Of a DNA stretch of 64,000 bases, positions 1 to 64,000 are shown one piece after another. This stretch comes from Magallana gigas. Taxonomy: Eukaryota. Below the pieces are notes generated by a model. That model made no database searches, was not told where the DNA came from, and was given only the letters and a program-made list of their open reading frames with translations. The stretch is from contig NC_088856.1 in NCBI RefSeq assembly GCF_963853765.1, positions 27,590,001-27,654,000 on the forward strand. The letters run 5' to 3'. Within the stretch, counting starts at the first letter, position 1, and each line of letters begins with the position of its first letter. The position numbers were made by a program, and so were the translations under genes.

Positions 1-507
1 CTTGTGGTGTGCAATATCATGGTTTAAAAAAAAATGGGTATCTGTTTTGCATAAGAACTTAGTATATCAAGACATTTTCAAGGAACATTCTGCATAGAAT
101 AGTATATTCTGTTTCACTATTGATGCTATTACTAGGTCAGGCGCGGATCGAAAACTAATCCTCAGGGGGATCTCTACAAGCATGTTAATTGTTGCAACAG
201 CAGACAAAAACAATTTTTTGTATTGTCACATTTATATTTTCTAGAACACATTTTATCCATCAATTAATGAAGTTTAAAATCAATAAACCTCTAGATTTTA
301 TATTTGACTACTAGTACATGAACCTAGATTCTATGAAATAGACTATAAACACGAGGCACGATTTTTACTGCAAAACTGAAAGGGTCAAATAAAAACACGT
401 GTCTAAAATTTAAATGACAATAACATTCGCAGGGGTGTGTATATTGATATGTATATGGCGAGGGTCGTACTGATACTGGTTCTGCAGTTCTACCCCAGAT
501 AGCATGA

Positions 508-747
508 CTACGTTGGGCCAACGTTGGCCCTTAGTTGTTCATTACGTTGTACCAACGTTGGCAGACTACGTTGGGTCAACGTAATTTTGCTCATCGGCCC
601 TACATTTGTCCAACATGTTGGGCCTACGTTGGTCCAATATGTTGGACCAACGTAGGGCCGATGAGCAAAATTACATTGGCCCAACGTAGCCTGCCAACAT
701 TGGTCCAACTTAATGAACAACTGAGGGTCAACGTTGGCCCAACGTAA
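508..747. repeat. Imperfect ~240-bp palindrome (fold-back/MITE-like) built from CCAACGTTGG/CTACGTTGGGCC motifs
   Basis: The left arm is the reverse complement of the right arm. The ORF track gives near-identical peptides on both strands (508..720 - and 535..747 +). Degenerate motifs continue to about 830. Confidence 0.85.
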
Positions 748-2734
748 AGATTACGAGGAAAATTACATCGACCCAACGTCCTCTGTCAACGTTGGTCCAT
801 CCTAGTAAACAGGTGAGGGCTAACGTAGTGACAACGATCAAACTTTCAATGGCTAAACGTAGCATGTCGGCACTAATTCAATGTAATCCCAATTTAATTT
901 CAAAACTCTTGTTCAATTAATTCCTGTTTGCTGTTTGGCTATTAAGATGCAGGAGTTCAAATATTCTATGCAACGAAAACATAGTATACAGATTTTATTT
1001 TTTCTTAGTAAAAATTTACAATACATTTAAACACTTTTTAGAAATAAAAAGAATCGCTAGCATATTTCTTTGTCTATGTAAATTCCTTAGTAACAATCGA
1101 ACTGTAGGGTCTGATCACTGTCCGGGTAACTGGTTTCAGTGGCTTGGGTTACCTCCTTGCTTTTTTTCTTTCTTCCGTTTTTTCCCTTCACCTTTACGGT
1201 CTTTGAAAAACGGAACCCGTCCTTCCCTATCTCTACATCTGTTGCAGAGGCACACAGTCTGTTTTTTTCTTACTGCGGCTGAAAATGTAAATTTTAGTTG
1301 TTATTTTTATTGTGCAATATGAATTAACGTTATCTGTTATACTGTAAACTTAACAAACAAAACTGATCCAGATAAATATAATTACATGTATAAAAAAATA
1401 AACCTAAAAAACAAACTACACATTCATCCTTCACCCACAATATAGCCTTTTAGATATTTGTCATCGTTGTGTACCCGTGTAACAATCTATTAAGAAGGTG
1501 CTTGCACGACAAAGAACCCCTTGCTGTTCTACGTTTTCATTAACGCATATAAAGAAAAAATATATTTTAATTTATTCTTGAATTTCATTTGATGTAAAAA
1601 AAGGAGAACAAATTAGTTCTCAGTCTCTCTTTATGCCTGTTTGCTAGCAGTTAATCTAAATTCATTTTGTATATCCTTTTGTAATTTATAAGAAAATGCG
1701 ATGTAAATCTTTTTTTCCATGCAATATTTCGGATAAAGCAATGACGAGTTGTTTCTTAAAATTTTATTAGACTATGAAATTGTAAAATGCTAACATTGAA
1801 AATTGTGCCCGATTTCTTTCTTTTTTTAAGGTAAAACTTTATTGATTAAAAAAAATGATTCTTTCAGACAAAACAAATTGACATAATCAATAAGTGTTTG
1901 ACAATCTCTAACTGCAGGTCTGTACATTGTAGCTCTTAGTCTGAAAAAGAATCGGATGGACGACCTAGGACCTATTTTTTTCGTACGCGGACGCAATACT
2001 CACCGAAACTAAATGGTTCGTATCTTAAGTTTTAACTGCTTTGAAAGGTAATATTGGCATTCCGATAATTTTGAAAATGAATAATTAAATAAAAATGGTT
2101 AAAATTACAATAAAATTTCCGGCATCGGTCTTTCCAATGCCCGGATCTAGAAGGGAAGGGGAAGGGTTCAAGCCCCCCCCCCCCCGCAAAATTTCTTTCA
2201 ATTTCGTGTACATTATAAACTTACCAAAAATATGCTTCCGACATCCCTTGGCAAACTCAAATAACCGTCAGACCCTCACCCCCCACCCCGGAAAAATTTT
2301 CTGATCCGCGCATGCCCCCCCCCCCTCCTTCAAAAAGAAAATTGTTCTTCAAAACCCCCTATAAAATTTCCAGGATCTCTGCATATATACTTAAAGATTC
2401 ATTGGCGCTTGCATTCGATAAAAATGCGTGTAAAATGTTTGCCAATGGTCTTTTTACCTTCATTCCGGGCATAACCACAGTCCCACTCTGTGAATAAAAT
2501 GCGGTGAATCAAACTAAAGACAACGTGTTAAGATCTATATTTGCTTATAAAAATGTAGTATAATCTTGGTTTCTTTTACTCAATGTTTATACATCTAATA
2601 TTGTACTATTGTCAGCTATCAATTTTTTGTATTACGTCACAAGTATGACGCAACTACGACGGAAGACCTAATCGTTGCTTGCAACGAGCTCGTCTCTAGT
2701 TTCTGATGATTTTTCAAGCGGTTTGTAGTCTCGT

Positions 2735-2800
2735 TTTGTAACGGAATATGAGTATATGTCTCTATAATTTCCGGAAAGCACTCGTATATATAGAACACAA
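2735..2800 (+). promoter_or_regulatory. Conserved upstream block of A-type genes (candidate proximal promoter/5' UTR)
   Basis: TAACGGAATATGAGTATATNTCTCTATNATTTCCGGA(A/G)AGCACTCGTAT recurs at ~2735, ~8710 and ~29145. It lies 50-150 bp upstream of the exon-1 ATG in A1 and A4. A regulatory role is inferred. Confidence 0.4.
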
Positions 2801-2838
2801 TTATAAACCATAGAATACTTTTAAAATGACATAGGTGA

Positions 2839-4158
2839 ATGAAGAAGAAAATATTCAACGACCAGTCAACTCGGGATACATATTTTGAGTCTCCACCATA
2901 TCGATGTGAGTATGTATGTATGTGTGTGTCTTTAAAAAGTATTTTTAAATTGATACAACGCATGTTTTAATTTATAATACACAAATTTAAAATGTCAAGC
3001 GTTTAATAGCATTATGTTTACGCAAAATATTATTAAAGTTTTTTCGTTTTGTTGTTTGTGTGTAAGTTTAATTTGACTGTGTAAATGTACGTATAATGAA
3101 ATAAAAACAGTTTGACGTAACCAAGCATAAAAAAAACAGGCAATCGTGTCTGACATATGTATTTTAATATTTTTTTTAAATTCTTAATGATTTCATAAGT
3201 TTTCTTGGCTAGAAAGTACATTTAAATTTAGAAACTTCAAAACCTGATGCAAAAATCATTAGCTAAAGTGTACTGTAACATCATTTGACTAATCTTATAA
3301 ATCATTCATTATGATGGCATGCTTTGACAGAATTCGATAATCTTTGCATTATCAATTTGCTTAAAAATACAAAAAAGGTTTTGATATGTAACTTGCATTA
3401 TGTCTGTAATAGTGTTCTTTAATTAATGTATCTATTGGTACACTTGTAGTTACCTCTGAATCAGACATGGGTATCATTGGATTGTCGGTCATCATTTTGA
3501 TATCAGCTTTTGCGTCATGTATTTGTTCTGCCTTCTGCTTCTGTTGTTACAAAAGGTAAGACATTTTTTTTTCTTTGAGATAAAATATTGTAGAATGACA
3601 TCAAACAAATGAAGTCTTTTACAAGTGTACAAATATCTGTGTATGATGAACGTAAACAAAGGTTTNNNNNNNNNNNNNNNNNNNNNNNNNNNNNNNNNNN
3701 NNNNNNNNNNNNNNNNNNNNNNNNNNNNNNNNNNNNNNNNNNNNNNNNNNNNNNNNNNNNNNNNNNNNNNNNNNNNNNNNNNNNNNNNNNNNNNNNNNNN
3801 NNNNNNNNNNNNNNNNNNNNNNNNNNNNNNNNNNNNNNNNNNNNNAACTATTGCTGTTTTTTCAAGGGGCTTTATACAGGCTCAAACATCAATTCAAAAG
3901 AATGATCAGCAAGAAGAGGAAACTCAGTACCAAGGTCAAAATACTAGTAATGAGATTTCTGATGAAGACCACGCTTACGAAAAACCTCGCCCACCGACGA
4001 ATGAAACTTCACAAAACCATGAATTAGAATTATCAGCGTATGAGGAGGTCAAGGAAAACCAAATTGAAGAGTGTCAGTTTCAGAAAACTGATGAAGGTGT
4101 GTATTTAACACCAGTTAATCGACAACACCCTCTTCCATCCGTTGGAGCTGGGAATTAA
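2839..4158 (+). CDS. Gene A1: spliced single-pass membrane protein with juxtamembrane Cys cluster and Tyr-motif tail (~154 aa)
   Basis: Exon 2839-2905 (MKKKIFNDQSTRDTYFESPPYR, donor GTGAGT, phase 1). Exon 3450-3555 (TSESDMGIIGLSVIILISAFASCICSAFCFCCYK, TGTAG acceptor, GTAAG donor, phase 2). Exon 3867-4158 (GFIQ...HAYEKP...SAYEEV...GVYLTPV...GAGN*). The frames join. The start codon is uncertain (2839 or internal Met 3467). Confidence 0.75.
3666..3845. other. Assembly gap (180 N) in intron 2 of A1
   Basis: N run. The paralogous position in A4 holds a (TA)n tract. Confidence 0.99.
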
Positions 4159-5470
4159 GAGTCTGCGTATACACAGGCTACGTGTCCACTATACACATGG
4201 AAAACAACAAACAGTTTTTCGCATCAGTTTATATTCTGTTGCATTTTTGTTGCTTGAAGTTTCGACAAGAAAAGAAATCAAGAAAGGATTAGTTGACTGT
4301 TTATTCACATATATATTGGAAAAAAAAATGTATACATAAATATACAATGCAGATTTTAAGGAACGCTGGAATACGTTTTTTTGAAAAGTCTTAAAATAGT
4401 TCTATTGTTGTTATGTTGTATATTGTACATAATTTGTGAGTCTATTTATGTATATTATTCTTGAATATATTTAAGAAGCTGATAAAAGTTTCATTTAAAT
4501 AAAAAAATCAAAAGGTGTATAATGTAAAACGTTTGATGTCATTAACTATATTGAGCGCTGTCAAAAGTGATACAGTAAATTATCATCGGAAGTGCTGAAC
4601 ATATATTAGCATCTTAATTTTCGTGCAAATTGGTCAAAATCTCAAAGTACAATGTTGTTGGCATTGTACGACCTAAGACTAAATTTTATAAATGGTACAA
4701 ATTTTAGTCTTTTACTTAGAAGAGATTGTTCAGCACATGTCAAACAATGTTTTGACAAGTTTAAAACTTGCATTTCAGTTTCCATTAAATTCTTTGGCTG
4801 CAAGTTAGGAGCAGAAATAGATCGTACTATAACAAAGCAGTTTGTGGCTGCAAGTTACGAGCACAGATATATCGAACTCGTAAAAGAGTATTTTTGGATT
4901 TCTGTTCTCTTTAAACGTATACACATTTTGATTGTTACGTGGATAAAACTTAACTGAAACAAGGAAGTTAACACCAATGCCAATTTGTATGTAGCGCAAG
5001 TGCAAGTTATGGCACGCCTACAATGATTTAAATCAAAAGATGATTGGTTGAGCAAATACACAGTTTCAATCATGTTAGAAAGCAGTATAGAATGCTAGTA
5101 TCATTAGATAAAAACGTAAAAATATGTTCAATCAAGAGTCAATCAAAACAAATGTATACATGTATTTTGATATACTTCAAGTTCCTTAAGTGATAATTTG
5201 TTAAATCTTAGTAGCATTTTTTTTCTTTTAACGGACTCTCGTTATTATATTGACTTTATATCTCTCTCAAGACCCACTTCTTTTTGAGAATGTTTGGTTT
5301 TAGTGGGAATCACACCTTGTGACTCACAATTGAAAGGTCTTTGATGACAGAGATTTCCTGTGTAATTTTTTGGGTAGCACGAAGTAATCATTTTTCTCAG
5401 AAATGGGAAAGTGAGAAAAAATTTTAACCAAATGAACTTCGTGAGCAGAAGAAAGTCCCAATAATTTCAG
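4150..5470 (+). repeat. Segmental duplication; paralogous copy at ~12721-14050 (3' flank of A genes)
   Basis: Long colinear match, e.g. GGCTGCAAGTTACGAGCA and GAAAGGTCTTTGATGACAGAGATTTCCTGTGTAATTTT in both. ORFs 4652 and 13165 translate to similar peptides. Confidence 0.9.
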
Positions 5471-7487
5471 AAATGCCCATCGCGTTTAAAGAATGTGATA
5501 CACGGGCGGATGCCGGTTGGGACATTGTCCAGAATCACAAGTGCAAAAAAACAACAACAAAAAACGACGACATCCTTACATCCAGACAAATCTTAAACTT
5601 CGCAGCACCGTTATGGCTTACTTTGAAAATATCAGCGAATTTAAACGTTCATAAAACAAACTGTTATTACAAAATATTTATTTAAAGTTATTTTTATCCT
5701 GATGTAAATGTAATATAAAATGAAACAGTATAGTAAATGCTACTTTGTATGACACTTACTGTGGTCCCCTGAATTGATAATCATGAGACATATGTTGATA
5801 TTTCTCCCGAATTAAGATCATTAACAAATTTCAATGTTACAAAGGCATACCCTTATTTAAATTAAACATTTAAATGATAACTAAATTCTATTTTTCTGGT
5901 AGATTCTGAAAAGTGCTGCTGCTTTGTATAGAGTTCTTCTTTTATTAGAATAAATATTAAAGAAATGAGCTCCGGTAAGGATTTATATGACCCTCGACTT
6001 ATATTTTACGTTATTATTAATTCATTCTATTGATTTCATCGAAGCAGCAGCACTTTGTAATTAATCAATATTAATATCAATTAACATTCTCTTAATTCAT
6101 ATCCAAAAGATCGTAATGATCTGTTAAGTGTATGCTCTTGTAAAACGCAGATTAAGATAGGCTCCCCGATGTCAAACACATCGAACTTGTACAGTAAACA
6201 TTCTAGAAAAGAAATAGTACACGCTCTATAAAATAATCATATGCTAAATCAAAACAAGCATAATAGATAGGATTTAATGGTGTGATAAATGTTTTTAGGT
6301 TATCTTCTGTTCATTTATAAAATGCAATTTTCCATGTTAAAACATTGATTGATCCGCCTCTCTCTACACAAAATATGCGTCAAAATTAACAGTATGACGT
6401 CACATCCACAAGTGCAACGCGATCAGTCAGTTCTTTATATTTATCATTGTTGGACTTATTTGAGTACAAAGTTGCAAGCATAGGTAATTTTGAATTTATT
6501 TTAATCTTTTCGTACCCATATCATATTATTTGCTAATTACTTTGTTTATTAGCATTTTTGACTGACGACTTGTTGTTTTGTGTGATGTCATAGTTAGTTA
6601 ACATTTCTCGCAATTTCTGGCGGCGAGACCACAACGTAAACCTTAACAGTGCTGCCTTATTAGAACCCGACACTCTTAATGAAGCATTTTGTCAATTGCT
6701 TATATGTCATAGCTAGTTAAGAGTGTTTCGGTGATATTAATAACACATGTCATTTCAAAATTGTAATAAGGTCCGCTTCGTCAGGAAATCACATAATCAT
6801 AAACAAATAATTTTTGTGAACTTCATTTTGTTTTAATTTGGATCTAATGACTAGACCACCTATATTTTTGTGTTTATTGTATGCATCCAAAGTTAGAATA
6901 CAGGTATCCAAAATCTTCATATGCATCATAATATGGTATATAAATTGTATATCTGATCATGTCTTGCATTGCAATTTTGCAAACCTGATACCAACAATTT
7001 ATTTGATTGCAAGTTTTATACTTCATAAAAAAAGATTTTTGTATAAAAAAAATTTGCGGTAATAAAATATTTTGTATATAATTTAAATTGATTTTATAAC
7101 TTATTTTATATTAAAGTAATAAATGCGTACATACTTAAAAGTAGCTGTGGTAATAGAGAAAGCAAGTATTTTTATTGATGTTGTAGTTTAATTTTTGTAT
7201 TTTTCAATGAATTATGATATTATTTGTCCATTATTCTAGGTCAATGTCTTTTTATCTAGCGTAATACTATTGAAAGAAACCACCAACAACTCCCTTTTCG
7301 CTTGGCGAAAACCGAGTGCACCAATTTAACAAGCTGCCGCATTATGAGAGTGAGTTTTACATGTGTTTTTGTTACTTGTTCTTAAAGGTCTAGTGGGTTA
7401 TAATTTTGCTCACACATATATAGTTGCATTTCAAATGAGAATTGGAAAATACAAATGTGTTCTTTACTTTATATGATTCTATTTTAG

Positions 7488-7853
7488 GTGGGTTCAATGT
7501 TTCAGCATTTTCTTTCAAATATGGTATCAATATTATACCATTACATGTGTCATCTATCTTTATCTAATTTATAATTGATTTTTGAAGAGGGCTTTGACAG
7601 GGTAAAAAGTATAACCATTAAAAATAAAAAAAAAAAGTAAGAAAGAACCGATTGCCAATGTTGTTATATTATTAGAAACCAAAAAACCCACAGTTATGAA
7701 CAACATACATGTAGCCAGCCAACTAGTAAACCTTCACAAGAAACAACTTGAAACCAATGTCACAATAATGAATCTGACAAAAAACAAAGTTATGCAAAAC
7801 CCTGCCCAACAAATCGAGCAGAGTCTGCATCGTATGAAGAGATTAAGAAATAG
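7488..7853 (+). pseudogene. Gene B1 (pseudogene): TM exon mostly deleted, tail exon with stops
   Basis: ATGGTATCAATATT at 7521 is fused directly to intron-2 sequence. The tail exon from 7588 reads R-G-L-stop. A downstream remnant frame reads HSYEQH...QETT*NQC...QSYAKPCP...ASYEEIKK*. Confidence 0.7.
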
Positions 7854-7889
7854 CGTATACAGTAATTTCATGCATATCTTTTACAATTT

Positions 7890-8310
7890 TATGCTATGCT
7901 ATGGTATGCGATTTTAATAATATGCTATGGGATTTGTATGCTATGCTATGAGATTTGTATGCTATGCTATGAGATATTGAAATGAAGGGCTTAATTATAT
8001 GGTATGCTATGCTATGGGATGCTATGAGATTTAAACAAAAACGCCTCCATACACAGAAGAGTTCCACATATATCGAGGTAAAATAATAGGAAGCCAAAGT
8101 TACCACAAATCTATAAAGTGAACATTTATTTTTTGTCAAATAAAAACATTTAAAACTGAGTTAAAATAAGGTTGTATGCTATGCAACGGTATGCTATGGT
8201 ATGATATGACGAATGCGATTTTATGAGATTGTATGCTATGGTATGAGATTATAATGCTATGCTATGAGATTTCATTTCTATGCTATGATATTTCAATGCT
8301 ATGCTATAGT
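7890..8310. repeat. Degenerate (ATGCT)n/TATGCTATG simple-repeat element in two blocks
   Basis: Many TATGCTATG(G/A)GATT units at 7890-8030 and 8175-8310. Confidence 0.8.
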
Positions 8311-11300
8311 GTATGATGTAAAAGATATGCTTGAACCGACTGTAGTGGGATTTGAGAATCCTAAAATGAGTACAGAATGAATGTAACAGATGATTCACAT
8401 TAATTTGACTTTCGGGTATGCTCTGGAATGAAGGGAACATGTACATTTTAGCATCTTATAAAGATTTTAGAATCTTATAAAGAAAACTAAAGATAAGAAA
8501 TAAAGAATAATGTCATGTTTTAGTTCGTTTGTAAAGTGCTTAAAACATAGGATCAATGAGACACTTTAAAATTAAGTTGTAATTAGCTTGTGGTTGCTCC
8601 TGGTCACTGCACTAAAGCAAGTTTGTCAGCTTACAGGGAGTAATCTAATGATGACATGAATTAGAAAAAAGTTATTTCTGTTTATTTCTCGAGTGGTTTC
8701 TCTTTTTTTATAACGGAATATGAGTATATATCTCTATTATTTCCGGAGAGCACTCGTATCTATGCCTTATCAAAGAAAAATTGACCAGAAAACTTCACCA
8801 ATGCGCGTTGAGTTGAAAACAAAGTATTAAGAATAGTTTTCGAATCTCGATGATGAGCAAAAACATTTTATTGATTAATTACTTTTCGTAGATCACTTAA
8901 CATTTTTAACAAAACATTTAAGAAAAATGCAGGGTTTGATGAAAGTGACATTGTATGATGAAAATGGGATAATGAATTTCGGAAGCTATTCGTTCCTTAT
9001 ATTTGTATGAAGCATCTGTATTCGTTATTTAAACCACAGTGTAATTACGTAAAATATGATTTATTATAGGGGGTATATTTTACATGTATTACCGTCAAGA
9101 ATACTTGACCCAAGTTGGTACATTAGCATAAATTGAAAATAACTTCAATTTGTGTATTTTAGTCATTTAACCACATATTTCCTTTCTTTAAATTCAAGTC
9201 TCGCTTCACTGATTTATTTCTGCAACGCTATTCTACGGACATTGGTAATATCAGATTTATTTTCCTCTTCGCGTACATATATATGTACATTTTCAGAAAA
9301 AGACTGGTCTAGTTTTAAAACAGAATATCTAAGATATTCAGACGCTAATTTTATGCATAATTACCTAGCGTCTAGGACCCCACAGACCGCGGTTTTAATT
9401 TCCTCCTTTGGGCTCTGTCAGTAGAAATATGATTTGTTGAATATTATAAAATTGGCAGAACATTAACTGCATGTACGAAACATATTCATTTCAGATGTTT
9501 CACTTGTTAACACAGTAAAATTGGTATTCCTATTCAAAATTGCCTTTAAACTTACTTAGACGATCCTTCAATCTTGATAAAAACATGACAAAATACATGC
9601 ACATCCACTTTTTGTTACAAAATTTAAATAAGCTGTTTTAAGGATTACGTTTACCCAGGAAGAAAAAAAAACAATCCACAGAAGATAATGAAAAATAATC
9701 TATTGTGTTTTAGACCTTTCCTTGTAGTGTTATTTTCCACTTTTATAAAAGTTGTTCAATGGCCTACTTTTTAAAATAATGGTAATTGAATATTTTTGAA
9801 AATTTAGGGAAAATCTCTTAACATTTTAGTTTATGATTGAGCTTTTCTTAAGTGTAAAAAAATACAAATTAATAAGATCTTTTAAAAATAAAATACAGTT
9901 TACAAATGGCTGTGGCACAAATAGAGACATAATATTAATTTTTCATTGACAATTTTTATAAATATTCCATTCCAAATTTCCTTTATCATTTTTCAAAGAC
10001 AAACAAATAGAATGTTTTTTTTTCTTTTGGTAATTTGCATGCAATTAAAGCTTTACATGAAGCGGTCACTGCATAGTAAACAAAGTAGTGCGAGGAACAA
10101 TGCGTGGGCAAATTGTAAAATGTGACGGATTCCTCATATGGATACAACACTGATCGACCGAAGCCGAATACAAATAACATATTTGTCAATGTTACAAGGA
10201 ATGCCAGATTTTGCTTTTTTGTGTTTTCTACAGTTACAGAATATCACAAAATATGTTTGTTATGTCTTACATTTAATAAAAACAAATGACAATAGAATAG
10301 CAAGTAATGATATATCACATCAAGTTCATCTTTGTTAAGAATATTTGGCAACCAAAATATCTCTTGAAATTTTTTGCATCCTCAATCTCAAAGAATGACA
10401 AAAAAATGGTCAACAGCAAAACGATTGTAAAAAGAGCTTCCTTTTTCAATTGTCAAACTGAGAAACTTTTATCTATTGTTTATGGAGAGATATATGCCTT
10501 TGAGAAAAAATAAATAAATTTTAACAATGAAATATTTTGGTTTAATTGAATGAACATATTTTGTTCGTTACAAAACTGCTAATCGAAATGTCCAACAATT
10601 TTGTTTAATTTCTATGAATTTATGAAATCTGGTATTATTAAAGGTACTTATAATACTAATAAGTATATTTATTTTGTTAAATATAAATTAACGGTAAATT
10701 ACAGACCTTATCACATCGAACATCATTGACCAGATTTTTAACAGAAATATTATTCTTAATTATTATCATTCGTTTTATCTTAATAAACCTGTCTATATTT
10801 AATATACTTCACATTTAACAAATGAAATTAAAAAAATAATGAGCGTTGAAATTATTTTTGTGTATAATTAAATGATAATTGTGTTTCATGTTAATGATTC
10901 AATCAGAGAACGCTCTTATGGCAATTAAACACATTTAAAAGACCTGGAAATGGGGTGACCCGGAAATTGGTGAACTACAAGTACATGTATCGATGAATAA
11001 CTGTATTTAAAATGTTTTGGGGAGAGGGGGTCAAAGGTAATGGGATGGCGGAGGTTTATTGTCAGGCGGTGGCAAAAGTAATTTTCTTGTTTTTGCAAAG
11101 CAGTAAATTAAACGGTACACATGCAAAAAATGATCTATACGTATGACAAGGAACTATGTGCAATATAACACTATCTGGCTAAAATATCATTTGCAGCGAT
11201 AAAACCACATATGCAAACTGCGTTTCATTAGTTTTTACACAAAACATGAAAGCAAAATATATATGTGAAAGGTTATGACAAAAATATTGCTCTCTATCTT

Positions 11301-11701
11301 CTGTTCAAGAAATCATAAACGATTTAGGCAAGAGTTATTACTGATATTTGAAAGCAGTTGGAATAAAAAACTCATTCAGTCGATGGTAATGATTTAAAAA
11401 GACGATCCTCACACTGTAAGCATCTCCACGTATGTATATATATTTTTATAATTTTTGCATGGAAAAGTCTTTATTGCTGAAGAAAAATAAAGAAAACAAA
11501 ATTGGTTTTAATTGGCTACTCATGTACATAGATAATTTTTAAAAATGAATGCAGAAAAAGATCAAATACAAATCGTGAACAAAATATTTACAATATATAA
11601 TTATTTCCTTTTTTTGAGTATGCTATTTCAATTAACAATGTCACTCAGTATTAAAAACTATATATTAAATATATATGCGACCTAACAAAGTTCTCCGGAT
11701 A

Positions 11702-12726
11702 ATGAGCAAATATACATTGTGTAAAACTTGGAATGGTGCATGTAGTACATGTAATTATGTATGTGTGTGAATCTTGAGAAATAGAAAAAAACCGTTCTAA
11801 AACTGACACAATTCATGCTTTAAACTACTATACACAAATTGAAAATGTCATTCGTTTAATAAGACGATGATAACGAAAATACTAATAGAGTGGGTTTTTG
11901 TTTGTTTGTGTGCAAGATTATTTTGGCTATATAAATATACGTATGTTGCAGTCAAAAAAAAAGGGGTGGCGAAGCAAAGCATAAAAAATAACAGTAACTT
12001 ATGTCTGATATAATTATGTCTTTAAATGTTGATTTTGTACACAAGTTTCAATGCCAAGAACGTAAATTTACATTTTGCAACTATAAGGAATGGAGCAAAA
12101 TAGATTTGACTTCAGCATTATCAGTTGTCTAATCTTATCATTCATTCAGATTACATGTTTTTAACTCAATATGATTTACGCTTTACTAAAAAAAAATAGG
12201 CTGTAAAATGTTAATTACATTGTGTATGTAGTAATTTTCTTCAATTTATTTATCTCTTGGTACGGAAGATGCAATGGCAGATGAACTTTCCCTCATCCTA
12301 GTGTTTATCATTTTGATAACAGCTGTTGTAATATGTTTATGTACCACCATTTTTTGCTACAAAAGGTAGAACAATTTTCTTTCAGATAAAGAATGGAAAA
12401 ATGACATCAAACAAATTAAGTCTTTTACACATGCACGAGTATCCGTGTATGACTAAAGTAAAAAAAAAAGGCTCCCTTTGTTAATTCAATATTGATACTA
12501 TTAATAATAAATAACAGTATTTGTCAGGTGTAACAGATTTTAAATTAGTGTATCTACGAAGTATTTTGCTATAGGAATTTTNNNNNNNNNNNNNNNNNNN
12601 NNNNNNNNNNNNNNNNNNNNNNNNNNNNNNNNNNNNNNNNNNNNNNNNNNNNNNNNNNNNNNNNNNNNNNNNNNNNNNNNNNNNNNNNNNNNNNNNNNNN
12701 NNNNNNNNNNNNNNNNNNNNGATTAA
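11702..12726 (+). CDS. Gene A2: family member; tail exon falls in an assembly gap
   Basis: Exon 11702-11750 (MSKYTLCKTWNGACST, phase 1, GTAATT; in-frame upstream ATG at 11675). Exon ~12269-12365 (AMADELSLILVFIILITAVVICLCTTIFCYK, weak acceptor, GTAGAA donor). Sequence after the gap matches the stop and 3' UTR of A1 (ATTAAGAGTCTGC). Confidence 0.6.
12582..12720. other. Assembly gap (139 N) covering the expected exon 3 of A2
   Basis: N run flanked by intron-2 homology on the left and 3' UTR homology on the right. Confidence 0.99.
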
Positions 12727-14716
12727 GAGTCTGCCTATACAGGCTACGAGTCCACTATACACATGGAAAACAACACCAAAGAGTATTTTCCATTGGTTTA
12801 TATCCTGTCACATTTTTGTTGCTTGAAGTTTCGACAAGAAAAAAATCAAGAAAGGATTGGTTAACTGTTCACTAAAAATGTGTATTGGAAGATCAAATGT
12901 ACACATAAATATATAGTGCAGTTTAAGAAACGCTGGGATATTATTTTTTGAAAAGTCTAAAAAATAGTTTTTTTGTTGTTATGAAGTATATTGTACATAA
13001 TGTTTTGAGTATATTTAAGTCTGTTATTCTTGTATACATGTATTTAAGTAGCTGATAAAAATTCATTTTAATAAAAAATCAAAGGGTATACAATGTAAAA
13101 CGTATTATGTCATTATTATTGCATTAAGCACTGTCTATAGGGATGCATTAAATTTTCATCAGAATTGCTGAACATATATTTGCATCTTAATTTTCGTGCA
13201 AGTTCGTTAAAATCTCAAAGTACAAGGTTGTTGGCATTGTACGACCTAGGACTTAATTCTATAAATGGTATAAATTTTAGACTTTTACTTAGAAGAGATT
13301 GTTCAGCAAATGTCAAACAGTGTTTTGACAAGTTTAAAACTTGCATTTCAGTTTTCTTTGAATTCTTTAGCTGCAAGTTACGAGCAGAAATAGATTGTAC
13401 TCTTAAAAAAAAAGCTTTTGGCTGCAAGTTACGAGCAGGGATATATTGTACTCGTAAAAGGGTCTTTTTTGGATTTCTGTTCTCTTAAAACGTCCACCCA
13501 TTTTGATTGTTACGTGGATAAAACGCAACTGAAAGAATAAAGTTAACACCAATGCTAATCTGTATGTAGCGCAAGCTATGGCACGCCTACAATGATTAAA
13601 ATCAAAGATGATTGGTTGAGCAAATACACAATTTCAATCATGTTAGAAAACATTGTAGAAAGCTAGTATCATAAGATAATAACGTAAAAATCGGTTCAAT
13701 GAAGAATCCATCAAAACAAATGTATATTTTGATATACTTTAAGTTACTCAAGTGATAATTCGTTGAATCTTTGTAGCAATTTAGCTTTTGGTGGACGTTC
13801 GTTATTATGTTGGCTTTATATATCAAGACCCACTTCTTTTTGAGAATTTTTGGTTTTAGTTGGAATCACGCCTAGTGACTAACAATTGAAAGGTCTTTGA
13901 TGACAGAGATTTCCTGTGTAATTTTATGGGATGCACGAAGTAATTATTTGTTTCAGAAGTGGGAAATTGAGAAATAATTTCTACCAAATGAACTTTGTGA
14001 GCAATTGCAAGTCCCAATAAATTCAGAAACGTCCATCGCGTTTAAGGAAGGTTGGGACATTGCCCCGAATCAAAAGTGCAAAAAAAAAACAAAAACAAAA
14101 ACAAAAAACTGTATGCATCAAAAGTTTTCAATACGAGTAACCAAAGTCTTCATATGCATTATAATATCCTATATAAATTGTATATTTGATCATGTCTTCC
14201 ATTGCAATTTTGCAAACTTGATTTTAGCAATTTATTTGATTGCAGGTTTTATACTTCATAAAAAAATTTTTAATGATAATAATTTTGGTAATACAATATT
14301 TTGGATATAATCTAAAATAATTACATAACTTATTTATAGTAAAGTAATAAATACGTGCATACTTAAAAGTAGCTGTGGTAATAGAGAACGCAGGTATTTT
14401 TATTTTTGTGTTAGTTTAATTTTTGTATTTTTCAATGAATAATGATAATATTTGTCTATAATTCTAGGTCAATGTCTTTTTATCTAGCGTAATAATATTG
14501 AAAGAAACCACCAACAACTACCTTTTCGATTGGCTAAAACTGGGTGCACCAATTTTACAAGCTGCCGCATTATAAGAGTGAGCTGTACATGTGTTGTCGT
14601 TATTTGGTTTTGAAAGCTCTAGTGCGTTATAAGTTTGCTTACAAATATAAAGTAGGATTTTAAATGTTAATTGGAAAATCCAACTGTGTTCTTTATTTTA
14701 TATGATTCTATTTTAG

Positions 14717-15511
14717 ATGGGTTCTATGTTTTAGCAGTTTCAAAAAAAAAATGGTATTCATATGTTTGACATTCATTTTGATAGTAACGTTCGTGATAAT
14801 TATCGTACCTGTTACTGCTTTTGTTGTTACAAAAGGTAAGAAATTATTACTAAAAGAGACAACTATTTTTTTCACAAGTACTTTTAAAAATCTTTCGAAA
14901 GCATATATACACTGAATTAAGTAATACACGCAAGTCGTGAGGTTTAAGTGTGCATTCAAGTGTAACGAAACATTAGAGAATATGAACCCCTTTTTGGGTG
15001 TCTTATATTGTTCATGTTATACATAAAGCAATGAAATAAATGTTTGTCATGTTTATTTAGGAAAACTATTAATATATACAATATATGAATTGCATTTGCA
15101 AGGTTTAGTGTAAAATGAAGTACAATATCTCTAGGTTATTTTTTTATTTTAAGTGTCTGTCTTTAAATTGTATACCATTACCTGTATTATCTATCTTTAT
15201 CTCATTTATAATTGATTTATGAAGAGGGCTTAGACAGGTTAAAAAGTTTAACCGCCTAAAATATCGCCTTAAAGAAACAACCCATTGCCAATGTTGTTAT
15301 ATTATTAGTGACAAAAAAAACCCACAGTTATGAACAATATATCCTGCTGCCAACTAGTAAACCATCACACGAAACAACTGGAAACAAATATCACAATGAT
15401 AAATCTAACAAAGAACAAAGTTATGAACAACCCTGTCCATCACACCAACTACAACTATTGAAACCTTACAACCAAAATATCTCTAGAAATTCTTTGTATC
15501 CTCAATCTTGA
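14717..15511 (+). pseudogene. Gene B2 (probable pseudogene): frameshifted TM and tail exons
   Basis: ATG 14751 to donor 14835 is 85 nt versus 89 nt in B3/B4; a 4-nt deletion shifts the Cys cluster out of frame. The tail exon from 15225 starts RGLRQVKKFN but has a +4 shift in a poly-A run before HSYEQ...QSYEQPCP. Confidence 0.7.
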
Positions 15512-16953
15512 AGTACGAAAAACAACAAACAAAACTATAGAAAAAGAGCTTCCTTTTTCAATTCTATCATCTAACTGAGAAATGATCACTCATTAAGAAA
15601 TATTGACTTGTTTGTAGAGGGATATCTGCCTTTGAGAATCAAAAATAAGTTTTAACAATGAAATGCTTGGATTTAATTTGATAAAGAATTGTCGTTTAAT
15701 TTTGTTTCATTTTGCCTTAATGGTTACATGTAATTATCAAACCTAATTAACCGAAAAAAATATAATTTTAACAATAAAATAATTTATTTTAATTCGATAA
15801 AAACATTTTCTTTCGTCACACTTCTATTATTCAAAATGTCCGACAATTTAGAAATTTCTGTAAATATATATAAAATTTGGTATTATTGAAGGTACCCACA
15901 ATTTTCAAAAAGTATTTTGTTTAATTTTGCCTTGATGGTTAATGATCAATCATATCACATCGAACCTAATTAACCGTATTTTCAACATTTATTCTTCATT
16001 TATTATCATTTCTCTTCCGCCTTTTTAAATAAAAAACCTCTCGTTCAAAGTACTTCACATTTAACATTTTTTTTGAAAAATCTAAATGAGTGTGGGAACT
16101 GTTTTGGTTTTATAACAAAATAATATTATTGTTTCCATGATAGGTATTTAGTCAGAAAAAGCTCTTAGGGCAAAACAAACACATTTGAAAGACCCGAGGG
16201 TTAAATTGGTAATATATATAAGAACATGTATCGATGAACTATTTGCTTTAAAATTTTTCGGGCGGAGGGTTGGGGGGAGGAGGCCAAAGGTGATGGCATG
16301 ATGGGGATTTATTGTGAGGTGACAAAAGTAAATAGTAAATACATTTCATATATATGATTACATGTATACGTTAACATAATATAGACGTGATTTTTTAGAA
16401 AGCGTTAGATTAAACACTATACAGGCAAAGAATGATCTGGACGTGTGAATAAAAAGTATTTTTATATTAATAAAACGCATGCTTTAAACTATTATACACA
16501 CATTAAAAATGTCAAGCGTTTAATAACATTACGTTTACGCAAAATATTAACAAGGTTTATTTGTTGTTTGTGTGTAAGTTTAATTTGACTGTGTAAATAT
16601 ACGTATAATGCAAATAAATACAGTTTGACGGAACAAAGCATAAAAAAATAAAAGGCAGTCGTGTCTGACACGTGTTATTTGATAATTTTTTCAGTTCTTA
16701 ATGATTTCATAAGTTTTATTGCCTAGAAATATATTTAGATTCAGACACTCTAAAACCTGATGCAAAATACATTGGCCATAGCATGCCGTAATATCATTTG
16801 ACTAATCTTATTAATTTTATTTATTACTATTACATGCTTTGACAGAATTCAATCAATGCATCATGAATTTGCTTAAAATAGGCTTTGATATGTAACTTGC
16901 ATTATGTTTGTAATAGTGTCCTTTAACTTATGTATCTATTTGTACACATGTTG

Positions 16954-17068
16954 CCACTGTTAAGAAACAGACAGACTATACAGAAACATATATATCCGCA
17001 TTGTCGTTCATCATTTTGGTATCAGCTGTCGCGACATGTATTTGTTCCTCCTTCTGTTGTTACAAAAG
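16954..17068 (+). pseudogene. Gene A3 (pseudogene): orphan TM exon
   Basis: TVKKQTDYTETYISALSFIILVSAVATCICSSFCCYK followed by GTAAAA. The ancestral TAG acceptor reads TTG. No exon 1 was found upstream. Exon 3 is replaced by a CACTA-type element. Confidence 0.7.
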
Positions 17069-18445
17069 GTAAAACATTTATCTTTGAGATAAAAGATGAT
17101 AAAATGACATCAAACAAATTAAGTCTTTTACATGTGTATGATTAACTTGTTAATTATATATATATTAGACATTTACTGACAATGTACTGACATTACTGAT
17201 AAACTTAGAAAATTACTGATGTTTTTACTGACGGTACTGAAAAACTTAGAAAAGTACTGACTGTACTGATAAACTTATAGACGAACTGACACTTTTTACT
17301 GACGGTACTGAAAAACTGTACTGAGAAGTACTGATAAGTACTGATAAGTACTGACACCATTGTTTTTACTCCTGTTAGAACTTAAAAGGTGTGAAATTGT
17401 ATAAAATAATGTATCTTTCAATTATGACAAAGAATTAAACGATTATTAAACTTATTAATAACATTTTCCTTGAATGAAAATGTCAAATTTTTATGTAATT
17501 TTATAAGTGAAGGAGAAATTGAGCCTTGTTTTTTTTTTAAGAAAAAAAAGAAGAAAAGAAACTGGTGTATTTCATAATATGTATGTTGTTAGCTTCAGTT
17601 TTGATAATTATCTAGAAAAGAAAAGTCAGTAAAAAAAATGGACACTCTTTAGCTGAAGAGAAATTAACTTGATTACCCATAATAGCACCTAGTTATTAAC
17701 ATTCAATCTACCCGTATTGCACATACACGGATTTATGGGGATCTGGACACCCTCCCCTTTGCACCCTCCATGGAAAAATCTTATTTCTTAAATTGGAATA
17801 ATTAATAAATATGGCTCAGACCCCCCCCCCCCCCCCACCTCCACCCCCGGGAAACATAAACAACATGTTTATTCTTTAGAAATGATTTTGGGGTCCGTGC
17901 ATATTACATAGTACCGGTAAATTAATGCGCTGTGTTTCCGTATACTTATGATCGCGGTAAGCTTGAGCGCTTGGGACAGAGGCTGAACGTGTTTATCAGT
18001 TATTTTGTCTTTGTGAAATAATACAAATCTAGAAATGAACCCTATCCATCAACTAAAGCTGGAGGAGACTAGATTTTATCTAAACATCTGACTCAACATT
18101 GACACAAATCTAGTTACACGTGTATACCGATACACCGCTTATGTATCTTATTACATGCATTTAAACAAATGACCGTGTTTTGTAATTTGTAAAATAAAAA
18201 ATCAGTGGAGGAAACGTGTAACCTTCCTGAGTTAACGTGCATAATAACACGTGCAGATAATCTCATTGATCGTAATGATCACGTATATTTTTACTGTTTT
18301 GCCTGGTGTAATGATGCATAGAATAACATAGTCTCCATGAAATGTCTGTTGATTTTATTTAGCAGGAAGTATATTAGTTAATACATGTATCTAAATCATG
18401 TAAATCCCAATCATTGAAAGCCATTGATTATTCCCTGATAAATCA

Positions 18446-18464
18446 AGAGAGAGAGAGAGAGGGA

Positions 18465-18507
<43 letters not shown>
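18446..18507. repeat. (GA)n microsatellite
   Basis: About 30 GA units with two interruptions. Confidence 0.98.
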
Positions 18508-18509
<2 letters not shown>

Positions 18510-18994
18510 GATTTTTTCGGAAAGGGGGATTAGTCCGGTTCTAGGCACATTTAACTTTTCACAGTGTGCATTGTCCAGTTCAGTAATTCATATGCATTAT
18601 TGTATGGAATTGTCTTCATACATGTACATATTAAGCAATGATACAGTTCATAAATGGTTTATTATTATTATGTATTGATACAAATGCCGGTAACGGGTAA
18701 CGTAAATACACACATGCATTATTTTGAAACATTGTTTCGGGTTTAAGATTAGAAAAAAATATCATACATCTATTTCAATTTTATTTGAAAAATATAAAAG
18801 AGCAATTAAGTTTTAATTCATATCACCATGTCAAATGATGTTCCGAATTTGAAACTTTTCCTTTTCATGTTTGAAATTCTTAGAACTGATGAATAAAAAT
18901 TTTCAAATTTTGTTTTCTTACTTGACAAACTTGGGAAAAAGTATTAAGGAGAAAAGAAAAAAATATTGCATTATTGTTTAGCAGTACCGAACAT

Positions 18995-19255
18995 TCAGAT
19001 CTTAGGACGTGTGTATAAACAAGTACACGTGTGTCTGTCACCTCATCGTTCCCAATCTCGCTACCGTGCACTGCAAATTGTCAAGAAGGGTTGTGTACAG
19101 CAGCCATTATATAATCACTTACTGGCCGTTCAGGTCTTAGGAAGTGTGTGTATATAAACATGTACACGCGTGTCTGTCACCTCATTGTTCCAAATCTCGC
19201 CACCCTGACTGCACATTGTCAAGAAGGGCTGTGTACATAACTATTATATAACACT
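18995..19255. repeat. Tandem duplication, ~135-bp period, 2 copies
   Basis: TCTTAGGA...GTGTCTGTCACCTCAT...CTGCA(A/C)ATTGTCAAGAAGGG occurs twice. Confidence 0.85.
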
Positions 19256-20192
19256 GACCGAGTGAAAAAAATGTCAACATCCTCTTCTTTGAAAAATTTA
19301 ACTTCAATCAACCAGTTATCAAACATGTGTTTTAGGTTCTTTGATCATCTGATCTGGTGTAAAATAAAGCATTGATGGATGAAAAATCAGATTGACCGCA
19401 TTTCAGTTATGAAAATTGATTAGGATTACATGTTTACTTGTCCGACAAACTGAACCAATGTTGGTATAAAGTTAACACGACTTAACCATGTCACCATGCA
19501 CCTTGTAATAGTTGTTTTGTTTTGTAAGTCTAACTACCGGTTAGCCTTACGTTGTATCCCGCATAACATTTTATATACAAATAATTTTTTTAACATGTGA
19601 TTAGCTGCATATGGCAAAACATATTGAATTAAAACATTAAGATGTTTTACGTCTACAAATTGAACATTAAAAAATGGCATTCCAAGTCATTTGCAAACAT
19701 CCAACTCCAGTTCCACCCCTTCCTATTTTTAGAACACAATTTTATGTGTAACAAATTAAGCCCCATATTACACATTTTTTAAATTATGACAATTTTTTCT
19801 AATCATAATTTTTGGTTAACATTAAACAAATTAAATAAAACAGATCCAGTTAATATTTCAAAATTAATATCAGTCTATATAAACGTTACACTGTATCTAG
19901 GTAGCTTAATTAATTAATGGTGAAAAATGATATAAAAGATAAAAGATCAGGTATAATTTCATTCAGTAGGAGTAAAAACAATGGGGTCAGTACTTAACAG
20001 TACTTGTCAGTACTTCTCTAAGTTGTTCAGTACCGTCAGTAAAAAGTGTCAGTACTTCTATAAGTTTATCAGTACTGTCTAAGTTTGTCTATACTTTTCT
20101 AAGTTCATCAGTAATGTCAGTACCTTGTCAGTAAATGTCTAAGTATATCAGTTAAAAATGGGAATGTCAGTACTTTTTTAGACTTAGTAGTG

Positions 20193-22430
20193 TATGGAAC
20201 GCTGGAAAATGTTATTTTTTGAAAAGTCTTAAATAGTTCTATTGTTGTTTTTTAGTGCATTGAACATGTATAAAATGTATTTTTTCGTATAAATTGAAGT
20301 AGCTTATATCAGATCAATTTTATTAAAATTATAAAAAATGTAAAATGTGAGTCTTTGTATGTCCTTACTTGCATTTAACGTTTATACCTGTCTTAAAAAG
20401 TTGTAGACGACGGCTGTTCGTATAATTTGGGACTCCTTTTAAATCGAAGTCGGTCATTCAATGAAAATTGGGATATATTAATGTATTTAACAAGAAATAT
20501 AATGTAAGTATCATTTCAAATTATTAACTAGTTTGTATAAAACGGTGCATAAACACGGAGAAGGTTTGGGCTATCCTGTGCAGACGTCTACACAGAAAAT
20601 AGAAAGAACTACGTGCGGCATTATGTATTTTTTGATTTGTATAAAATGATACCTCAAACTTTTCGTAACCACAATTTTAATTCGAATGAAGATTTCAATT
20701 ATATTTCGTTGAATTACTAAATATATATTAATGCTTCGGACAAAATATATGCAAGACATCACAGCGTCATGATTTTACGTCTTTTTTGTAAGGTTTTTAT
20801 TTCAGAATAAATATCATGCTTCAAATCTTTAAGATGCCCCAACCAACACAGTATTTTAAAACATGTATTAAATAAACATTTTCTAAGTGTTTAAAAAAAT
20901 TGGGGAACGTCACTTTCTATTTCGGATAACCACGCGGTATACTTTCTTTCTAGATCAAGAAGTAAAAATGCAGGGTCCAGAAATGACGTAGTTAACGTGC
21001 AATGACTATCCTTACCTTACATTTTAATAAAATTTATTAACTTAAGAGGTAATTATCATAATGCAAATTTTCTGATCTGAATTAAAATTGGTGTATATCT
21101 CAAAGCACGAAATGTTGTCACTTTACGCCGATTTTTTCACGATTATATCATATCTGTGACATTTTATTTTAGATCAAGCCTTGAATTTCAAAAGAAAAAC
21201 ATCATTAAATATGAAGTCAGACTGTGTTTAAAATTGCAAGATGAATTGAGTATTAATTGTTTTTGTAAGGTATCTCTTTTGTTTTAAATGTGTTATTTTC
21301 TGTCCAGTATTGAGTGTTTATGTAACCAAACACACAACAAGACACACGACAAGTACGTTGTTGACAAATATGAATCCGTGATCTCTACATCTTGTTTTAA
21401 ACCGGACAATTTACATTTCAAGTTTGATTGACAATTAAATTGAGCTTATCTAGACACAGTACCAATTTTAATGGATAGATAAAATGAAATCAATAGGTAT
21501 GACGCTAGCTAGTAGGAAGTATGTATTCCCTTGAAAAAGAACATTTTTGAAAAGTATACAATGTGCATATTTGGTCGCTATTTGTAGAATTTGAAAAAAT
21601 AAAGTTTTAATTATCTCCTATCACCTTCCGCCTTATAAAAATGGAGCAGTGAAAATTGACTAGGTGTTGAAACTAATTAATTTTAAAAATATAATTACTA
21701 ATTTTTTATTTTTATAAATGGCAAGTTCGCGAGGAATTTCCCTATGGCGAACAAACTATTTTAGAAAATAACAGTATCACAAGGCTTAGATACACATATC
21801 GAGGAAGAATTTGATAGTTCATGGGTTTTTTTAAATTTTACTTTTGTGGGGGGGGGGGGTGGTTTGGGTGTTTGAATGGTTTATTTTGAAGATGCAACAA
21901 GCAGCAAATGAATAATAATACTTAAATCAAATGAAGAGTTTAATTTTATGAATGTAGTAAACTAAGGTGGATTGCTACACCAAGCATTTGTTTCATGATA
22001 TATGATTTCAATATTCAGAAAAGGATGCATAATTACTTTAGAAATATCGCCATTTGTTCAGATATTCAAGCCTATGAATAAATTGATTAACAGAGATATG
22101 TGTTTTATAAAAAGGAAAGTTGAGCCCAAAAAAAAAATGAATCAAAATTGCGATTTTATTGAAACATTCCTAATTTTCAAGACTTAACCGATCTAGATTG
22201 TAAACAAAAAATTTCAAAAGTTTGCACTTCTCTTCCTTTTTTTTTTTGATTTTCTTCTCAATAAGACACAACTTTTGTAAAGACACTATAAGGCGAAGAT
22301 ACCTTTAGTTGTTTTTGCAATCAAAAAAGATTTCTAATTTCTAATAAAAATAAATAGAACAAAAATCTTATTAATATCATTTCTGAACAACGAAATAATG
22401 TACCAAAAATTATACCTTAAAACTTCATGA
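20193..22430 (+). repeat. Segmental duplication; paralogous to ~30725-33420 and partly to ~61100-61550
   Basis: Colinear matches, e.g. GTAGACGACGGCTGTTCGTATAATTTG, CACACGACAAGTACGTTGTTGACAAATATGAATCCGTG and CAAGACTTAACCGATCTAGATT. Confidence 0.9.
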
Positions 22431-23635
22431 AATGAAATTTCAGTTGATGGTTACCAATTCAAGAAACGATTTTTATACAAGATCGCCAGCATCGCCACGT
22501 ATTTATGCCGATTAAAGAGACGATTTTTATACAAGATCGCCAATATCTTCACGTATTCATACTAATTATTTTTTTTACATATTTCAATACGTGTTTATAT
22601 ATTAGGTAATGTTACTGCTGAAGGATTTTAAGAACAAACCTTACTTTGATTACTTTAAGGCCGACAGGTTACAAAAAAACACCCCTATATTACAAGTGCA
22701 ATGCAACCTGTCAATCATGTTTTAAAAAAAGCGCCCAGTCCTGATTGACATGATCATCCGAGCGTGTCCTGGCCGGTTCGTGTAATATTGTTTACTAGCA
22801 ATTAACAACATTAACTTTGATATATTTCGTCACGTATGTAAAGAGTAAAATATGAATTTGATTTTTAATCATTATTGTTATAAATCATAAACAAATATCA
22901 TGAAGTAATTGAAATTACATAATTCATTTGTGAATTTGTGTGACCTTATAAATTCCTCAAAGATGAGCAGCTATAAAATATATCAAAATTTCTATTAAAA
23001 TAAACTTATGAGTAACTAAAGCTTTATTTACTAGTAAAACAGGCATTTAGAACTTTATGTACGTGTTTTGAAATAACTCCTTCGTCAAAGCAAGTTGGTG
23101 CCTGCCTTTACATCCCACATTCTTATTGATTGCATGGTTTTCTTAGAATTCTATGATATGTTAAAATTAATTATTTTAAACAATGCCAAGTGTTAAACTC
23201 ATTGTACTGAGCTATAATTTTATTTAAAAACAGAATTTGTTACCGCAATTATTAACTTGTACTTTACACACGTGTGTATAGAGAACATTTGGACGACACA
23301 GACTTCGATGGAGAACGTACAGATAGGTTGTATTCATTTCCGTAAAAATTCGTTGATATGGTCATTTAGATCAATGCGAGAGTCCAGCTAAGATCCATTC
23401 TGACTAATGATCTATTTCCTGTGTATTAAAATTCTCCTTTCTGTAGAGATAAGCAGCGTTCACAGCTGCAGTACGACTTCAAGCCCAGGAGGCTTTCACA
23501 CATTTATTAATAAAGCCCCGCCCTCACCTGAGATTTACCATCCGGTAAAATGTTCGGCCTTTAAATAGTTCTCATAAATGCTACCTTCTAATGTAATTAA
23601 AGTGATAAATATAATGCATAAAGATATCAAATATA

Positions 23636-26600
23636 ACTAGAACTTTCCTAATTTTATAAAAATCAGTTCGACATTTTTTTTCCGAATTTTTCATCCTTTT
23701 TAAATAAGAATTGAAAAGTGATGTATTGTGAAAAGAAAGATAATTCCTGTTTTTTTTCGGAAGATATACTGTTACCTTCTAAAAGAATATTTTCTAAAAA
23801 ATCTAATAAAATTAAATAGTATCACTCATTCTCAGACATAAAATTTGATATGCTTTATGTATTTATTCTTCACATTTGTTAAGAAAAGCGAGGTAATTCT
23901 TTCTACATAAAATTTTAAATTTTTAAAATATGGTGATGTTTAGGCCCTTAAAACCCCTAAAAGGAGTAAAAAAATGGTCCCTCGGACAATACTTTTTAGG
24001 TTGTACTCTTCATTTCTAACTAAAAAGATTTTGAAAATTGGATGAATAAAAAAAAAATTATAGCTAAAGGGCTGTTTTTAATGTTGACCCCTGCAGAACC
24101 CTTATTTTTTTTTTTAATTGTCTACCCAAAACCTTTTCTGGTCTGCACATTGTGTGTGTCATTATACAGATGAAATATTGTACCATTTACTTAAAAACAT
24201 TTTGAGAAAACGAACGACGCATGCATTTTGTTTAACATTGAAACTCCCACAGGCGATTTTTATCGACCAATCAAACCGGAAGTAGTCAATATATGTTGAT
24301 AAACCTCGAAATATGCGTTTATTACTTCTATCTTGATAATGTTAAGGAGTAATTGAATTTTTTTAAGGGCATTTAAACAATTTGTTTCATCCCCCCATTT
24401 CTTAAGTTTAGGACTTTATATCTAAAAAACGGTAAGATATAGAAACTTGTCTACGCTTACAATCTTGTACAACAAGAAAAGGTGCATCTAATTCCAATTT
24501 GTTTCATCCCCCCATTTCTTCAGTTTAGGACTTTATATCTAAAAAACGGTAAGATATAGAAACTTGTCTACGCTTACAATCTTGTACAACAAGAAAAGGT
24601 GCATCTAATTCCAAAAGTTTAACGTTCTAAATCAAAAACTGAACAAAGTCTTGCGTTTCATTCAATTTTTACAATTTTCCTTGAGTAAACCGGAATACCG
24701 GAACCGGATGTTCAGAACCTTACATTCCATAGATTGATAGATTTGCTATAAGACTGTTGCATAATTGTATCTATATTCCTTCAAGTTTTTGAAAAATCGT
24801 TGACAAAAAACTGTCAAAAAAATAATAACAATAAACTAGAACTTTTTGTCTGAATTAAAATGTAAGGGCTTTTCGACAGGCCCCTTTTCCTATTGATGTT
24901 TAAAAAAAGTCAGAAAACTCAATTCTTATATATTTCTCATTTTTTTTCAACGCCTAAGTTTAATATATTGCCTTATTCGACCGCTATAAGTAGTGCATTG
25001 TCAAAAGAAAGTTAGATAACTCCAGATCTTTACAAGGTGCTGTACTTTTAATTTCTGTTGGAATATTTTTTAAAAATAGTATAAAAGTAAGCTTGGATTC
25101 CTCGGTCACAAAACCTGGTACGCTGAGAGTGTTTATGCTTTACATTTTTGGAGCAAAGCAAGATAACTCTTTCGAAAAAAATTGGGTTCTTTTAAATGTT
25201 GTGATCTGTAGGCCTTAATACCACTATAAGGAGTCTAAAAGTGGCCCCTCGGACCATAATTTTAAGATTGTACTCTTTATTACAAACAATAGGCTAAAAA
25301 AATTTTTGAAAATCGGAAGAAAAATAAAAAAATTACAGCAAAACGGCTGTTTTGAACGTTGACCCTTACAGATCCCTAATGTTTTAAAATTATGTACCAA
25401 AGACCTTTTCCGCTCTGCGCATTGTGAGTGTCATTATACTATTGAAATATTGTCATGTTTACTTAATAACTTTTTGAGAAAACGTGGAAAGCGTGATTTC
25501 AATTTATCATTGAAACTCCCATCGACGATTTTCATCTACTCATAAAATCGGAAGTACTCGATATTTTTGTTGAGACGTAGAACGCATGTTAACTACTCCT
25601 ACGTAAACAATATCAAGGCGTCTTCATTTGAATTTTTTTTTGTTTTTTTATCCCCCTTTTCTCAAGTCTGATATCTCAAAAACGATAAGATATAAAATAA
25701 CAAACACTGACAAATTTGTACAGCTTGACAAGATACATCTAATTCTAAAATTTGAATGCTTTATCTCAAAAAGTAAGCAAGATATTGCGTTTAATTCAAT
25801 TTTTAGTAATTTCCTTGTAAAAACCGGAAGTAACGGAACGGGAAGACCAAAACCTTATATACACGTGTACAATTGATTTAAGAGAGTTGCATAATTGTTT
25901 CAATATGTTTTTTCGCTTTCAAAAAATCGCTGACACAAATCCTGTCGAGAATATTAATAAAAAAGATGAAAACAATGGTTCTTTTTGACCGAAAGTCGAA
26001 AAGCCCTCACTAGAACTTTTTATGTCTCCAACAAAATGTAAGGGCTTTTCGACATCCCCTTTACCCTTTTTTAATTAAAATGTTAGGACAAATCATATCT
26101 ATTTTTTTCTACACAGTATAACCCTTTCATAAATAAGAACTTATAAGTAATGCAATGTCAAAAGAAAAATAACTCCAAAATTGTATAAGTAGATATACTT
26201 TTAATTTTGCAAAAAATATTTATGCAAAATTGAATAAAAATAATTACATATTTCTCGGACCCAACACTTAATATCCTAAGAGTACTGATCTATATACATT
26301 AGTTAAGCAAAGCGCAATAACTCTTATTTAATAACTCTTTCTATTAATTTTACAAAAGTTGTGATCTAGGCCCTTATAACTTCTATAAGGAATCAAAATG
26401 TGACCCCTCTGACCATACTTTTTAAGTTGTACTCTCTACTTTAAACTATAAACTGAAAAAGTTTTAAATAATAATCGGATAAAAAATAAAAGTTGTTTCA
26501 GCTAAATGGCTGTTTAGGACGTTGGCCCCTGCAGACCCCTTATTTTTTCAAATTGTCTACCCAAAACTGTTTCCAGTCAGCGAACTGTGTGTGTCATTAT

Positions 26601-28284
26601 AAAGACGAATATTGTAACATTTAATTGAAAAATTTTTGAGAAAACGAATGCCGCGTGATTTTTGTTTAACATTGAAACTCCCATAGACAAATTTCATCGA
26701 CCTATAAAACGGGAAGTAGTCAACCTATCTTAATGAAACTCGGAATGTATGTTAATTACTTCTATCCATAAAGTGTCAGGAATCATATAAAATGTTAATG
26801 GTCATTTGAATGTTTTTGTTTTTTCATCCCACCTTTTCTAAAGATTTGGGGTCTATATCTCGAAAACGGTCAGATATAGATAGTAGTCAACGCTTACGAT
26901 TTTGTACAGATAATCAAGAATCATCTTATTCTTATATTTGAACGTTCAAACTTAAAATATAAACAAAATATGGCGTTTTCTTTAATTTTTATAATTGTCC
27001 CTGTAGGTTCCGGAATACCGGAATCGGAAATCCAAAACCTTACATTCCATAGTTTGAAATGTTGGCTGTATAACTGTTGCATAATTGAATTAATAAATCT
27101 TACAGCATCTAAAAATTCGCTGTCAGAAAACTGTCTAGTATAATAATAAAAAAGACAAAACAATAGGTCTTTTCGACCAAAAGTCGAAAAGCCCTAACTA
27201 GAACTTGTTTTGTCTTCAACAATAAGGGCTTTTCGACATCCCATTTTCCCCTTTTTTATGTCAAAAAAATTTCATCTCTAATCTATTTCCCAAATTTCTG
27301 AACACCTTGGTATAAACAGTTGCATATATAAAATATATTTTTAAAATCGGACAAAAAGAAAAGTTACAGCTAAAAAATTGTAACTTTTTTAGATTTAGTT
27401 TTAAATGTTGGCCCCTGTAGACCCCTTATTTTTTTCAAATTGTCTACCAAAAACCTTTTCCGGTCTGCGGACTGTGTGTGTCATTATATAGGTGAAATAT
27501 TGTAACACTTAACTGAAAACTTTTTGAGAAAACGAATGACACGTGATTTTTGTTTAACATGGAAATTCCCATAGACGATTTTTATTGACCTATTAAACCG
27601 GAAGCATTCAACATTTTTAGGAGTCAAAATGTGACCCCTCTGACTATACTTTTTAAGTTGTGCTCTCTACTTTAAACTATAAACTGAAAAAGTTTTAAAT
27701 AATAATCGGATAAAAAATAAAAAAGTTTCAGCTAAATGGCTGTTTAGGACGTTGGCCCCTGCAGACCCCTTATTTTTTTAAATTGTCTACCCAAAACTGT
27801 TACCAGTCAGCGGACTGTGTGTGTGTCATTATATAGATGAAATATTGTAACATTTAGTTGAAAACTTTTTGAGAAAACGAATGCCGCGTGATTTTTGTTT
27901 AATATTGAAACTCCCATAGACAAATTTCATCGACCTATAACACCGGAAGTAGTCAATATATCTTAATGAAACTCGGAATGTATGTTAAATACTTCTATCC
28001 ATAAAGTGTCAGGAATCATATAAAATGTTAATGGTCATTTGAATGTTTTGTGTTTTCATCCCATCTTTTCTAAAGATTTGGGCTCTATATCTCGAAAACG
28101 GTCAGATATAGACGTCTAAAACCTTACATTCCATAGATTGAAAGGTTTGCTGTATGACTGTTGCATAATTAAATCAATATATCTGACAGCTTTTAAAAAA
28201 TCGCTGTCAGAAAACTGTTTGGTATAATAATAAAAAAAAGACGAAAACAATAGGTCTTTTCGACCGAAAGTCGAAAAGCCCTAA
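23636..28284 (+). mobile_element. Head-to-tail array of four ~1.1-1.2 kb non-autonomous Helentron/Helitron-like elements
   Basis: Units start ACTAGAAC at 23636, 24835, 26009 and 27197. Units 2-4 have 5' AAGGGCTTTTCGAC and end in the hairpin CTTTTCGAC-CGAAA-GTCGAAAAGCCCT (one copy slightly degenerate). Internal blocks are shared between units. The family call rests on structure only. Confidence 0.7.
24379..24612. repeat. Near-perfect 117-bp tandem duplication
   Basis: AATTTGTTTCATCCCCC...GAAAAGGTGCATCTAATTCC starts at 24379 and again at 24496. Confidence 0.9.
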
Positions 28285-29289
28285 ATAGTAAACAAAATAG
28301 CAAAAATGTGAAATAAGTTTATTAAGCAAATATATATAGTCATGATTAACTTGTTTTAGCCAATAGATATTTATTTGCAATTTTTAAGTATGTTTCTTCA
28401 ACAACAATTGTCACTCTCAAAAATGCATATCATGCATAACGAGGGTTGAAAACACAAATAGCTTCCTTTTTAAAGGACGAATAATTTTGGTTTAAATCGA
28501 AGAAACCCTAACAAATAACTTTCAAAGAGTAAGATTATGAAAATATTATCATGTAACATTGTGTTTATGACGGTATACAAACAAGTCTGTGGTATGGGTC
28601 TCCGATGCAGGCATAATCGCAGAGATTTAAAAGAGCGCCTGCTTACTGAAATGTCGGCAGACATACAGTTTATGATTTGAAAGATTAAATTATAATTATA
28701 TGTTCATTTTTTTTTTATTTAATGCGACCATTTTTTATAAATGTTTCATGTGTGTTCGCCAGCAATTTTACGATGAGTACAGAATAAATGTAACAGATGA
28801 TTCACGTTCAATTGACTTTCAGGTAGAAACAACGCAAATTTTTTTCTCTCACAAAAACTCAGAAATGAAGGGAACATGTACATTTTGGCTTCATATAAAG
28901 AAAAAAAAGATGAGAAATAAAGAATAATGTCATGTGTTTAGTGCGTTTGTAAGGTGCTGAAAACATAGGATCGATGGTACACTTTAAAATGACAGTTTTT
29001 CCGGGTCACTGCACAAAGGCAAGTTTGTCAGTTTGTTTTACAAGGAGTGATAAAATGATGATATGGACTAAAAAACTATTCGATGATTAAACTGTATCCT
29101 GGGTTATTTCTGGCGATTTTTCAAGTGGTTCATTGTCTCGTTTTGTAACGGAATATGAGTATATGTCTCTATAATTTCCGGAGAGCACTCGTATATATGG
29201 AACACAATTATAAACCATGGTATACTTTGAAAATGGCATAGATGAATGAAGAAGAAAACGTTCAACGACCACTGAACTCGGGATACATA

Positions 29290-30111
29290 ATGAACAGTAA
29301 CACAACGTATGGATATTTTCATACATGGAGTGATTGTACATCATGTGAGTATGAATGTGTGTGGTGGGTGTGTCTTAAAAAAGTATTTTTATATTAATAA
29401 AACGCATGCTTTAAACTATTATACACACATTAAAAATGTCAAGCGTTTAACAGCATTATGTTTACGCAAAATATCATTAAAGTTTATTCGTTTTGTTGTT
29501 TGTGTGTACGTTTAATTTGACTGTGTAAATGTCCGTATAATGCAAATAAATACAGTTTGACGTAACCAAGCATAAAAAAACAACAGGCAATCGTGTCTGA
29601 CAATTGTATTTAGATATTTTTTTTTAGTTCTTAATGATTTCAATAGAAGTTTTCCTGCATAGAAAGAACCTTTAAATTTAGAAACTCTAACACCTGATGC
29701 AAAAAGCATTAGCTAAAGAATACCGTAACATCATTTGTTAATCGTATTAATTATTCATAATGAGTACATGCTTTGACAGAATTCGATCATCTTTGCATTA
29801 TGAATTTGCTTAAAAATACAAAATAGGCTTTGATATGTAACCCTCATTATATCTGTAATAGTGTTCTTTAAGTTATGTTTTTATTGGTACACATGTAGCC
29901 ACCTCTGAATCAGGCCTAGGATTGTTTGCCATCATTTTGATATCAGCTGTTGCGACATGTGTTTGTCCTTGCTTCTGCTTCTGTTGTTACAAAAGGTAAG
30001 ACATTTTTCCTTCGGATAAAATATGGTAAAATGACATTAAACAGATTAAGTCTTTTAGAAGGAAGCGTACAAATATCTGTGTATTATTAAAGTAAACAAA
30101 GGTTTCCCAAG

Positions 30112-30171
<60 letters not shown>

Positions 30172-30522
30172 TTATTTATATTTATATATATTCTCCGTAT
30201 TTTTTTTCTAACTATTGCTGTTTTATCAAGGGGCTTTAGACAGGGTTTCAAATCAATTCTAAAGAATGTTCAGCAAGAAGAGGAGGCTCAGTACCAAGGT
30301 CAAAATACTAGTAATGAGATTTCTGCCGAACACCACGATTACGAAAAACCTCGCCCACCGACCAATGAAACTTCACAGAACCATGAATTAGAATTATCAG
30401 CGTATGAGGAGGTCAAGGGAAACCAAATTGAAGAGTGTCAGTATCAGAGAATTGATGAAGGTGTGTATTTAACACCGGTCTCTCAACAACACCCTCTTCC
30501 GTCTGTTGGAGCTGGGAATTAA
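29290..30522 (+). CDS. Gene A4: intact family member (147 aa; 163 aa if the upstream in-frame ATG at 29242 is used)
   Basis: Exon 29290-29344 (MNSNTTYGYFHTWSDCTS, GTGAGT, phase 1). Exon 29899-29995 (TSESGLGLFAIILISAVATCVCPCFCFCCYK, GTAAG, phase 2). Exon 30231-30522 (GFRQ...HDYEKP...SAYEEV...QYQRI...GVYLTPV...GAGN*). Canonical GT-AG sites and an open spliced frame. Confidence 0.85.
30116..30190. repeat. (TA)n microsatellite in intron 2 of A4
   Basis: Pure TA run followed by TTTA units. Confidence 0.98.
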
Positions 30523-32304
30523 GAGTGTGCGTATACATAGGCTACGGGTCCACTATACACATGGAAAACAACATAAAGCTGTTTGGGGTTTTTTTGGCAA
30601 TGATTAACATTCTGTCACATTGTTGTTGCATGATGTTTCGCAAGAAACGAAATCAAGAAAAGATTAGTTACATTTCATTTACAAATTATTGAAAAAACCA
30701 GATATATACACAAATACTTAATCCAGAGTATATGGAACGCTGGAAAATGTAATTTTTTGAAAAGTCTTAAATAGTTCTATTGTTGTTGCTTAGTGCATTG
30801 AACATGTGTAAAATGTATTTATTGGTACAAATTGAAGTAGCTTATAAAAGGTCAATTTTATCAAAATTATCAAAACATGTAAAATGTGAGTCTTTGCATG
30901 TCATTATTTGCGTTTACGTTTATACCCGTCTTAAAATGTTGTAGACGACGGCTGTTCGTATAATTTGAGACTCCTTTTAAATCGAAGTCATTGATTGAAA
31001 ATTTGTATACATTCATGTATTTGACAAGAAATATAATGTAAGTATTATTTCAAATTATTAACTAGTTTGTATATAACGGTGCGTAAACACGGAGAAGGTT
31101 TGGGATACCCTGCGCAGACGTCTACACAGAAAATAGAAAGAACTATGTGCGTCATTATGCATTTTTTGATTTGTATAAAATGATACCTCAAACTTTTCGA
31201 AACCACAATTTTAATTCGAATGAAAATTTCAATTATATTTCGTTGAATTACGAAATATATATTATTACTTACGACATAATATATGCGGGACATCACCGTG
31301 TCATGAATTTACGTCTATTTTTCAGGTTTTTTTCCGAATAAATTCCAAATCTTTAAAAAGCCCCAATCAACACAGTATTTTAAAACATATATTAAATAGA
31401 AAATTTCTAAGTGTTTAAAAAATGGGGAACGTCACCGTCTATTTCGGATAACCACGCGATATACTTTTTTTCTTGACTAAGTAGTAAAAATGCCGGACAT
31501 GCAAATTGTAATACGATACATTATATGCTTCGATAGAAATCACTAGAGAATGTTATGGAATTGATATATCAACCTTAAAAAGAAATCAAGTGAAAGAGGA
31601 TACCCTTAACGTGGTTCCATTATTGTTCAAACATATTTTAATAAATAAATAAGTCGTACGACATACCGTTGGAAGAAAAACTAAAGCTACTGACCAAAAG
31701 AGTAATTAAATAACAAAATAAAAATGTGAATAGAGCACCGTGGTTAATCTTTTGTAAAAGACTAAATAATAAAGTTCTATCAGAACGCCAAGGGTCAAGA
31801 AATGACGTCGTTAACGTGCGATGACTATCCTTACCTTACGGTCAATAAAATAGATTAACTTCAGAGGTAATTATAATAAAGCAAATTTTCAGATATGAAT
31901 TAAAATTGGTGTATATCTCAAAGCACGAAATTTTTTCACAATTATATCATATCTGTGACATTTTATTTTATATCAAGCCTTGAATTTCAAAAGAAACATC
32001 ATTAAATATGAAGTCAGACTGTTTTTTAAATTGCAAGATGAATTGCGTTTTAATTGTTTTAGTTACATGTAGGTATCTCTTTTGTTTTAGATGACTGTGT
32101 TATTGTTATTTTCTGTCCAGTATCGAGTGTTTATGTAACCAAACACACGACAAGACACACGACAAGTACGTTGTTGACAAATATGAATCCGTGATCTCTA
32201 CATTTTGTTTTAAACCTGACAATTTACATTTTAAGTTTGATTGACAATTAGAATAAGCTTATCTAAGCACAGTACCCATTTTAATAGAAAGACAAATGAA
32301 AAGC

Positions 32305-33014
32305 TGTCAATGTGACAGCAAACCAAGTTTTCTTTTATGTAAACTATATATATAATCTATGTCAACCCTGGATTGATAAACACTACCAACCTATCCAGTG
32401 ATATGGATTACCTTATATGCAATATTTTGCCAAAAAATGACTAAGTTCAAAGGCTGGTATTATTTTCATTAATCATCATAAATCAAAATTCTAACAATAC
32501 GCACACCTCTGATATATGTACAATTGATCTCCAAAAGAACAACTTTCCATCTTGAAAACTGTAGGAGGAGTTATCCGTACAATAAGGTACCCTATATGCA
32601 ATATTTTGTCAAAAAGTTCAAAAAGCTGGTATTTTTTCATCAATTATTAGAAATCAAAATCCGAGCAATATGCACACCTCTAATATGTGTGCAATTGATC
32701 TGAAAATGAACAACTTCCTATCTTGAAAATTGTAGATGAAGTTTATCGTACAATGAGGGTACCCTATATGCAATATTTTGCCAAAAACTGACTAAGTTAT
32801 AAAAGCTGATATTTTTTTCATTAATCATCATAAATCAAAATCCTAGCAATATGCACACCTCTGATATATGTACAATTGATCTGCAAATGATCAACTTCAT
32901 ATCTTAAAACTGTAGGAGGAGTTATCCGTACAATGAGGGTACCATATTGGCAGCCGCCGCCCGCCATTTTCTTCATTTTAATAATCGGATTTTTCGGTTG
33001 GAAAACCCGGTTAA
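32305..33014 (+). mobile_element. Helentron-associated non-autonomous element with internal ~175-bp tandem array
   Basis: Absent from the paralogous site at ~21485. It has a 5' GCTGTCAATGTGACAGC hairpin and AACCAAGTTTTC, and a 3' GAAAACCCGGTT partner. Three repeats start ATATGCAATATTTTG at 32415, 32594 and 32766. Confidence 0.75.
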
Positions 33015-34946
33015 TGAACTGAAATCAATAGCAAGGACGCTAGCTAGTAGGAAGTAAGTGTTCCCTTTGAAAAAGGTCGTTTTTGAAAAGGATATAATGT
33101 GCATATCTGGTCGCTTTTTGTAGAATTTGAAAATTATAGTCTTAATTATCTCCTATCATTTTCCGCTTTATAAAAATAGCGCAATAAAATTGACTAGGTG
33201 TTGAAACTAATTAATTTTAAAAATATAATTACTAAATTTTGATTTTATAAAAGGCATGAACGCAAGGAATTTCCCTATGGCGAACAAACTATTTTAGAAG
33301 TTAACAGTATCACAAGACATAGATACACATATCGAGGAAGAATTTGGTATTTATTTATTTTTTATTTTATTTTTTTTTTATTTTGGGCGGGGAGAGGAGT
33401 GGTTTGGATGTTTGAATTGTTTATTTTCAGGATACAACTCTGCATAACTCGATAAAAAAAAAATGTCATAAATAGAAGACCCCTCTTACTTCTTTTCTTG
33501 TTGTCGGAGGAACTATACAGAATTTTAAAAACTTAATGAACAGCACGAGTTTGAATTTACCAGAGCTTTTGATTGACATCAAGAATATAATCTGTCTTCT
33601 TAATTTAGGGACTCTAGCATGGGTCTTTATTCTTACATCCACAGCTTTATTGCTGTGTAAACAAGAGTCTGACCATTCAAACGAAGTCAGTGGCCCAATA
33701 CCTAGATCATGGTTCGTTATCGTGATTCAAGGTTAAATTCTTATTTCGCATTCTGAAAATCTGACGGAAGACAGCTTCGTTGCTTGTAGCGAGATTGCGT
33801 CTATATCAATGTATGTTTATTTCTACAACTCTTGTCACTCTCAAAAATGTATATTATTTATAAATATAGAAAACAATTATGAACTATTGAATAATTTGAT
33901 AATGGCATTCCCTGAGTATGAGTTTTAGAAAGGTTTTTCAACCTACCAACTCACGAAAAATAATACGTAATCAAATTCATGGTGTGAATGCAATATAAGT
34001 ATGTAGATATAACATCATATATATATATATATATATATATCATAAACAAGGACACAACAATGTTTTCAAAGTGAACATATCAATCTCAAAATAATTTTAA
34101 AAATAGAGAATGACATGCGTTTAATTACATTTATGTTACACTGCGCATCTGGAATGGGTTGACTGAACAAATTCTTATGTGTTTCATTGGATCTCTAATT
34201 TCTTATTTTATTATCCAATAGTAAACGTTTCTTTTAACTACAAATGTACCGCGTTTAACTTAGGTAATTTAGAGCAGTCATACGTTTTAAATTCGAGTAT
34301 CCTGAAGTCATCATATGCATCATACGGTATATAAATTTTATATTTGATTATGTGTTTCATTGCCAATTTAAGGTTTGATAATGTCAACAATTAATTTGAT
34401 TGCAAGTTTTATACTTCATAAAAAGATTGTTTTTTATATTAGTAATTTTTGTAATGTGTAATTTAAATAAAATTTAATTGCAAAACTTATCTATAATAAA
34501 GTAATGAAAGCGTACATGCGTAAAAGTAAACTGTAGGTAAATAACGCAGCGTATTTTTATTTGTGTTGTGGTTAGAATTTTGTATTTTTGAATGAATTAT
34601 AATATTACGTGTCTATAATTCTAGGTCAATGCCTTTTTATCCAACGTAATATTGAAAGAAACCATAAACATCCTCCTTTTTGCTCGGTTACAACATTCTC
34701 TTTAAAATTTTTGCTTGGTTACAACTGCGAGCATCAATTTAATTAACTGCCGCATCATGATTGTGAGCTTTTCATGTGTTTTGGTTACTTTCTTTTAAGA
34801 GAACTCCCCCCAATGCATTATAGTTTTGCTTACAAATATAAAGTAAGATTTGAAATGTGAATTGCATAATGCAATTGTTCTGTGTTCCTCACTTCATATA
34901 ATTATATTTTAGGTGCCCTTCTATTTTTCAGCAGTTTCTGAGAAAA

Positions 34947-35687
34947 ATGGAATTAATACCATTGATAGTATTTTTCATAGTAATTGTTGTGATACTTATC
35001 GTGGGTACATGTTGCTGCTTCTATTGTTATGAAAGGTAAGAAATTATTACTTTAAAATATTTGATACATGAAGTCTCTTGCAGAGACAACTATGTGTTCT
35101 CCGTGTTAATCGGTTGCGATTTAAACATAAATTTTATTCCCTTTTTCTAAGCTTAAGCTAAAAGAAACAAAACCTCAAATGTTATGGTCACTGCATTATA
35201 TTGAATGCATATTTAACAATGAATTTATTACTTAGTTAGTAGTAATACACGTCGGTCATGAGGTTTAGGTGTGCAATCAAGGGTAACGAAACAAAAAGGT
35301 TTATAAACCCGTTTTGGGGTGTCTATTATTGAGTCACGTTAAACATAAAGCAATGAAATAAATGTTTTCCTTGTTAATTCAGCAAGAACATTGATATAAA
35401 CAATATACAAATTGCATTCGCAAGGTTTAGTATGAAATAAAATACTATATTTTTAGGGTTTTTTTTTTTATTTAAGTGCCTGTCTTTGAAATGTATACCG
35501 TTACAGGTATTATCTATTTTTATTTAATATATAATTGATTCGTTTTTTATGAAGAGGGCTTAGACAGGCTAAAAAATTTAACCAAGAGAATTTTCGCCTA
35601 CAAGAAACAATCCATTGCCGATGTCAAAATATTGTAACTGACAAAGAACACAGTTATGAAATACCCTGCCCACCAACTTGTAGTTAA
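34947..35687 (+). CDS. Gene B3: short-tailed family member (74 aa from the TM-exon ATG)
   Basis: Exon 34947-35035 (MELIPLIVFFIVIVVILIVGTCCCFYCYE, GTAAG, phase 2) plus exon 35555-35687 (RGLRQAKKFNQENFRLQETIHCRCQNIVTDKEHSYEIPCPPTCS*). The tail aligns to the A-type tail up to HAYEKP. No upstream exon was identified. Confidence 0.7.
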
Positions 35688-38600
35688 TATATAGACCTTT
35701 GCTTGTATTGTTATTTTTCACTTTCAGAAAAGTAGGTCAATGACCTACTTTTTGAGTTAATGGCCTTTGAATATTTATTGAAAATTCAAGAAAAATCCCA
35801 TAAAATTTTACACTACGATTGAAATTTTCTTAACTATAAAAGTATTACAAATAATTAAACACTTTAAAAAAAAAATACAGTTTACGAATGGTAGTGGCAC
35901 TAAATAAGTACACAACATTAAGATTTCAGCATCAATTTTTAAAAATAATTCAATCCGAATTTCCTCTATCAGTTTTGAAAGCCCTACCCATTTTTTATTC
36001 AATTTTACAAAAAATTGAATGATGATAATACAAAAACATTTATGATATTGAACTACTTATATTGACCTTATTCTGTTGGCATAAAATTTATATGAGGTCA
36101 ATGATCAAAATCTTGAGATATGATGTATTTTATCGTTTTTAAGCATTTTTCAATATTATTATTATTCGTGCCATAAGATTATTTTAATGAATAAGTGAGG
36201 TAAAACCAACGGAAAATATGCAAAATTACGTAGACTTAAATATAAAATCATAACTTTTAATATTAGACAACTGCCAAAAAACTTTTAGCAGAAAACAAAA
36301 TCTGCAAAATTTAGTCCGAATTTCCTCTGTTTGGCTAAAACTCAATTTTTGTTTGAGCATAATTCCAAAATGAAGTAAAACTATTGAATGTTTTGTCAAT
36401 AATAATTCATTTCATAAACACTTTTTGTGTTTAGAACAAATTTTATTCATTACATTGAACTTTTTAACAATCGGAATTTGAGAACTCAAACCCTGAGTAA
36501 ATAACACCCTTAATAAACAAAGAAGTTTTCACTAGATTTATACAATTTTGACACTTTAAGCTTCAGAGTTCGTGGTATATATATTGAGAAGGTCAATAGT
36601 CATAAAGTACATTGTAAAAGATCCAAACATCTCTATTTTAACAAATAGCATCTAGCATAAAAAGCATCATAAGGTGGGAGGGTATGGTTACTTATAATGT
36701 CGGAAAAACTTTTGAAATTAAAGTTATTTTTCTTAGATTGTGTTGTGTCAAGAGACTTTCATTTCAGAATTGAAAAAAAATTTGTTGCATATTAAAGCCA
36801 TTTCTTCCCCTCTAATCTTCATACAAAGCATTAACAATATATTCGCTATCATTATTTTTTTGAAAGTTCTTTTGATCGACTTATTGGAAAATGAATTGAT
36901 TTTACATAATAATGATTTAAATTCTGTTTACTGTCCTAAATTATAAAATACATGATGGAAACAATGATTTGTCCATGTATCCCATATTCGAGGTAATCAC
37001 CGCTTAGTAGGTTGATGGTCTGTATATGGAGGTTTTCTTGAGAATGTCTTTCAGATATTGTTCTTCTAGTACTGGTCTTGTAGGAGGCTGATACTCCATT
37101 CAATTACTAAGATGTCTCCGAGAAGCTATGATGTAGATACGTGAATAACACCAGGACACTACCAGAAAGACTTAGTACTGTTAATTGTTCAAATACATAC
37201 TTATGTCACAAGGTGGACACCATACTAACACATGGCATATACACAAACACTTCATGTGTCAATGATAGACATTTTACTTACTCGTAGCTTCTGTTACGCA
37301 TTACATACATGATATACTTGCGTTACTTTACACGTGGATACACACTTACTCACACTTTACTAACATGAGACCAACGGAACATATGTTATTCATACACATA
37401 AAAACATTAACGGACCACCATAAATAAGACTGCTAAATATAGATAAACAGCTGGTATAGATTTGTAATGATAAAAGTGAATAGTTTTAACTTAAAGTTGA
37501 AATTACTGAGAAACTTCGTAACTAGATGTTTGAAGAAATTAACTGCATTTGTGAAACAATAACATTAAAACCACAATGAATATATGACGAAAATAAGGCT
37601 TACCCCAGAGAAGCTGGACCATAGGCATAATAAATAAAGAGTGCTTTAAGCAAAATAAAAAATGTGCCAGGACCATGTATACAAGAGACGGGAGAAGTTT
37701 TGGTTGCGTTCTTTCCCGTGGACTGGCGTGTCCAAACCTTTGCACGGACTAGCTTTAATTTTAAAGGGCCAGTGAGTTGAGGCTCGGTACCGGTGAATTG
37801 TACAGATAACATTTGGATAAGGGGCTCACCACAGGATAAATACCAATATCATTAATTCAACTGAACTAATGTGTGGCTTTTATGTGACAGCAAATTTCTT
37901 AGACCAATATTACATAACTTTAATATATTCCTATTCATGAAGATTTGAACTAGCGCCATAAGATCATTCTATGATTTAAAAAGTACGTATATCTCTTGAT
38001 ACGTTAAATGGAATTCCATTTCGAAATATGTGATATAAGGAAATCCATAAAAAGGGTCGCCTAGATACATTATCATTAGTTTTTGAATGTGTTACTACGG
38101 TGGCCACTTTATTGAATTTTATCTGTATTTTTTTCTATAAATTGTAATATAAAATCACTTTGCAGGAAGTTTTTAAGAATGTTCAGACGCTATTATGTAA
38201 CTTTTTGGACAATGAATCCACGTGTCATTATCAAATCAAACAGGAAGTAAATTTGTAGAGTTTTAAATATAGATGTTATTAAGTCGAAAATAACAGGAGA
38301 ATGCACCAAGTAAGAGAACATTTGTTATTCATTATTTTAACTATGCTTATATGAAACTATGATGTGTCTTAAATTGACTGTGGACAAAGATCATCAAGAA
38401 CTGTCATAAGATGTTTGCTTACGCGTCACGTAGATCACTATCATGCCAACCTAGAAGTAAAATTATTTTGAAAATTACGTAATTATTTTTTTTCTTGTAT
38501 CCTACATATTTTAATACAGTCAAGGATACTTGACCAAAGTTAGTATATAAACAAACATTTAAAATAGTTTTAATGTGTGTATTTTTGTTATTTTACAAAA

Positions 38601-41400
38601 TATTTCCTTTTTTTTTAAATACAAGTCTTGCTTAATTGAATCTATGACACAATACTCCGGGTATTGATAATATCAGATTTTTTTCCTCTTCGCATACTGA
38701 TACATTAGGTATATACGTACCGTTCCAGAAATACATTGGTCTAGATTTAAAACAAAATATGTGAGGTATTCAGAAGTGTATTTTGTCATAAATAGCGGTG
38801 TCTATGTATCGTTACCTAGCGTCTAGGGCCGCACGGACTGCATTTTTGTGATCGGCTTCGGCCGATCACAGTTGTGTCTATATGAGGCATCCGACAAATT
38901 GTACAATCTGCGCATGCATTGCGCTTTGCACTATTGTATTTACTTTGCAATGACAGCCTTATTAGAATCACATATATTACTATAAATTGTACTCTTATGC
39001 GTTTGCCTTGAAAGTAATTCAATTATACAGTTACATGCATGATGATTCAAATCACGTTTTTCCTCACGTATGCGTAAGAATATTAATCGGAAATATAATT
39101 TGCCTACTAAAGGTAAAGCTAATCCATGCATTGCAAATTCGGAAATGAACAAATCAGTGCTGTATATCTTGTTTATCATGTTTAATGCACATACCGTAAT
39201 GCTTTCGCATTACATTTACATAGCTGACCAATGATATAACGTGCCGATCATTCCTTTAAAAGGAATACTTGTTAACCTCTTCCTTCGAGCTCTGTCCTTA
39301 GAAATAGGATTGTTAAGCATTATAAAATTGGCAGACAATTAATTACATATAATACGTATTCTTTTCAGATGATCCATTTATTAACATATATATTTAAAGC
39401 GGTATTCACGTTTAAAATTTCATCACAGAGGTTTGTTCCTCTCTTTTAAGGTAACTATTTTATGTCAAGTCTAGTCTAAAAATTATGTATCATACATGTA
39501 TATTAATTCTATTTGTATATTTATATTTTACAATGCCAAAAAAAAACCTATATTGAATAAATTGTGGAAAGAAAATTACATTTTTACAGAGTTTTGTAAG
39601 GGACTATATTTACATTCAATTTTGTTGCGGTGTTCTAGAAGAAAATGAACAATTTTCATAGCTCAGTAGTTTTAGAGTACTGTTACTTTGATTTCCTAGT
39701 TTTTCAGCGCAGAACAGACTTTCAGATAGTTTGTGTATATATTCATGTTGCTCGGAAAAACAGATTTGAACAATATGTTGTCATTTCTATCGATATATTT
39801 TGGCATATTTAGCTTATATTTCAGAGAAGTGAAAAAAAATTAACTCCAATTTTTGCCTAGAATTAGCTCATTTTGTGCCGTATCTCAAATTATTTAAATG
39901 TGACTCCTTCTTTATTCACTTTTACATGAGACATTAAATACATGTCTATTTGTAGACAAAGTTTTGGAAAGATGGCATTACTAAATTTTTTTATTTGTGT
40001 TATTTTTTAATTTCTCCAAAATTTTGTAACAATTTTAACATTTGCTGTTTTGTTCATTATAAGCTGACATCAGAAGCTACCAGTAAAGGAAGATTTTTTA
40101 AACGTTGACTGAGATTATACTTTTACAGTCACTACATGCGTTCAGCTTTATACTGTATTAAAATCATAATTAAATAATAGTTCAAGCTATAAATATGTGT
40201 TTGATTTCTTCAAATAATCAATTTGCCAGCCAAATTTTAACAATAATTTCAGGAAATTTATCCTTTCTGTTTTGGGCACCATATTTCCAAAAATGACATG
40301 TCAAATGACAAAAATGACAAATACAAAAAATGAACATTTTAAGACTCCATCTTTATATCCAAGTGGTTTCCGAATGATTGACATTACTAGTATTTCAGGT
40401 GCCAACCTCCTTAAACCTTACAATGCCAATTTCTGAATCTTGATTGAATATGGCAAATTACATTCAAATGTTGGTAGATGATTATTGAATAAGCTGATTT
40501 AAGTTCCTAAATCATTTAAATTAAAAATAATAATAAAGAAATGTAAGCTTAAATCGTGACTTTGTTCATTTAATAACATGTTTTAGGATCTCAGTCCTAT
40601 TCTAGCTACTTATATTCTTATATAATAAGAACGGAAGTGCCCCTTAAAAAAGATCATTAACGAGAAGTTGAACTGTATATATCTGTTCGTTATTTTCAAC
40701 AACAGAAACAATAGCAGCATTTGATGAAATTTGTGTTCAATATTATTACCCAAAAAAAAAGCAAGTCGAATGATTACCTTAACGAGTTCTTTATGTATTT
40801 TTTTTAGTCGATATTGCTCATGGGTACTGATAAGGAGTTACCAAACACTGGCATTTACGACGTGGCCAAAATGATATAATTATTTAGGGGTGTTTTTTCT
40901 ACAGAATAAAAACCCTATGCAATATGTATCGGTATTATTTTCCTTGAGCATTTTACAACGAAACCACAACTAGAGTGACTATTCCTGTGGCTGATATAAA
41001 GAAGATGCAATACTCCTCTATCAATACATTGGACTTTGACACAACCTATAACATCCTAAGAATTAAAAAAACATAATGTAACATAAATGGTAAATGAAAA
41101 TGGGTGATGAGTTCCGAGAGACACTCTGAAGTCGCAAACGCCCGATTTTTTTATTGTTCCGAGTATCTTATATCACGTGATCAAATGGTATAAATACGAG
41201 ATGCCGTGAGTTTGCAGTCAGTCACCGTGTAGACGCTGAAGTGAATACTTCCAGGTAAGCTTATTGTTCGTAATTCAATATTGATTTGCAAACAATAATA
41301 CTGGCGTATAGAAGCAACTTGTCTTCGTGACCGTTGTTTGTTAGATTCAGCGGGTAGACGTTTGTTACCAGTTACGAGCTCGAGGGTGCTTCGTGGAGTT

Positions 41401-41490
41401 GCTTTGAAGTGACCGATAGAAGCGACGGGTTGTTTGAAGCGACCGATATAAGCGACGGGTCGCTTGAAGTGACTGATAGAAGCGACGGGG
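41401..41490. repeat. 30-bp minisatellite, 3 copies, CpG-rich
   Basis: TTGAAG(T/C)GAC(C/T)GATA(G/T)AAGCGACGGG repeated three times. Confidence 0.85.
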
Positions 41491-41715
41491 TGTGTCGGAG
41501 CGACGCATAGAGTGCGGGTAGGGCCCATACATTCAAATATTTATATTTAATTGAGTTTTAAATCAATAAACGCTAGGGAAGCGACAAGGAAAATTAATAT
41601 ATATCTTAAATAATTATCATAAAAATCAAACACCCCAGCAAGGTATCTGAGGGGACCCGTAATAATTATTAGCGTGTTTAGGCAGACACGTTACAATTAT
41701 ATCGCATATTGGAGC

Positions 41716-41908
41716 TTGTCTCAGATATGCGCATTTATCTCAGTAACTATTCGCCGGAAATTTTGGGTATGATTGGGTTGGGTTTTAACGGGTGTCTTTA
41801 TATTAGTTACTTCCCTTCTAGAATAATCCCTTTTCTAAAACAATCGTAGATTAGGTAAGACGTAGTAAATTTGCTAAAATAAGTGTTTACCTAATCTTGC
41901 TTTTTTAT
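41716..41908 (+). repeat. Direct repeat, copy 1 (putative A1 terminal repeat)
   Basis: TTGTCTCAGATATG...GTTACTTCCCTTCTAGAATAATCCCTTTTCTAAAACAATCGT...TTGCTTTTTTAT matches 46220-46408. Confidence 0.9.
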
Positions 41909-42167
41909 GGCTGTTATAACAAAGCATTCAACTCATATTGTGTAATGATGTAAGCTGCCAGAAGTAATAAGTATGGATGGTCTAAATTTGTATAGATTTT
42001 TGATCGATTGAATTTATTTACATGGTTTTTATTTATGTTCGGCTGAAAACCACGTGAGGGTATAATAGTCAGAACGGAATGCAGCACTAATAAAACATCG
42101 TTCATTTTACCCGTTAAGTATTTACTATTTATGCTAATTTTATTTATTTCTTATTATTCCGCGCAAA

Positions 42168-43236
42168 ATGCCCAAAACAAAAAAATCGGATTTATCGGCG
42201 ACGAGGAGCCAGGAGACAACAGAGGCCCGAGAGGGCAGGGCGTGCATGCAGCAGTACAGCAGCAGAGCATGTAGCGCAACCTCCAGTGGAAAATCAGATG
42301 GTGGCTTCCCATTCCCCTCAGCCCTCCACAGCACCCTTGATGGTGGCGCCATCCGTCACAGTGCTAGGAACAACACATGCTATTGGCTCAACCCTGCAAG
42401 AATCGGCAGAAATGGCACAAGGTACTAACATTGGTGCTCAATCTCAGTCTTTAATGTTTGGCGATAACTTTAGTCAACCTTTCATTAACAATTCAACACA
42501 AGTAGATTTAGGCTACCATGTAGATAATGCAACCAAACACAAAATTGTCAATGGAGAATACGTTAATTTAGCCACCCTGCTTGTGCGTGATGCTATAAGT
42601 TACAACTATCCACATTGTCAATGGACTCGGCCAAATTATAGCGCAGCCCAAACACAATCATAGATTGACAACCATTGAGAAATGGACAGATGCCTTCATC
42701 ATTTATGCATGCATATATCTTACAGCCCACCCTAGCAAAACACACCAGCTATTCAAATACATGCATGACGTTAGGTTGGGGGCCGAAAAATCGCAGGGTT
42801 GAGTAACATATGATGAGCAATACAGGCTTCAGATGGCAATTAACCCATCAAATAACTGGGGGTAATAGATAGCGAATTGTGGCTGGTGTATATGACGCCC
42901 ACGATCCAGTTCAATACAAATCGTTCATCAATTTCGCCAAACAAGTGCTTTGACTTTAACTACAGAGATTTTTGTACCAGAATCCATTGTGCATATCTGC
43001 ACCAGTGCATCAGATGTAACAATAAACATCCATTAATCGCTGCATGGACACTCAAACTCCTACACACCCAAATGGTCAGTCATTTCGGGGACAAGGATTT
43101 ACATTTACACTGTTTCAGTTTCAGTCCACCTATCAACCAAGGCAAGTCTTACCACAATCAAGACAATTTACACCACAGCCAAGACATGTTGCACCACAGT
43201 CAAGACATGTAACACCACAGTCAAGACAAATGGGAC
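42168..43236 (+). pseudogene. gag-like ORF, fragmented
   Basis: Frame-shifted pieces KIVNGEYVNLATLL, IEKWTDAFIIY...FKYMHDVR, YDEQYRL...W and a Cys/His cluster CFDFNYRDFCTRIHCAYLHQCIRCNNKH, typical of DIRS-order gag. Confidence 0.7.
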
Positions 43237-44750
43237 TTGGGCGTTTCCCCACCAAAGACACAACAAATACTGGAACATTTAATTAACTACCCAGATAGAG
43301 AGGCAGCACATGCTTTAAGGGAGGGTCTAGTTAACGGGTTTAAGTTGCAATACGAGGGTCCCCAGTTTCCAATTTTTAGTAGCAGTTTAGTGTCTGCAAA
43401 GCAGCATCCAAATGTTTTACAAGAAAAAATAGATAAGGAAATTACAGAAGGGTGTATGGCAGGCCCCTTTCAGTCTCCCCCTATGTTAAACGTTCATGTG
43501 TTCCCCATAGGTGTTGTTCCAAAAGCTGATGGCGGTTGGAGAATGGTAATGCACCTTTCATACCCACCGTCTGCAAGCATTAATCACAACATTGACCCTA
43601 TTCACACAACAGTAAAATACACACCATTCGACACAGTCATTCAAACAATAAGTCAATTGGGGAGAGGGACAATTATTGCAAAATCTGATATAAAAAGCGC
43701 CTTTCGTTTACTTAGGATATTCCCATGGGATTTTGAATTATTAGGATTACAGTTTGAAGGTAAATTCTATTTTGATAAGTGCTTGCCATTTGAGTGTTCC
43801 ATTTCATGTAAACTATTCGAAATGTTTTCAACATTTTTAGAGTGGTTAGCTTAGGAAAGATCAGGGTTCAAGACCATTCATCATTACTTAGATGATTTCA
43901 TCTTCATAGGGAGTGCTAACACAAGTCAGTGTAAATTTATTATGCAAAATTTGGAGGAGTTGTGTTCGGAAATTGGTGTACCCTTGAACGCAGAGAAAAC
44001 AGTTTTGCCCACTACTAATTTAGTGTTTCTTGGTCTGGAAATAGACACGGTCAAAATGCAAATCTCTATTCCACAGGAGAAAGTATATCAACTTTCTACT
44101 CGTTTAAAATTTTGGGTAGGTAAGAAGAAAATTAAGTTGTCAGAGCTACAATCTCTAGTGGGCAAGTTAAATTTTTTCAGCAAGGCTATACCAGGTAGTA
44201 GAGCATTTAATCGCAGGTTTTACAATGCTATGATAGGAACTAGTAAACCAAATCATCATATTCGGATATCTGGGTCCATGCATCAAGATATGAAAACCTG
44301 GATCCAATTCTTGGATAGATATAATGGGGTGGTATACTTTCCGGACAGTGAGTGGAGTACCTCGCGATCGGATACACTGAAACTCTTCACAGATAGTGCA
44401 GGGTCAGCAGAATTAGGTTGTGGTTGTTATTTTCAGGACCAATGGATGTTCCATCAATTACCAGAACAATGGGCTTACAATGAAATTTTGCGTGATATTA
44501 CTTTTATAGAGTTAGTTCCAATTGTGTTGTCATTGAGGGTCTGGGGAAGCCTCTTGCATAATAAAAACTTCTCCTTTTCATAGACAATATAGCTTTGGTT
44601 CATATTATAAACAAACAGTCGTCTAGGTCAGAGCGTGTCATGTCATTAGTTAGGCCCTTAATGCTAGTTGCTTTAGAGTACAATATTCAGTTTAAAGCCA
44701 ACTCCATCCCAGGCAAACTTAATCAAATAGCTGAGACCGTGCTTTCTCAA
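43237..44750 (+). pseudogene. Reverse transcriptase / RNase H (pol), interrupted
   Basis: RT motifs PIGVVPK, AKSDIKSAFR, FDKCLPF and, after an in-frame TAG at 43852, HYLDDF. RNase H motifs LFTDSAGS and ITFIELVPI, then a frameshift to IDNIALV. Confidence 0.92.
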
Positions 44751-44779
44751 GTGAAATAGAGCGTTTATTCAGTGCATCT

Positions 44780-45628
44780 ATGTCAGTGAACACTAGCAAG
44801 GCATACAGGGTAGGGATCCAAGCGTTTGAACAGTTTCGTATTGACCAAGGGTTGTCACTGGTTTGGCCGCCACCAGACACACACTTAAACATGTTTATTG
44901 CACATCTGTCAATGAAACACTACAAACACTCGACTGAAAAATCATACATTGCAGTGATAAGCTTCAAATGCAAAAGTCATACATTATATGATCACACAAA
45001 AAACTTTGTCACCCAAAAGCTACTCCAAGGTATGAGAAGATCCACCAATACAGCAGACACACTGTTACCAATCACACTGGACATTTTACAAACTATTATC
45101 CCAAACCTTCAATGTGTTTGCTATAGCAATTATGAAACCTCAATGTATAAGGCTGCCTTTTCCCTTGCATTCATTACATTACTTAGGATAGGTGGAATTG
45201 CTCTATCTAAGGCTAATTCACATGAAACCATAATCCAATGCCAAGATGTTTCACTGTTAACTAACAAACTTATGGTAAGCATTAAACACTCCAAAACCGA
45301 TCAATGGGGTAGGGGAGTGACATTGTCAGTTAATGCATCACATGGAATGACGTGCCCAGTAAATGCAATGCAAGAGTTTTTCCAAGTGCGCCCAAGCATT
45401 ACGGGCCCATTATTTTGTCATTTTTCGGGGAAACCACTAACACGGTATCAGTTTAGTGCAGTCCTAGCTAAGGTTTTGGCAAAGTCATCCATTGATAGTA
45501 AAAATTATAAGTCGCACTCCTTTCGGATAGGAGCAGCTACTACATTAGCGCTTCAGGGCGAAACACAACATGTCATCCAATTGGCGAGTAGATGGCAATC
45601 TAATGCCTATCGCACATATATTCGTTAA
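44780..45628 (+). CDS. Tyrosine recombinase (integrase) of the retroelement, 282 aa open frame
   Basis: Catalytic signature LLR(I), HSKTDQ, HSFRIGAAT, RWQSNAYRTYIR. Confidence 0.92.
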   Translation: MSVNTSKAYRVGIQAFEQFRIDQGLSLVWPPPDTHLNMFIAHLSMKHYKHSTEKSYIAVISFKCKSHTLYDHTKNFVTQKLLQGMRRSTNTADTLLPITLDILQTIIPNLQCVCYSNYETSMYKAAFSLAFITLLRIGGIALSKANSHETIIQCQDVSLLTNKLMVSIKHSKTDQWGRGVTLSVNASHGMTCPVNAMQEFFQVRPSITGPLFCHFSGKPLTRYQFSAVLAKVLAKSSIDSKNYKSHSFRIGAATTLALQGETQHVIQLASRWQSNAYRTYIR

Positions 45629-45818
45629 TGATAAGAATTATTGGGCTAGTCTTATATACCATGATACATTCATCATTTGTAATAAATACTAATTAAGCTT
45701 AACATATATTCGTTAATTATAAGCATTATTGGGCTAGTCTTATATCATACATTCATTATTTGTAGTAAATAGTAGCTAAGCTTAACATCTACCAAGTTTT
45801 GTGCACATAAGTGTCAAT

Positions 45819-46219
45819 AAAGCGTGGGTCATAGGATCCTCCATAGTCAAGAGAGCAAGCATAGAGTTCAGGGAACGAAAGGGGGGACTAAACCTTGGAA
45901 TAGCTAAGACCGAAATATGGTGGCAAGGCTATGGAGGTATGGTCCTTAGTCAGTTAATTCCCAAGCTTTGAGTGCTGCGAAGAATTGAGAATGACCCGGA
46001 TTTATTAATTAATTATACACTTCGGAGCAAATAGTTTAGGTCTCATTGAGTCAAAGTCATTGCTGGAAAAGCTCCAAGACACACTGGAAGAAATGGCCAA
46101 GCTTTTCCCTCGTTCTAAATTGGTATGGTCAAAACCTGCTCCCTAAATTCAATTGGAGGTATTCAGAGGACATTAGGGCCATGGAGGACTCAAGAAAAAG
46201 AGTCAATATGGGAGTAATA
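45819..46219 (+). pseudogene. SGNH/GDSL hydrolase-like ORF, disrupted and C-terminally truncated
   Basis: Hand translation across one stop and two frameshifts: KAWVIGSSIVKRA...IWWQGYGGM...LIIHFGANSLG...LVWSNLLPKFNWRY...RKRVN (blocks I-III). No DxxH block is present. Confidence 0.7.
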
Positions 46220-46408
46220 TTGTCTCAGATATGTGCATTTATCTCATTAACTATTAGCCGGAAATTTTGGGTATGATCGGGTTGGGTTTTAAGGGGTGTT
46301 TTTATATTAGTTACTTCCCTTCTAGAATAATCCCTTTTCTAAAACAATCGTGGATTAGGTAAGACGTCGTTAATTAAAATAATGTTTAACCTAATTTTGC
46401 TTTTTTAT
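46220..46408 (+). repeat. Direct repeat, copy 2 (putative A2 terminal repeat)
   Basis: Colinear match to 41716-41908. Confidence 0.9.
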
Positions 46409-47546
46409 CCCACCCACCCACTACCCATACTTGTTAGAATGCACATGGTCTTTGTCCTTACTTGGTATGATTTACTTGATTACATATAACATGTATTTTA
46501 TGTTCATGTGAATCTTTTAGAGCGTATTCTGCTGTTTTTTTTCCTTTGCAGCTGTACACTGGTTCATCAAAATGGCTACACTGGTCCGTGGATAATGTCG
46601 CGGTGAAGAATTTCGACCGCACCTCAACACAAATGGAAGAGTCGACACATATTCTACGCACATGACGTCATATTGGACAGTTAATCCTAATTCAAATCCA
46701 TAATGATGGATATGCACATGTTAAAATTTTATTCCATTTATTTGTCATTCAAGGTTGCTTATATCATGGCTTAAGTAATGTTAAAATATTCATTATAACG
46801 TAAATGCACTTGCGTTTACCTAGTGCATGATTACGTCATATTTGCTTATTGATAATTTGCTTGTTGATGACGTCATAATTACGTCATAGTCGCTTATTGA
46901 TTACATCATGTTTGCTTAATGCTTGCTGCTTTGCTTTTTGCTTGCTTGTTTTTGTTGGGGCGGCCCTACGGTAGCCCCCATAATTTTACCGCGGCCAGAA
47001 GCGCCAAATAAACTATTCTTAGATAACTTGGTTTTCATGTTATTTATCAGGTATCTGGGATAATAAACAATCCAAAGAAAAGGTTATTTTAACATAAATT
47101 TTCAATTTTATAAGTTCCATCGGCAACCCAAAACAAAAAACTCTGTGCGCAATTCAATCAAACCGGATGTGTTCGTTCTATCCAGATCAAGGTCCTTGGT
47201 CGCAACCAGAGTTCAAGGTCAACAAATTGTTCTTAACTATTTTAAAGTTAACTGGAAATCAGTCACACCGACGGCAAGACAAAGAACTGTTTTTATTTCA
47301 TATAGTAAAAACATTCTACTGGGTGAAAACTTTGGTTAAGCCTATATTCCTGATTAACTTGTTTTCGCTAATAGATAATTATTTCCTTGTTTTTTAAGTT
47401 TTAAAGTACTTCCACAACATTTGTCAATCATAAAAATGTATACTATGCATATATATGGAACACAGTTATAAACATTTGAATATTTTAAAAATGACATTGG
47501 TGGATGATGAAGTAAATGATAAACGACCAATTAAGCTGGATACATA

Positions 47547-50500
47547 ATGTACAACTATACATCATATGAAGATGACTACAACTATCCAGCAGTTGAATAT
47601 AGATATACTTGTAAGTACATGTATGTCTATAGTATTTGAATCTTTAAAAAGTAAAAAAAAAAGTTTGGAAAGTTAACACATTTTGTGCTTTAAACTATTT
47701 TATACCAATTAAAAATGCAATACGTTATAAAATTACTTATTTTGTTGTTTGTGTTTAAGTATGGTTTTAATTATCTAAATCTACGTACGTGTATATTGCA
47801 ATTAAATAAATGTCGACGTTATGAACATAAAGCAATAACAGTTACTCATGTTTGAGATGTGTCTTTTAATAATAAATAATGTTCTAATTGTCCCACTGAT
47901 TTCATAACTATTATTGTAAATTTAATATTGTAAAATAGTAAAGACAAATGATAATGATACAGGTATTTTGCAGTACGTATATACTAGAAACTCTGAAATC
48001 TTTTGTAAATTAGCATTGAAGTCAGCATTCTTTAAACAAATTCTCAATAACTGTGGAATCACTAAAATTCGTGGGGGCCAATTTTCGTTAATTGCCTAAA
48101 TTCTAAAATTTAAGGTGTCGCAATTTCGTGTTTTATTTTATACATAAAAAGGAAATATTACTTAATAACCCTAGGTAAATAACTCGTGGAATATGTTTAT
48201 TCGTGGATAGTGGTACCCACGAATTCCACAAGAATTGGGCCACCAGGAAATCTAATGATTCCGCAGTAACGTTTTATAGCCACCAAAAGACAAACTGTTG
48301 ATAATCCTACTTTTAAACTTAGAATTGCCTTGAACAACCATTTACTTCATCTTATAAAAATAAAAAAAAGTTAAGACGTAACAAGAGAAAACACTTACCT
48401 CTGTAGATACTCCAAGTGTAATAGTTTTATAAAGTTTAATTTCCGTTCACTATTGAATTTCGAAAGGATCATTTTGTTTAATGCAATTTCCAAAAATAGA
48501 TTCACTAAAAAATGACGTTACAGATTGTTATTTTGGTAATGCGTATTTGTTTACTAAATACCTTAAACGGCCTATTAGATTCTAAATAGGATATTATCAT
48601 TAATTTAAGAAGAATACTATCAATACTATTTTATCATTTTTTATAATATTTAATGAAATGAATTTTCTTTAACTTCTATTACCGGTGTGGATGTTAATAT
48701 CCGTTTTAAAGTTCCGCGTGATGAATGACGTCTTTTAACAAACATGTTGAATAATGGCAAATTCCTATGCGGAATAAAATTTGGTGAATTCCAAAAAAAA
48801 ATATTTAAGGAATGAATAAAATGGTTGGGGCAGTTTACGCTTTATAAACCGCGAAGCGGTTTATAAAAAAGCGTAAACTGTTTCAAACCATTTTATATCG
48901 TATAAAACTAATAAATATTGAATTAATTGCTTATAATTTAATTTTTTACTCTTTATTGTAGATAAAAACGGTCATTTGACCTTTAAAATGACGTAAAATT
49001 GTACAATATTCAAACGTAACATCAGGCGTATTGATACGTTTTTGACGTTAGTCTTAGTATGACGTAGGCAAAATTTTTTATACGATATAAAATAATTTTG
49101 TAGTCAATCAGAAAGCGCGTTACAACCAGAATTAAATTATTAATTAATAAACTTCTGTAGAGATTTTTAGAAAGACAATGGTTTTAACATAGATGATATA
49201 TGAAGATAAATTTATTTTAGTTAATGAGAGAGACAGTTCCTGCCTACAAAGTCAATGGAGTATTTTTTTCCTAGGCAATGTTAAAAAAACCCTCGTTTGA
49301 CCCGCCTTTTTGAATAATATTACTGCAACAATACTGAAACAAAAACATTTTTAAAAAATCAAAACACTTTGTTTTATCTGACATTAAAACTATTACAAAT
49401 TGCAATTATGAAATCATCGGTGAGTAATGCATTGCAAAAAATCAAAAGTTTTACCGTATTGATTTCATTTTACTCCTTTTTATTGTAAAGGGTACAAATA
49501 TAATTTGATATCATAATTTATCAAATCTATAAACAATTTATTCCTCAATTTGAAAACGTATAAACATGTACCTTTGAGGAAAAAAATACGTATCTCAACA
49601 ACGAACATTTTTTGTTTAATTTGACCAAAAAATATCGTATGTCTTTCTACAATTATTCAAACTGTTTAACAATTTAATTTCTATAAATATATTTAAAGTA
49701 CTTAAAATCATCAAAAAGTATTTTGTTCAATTTTGCCTAAATGATTAATTATCGAAAACATTGCACCAAACATACAGGAATTTTAACAGAATTATTAATT
49801 AAAAAATAACGTTTAAGCTTCCGCCTTATCTAAAAAAAAAAGCAATGTACATTCAAAATACATGACTTTAAACAAAATAAATAAAACTTTAATGGACGTG
49901 AGAACTTAATTTGTTTCAAAATAGAATGATTATATATCGAACAGGGAAATTTCGAATACATGTACCCCGCTTATCTCGAAGTAAATTTACGGCCCCAGTC
50001 ACTAAAACATTTTAGGGCCCCGCAAGGATTTGCGGGTGCCCTATAGTAATCACTCTGTCCGTCCGTCCTTCTGTCCGTCCGTCTGTCACTCTTCCGTCCA
50101 CAAATTTTCTGTTTTTTTCTAATAACTTTTTTGATGGTTGCCCAATCAAGTTCAAATTTGGTATGGTAGTTCAGTAGGCAGAAATACATATTTTGATGCT
50201 AAGTTCGGCTCTCTATGTCTTCTGGTTTGGAGCTGGGGTGGTGGAGAAGATTCCTTAACTATGCATAAGAATGAATGGGCAAAGAGAGATAACTGCTGAG
50301 AATGTTACCATAGTATACTAGGAATGCTGTGCAATATTTGTCCTTTGGGGTTAATTAACCTTCCACAGGAAGAAAATCCTAAGCTTTATCTTTATCTGTC
50401 ACATTGAGATTAATTACTGCACTGTCTGTGTCTGCAAATGAACTTTGTTTTGAAGTTAAGGTCAATTTTGAATGAGGTTTAGTATTGTGTACATTCTTTG

Positions 50501-53500
50501 AAATATTGATTTAAAATATAATATTCATACTTTATTTTGGTAAAATACTGTACACAATGATTTATGATAACTTTTATTGAATTCTAAAATCAAGATATAT
50601 ATTAAGATTCTTTGAAATATGGATTTGAAATATAATATTCATACTTTATTTTGGTAAAATACTGTACACAATGATTTATGATAATTTTATTGAATTCTAA
50701 AATCAAGATATATATTAAGATATCCTTTTTCACTATTTTATTTTTTAATTATTTATCTTATTTTTTAATTATTTTTTTTATTTTTTTTTCTGCCTTAATG
50801 CTGTTAATTTTAACAGGTAAATAGATAATAACCCCATTCTGTCATTTCTGAAAAAACAAATCTTATTGTAAATTTAGAAGAAAAGGATGAGAGAGCAGAA
50901 CAATTAACCCCCTGGGGTTAATTATCTTGCCTGCTGCAGAAAATTTAGAGGATTATATCTATCTGTCATATGAAGATTAATGAACACCTTTGTCTGCAAC
51001 TGATGTTTGTTTTGAAGTTGAGGTCAACCCTGGGTGATACAATGTATTTGCATTCACTGACGGCTTGCATTTTATAAAACACCTGTTTAAATCTTTTTTA
51101 AATACACATTTAATTTAGTTTGTCTTTTTTAAGACATGAGGTCATCCCTGTTTTATGCAGATACAAGGTTACTATTTAAAGTTTTTGGACATTCAGGAAT
51201 TATCTTGAAATTTTAAAAATACAGTTGTTACTTAAAATTTTCATATTTTTTTTTTTTAATGTAATCAAATGAAACTCTCATTCCATGAGCTGCACCCTTA
51301 TATTTTTACCCCTCAGTTTAACACTTTAATTGTTGGATGAAAATCATATCCAACTACAAATCATGAGATCCTATATATTGCAGTTCTTTACATCTTATGC
51401 CGGGCATTTATTTTTCATCATTGTTAATATAAAGAGGATGGAATTCAAAGTTTTTTTCACTTCTGTATATTAATTGTCATAGCGGGGCCCTTCCTGACTG
51501 GTCAGTTTTCTAGTTTATCTTGAAATCAAGTGAATTAACCACCCCAATAATTACACGCCTTCAGTACACTGTCTCCACGTAATGCCGATTTTCCGGTATA
51601 TTGCACAGGTCAGTAAACCATGGTGTATTACTGAAGTTACCTATGATTTCCACGCTTTAATTGCCCCAAGCTGTTGAAACCCTTTCCTTATATAATAGGA
51701 GCAGAACATATAACTTGTCAACATTCAATCTGTATGTACATGTATACACGAGTTAAGGTCTTATTTCTTTATAAATTCAATATGCCAATTAAATATTATG
51801 CAGACATAACCGATGATTTTTCAAGCTCCAATGGCGTGCATTGAGAAAAGAATGGAAGGGGGAGGTGGTGTCTTAAAATTCCAGAAACTGCTCATTCGTC
51901 TTCATTTAATGCAGATGCAAATTTGACTATTTGGGATAAATATAATCTAAATTACTAATTTTAATTAAACGCTATTTATTAAATTGGCGGTACTTTAAGA
52001 AAAGTTTTGTCCCAAGGTATTATAATACATCTGTGAAATATGAAATTGCCTCACCAACTCAAAAATTAATTAGTTTAATTATTTGCGGACAAACAGATGT
52101 ACGAACAGGGCAAAAACTATATACTTCCGAATCTTCGATTAGGACGGGGCTATAAAAATAAGCTTAAACTTAAATTTATGTCTCTGCGCTAACTAACGAA
52201 TCGTGTACCTTTGGCAAGCGAACATGTATATCACGGGAAGGCACAACAGTGAATATTGTATCAAGTAATCAGGAACAGATCAACTATCTATTTCCACCCC
52301 ATCCCTTTTCCAAAACCAAGAAATAAGAATTCCTTTAACGCTAAAAGGGTATTTCTAAGAGAATAATTAAAAATTTTGGCAAGGTCCTAGAAATATGGAT
52401 AGAAAACTTAACCTTAAATTATGAATTGTGATTTGGGCAGTAATGAAATAATTTCTTTAAACTTATTTGGTGAAAAAATGAAATAGACAATGTGCAGATC
52501 TATTTTTAATGCCTTATAAATTGGAAATATTTACTTTAATCCTGACCAAGAATTTAAAGAATGTTTAAGCAGGGCTAAACGAATAGCATTGCCCGGCAAT
52601 GGGTACATCCATCTATAAATTGAGCAATTTTAAGGTCCCGTAAAATATCATCCATTTTTTCATAGCACGACTTCCGAAAATAAGCTTCCGAAAGATCATC
52701 ATCATAAAGATGAAGGCACAACATATAACACTGTGTCTACATCACAACGAAATGCAAAATCTACCGCATGGAATGCGAACAGGACCGGACATAATATTTA
52801 ACACTCATCATAATAACAGAAATACATGTACTATATGTAGTAATGAATACACTGTATGTAATGTGAGAAGTACATAATATATTGTTGGGTTTACCGCATA
52901 TAATGTTAGAACGACCGCATATAATGTTAGAAGACCCTCATATAATGTTCGAATCACCTCATATATAATAATTAATGAAAATAATATAGTGATTTAACTA
53001 CATCATATAATAAAAGAAATACTGTTTAAAATGGAAAATGTACACGATATAATTTAAAAAAAAATTATATAATGAATATAATACGAGATATAATGAAGAG
53101 AACACTGCGTTTAATGTTTAATCCTCATATAAGACAGTCCCGGTGTTCCCTAGAATTACATTATTTATGTAATGCCGTTTAATTTATTAACTCTTCGCAG
53201 CCTACAACAAAAATAATTATGAAATCTTCCCGTGGTTGATCTTCATTTTGATACCAACTGTTGTGACAGGTCTATGGGTTTGTTCCTGCTACTGTTGTTA
53301 CAAAAGGTAAGACATTATTCTTTCAGATAAAAAACAAATATGAAATAAAAAAAAAAAAATGTATTTCACAACAAGAAACATTTACACGTGCACAAGTACA
53401 TATTACTACTAAGTCATAAAAGTACTGACATTCCCAATTTTTACTGATTAACTTAGACATTTACTGAAAATGTGCTGACATTACTGATAAACTTAGAAAA

Positions 53501-54342
53501 GTACTGACGTTTTTACTGACGGTACTGAGAAACTTAGAAAAGTACTGACAAACTTAGACAGTACTGATAAACTTAGAGAAGTACTCACACTTTTTACTGA
53601 CGGTACTGAAAAACTTAGAGAAGTACTAACAAGCACTGATAAGTACTGACACCATTGTTTTTACTTCCGCTAGAGCTTAAAAGGTGTGAAATTGTATGAA
53701 ATAACTCAGCACTGTCTAAGTTTGTTAGTACTTTTCTAAGTTTCTGAGTACTGTCAGTAAAAAGTCAGTACTTTTCTTAGTTTATCAGTAATGTCAGGAC
53801 ATTATCTATAAATGTCTTAGTTTATCAGTAAAAATGTGAATGTCGGTACTTTTTGGACATAGTAGTGTATTAAATAAAGGCGTTGCTCGTTAATTCAATA
53901 CATGTAATGATAATATTAGCATTATACATGACTGTATACATTGCATTTGTCAGGTTTGACAGAAATAAAGAATGTATCTAAGAATTTTTTTTTTCAAGTT
54001 TTCAGTCTTTTTTGTGTTTTCTTCTCAAGTTATGTTTTTGATATTTCTGTTTGATTAAGAGGGATTAGACAGGGCCAAAAGTTAAACCAAGAGAACGATC
54101 AGCAAGAAGAAACAGCTCAGTACCAGAGTCAAAATATTGAGTTTCCTAACCAAGAAAACGCTTACGAAACACCTTGTCAACCGACCAACACATGTGAAAC
54201 TTCACAAAAACAGGAATTAGAATTGGCAGCGTATGAAGAGATCAAGGAAAACCGGTTTAAATGGCTTCAATATCAGAATATCGGTGAAGATGTGTATTTA
54301 ACACCGGTCACTCAACAAAAACCTCTTCCATCTGGGAATTAA
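47547..54342 (+). CDS. Gene A5: intact family member (150 aa) with TE-expanded introns
   Basis: Exon 47547-47610 (MYNYTSYEDDYNYPAVEYRYT, GTAAGT, phase 1; in-frame TAA just upstream; same GGATACATA-ATG context as A4). Exon 53201-53306 (YNKNNYEIFPWLIFILIPTVVTGLWVCSCYCCYK, phase 2). Exon 54060-54342 (GIRQ...NAYETP...AAYEEI...QYQNI...DVYLTPV...SGN*). The link across the 5.6-kb intron 1 is inferred from homology and phase. Confidence 0.8.
48050..48268. mobile_element. MITE with ACTGTGGAATCA...TGATTCCGCAGT inverted ends
   Basis: Terminal inverted repeats. A partial related copy lies at ~55630-55690. Confidence 0.7.
48800..49145. mobile_element. Non-autonomous element with a central hairpin (family uncertain)
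   Basis: Hairpin 48818-48894 (AAAATGGTT...TTTATAAACCGC-GAA-GCGGTTTATAAA...AACCATTTT) plus the inverted pair TTTTATATCGTATAAAA / TTTTATACGATATAAAA. Confidence 0.6.
50010..51516 (+). mobile_element. DINE-1/HINE-like Helentron-associated element
   Basis: 5' GGGCCCCGC subterminal repeat with a local inverted partner, then a (GTCC)n/(GTCT)n microsatellite. 3' GCGGGGCCC plus CTGACTGGTCAG hairpin and T-rich end. Internal duplications at 50490-50720 and 50250-50530 / 50870-51100. Confidence 0.8.
53404..53867. mobile_element. CACTA-type MITE (464 bp) in intron 2 of A5
   Basis: Ends TACTACTAAGTC... and ...GACATAGTAGTG (CACTA termini, left C changed to T). 3-bp TSD TAT at 53401-53403 and 53868-53870. 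AGTACTGA subterminal repeats. Paralogous introns lack it. Confidence 0.85.
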
Positions 54343-57028
54343 GAGTCTTACTACACAGACTACGAGCCCACACATACAAATGGACAACATAAAGCTGTTT
54401 TGAAGGGTTTTTTTTTTGCATTTATTAATTTTTTCTGTTGCTTTGTGTTTCGGCAAGAAAATAAATCAAAAAAAGATTAGTTGACTGTTCATTCACATAT
54501 ACATTGTATATTGTATATTAGAAGACCAAATGTACACAAACATTTAATGCAGAGGTTAAGGAACGCTGGAATATAATGTTTTGAAAGGTTTTAAATAGTT
54601 GTATTGTTGTTGTGTAGTATATTGTACATAATTTTATGAGTATTGTGATATTTATGTCTATGCTTTTGTGTATATTTCAGTAGCTGAAAAAAAATTCATC
54701 TTCATAAAAAAAATTAAAACGTGTACAATGTAAAATGCTTTTTTTAAGTGCGTAAAGGGATATACTGGGCTTCAAAAGATATATACGATTAGTGTTTGGA
54801 AATTATTAGACATCGGATTCACTTTCCTTTCTAATCGACGGAAGGTAGGGAAAATTAGTACACAAATTTAACAAACAAAGGATTTAATTTATTTGAGTAT
54901 CATTTTAAATTCTTGAATACCTCGTTTAAAACGGTGGAAATCTATAAGACCAACGGTATATGACAAAACAAGTTAAAATACATTTGAACAGTTTGTTTGT
55001 AATCGTGTCTAATGTGTGTCTGTTTTTATGTGGGGGTCGTTTAATTAAAATACGGTATAAATATGCCTTCTTTTTATTTGATGTTACTCTTCGCGAATAC
55101 TCCAGATTTTTGTGCTTAAATTTTATGTTCTATGTTCTTTCTACCTTACTTCATATGAAAAAAGAACGAGAGCATGTATAACTCACTACTGCAATACTAG
55201 TCATTATTTATAAAATTCTCGATAGATACTCTACCACGTTTAATGCAACCTTTGATATTAATGACTTTACTACTTACCTGCCATGTTCTCAACCCGACGG
55301 ATGACATTGTTTCCCAATTCATTAGTTTTACCAGTAGAGCATATAATTCATCTTTGAATTTTTCCTTTCGCGTATCTCTTCTTCAACCTTATTGCTTGTA
55401 TTGTTTTTGTCGATGCAAAATTTCTTTGCTTAACGCATATGAGAATGAGAATGCAAATGATTAGAATAGTCCTATTTGTTTACAGTCATGATTTAATATC
55501 GTGTTATAAAGTTGGAAAGAAAACAAAGTGTGTCGGATAATAGGGTGTGGAGGGGGGACGGGGTAACAAGGTTATAGACTAAATAAGAAAAAAAATCCAT
55601 TCCATCTATTGTCCAAAACAATAGTTTAAATACCGTGGAATCATCAACATTCGTGGGGGCCAAATTTCGTGGAATGCTGAAATTTTATAGGTTGAGGTTT
55701 ATATGTTTTATATGACAGCTGACGGCTAATTGCTGCAGATCATCCGAAACCATTATTTTGTTAAAGCTTTTTTTTTTATTGCGACAATTCTATTCAGAAA
55801 AGCTAAACCTCTCTTGAGTTCTCTTGTCAGTGTAGCATTGAGTCAAACTAGGTTAAATCAATTACCTATAATATTTGAGGGTCTTAAAGATTTCGAATGA
55901 ACCCTGCACAAAATGTTTTTTCACAAAGGCTTTAATATCGCCCATATCGACGCACCAATTTTTTTTAAGTGCGTTCACTTGGTCCCGAATTTAAAGCACT
56001 TAAAACTTTTCAAAGTGCGTTGTAAAAAATATGTTAAGTCCAAGATGAACATTTCACACCTACGGAGAAGATATAATTATTGCTGAATATGATTCCTACA
56101 TGTATACGTGTTTCCGTTTGCAATAACCAATTTCTGAATGTTTTAATCAAATCTTTCTGAATTGAATACAAATAAGGTTTGATACAAACCAAAATCTCTT
56201 AGACTATCATCACATAACTTTTTTTATTTATATTTAAAACTATTTTAACAAGCAAATGAGATCATGCTCTTCAGAAAATGATAAGTGCTGCTCCTTTTTT
56301 AGTTACTTAACATTATATTCCACAACAATACGTGTTTCTAACACTGTACCTCTAACTGATCTACAAATAAGATCGTCGTTAATATCAACATTTCGTGTGT
56401 GACTGTGATTACTTCGTAAATCTAACTATCGATTTCTATGAGATTTTGTTCATATAAACTGTGATATGGAATACTGCAGATTTCTTTATTTTACGCGAGA
56501 ACTTTATTCCGCGATTCAACGGTTTTGCATCAAATCGCAAGAATATAAAATCGCAAACGCCAAATTTTTATCCTGATTCCAAATAGTTTACATCTGTCCG
56601 AAAAATTAAAGCATCATTTAAGGCTTCGTGAGATGTTCTTCCGGCGATTTTACGCGTATATTTATTTCTTGCCTTTAATTACGAATTTACAATAACCTGA
56701 TTTGCTGATATTAATACATTGATAATATACCACAAGGACGTCATTACCAGGAGAAAAAAAAGGAAGTAAAATTTATCGAGCTTTAAATATGTTATTGAAT
56801 CGCACAGGACTGGAAGAAAACACAAAGTAAGATGAACTTTTTTTTTATAATTAAACTATGCTTATTAGAACCTATGATGTAGTTTAACTATACCATGAGC
56901 AAAATTAATTTAGAATTTTTGTTCGTTATCTTGTCTCATGCATGTAGATCACAGTCATCCAACCAACAAGTAGAACTATTTTGAAAAGTACTCAAAAATT
57001 GTATGTTATCAGGCATATTTTGATACAG

Positions 57029-57189
57029 NNNNNNNNNNNNNNNNNNNNNNNNNNNNNNNNNNNNNNNNNNNNNNNNNNNNNNNNNNNNNNNNNNNNNNNN
57101 NNNNNNNNNNNNNNNNNNNNNNNNNNNNNNNNNNNNNNNNNNNNNNNNNNNNNNNNNNNNNNNNNNNNNNNNNNNNNNNNNNNNNNNNN
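57029..57189. other. Assembly gap (161 N)
   Basis: N run. Confidence 0.99.
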
Positions 57190-57352
57190 CCTTTACCCTT
57201 TACAGAAATGCCATGCTTGAATTAACACAAAATAAATTGAGTATTCTGCAGTTAGAATTGTAAACTGTTAAGGCTGACGGTTTAATTCTACAATAAGTTT
57301 AAAGCTCTTTTGATTTGTAATAATAAACATTTAAATGCATGTATAATATTAT

Positions 57353-57532
57353 ACAATTATTTAATACTTGAGCAGTCAATAGACCAGAGTATTTTTCCCG
57401 AGGTGCAGGGAACAGCCTAGTATGATCTATTGCCCGAGGCCAACGGCTGAGGGCAATGGATCATACTGAGCTGTTCCCTGCACCTCGGGAAAAAATTCTG
57501 GTCTATTGACTGTTCAAGCATTAAATAATTGT
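57353..57532. repeat. 180-bp near-perfect hairpin within a larger repeat element (to ~58050)
   Basis: Arms of ~80 bp (ACAATTATTTAATACTTGAGCAGTCAATAGACCAG...TTGCCC and its reverse complement) around GAGGCCAACGGCTGA. CTATTGACCGG repeats follow at 57900-57990. Confidence 0.9.
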
Positions 57533-60500
57533 TTTATTACCTAATTCATTTTTTAGTTTTCCGGGTTTAAAATCTGCATATTGCAGATGGTTTTCGTGCC
57601 ATTATGCAATATACTAAGATATTTTTTTCATCTTTTACATGCACCAAACCTTGCATGCATTTCATCTCATTTTAATATTAGTTTACACAAAGAAGGGGGA
57701 GTCTTCAACCCATTAGATTTTTAAGAAATAGTATTTTACCTTATATGAGGCTTTATTTGATACTCCATTTTGATAACATTGAATTTGGTTTTACCAAGTA
57801 CTAAAACAGCGTCTATGTAAAGGAATATACATTCCCTGAGAACGGATGTAATATTAAAACATACACGCGTTCAGATATACGTTGCCGGTCCAATGGATCA
57901 CAGTCTATTGACCGGTGGTTCAATAGATCAAAGTTTATTGACCGGCGGCCTAATAGATCGCAGTCTATTGACCGGCAGTTCAAAATAGACACAAATACTT
58001 AATTTGTAATAAAACAACAAAATCCCTTAGATTACATGTAGGTAATAATATAACTAAATCTCTAATGCCGTGATACAAAGTTGTTTAGTTATAGTTATCA
58101 TACACAAAACTTGTCAAGGATATCAAGGACAAATGCAATAGAACCCATAAAAAGAACGTACATGTGTATCAAGTAATGTTGTTTTAAGATACCGTGACTT
58201 TAAGTGTTATTTTCAAACCAGTGCAGCGCATTCTGTGCTCGTTCATATTTTACTTATTATCATCTTTCCGTTCATTTTGAGAAGCAGATTGTACATACAT
58301 GTATTATTCCTTCATCGGCTTTTAAAAATCATATTACATAAACAACAAAGTTAACATGTTTCTGTTTTTATACGTGTCGGAAACATTTCAGCCGTTTTCA
58401 AACACAAGAAGCACAGAAAGTCTTACACAAACCCACAGCCTTACTATTGTTTCTGTTATGTTTGATGTTGGTTTATCTTTTTGGCAGACAATTTTTTTTT
58501 TAATATATCGAACTAGCGTACCATGTTTACAAGCTTTGTGTTACCCTCATATCAAGTAAAACATTATGTCTAAATAACTGAAGGAAGTCCAACCTTGCTT
58601 ATTTTGCACCACCTTAACAAAAACATGTTCTTTCCAAATTATCTCTTTTAAAAAAGTGTTTTTTGAAAGTTGATCGTACCAATACATATCTGCAAAAATC
58701 GTTGTCATGTCGCTTTATTACGTAATTAGGGAGTTTTAGGGGCCACAGTCCTCACACTTTGACGCAAAATATCGATAGAAGAAGATATTTTTTTGTTAAG
58801 CAGATAAAGAACGAAAGAAAATGTTTGTATTAATGATACTAACCGATTTCACTTGTCAAAACGCCGATACATGTCGCCATAAAGAATCTAAAGGACTGGT
58901 TCCTTTAATGTCTAACTCTTGTATCTCAAAAATGAACAACAATTTTAGATTGGTGTAAGAACATAAAAGATTAGTATTCAAGAAACCTTCCGGATGATAT
59001 GAAGAGAAATGAGTTTACCAAGATGCAATTACTTCATAGGAAAAATGGGTACAAATTATAAAAAAAAAAACATATGACATGCTCCAAGAAGCATATCATA
59101 TCATAATAATCGATGTGTATATTTGTATGGTAAAAATCATCGTTAAAATAAACGAATTGTTCAATATTTATTAGAAAATATGTCAAGTTTAAATCTAAAA
59201 GTTTCGCTGGTATCATGCTAATAGTCCTCTCTCAATCAAACTTGTCCGGAAACTTTTAAAACGACCCATATGACAGTAAACATAGTAAAATATTGAATTC
59301 CCATATCTAAGCAGTAAAAGAATTGAAAAAAAAACACGCATCAGCCAAGGGTCGCAGTTTATACTGAATTAGCGAGTACTTGTTACACGTACAGCACAGC
59401 TGCTTGATCTATCTCTAAATTTATCGGAAAAAATTAAACCGCAAGATAAATCTGACGTTCTACACAATCTTTCTTTTACTCTGTTTACGTGTTTTAACAA
59501 AATAAAAGGAATGGAGATGGGCGTGTAATAGCTCTCTTTGTTCAGGAGCTAGAAGGATTACTGGAATGCTGCCAATTTTATTTTCTTTATGAATCCAACA
59601 CTTTAGCTTGTTCTTTTTCACACCCACAGAAGACTGAGCCGCCTAATTATGCTAGTGCCGAGGTGGCATTTTTGCACCCGTCTGCGCTGCATACATTTAA
59701 AAAATCAAATATGCTATAAGATAAACCATTGCTTAAAGAGTTTATAACCGCCTTTGTCAACATTGTATCTCAACCGTGAGATATTAACCTCTCAAAAATA
59801 AATTCCTGTAAAAAAATATTTTCCATAGGAAAAACAATATTCCAATAGGAACTTTGAAATGTCTCATCGTAATACAAGAACTTCCTATAGAAAATTAAAT
59901 TCCGATAGGATTTGATTGAATCCGATAGAAAATCTTCATTTCCTTTAGGAAAACTACCCGTCTGAATCAAATTCCTACAGGAAATACCTTTCTCCAATAG
60001 GAAATATAATTCCAAAAATTGTGAATATTTCTTCAAGGAGAATCATTTCTCCTATGGGAATTACTGTTTTCCTATGATATATTAATTTTTAAAGGTAAAT
60101 ATTTCACCTGTTAGGTGGAACACAATAAAAACAGAAGGTGTTGTTTACTCTCTCAACAATAGCCTGTCATTTGATATATACGAATTTATCCGAAACTGCA
60201 TGTTAAGTCGCACTGGCATAAATATCCGGCACATTGTTACAGGTTCTTAAAGATCACATCGCTTGACAGCGCTGCACTCGCTAAAATAATCCTTTCCAGC
60301 TGTTAATTCTTTTCAATTATAGCCTAAGTTATGCTAACTTGCATCATTTAGACTTTGGCCTCTCTTTTCCAGTTTGCAGGATTTACTTGTTAAATATCTT
60401 GTAAGTTGGCATTTGTTTTAAGTGATACTGGATATTCGCTAATTAATGCATAAAAGTATTTTAAATGGTATGCGTCTTATTTTGGCGCACAATCCGGTAC

Positions 60501-61999
60501 TTTTTAGTTTGTATTACTTTATTGACAGCCTTAACTTTGCTGAGTATAACATCGTGTTCTATTTTAGCACTAAACATTGTAGTCAAATTTTACTTATTAC
60601 AGAAAATTGTAAAGTATTTTGGTGGGTTGATTCGAAAAAATATAGAAATCAACATGACGATGTTTGAAGCATTTGTATTCATTTTGCTGCTTAATTTGTC
60701 TATTTCATCTAAAGGGCAAATCAATAAACAATTTGAAATTGTTCTCGACAATCCTTTAGAAAACTACCTCAAACACATGGAGATCTGTAGATAGTAAAGA
60801 TCCAAAGAAAATGTATAAAAACATTCCTTATTTTGTTTTTCAGAGGAGGCAAATTTGACTCATGTCAAGTATGGAATATTTATTTCCGTATCTGGAAAGA
60901 GATACTTAGTGGGTCTCTTTTCAAGTTCAAAACCCCACTTTGTCTGCATTATGTGTTTCTAAAGAAAATGGTATCTACCATGCATTTCAAGTCAAGTGAA
61001 CAAAGAGTCTGATATATTTTTCCGAAGAATGTTCTTGAACTAAAAGATGTGATATTTGATAAAAATGTGAACCTACAAGTCTGTACATGTATCAGTAAGG
61101 GTCATAATTTCGTTGATCAGAAAAGGCTTTATAATTATTTTAAAACTAAAACATCCTTTTTCATATTTTTATGGCCTATGAAAAGATCATTAATAGAGAT
61201 ATGTGTCTTATAGAAAGTAATGTAAAGCAAAAGGAAATTGATCAAACTTGCGATATTATTGAATTATTCCTAATGTTCAAGACTTAACCGATCTAGATTA
61301 TAAACAAATCATTTAAAAAGTTTGAAGTTTTGATTTATTTTGAAATAATTACCTTCTTAATAAGATTCATCTGTTTTAACGGTCTTTTAGCCTTGTAGTC
61401 TCTTACAGTGTACTTGCAATCAAAAGAGATTCTCTTATTTCTCATTAAAATACATGTTAATAGAAAAAAGTATGAGTAATATCATTTCTGAAAAACTAAA
61501 TAATGCACCAGAAATAATACTTTAACAATTGATAAAATGTAATTTCAGTGTATCATTCTACCTTTAATAGTACACAGGTAATAGAAATCTAGACACGTGC
61601 TGAAGAAGTGGTCAACAATCCATTTAATAACACATTAGTGAAGCATTCCATGTTCAATAGTACCCATGTACAGGTATAGAAAGTTCTAGATGTTTGGCGA
61701 GGAACTAAGGTTTTTAAAAGTCTTTCCAACACAATGCTTATTATAAGTTTTACACAAAGCATGCAAGCACAAAATATATTATATATTAAAAAGGTTGTAA
61801 ATTTTGTTTTAATACAACGAGACGTCATTTTCCCATATTTGTAAGATAATTATTTGCATCGTCAGCACTTTCATATTCCGATGTGGTTTTTTTTATTTTA
61901 AAAATAAAGATATTGTTTGAGAATATATAGAATAGAAAAATTCTCAGTGTTCGTATCAATATGCTTTCATAAATCGATAAATAAAAAAAATATCATAAA

Positions 62000-64000
62000 T
62001 AGTCGGACCTTGTATTTCTTTTCTTGTTGCCGGAGAAACTATACAGATTTTTAATATAAAGTTAATGAACAACATGAGTTTGAATTTACCAAAGCTTTAG
62101 ATTGATATCAAGAAAAAATAATATGTCCACTCAAACTAGGGCCTCTGACATGGGTCTAAATTCTTCCATCTATAGCTTTATTGTTGGATAAACAAGACTC
62201 TTGCCATTTGAACGAAGTCAGTGGCCCAATTCCTAGATCATGCTTCGTTGCCGTGAATCAAGGTTAAGGTATAATCTCACATTCTGAAAATCTGACGAAA
62301 GACAGCTTCGTTGCCTATGGCGAGATTGTGTCCAGTTAAATGTATGTTTACTTACTTCTACAACTTTTGTCACTCACAAAAATGTATATCATTTAGGAAT
62401 AAAGAACATAATAATGAACTATTTAATAATATGAAAATGGCATTCCCTGTGTATGAGTTTTAGAAAGGGTTTCCAACCTATCAACTCTCGGAAATAAGAA
62501 GTAATAAAACTGAATTCTCAAATTCATCGTGTGAATGCAATCTAATCATGTATATATTAGATAATATATCTCCTAAACAAGGACACACAAATGTTTGCAA
62601 AGTAAACATCATATTAATCTTAAATGATTATAAAATTACAAAATTGCAGGCGCTTAATTACATTGATGTTATATTGCGCATCTGGATTGGGTTGACTGAA
62701 CAAAGTCGTTTAATTGTTTATCCTATTTCTTATTTTATTATCCATTAGTAAACGTTTCGCGTTCATCAATATAATCTAGAGCAGTTATACGTTTTGAATT
62801 CGAGTATCCGAAGTCATCATATGGTATACATTGTAAATTTCATTTTGTGTTCAATTGCCATTTTAAGATTTGATTTGATTGCAAGTTTTACGTTTCATAA
62901 AAAAGATAAAAACGGATTCTTTTTTTTTTTAATTAAATGACTTTTGTTATAGATAATTTGAATTATTTACATAACTTATTTATTATGAATTAATGAATGC
63001 GTGCATATTTAAAAGATAACTGTGGGTAAATGACGCATTGCATTTTATATATGTTGCAGTTTGATATTTGTATTTCTGAATGAATTATGATATTATATGT
63101 CTATTATTCTAAACCTTTTTATCTAGCATAATAATATTGAAGAAATAAACAACGGCCTTTTTCCTTGGTTACAACTGGGTGCACAAATTTAACAATTTGC
63201 CGCATCATGACAGTAAGCTTATCATGTGTTTTGGTTTAATGATTTTGAAAGATCTAGAACTAGTTTATTTATTTATAATTTTGCTTACGAATATAAAGTA
63301 GGATTTAAAATGTGGACTTGCATAATGAAATTGTGTTCTTCACTTTATATAATCACATTTTAGGTCCCTTTGAATGTTTCAACAGTTTCTGGAGAAATGG
63401 TATTAATATTATTGATAGTAATGTTCATACTAATTGTTGTGATACTTAACGTGAGTACCTGTTGCTGCTTCTGTTGTTATGAAAGGTAAGAAATTATTAC
63501 TTCTTACTATACAGAAATAACTAGTACACGCATTACAGATGTTTGATCCACCTCTTAATAATACACAGGAAATATAGCGCGAGTTCACTATGACACCATA
63601 CGTTAAGATATATAATCATTTGCTTACGTATCTCGACAATGCTGAGAAAAACTCATGAAAATAACAGTTCAAGTTCAACGTAATTCGCTACACAGATGTG
63701 ACCTTTGTTGACGTACATCCCAGATTGCCATGTTACTCGGTTGTGACTAAAGCATCAATTCTAGGCACTTATTCCAAGCTTAAGCTAAGAGAAACAAAAC
63801 CTCAAATATGTTTGTCAATGCATTACAATGGAAGTATATATGATACTGACTTTACTACCAAACAAGTAATTATACACGTCAAACGTGAGGTTTATGTGTC
63901 CATTCAAGTGTAACGAAACAAAAGAGTTTATAAACCCCTTTGTGTGTGTCTATTATTGACTCAACATAAACATAAAGCAAAGGAATATATGTTTGCCTCG
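62000..64000 (+). repeat. Segmental duplication of ~33460-35390
   Basis: Colinear, e.g. GAAGTCAGTGGCCCAAT, CTGAAAATCTGACG(G/A)AAGACAGCTTCGTTGC and GCTTAAGCTAA(A/G)AGAAACAAAACCTCAAAT. Confidence 0.9.
63397..63485 (+). CDS. Gene B4: TM exon (partial gene; tail exon expected just beyond the window)
   Basis: MVLILLIVMFILIVVILNVSTCCCFCCYE followed by AG|GTAAG. The downstream intron matches B3 intron 2 up to the window end. Confidence 0.75.

Follow-up and report, generated by a model that had tools for sequence, protein, structure and literature searches.

Does a run of short, related transmembrane (TM) exons in the Pacific oyster genome encode membrane adaptors resembling the vertebrate immune adaptors LAT and PAG, and if so, where did such genes come from? 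We addressed this in a 64,000-nucleotide window (C4:27,590,001-27,654,000) in which a TM exon of ~100 nt recurs. To our knowledge, LAT/PAG/SCIMP-type transmembrane adaptors are described in vertebrates only; our literature search found no invertebrate adaptor of this type and nothing on these genes.

A tandem array of A- and B-type genes

Using six motif-bearing TM exons as blastn queries, we recovered nine plus-strand copies in the window (pairwise E 1e-5 to 1e-56; Table 1). The original prediction had described nine same-strand copies ending in a Cys cluster plus Y-[K/E]-R before the donor GT, and this description was borne out: the peptides CFCCYKR, CCCFYCYER and CSCYCCYKR were all found with GTAAGA directly after each, the introns flanking the TM exon have phases 1 and 2, and the B1 exon is deleted beyond its first codons. 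Genome-wide, the exon-end motif was confined to C4:27,574,965-27,653,491; the three one-mismatch matches outside the locus equal the control rate. The array exceeds the window: A0/B0 were located 10-15 kb upstream of its start, and B4 has its tail exon past the other end. A and B types alternate in the order A0/B0, A1/B1, A2/B2, A3, A4/B3, A5/B4, and named records of the family came from oysters only (Crassostrea/Magallana).

Of the nine copies, four (A1, A4, A5 and B4) have stayed intact. B1, B2 and A3 are pseudogenes, a 4-nt deletion in B2 having put the TM and the Cys cluster in different frames. B3 is truncated: its tail exon ends after 43 aa, for an ORF of 73 aa, because the remaining tail is missing. 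The integrity of A2 is not judgeable because an assembly gap (12582-12720) covers its entire tail-coding part; sequence returns at 12722, approximately at the region of the A4 stop codon. A second gap (3666-3845) falls within A1 intron 2; the sequence on either side of it is colinear with the A4 intron, and the RefSeq A1 model splices across it. A third (57029-57189) lies between genes. All gaps were left as they are. Transposon insertions and Sema exon relics crowd the locus. B-type genes carry an extra 32-aa tandem repeat, and one B4 allele differs at the stop codon.

Table 1 Features of the array and its surroundings. Positions are those of the window; negative values lie upstream of it and values above 64000 downstream.
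Feature	Position	Strand	blastn span, TM region	Details
Sema-PSI receptor copy	-43263 to -23193	same as array		23 kb upstream; receptor exon 6 ends at -24078
Sema exon-1 relic, second	-7380 to -7056			
A1 exon 1, coding part	2839..2905	+		ATG 2839; donor GTGAGT, phase 1; model equals RefSeq exactly
A1 TM exon	3450..3555	+	3397-3596	ends CICSAFCFCCYK R, then GTAAGA; phase 2
A1 tail exon, CDS with stop	3867..4158	+		gap 3666-3845 in the intron directly upstream
B1 pseudogene	7237..7862	+	7448-7536 (5' part alone remains)	5'UTR-exon-like 7237-7352; TM remnant 7448-7536; tail pseudo-exon 7584-7862, many stops
A2 TM exon	12269..12365	+	12219-12406	open, 3 Cys only: ICLCTTIFCYKR; donor GTAGAA
A2 3'UTR-like sequence	12722-13117	+		after gap
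B2 pseudogene	14465..15451	+	14677-14876	5'UTR-exon-like 14465-14580; TM exon 14722-14835; tail 15221-15451 with stops
A3 TM exon	16953..17068	+	16892-17109	frame open; TG where the homologous site has acceptor AG
A3 3'UTR-like remnant	20189-20787	+		tail CDS missing
A4 exon 1	29205..29344	+		RNA contig L001 1-140, 98.6%; donor GTGAGT, phase 1
A4 TM exon	29899..29995	+	29837-30036	ends CVCPCFCFCCYK R, then GTAAGA; L001 141-238, 100% identity
A4 tail exon	30231..31325	+		stop 30520-30522, then 3'UTR; L001 235-1332, 99.7%
B3	34622..35684	+	34877-35076	5'UTR-exon-like 34622-34693; TM exon 34913-35035 (ATG 34947); tail exon 35555-35684
B3 3'UTR-like sequence	38164-38486	+		
A5 exon 1, coding part	47547..47610	+		Tyr-rich N-terminus; donor GTAAGT, phase 1
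A5 TM exon	53201..53306	+	53148-53347	ends WVCSCYCCYK R, then GTAAGA
A5 tail exon, CDS with stop	54060..54342	+		150-aa model
Sema exon-1 relic, decayed	60654..61050	+		aa 1-45 fused to ~aa 251-350; frameshifts, stops; 2 kb upstream of B4
B4	63114..63485	+	63327-63526	5'UTR-exon-like 63114-63227; TM exon 63374-63485 (ATG 63397) reads MVLILLIV…STCCCFCCYE R, then GTAAGA
B4 tail exon, intact	64185 to 64706	+		beyond window (185-706 bases past end); 203-aa model

Transcripts, annotation and selection

The predicted A4 junctions (29344/29899 and 29995/30231) are base-exact both in the spliced RNA contig L001 and in RefSeq XP_034305194.2, which yield an identical 163-aa protein. Its ATG at 29242 is immediately preceded by an in-frame TAG (29239-29241). 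The spliced A1 model reproduces RefSeq XP_034305195.2 (154 aa) exactly. Product lengths of 147-150 aa had been expected for A4 and A5; A5 gives 150 aa, while A4 reaches 163 aa from its first ATG and 147 only from Met17. The A5 junctions (47610/53201 and 53306/54060) are canonical GT-AG and yield the 150-aa product, but found no RNA support. The original prediction had suspected that the family might be poorly annotated. We found no RefSeq protein for A5 or B4; A1 (LOC117682195) and A4 (LOC117682194) are already RefSeq ‘uncharacterized proteins’, so the array is hidden only in part.

In this species neither B4 nor A5 yielded any spliced RNA, and depth over the B4 TM exon was zero in four runs. 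Full-length spliced B-type transcripts were present in four runs; we take them to come from other oyster taxa because their best genome match has 56% protein identity and no near-identical copy occurs. Values of dN/dS were moderately below 1 for these short sequences (0.43-0.53 among A1, A4 and A5; 0.43-0.60 among B-type sequences) and ~0.7-0.9 for A0, in which the YEEV tyrosine is gone. Four tails are open frames with a common stop position. Between A1 and A4 the N-terminus shows no conservation, reading frame included.

Anatomy of the encoded proteins

The surviving A1, A4, A5 and B4 products (150-203 aa) have the anatomy originally proposed. A variable N-terminus of 0-42 aa, polar and neutral or acidic, precedes a single TM helix, the sole hydrophobic segment in A1/A4/A5/B4-type models (mean KD 2.2-3.5); the absence of a signal peptide was judged from hydrophobicity and N-terminal composition. 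At the cytosolic end of the helix, intact copies carry 4-6 juxtamembrane Cys, followed by a basic stretch and an acidic tail with 4-5 Tyr. AF2 modelled the TM helix alone confidently and gave the tail low confidence.

The proposed LAT/PAG-type build agrees in architecture, but homology to LAT, NTAL, PAG, LIME or SCIMP was not found. Pfam searches with P0001-P0003 returned SCIMP only, at 15.9-19 bits against a cut-off of 27 and amid equally weak TM-driven matches; the LAT, PAG and LIME1 profiles gave no match. By protein-language features, the nearest named clusters include SCIMP, LIME1 and GAPT at 0.81-0.84, a similarity at lead level only. CYYR1 (PF10873) and Shisa (PF13908) were absent from the same Pfam searches even at E<=10.

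Origin from a Sema-PSI receptor

The TM and tail exons of the A and B genes are homologous, by phmmer, tblastn and blastn, to the two terminal 3' exons of the gene for a 679-aa receptor (‘plexin-B2-like’, XP_052676669.1) that contains Pfam Sema (35.6 bits) and PSI (24.7 bits) domains and has paralogues on the same chromosome. Its tail is related to the A/B tail with a phmmer E of 2e-9 to P0009 (P0009 and P0029 are the 679-aa Sema-PSI protein), and similarity extends to DNA (E 6e-9 to 2e-24 for the tail exon, 4e-5 to 9e-4 for the TM-exon end). In the receptor, the TM exon runs from phase 1 to phase 2, with YKW before the donor GT; the A/B phases are identical, and the receptor tail exon opens with GVRQGQK versus GFRQG or GLRQA in A/B. 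Receptor and array thus have in common their exon boundaries (…YK[W/R] before the intron, G[V/F/L]RQ… after it), strand and locus, together with the motifs YQxQN, h-x-Y-E-x-P-R/C-P and [T/S/A]-x-Y-x-x-[V/I]. They differ in that A/B genes lack any ectodomain, Sema and PSI included, and use their own start codons, in juxtamembrane Cys (1-2 in the receptor versus 3-6 in A/B), and in the A/B tail, which runs ~35 aa or more beyond the receptor's ...TTY(V/D)(E/V)VL stop.

The original prediction had named added upstream ectodomain exons, which would turn the copies into receptor tails, as the finding that would speak against it. A1 and A4 add none, as indicated by the in-frame stop ahead of the A4 ATG, but the TM and tail exons are the C-terminal module of a Sema-PSI receptor. 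Ectodomain exons are absent from A1, A4, A5 and B4 alike, the array holding decayed Sema relics only. Judged from sequence, the A and B genes are decapitated Sema-receptor paralogues, arranged in tandem A/B pairs, that gained a new start. This origin is what is new here; A1 and A4, as uncharacterised genes, were on record before.

Y104-E105 does not vary among the A, B and receptor tails, and conservation reaches at least 90% at P107 and Y125. Parent and offspring share two Tyr motifs, h-x-Y-E-x-P (YExP) and [S/T/A]-x-Y-E/D-E/V-V/I (YEE[V/I]); pYEE[I/V] is a classical Src-family SH2 ligand and pYxxP a Crk/Nck/Abl-type one. The extended part of the tail bears further Tyr (YQxI, YLTP), and no YxN (Grb2-type) motif occurs in A/B tails. 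By motif matching only, SAYEEV of A1 and A4 fits the ITIM [S/I/V/L]xYxx[I/V/L], the receptor tail ends TTYVEV, TTYDVV and TVYESI fit the ITSM TxYxx[V/I], and YEE[V/I]-x9-YQxI in A4 and A5 fits a relaxed form of the ITAM (strict pattern, YxxI/L-x6-12-YxxI/L), whose second Tyr is lost in A1 and absent from B types.

Discussion

The explanation that we rate best, at roughly an even chance, is that 3'-end duplicates of a Sema receptor became headless membrane scaffolds or competitors for the parent receptor's cytosolic partners. Partial duplication retained the TM exon and cytoplasmic-tail exon alone, the ectodomain exons being lost or decaying to relics, and the start comes from a newly gained first exon or from an ATG inside an exon. 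Juxtamembrane Cys increased from 1-2 to 3-6 and the tail lengthened by ~35 aa or more, leaving a protein predicted to have its N-terminus outside, one TM helix and a tail with the parent's two Tyr motifs. The Cys cluster may be S-acylated and keep the protein in ordered membrane, and Src-type kinases may phosphorylate the Tyr motifs, which would dock SH2 proteins. Such headless proteins could serve as scaffolds or competitors that work like TRAPs without being related to them. Counted against this explanation are the five of nine copies that are broken or not judgeable, the modest dN/dS from short sequences, the A0 values and lost YEEV tyrosine, the unconserved N-terminus of A1 versus A4, and the lack of spliced B4 or A5 RNA in this species.

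The copies might instead be stand-alone LAT/PAG/SCIMP-like raft adaptors for other, possibly immune, receptors, with Sema descent a matter of history and no functional link. TRAP architecture is matched on every point, the Cys cluster is an innovation not seen in parent receptors, the tail gain brought additional Tyr, and the language-model neighbours provide a lead in this direction. Nevertheless, we consider such adaptors unlikely: no sequence homology to TRAP families was found, the tail has no YxN, and the two best-conserved motifs are exactly those common to the parent receptor. We find it similarly improbable that the copies are mostly evolutionary debris, left by repeated segmental duplication of the Sema-receptor locus and transcribed by chance as short ORFs of no selected function. 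The pseudogenes, the truncated B3, the A0 Tyr loss, the relics and transposons, dN/dS of up to 0.9 in some pairs, N-termini that shift frame between copies and the variable B4 stop codon all fit debris. However, the A and B lineages independently retain the TM helix, Cys cluster, YExP and YEE[V/I]; the B-type sequences foreign to this genome are both spliced and undamaged, with dN/dS below 1; and four open-frame tails share their stop. The rise in Cys also opposes an AT-rich mutational background, which may reflect selection.

A further reading takes the TM and tail exon pairs for alternative 3' cassettes of the upstream Sema-receptor gene, of which each transcript would use only one, so that a single ectodomain could be joined to different anchors and tails. 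The pairs do share the receptor's strand, at distances of 23-90 kb downstream, with an acceptor phase of 1 that fits the receptor's preceding exon, and the 5' part of one foreign B-type transcript contig contains a stretch resembling Sema exon 2. That stretch's ORF, however, stops well ahead of the B start codon, the A4 transcript has a first exon of its own in which a stop codon in frame precedes the ATG, A1 and A4 have separate RefSeq gene models, and 1.8 billion representative proteins yielded a single Sema-bearing relative, whose Cys-poor TM is that of the receptor itself. Cassette use is accordingly very improbable. Returning to headless scaffolds or competitors, a bolder and doubtful version would have oysters independently inventing TRAP-type scaffolds by beheading a Sema receptor, with palmitoylated A and B proteins acting as paired docking platforms or dominant-negative competitors that tune parent phosphotyrosine signalling in hemocytes.

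If this bolder version is true, transmembrane adaptors would have a convergent, non-vertebrate origin. The locus itself shows a concrete evolutionary route to TRAP-type architecture in a mollusc, from duplication of the last two exons through ectodomain loss and a poly-Cys membrane-proximal cluster to extension of the Tyr-motif tail, and it places the parent receptors next to headless copies, some intact and some dead, as natural controls. Should the proteins prove acylated and Tyr-phosphorylated, they would open a way into phosphotyrosine signalling below the expanded and uncharacterised family of Sema receptors in an aquaculture species; should they not, the locus is still a clean case of a gene born by decapitation, with rapid pseudogenisation.

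Among known systems, CYYR1/Shisa-like proteins are likewise small, single-pass and rich in Cys and Tyr, but their Cys-rich part is extracellular, whereas the oyster Cys sit at the cytosolic helix end. Heavily S-acylated Cys-rich juxtamembrane endodomains occur in the coronavirus spike and in phospholipid scramblase (CCCPCC); there too, alternating or adjacent Cys come right after the TM helix and basic residues follow, although these proteins are unrelated. Vertebrate TRAPs (LAT, NTAL/LAT2, PAG1/Cbp, LIME1, SCIMP and GAPT) share with the oyster proteins a tiny ectodomain, no signal peptide, one TM helix, Cys at the cytosolic membrane boundary and an apparently unstructured multi-Tyr tail with a pYEE[I/V]-type Src-SH2 consensus. 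In TRAPs the juxtamembrane Cys are palmitoylated, and the tails recruit SH2 proteins, through YxN for Grb2 in LAT, NTAL and SCIMP and through a Csk site in PAG, LIME and SCIMP. The oyster proteins differ in having no YxN Grb2 sites and a cluster of 4-6 Cys rather than CxxC, in their derivation from receptor decapitation and in their host, a mollusc.

A transmembrane-exon array confined to one locus

The window spans C4:27,590,001-27,654,000 on the plus strand; sequencing runs labelled as oyster contain it, and its protein matches carry the name Magallana (Crassostrea) gigas. A six-frame motif scan of the window, which is AT-rich animal DNA (~31% GC), uncovered six exons ending in ...C.C..CCY[K/E]R followed by GTAAGA. 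With these six as blastn queries against the window, we found nine plus-strand copies (pairwise E 1e-5 to 1e-56), laid out as alternating A-B pairs that continue upstream as A0 and B0. Across the whole 564-Mb genome, a degenerate 20-mer representing the exon end was confined to C4:27,574,965-27,653,491, and the three one-mismatch matches elsewhere equal the control rate. With nine copies and an exon-end motif confined to one locus, the array of nine transmembrane (TM) exons proposed in the original prediction is real and far beyond chance.

Positions of the TM-exon copies, two coding models and the receptor counterpart, in window coordinates (negative values lie upstream of the window start)
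Feature	Position	Strand	Basis or remark
Receptor counterpart in this genome	-43263 to -23193	+	ends 23 kb before window
A1 TM-exon copy	3397-3596	+	blastn
B1 TM-exon copy	7448-7536	+	blastn
A2 TM-exon copy	12219-12406	+	blastn
B2 TM-exon copy	14677-14876	+	blastn
A3 TM-exon copy	16892-17109	+	blastn
A4 TM-exon copy	29837-30036	+	blastn
B3 TM-exon copy	34877-35076	+	blastn
A5 TM-exon copy	53148-53347	+	blastn
B4 TM-exon copy	63327-63526	+	blastn
A1 CDS	2839-2905, 3450-3555, 3867-4158	+	identical to RefSeq XP_034305195.2, LOC117682195, 154 aa
A5 CDS	47547-47610, 53201-53306, 54060-54342	+	canonical splice sites, 150-aa model

Assembly gaps were checked first, and none was filled in. The gap at 3666-3845 lies within A1 intron 2, where both flanks are colinear with the A4 intron; the A1 tail exon begins at 3867, and the model spliced across the gap equals the RefSeq protein. 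The gap at 12582-12720 comes after the A2 TM exon, and because sequence restarts at 12722 in alignment with the A4 stop-codon region, the whole A2 tail CDS falls within it. The gap at 57029-57189 is intergenic.

Several other features mark this locus. Three adjacent plus-strand ORFs of 205, 213 and 282 aa (43237-45628) sit in a GC-richer block (40001-48000), the last of them (44780-45628) matching Pfam Phage_integrase, a tyrosine recombinase, at 33.4 bits; this segment probably represents a mobile element of the DIRS or Crypton type, lodged between B3 and A5. Short repeats of CAGTACTT…CTAAGTTT units (17222-17371, 19941-20105 and 53484-53788) lie within the A3 and A5 loci, in both orientations, and also ~20.3 kb upstream of the window, and public contigs break or flip at them. 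An isolated A-type tail fragment, interrupted by a stop, lies 100 kb downstream of the array (C4:27,755,490-27,755,636; L030:490-636). The nr protein P0003 (LOC117685939, C. gigas, 131 aa) combines a B-like N-terminus and TM with an A-like tail; its best copy in this assembly is at most 78% identical, which suggests that array copy number or haplotypes vary between individuals or assemblies.

Gene models, transcripts and copy integrity

Spliced through the predicted junctions 29344/29899 and 29995/30231, A4 encodes 163 aa from the ATG at 29242, which an in-frame TAG directly precedes; counted from Met17, the product is the 147-aa protein originally predicted. Both junctions are present in L001 (1332 nt), a public-run contig whose segments 1-140, 141-238 and 235-1332 align to 29205-29344, 29899-29996 and 30228-31325 at 98.6-100% identity. 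Since its introns are removed at GT-AG sites, L001 must be RNA-derived. The A4 model is also identical to RefSeq XP_034305194.2 (LOC117682194). The family is only partly hidden, with A1 and A4 present as two RefSeq "uncharacterized proteins"; for A5, neither a RefSeq protein nor a spliced contig was found. The predicted A5 N-terminus (47547-47610, 53201-53230) is unusually Tyr-rich and acidic, 10 of its first 28 residues being Tyr (MYNYTSYEDDYNYPAVEYRYTSYNKNNY); this stretch is peculiar to A5 among the copies and resembles tyrosine-sulfation-type sequences.

Three spliced transcript contigs (L013-L015) display the B-type structure, in which the first exon is non-coding, the ATG lies within the TM exon and the tail exon is long. 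Their best protein match in this genome reaches 56% identity, with no near-identical copy, and a fourth full-length B-type contig (L031) shares ~88% DNA identity with L014; all four are taken to derive from other oyster taxa.

The B4 model is intact at 203 aa, its tail exon lying 185-706 bases past the window end and containing a tandem repeat (96-nt unit, 2.8 copies). Over the B4 locus (L016, window 60501-66500), three contig runs and one raw poly-A run contained no joints 63227/63374 or 63485/64185; the zero depth of the B4 TM exon in the same four runs is a non-detection, not evidence of absence. The tail exon is covered solely by contigs of low depth (2-24) that run on colinearly into the intron, and the strong depth peaks at the locus are repeats. 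Summed depth in RNA-labelled runs reaches ~10,000, with many loose ends, at 63501-63700 (L016:3001-3200) and just past the window end (L016:4600-5600); these stretches, one in B4 intron 2 and the other downstream of the gene, are multicopy repeats that are probably transcribed. Another individual's B4 copy, the colinear contig L017 (63530 to 1279 bases past the window end), has TGG at this assembly's TGA stop and ~seven codons fewer in the KEVYLTM region, so the B4 C-terminus is polymorphic. Intron-starting ORFs reading into the tail exon (types P0007, P0011, P0004, P0010 and P0061) resembled candidate TM-less isoforms. For two of these five types, the contigs examined, those of P0061 and of the P0007 cluster (via its member P0015), are genome-colinear and broken at a repeat; they are unspliced or genomic and no evidence of an isoform.

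Intact copies comprise A1, A4, A5 and B4. B3 keeps its TM exon, with a tail that ends after 43 aa (ORF 73 aa) and 3'UTR-like sequence that resurfaces at 38164. B1 has a TM exon reduced to its first codons and a tail full of stops; in B2 a 4-nt deletion puts the helix and Cys cluster in different frames, and the tail contains stops; A3 has TG where the acceptor AG is expected and lacks a tail CDS. A2, whose tail CDS lies inside the assembly gap, is counted neither as intact nor as broken.

Relationship to a Sema-PSI receptor gene

Searched exhaustively with phmmer, 1.8 billion representative proteins yielded eight matches to A4 in all. One match, P0009, clusters with XP_052676669.1, a 679-aa "plexin-B2-like" protein of Crassostrea angulata whose Pfam domains above threshold are Sema and PSI. 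This receptor has a counterpart in this genome, upstream of the array, and more paralogues lie at 27.45, 27.52 and 28.25-28.36 Mb. A profile search of 5.8 billion proteins with a 14-sequence alignment gave no relatives outside the family, which leaves oysters as the only known source of the tail module.

The receptor TM exon begins in phase 1, and its phase-2 end reads ...LFYKW followed by GTAAAA; the last receptor exon opens with GVRQGQKLNQKN..., compared with GFRQGFKSILKN in the A4 tail exon and GLRQAKKFNQEN in that of B3. At the DNA level, similarity between the receptor and the copies covers the tail exons (E 6e-9 to 2e-24) and, in the TM exon, the 3' end (E 4e-5 to 9e-4). Relics of Sema exon 1 lie at 60654-61050 and -7380 to -7056, decayed by frameshifts, stops and an internal deletion. 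From the shared exon boundaries and phases, the DNA similarity and these relics, sequence comparison leads us to conclude that the Sema-receptor gene was partially duplicated and that the A and B genes are its decapitated copies. In L014:1-310, sequence before the B 5'UTR exon encodes a Sema exon-2-like peptide (…FHKGDYCN.VT..IP.F.IIVGLLPLQG…), terminated by a stop codon. This is either an assembly chimera or a relic exon that is still part of the transcribed 5'UTR.

Derived in the copies are a juxtamembrane Cys count raised from 1-2 in the receptor (LCASFLFYKW, LCVSFFCYKW) to 3-6, a tail that outruns the receptor's ...TTYVEVL stop by ~35 aa or more, and new start codons. A1 and A4 do not even share the reading frame of their starts, so the N-terminal ectodomain cannot be called a conserved module. 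What this adds is the identity of the family: paralogues of the Sema receptor that lost its head and newly enlarged a poly-Cys anchor.

Protein features and proposed function

Each intact protein has a polar, neutral or acidic N-terminus of 0-42 aa and one strongly hydrophobic segment. The helix and Y[K/E]R are separated by a segment with 4-6 Cys, and a basic stretch comes next. Tails are acidic in the A proteins (15-19 D+E vs 6-7 K+R; 4-5 Tyr) and mildly acidic in B4 (30 D+E vs 24 K+R; 6 Tyr). AlphaFold2, run on the family alignment, modelled the TM helix alone with confidence (pLDDT 75-88), the remainder being low. In an alignment of 14 tails drawn from A, B and receptor sequences, Y104-E105 never varies, and conservation is 90% or higher at P107 (YExP motif) and Y125 (YEE[V/I] or YDVV motif). 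Reading YEE[V/I]-x9-YQxI as an ITAM was dropped for lack of conservation.

Where a TM helix meets the cytosol, Cys clusters are typical sites of S-acylation; Src-family SH2 domains prefer pYEE[I/V] as a ligand, and pYxxP belongs to the Crk/Nck/Abl type. On the simplest reading, the A and B proteins would form a lipid-anchored docking scaffold, presenting the parent Sema receptor's phosphotyrosine motifs without its ligand-binding head. Such a headless scaffold might serve as an adaptor amplifying signalling or as a competitor damping it.

The copies could also be neutral debris of segmental duplication. About half of the family members are already dead; pairwise dN/dS on these short sequences is 0.43-0.53 among A1, A4 and A5 and 0.43-0.60 among three B-type sequences. 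A0, which has lost the YEEV Tyr, gives 0.47 against A5 and 0.69-0.91 against A1 and A4. Taken together, these values indicate weak to moderate constraint. Alternatively, the copies could be stand-alone adaptors with no relation to Sema signalling. Use as alternative 3' cassettes of the upstream receptor is unlikely, as A4 has its own first exon and a stop precedes its ATG.

The docking-scaffold reading invites comparison with the vertebrate transmembrane adaptor proteins (TRAPs), to which the original prediction had likened the family. That interpretation is partly supported: it stands for architecture, and homology to TRAPs is absent. Pfam gave only a sub-threshold SCIMP match, rejected as non-specific at 15.9-19 bits against a cut-off of 27, amid equally weak TM-driven matches. 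LAT, PAG, LIME1, CYYR1 and Shisa gave no Pfam match. Language-model feature neighbours (opalin, A36R, stannin, SCIMP, LIME1 and GAPT) scored 0.81-0.85, all <0.9, and were set aside as relatives, describing an architectural class only. Literature searches covering these genes, oyster semaphorin/plexin and invertebrate TRAPs returned nothing on these genes. The A and B proteins may thus be likened to LAT, PAG and SCIMP in their proposed way of working, not in family membership.
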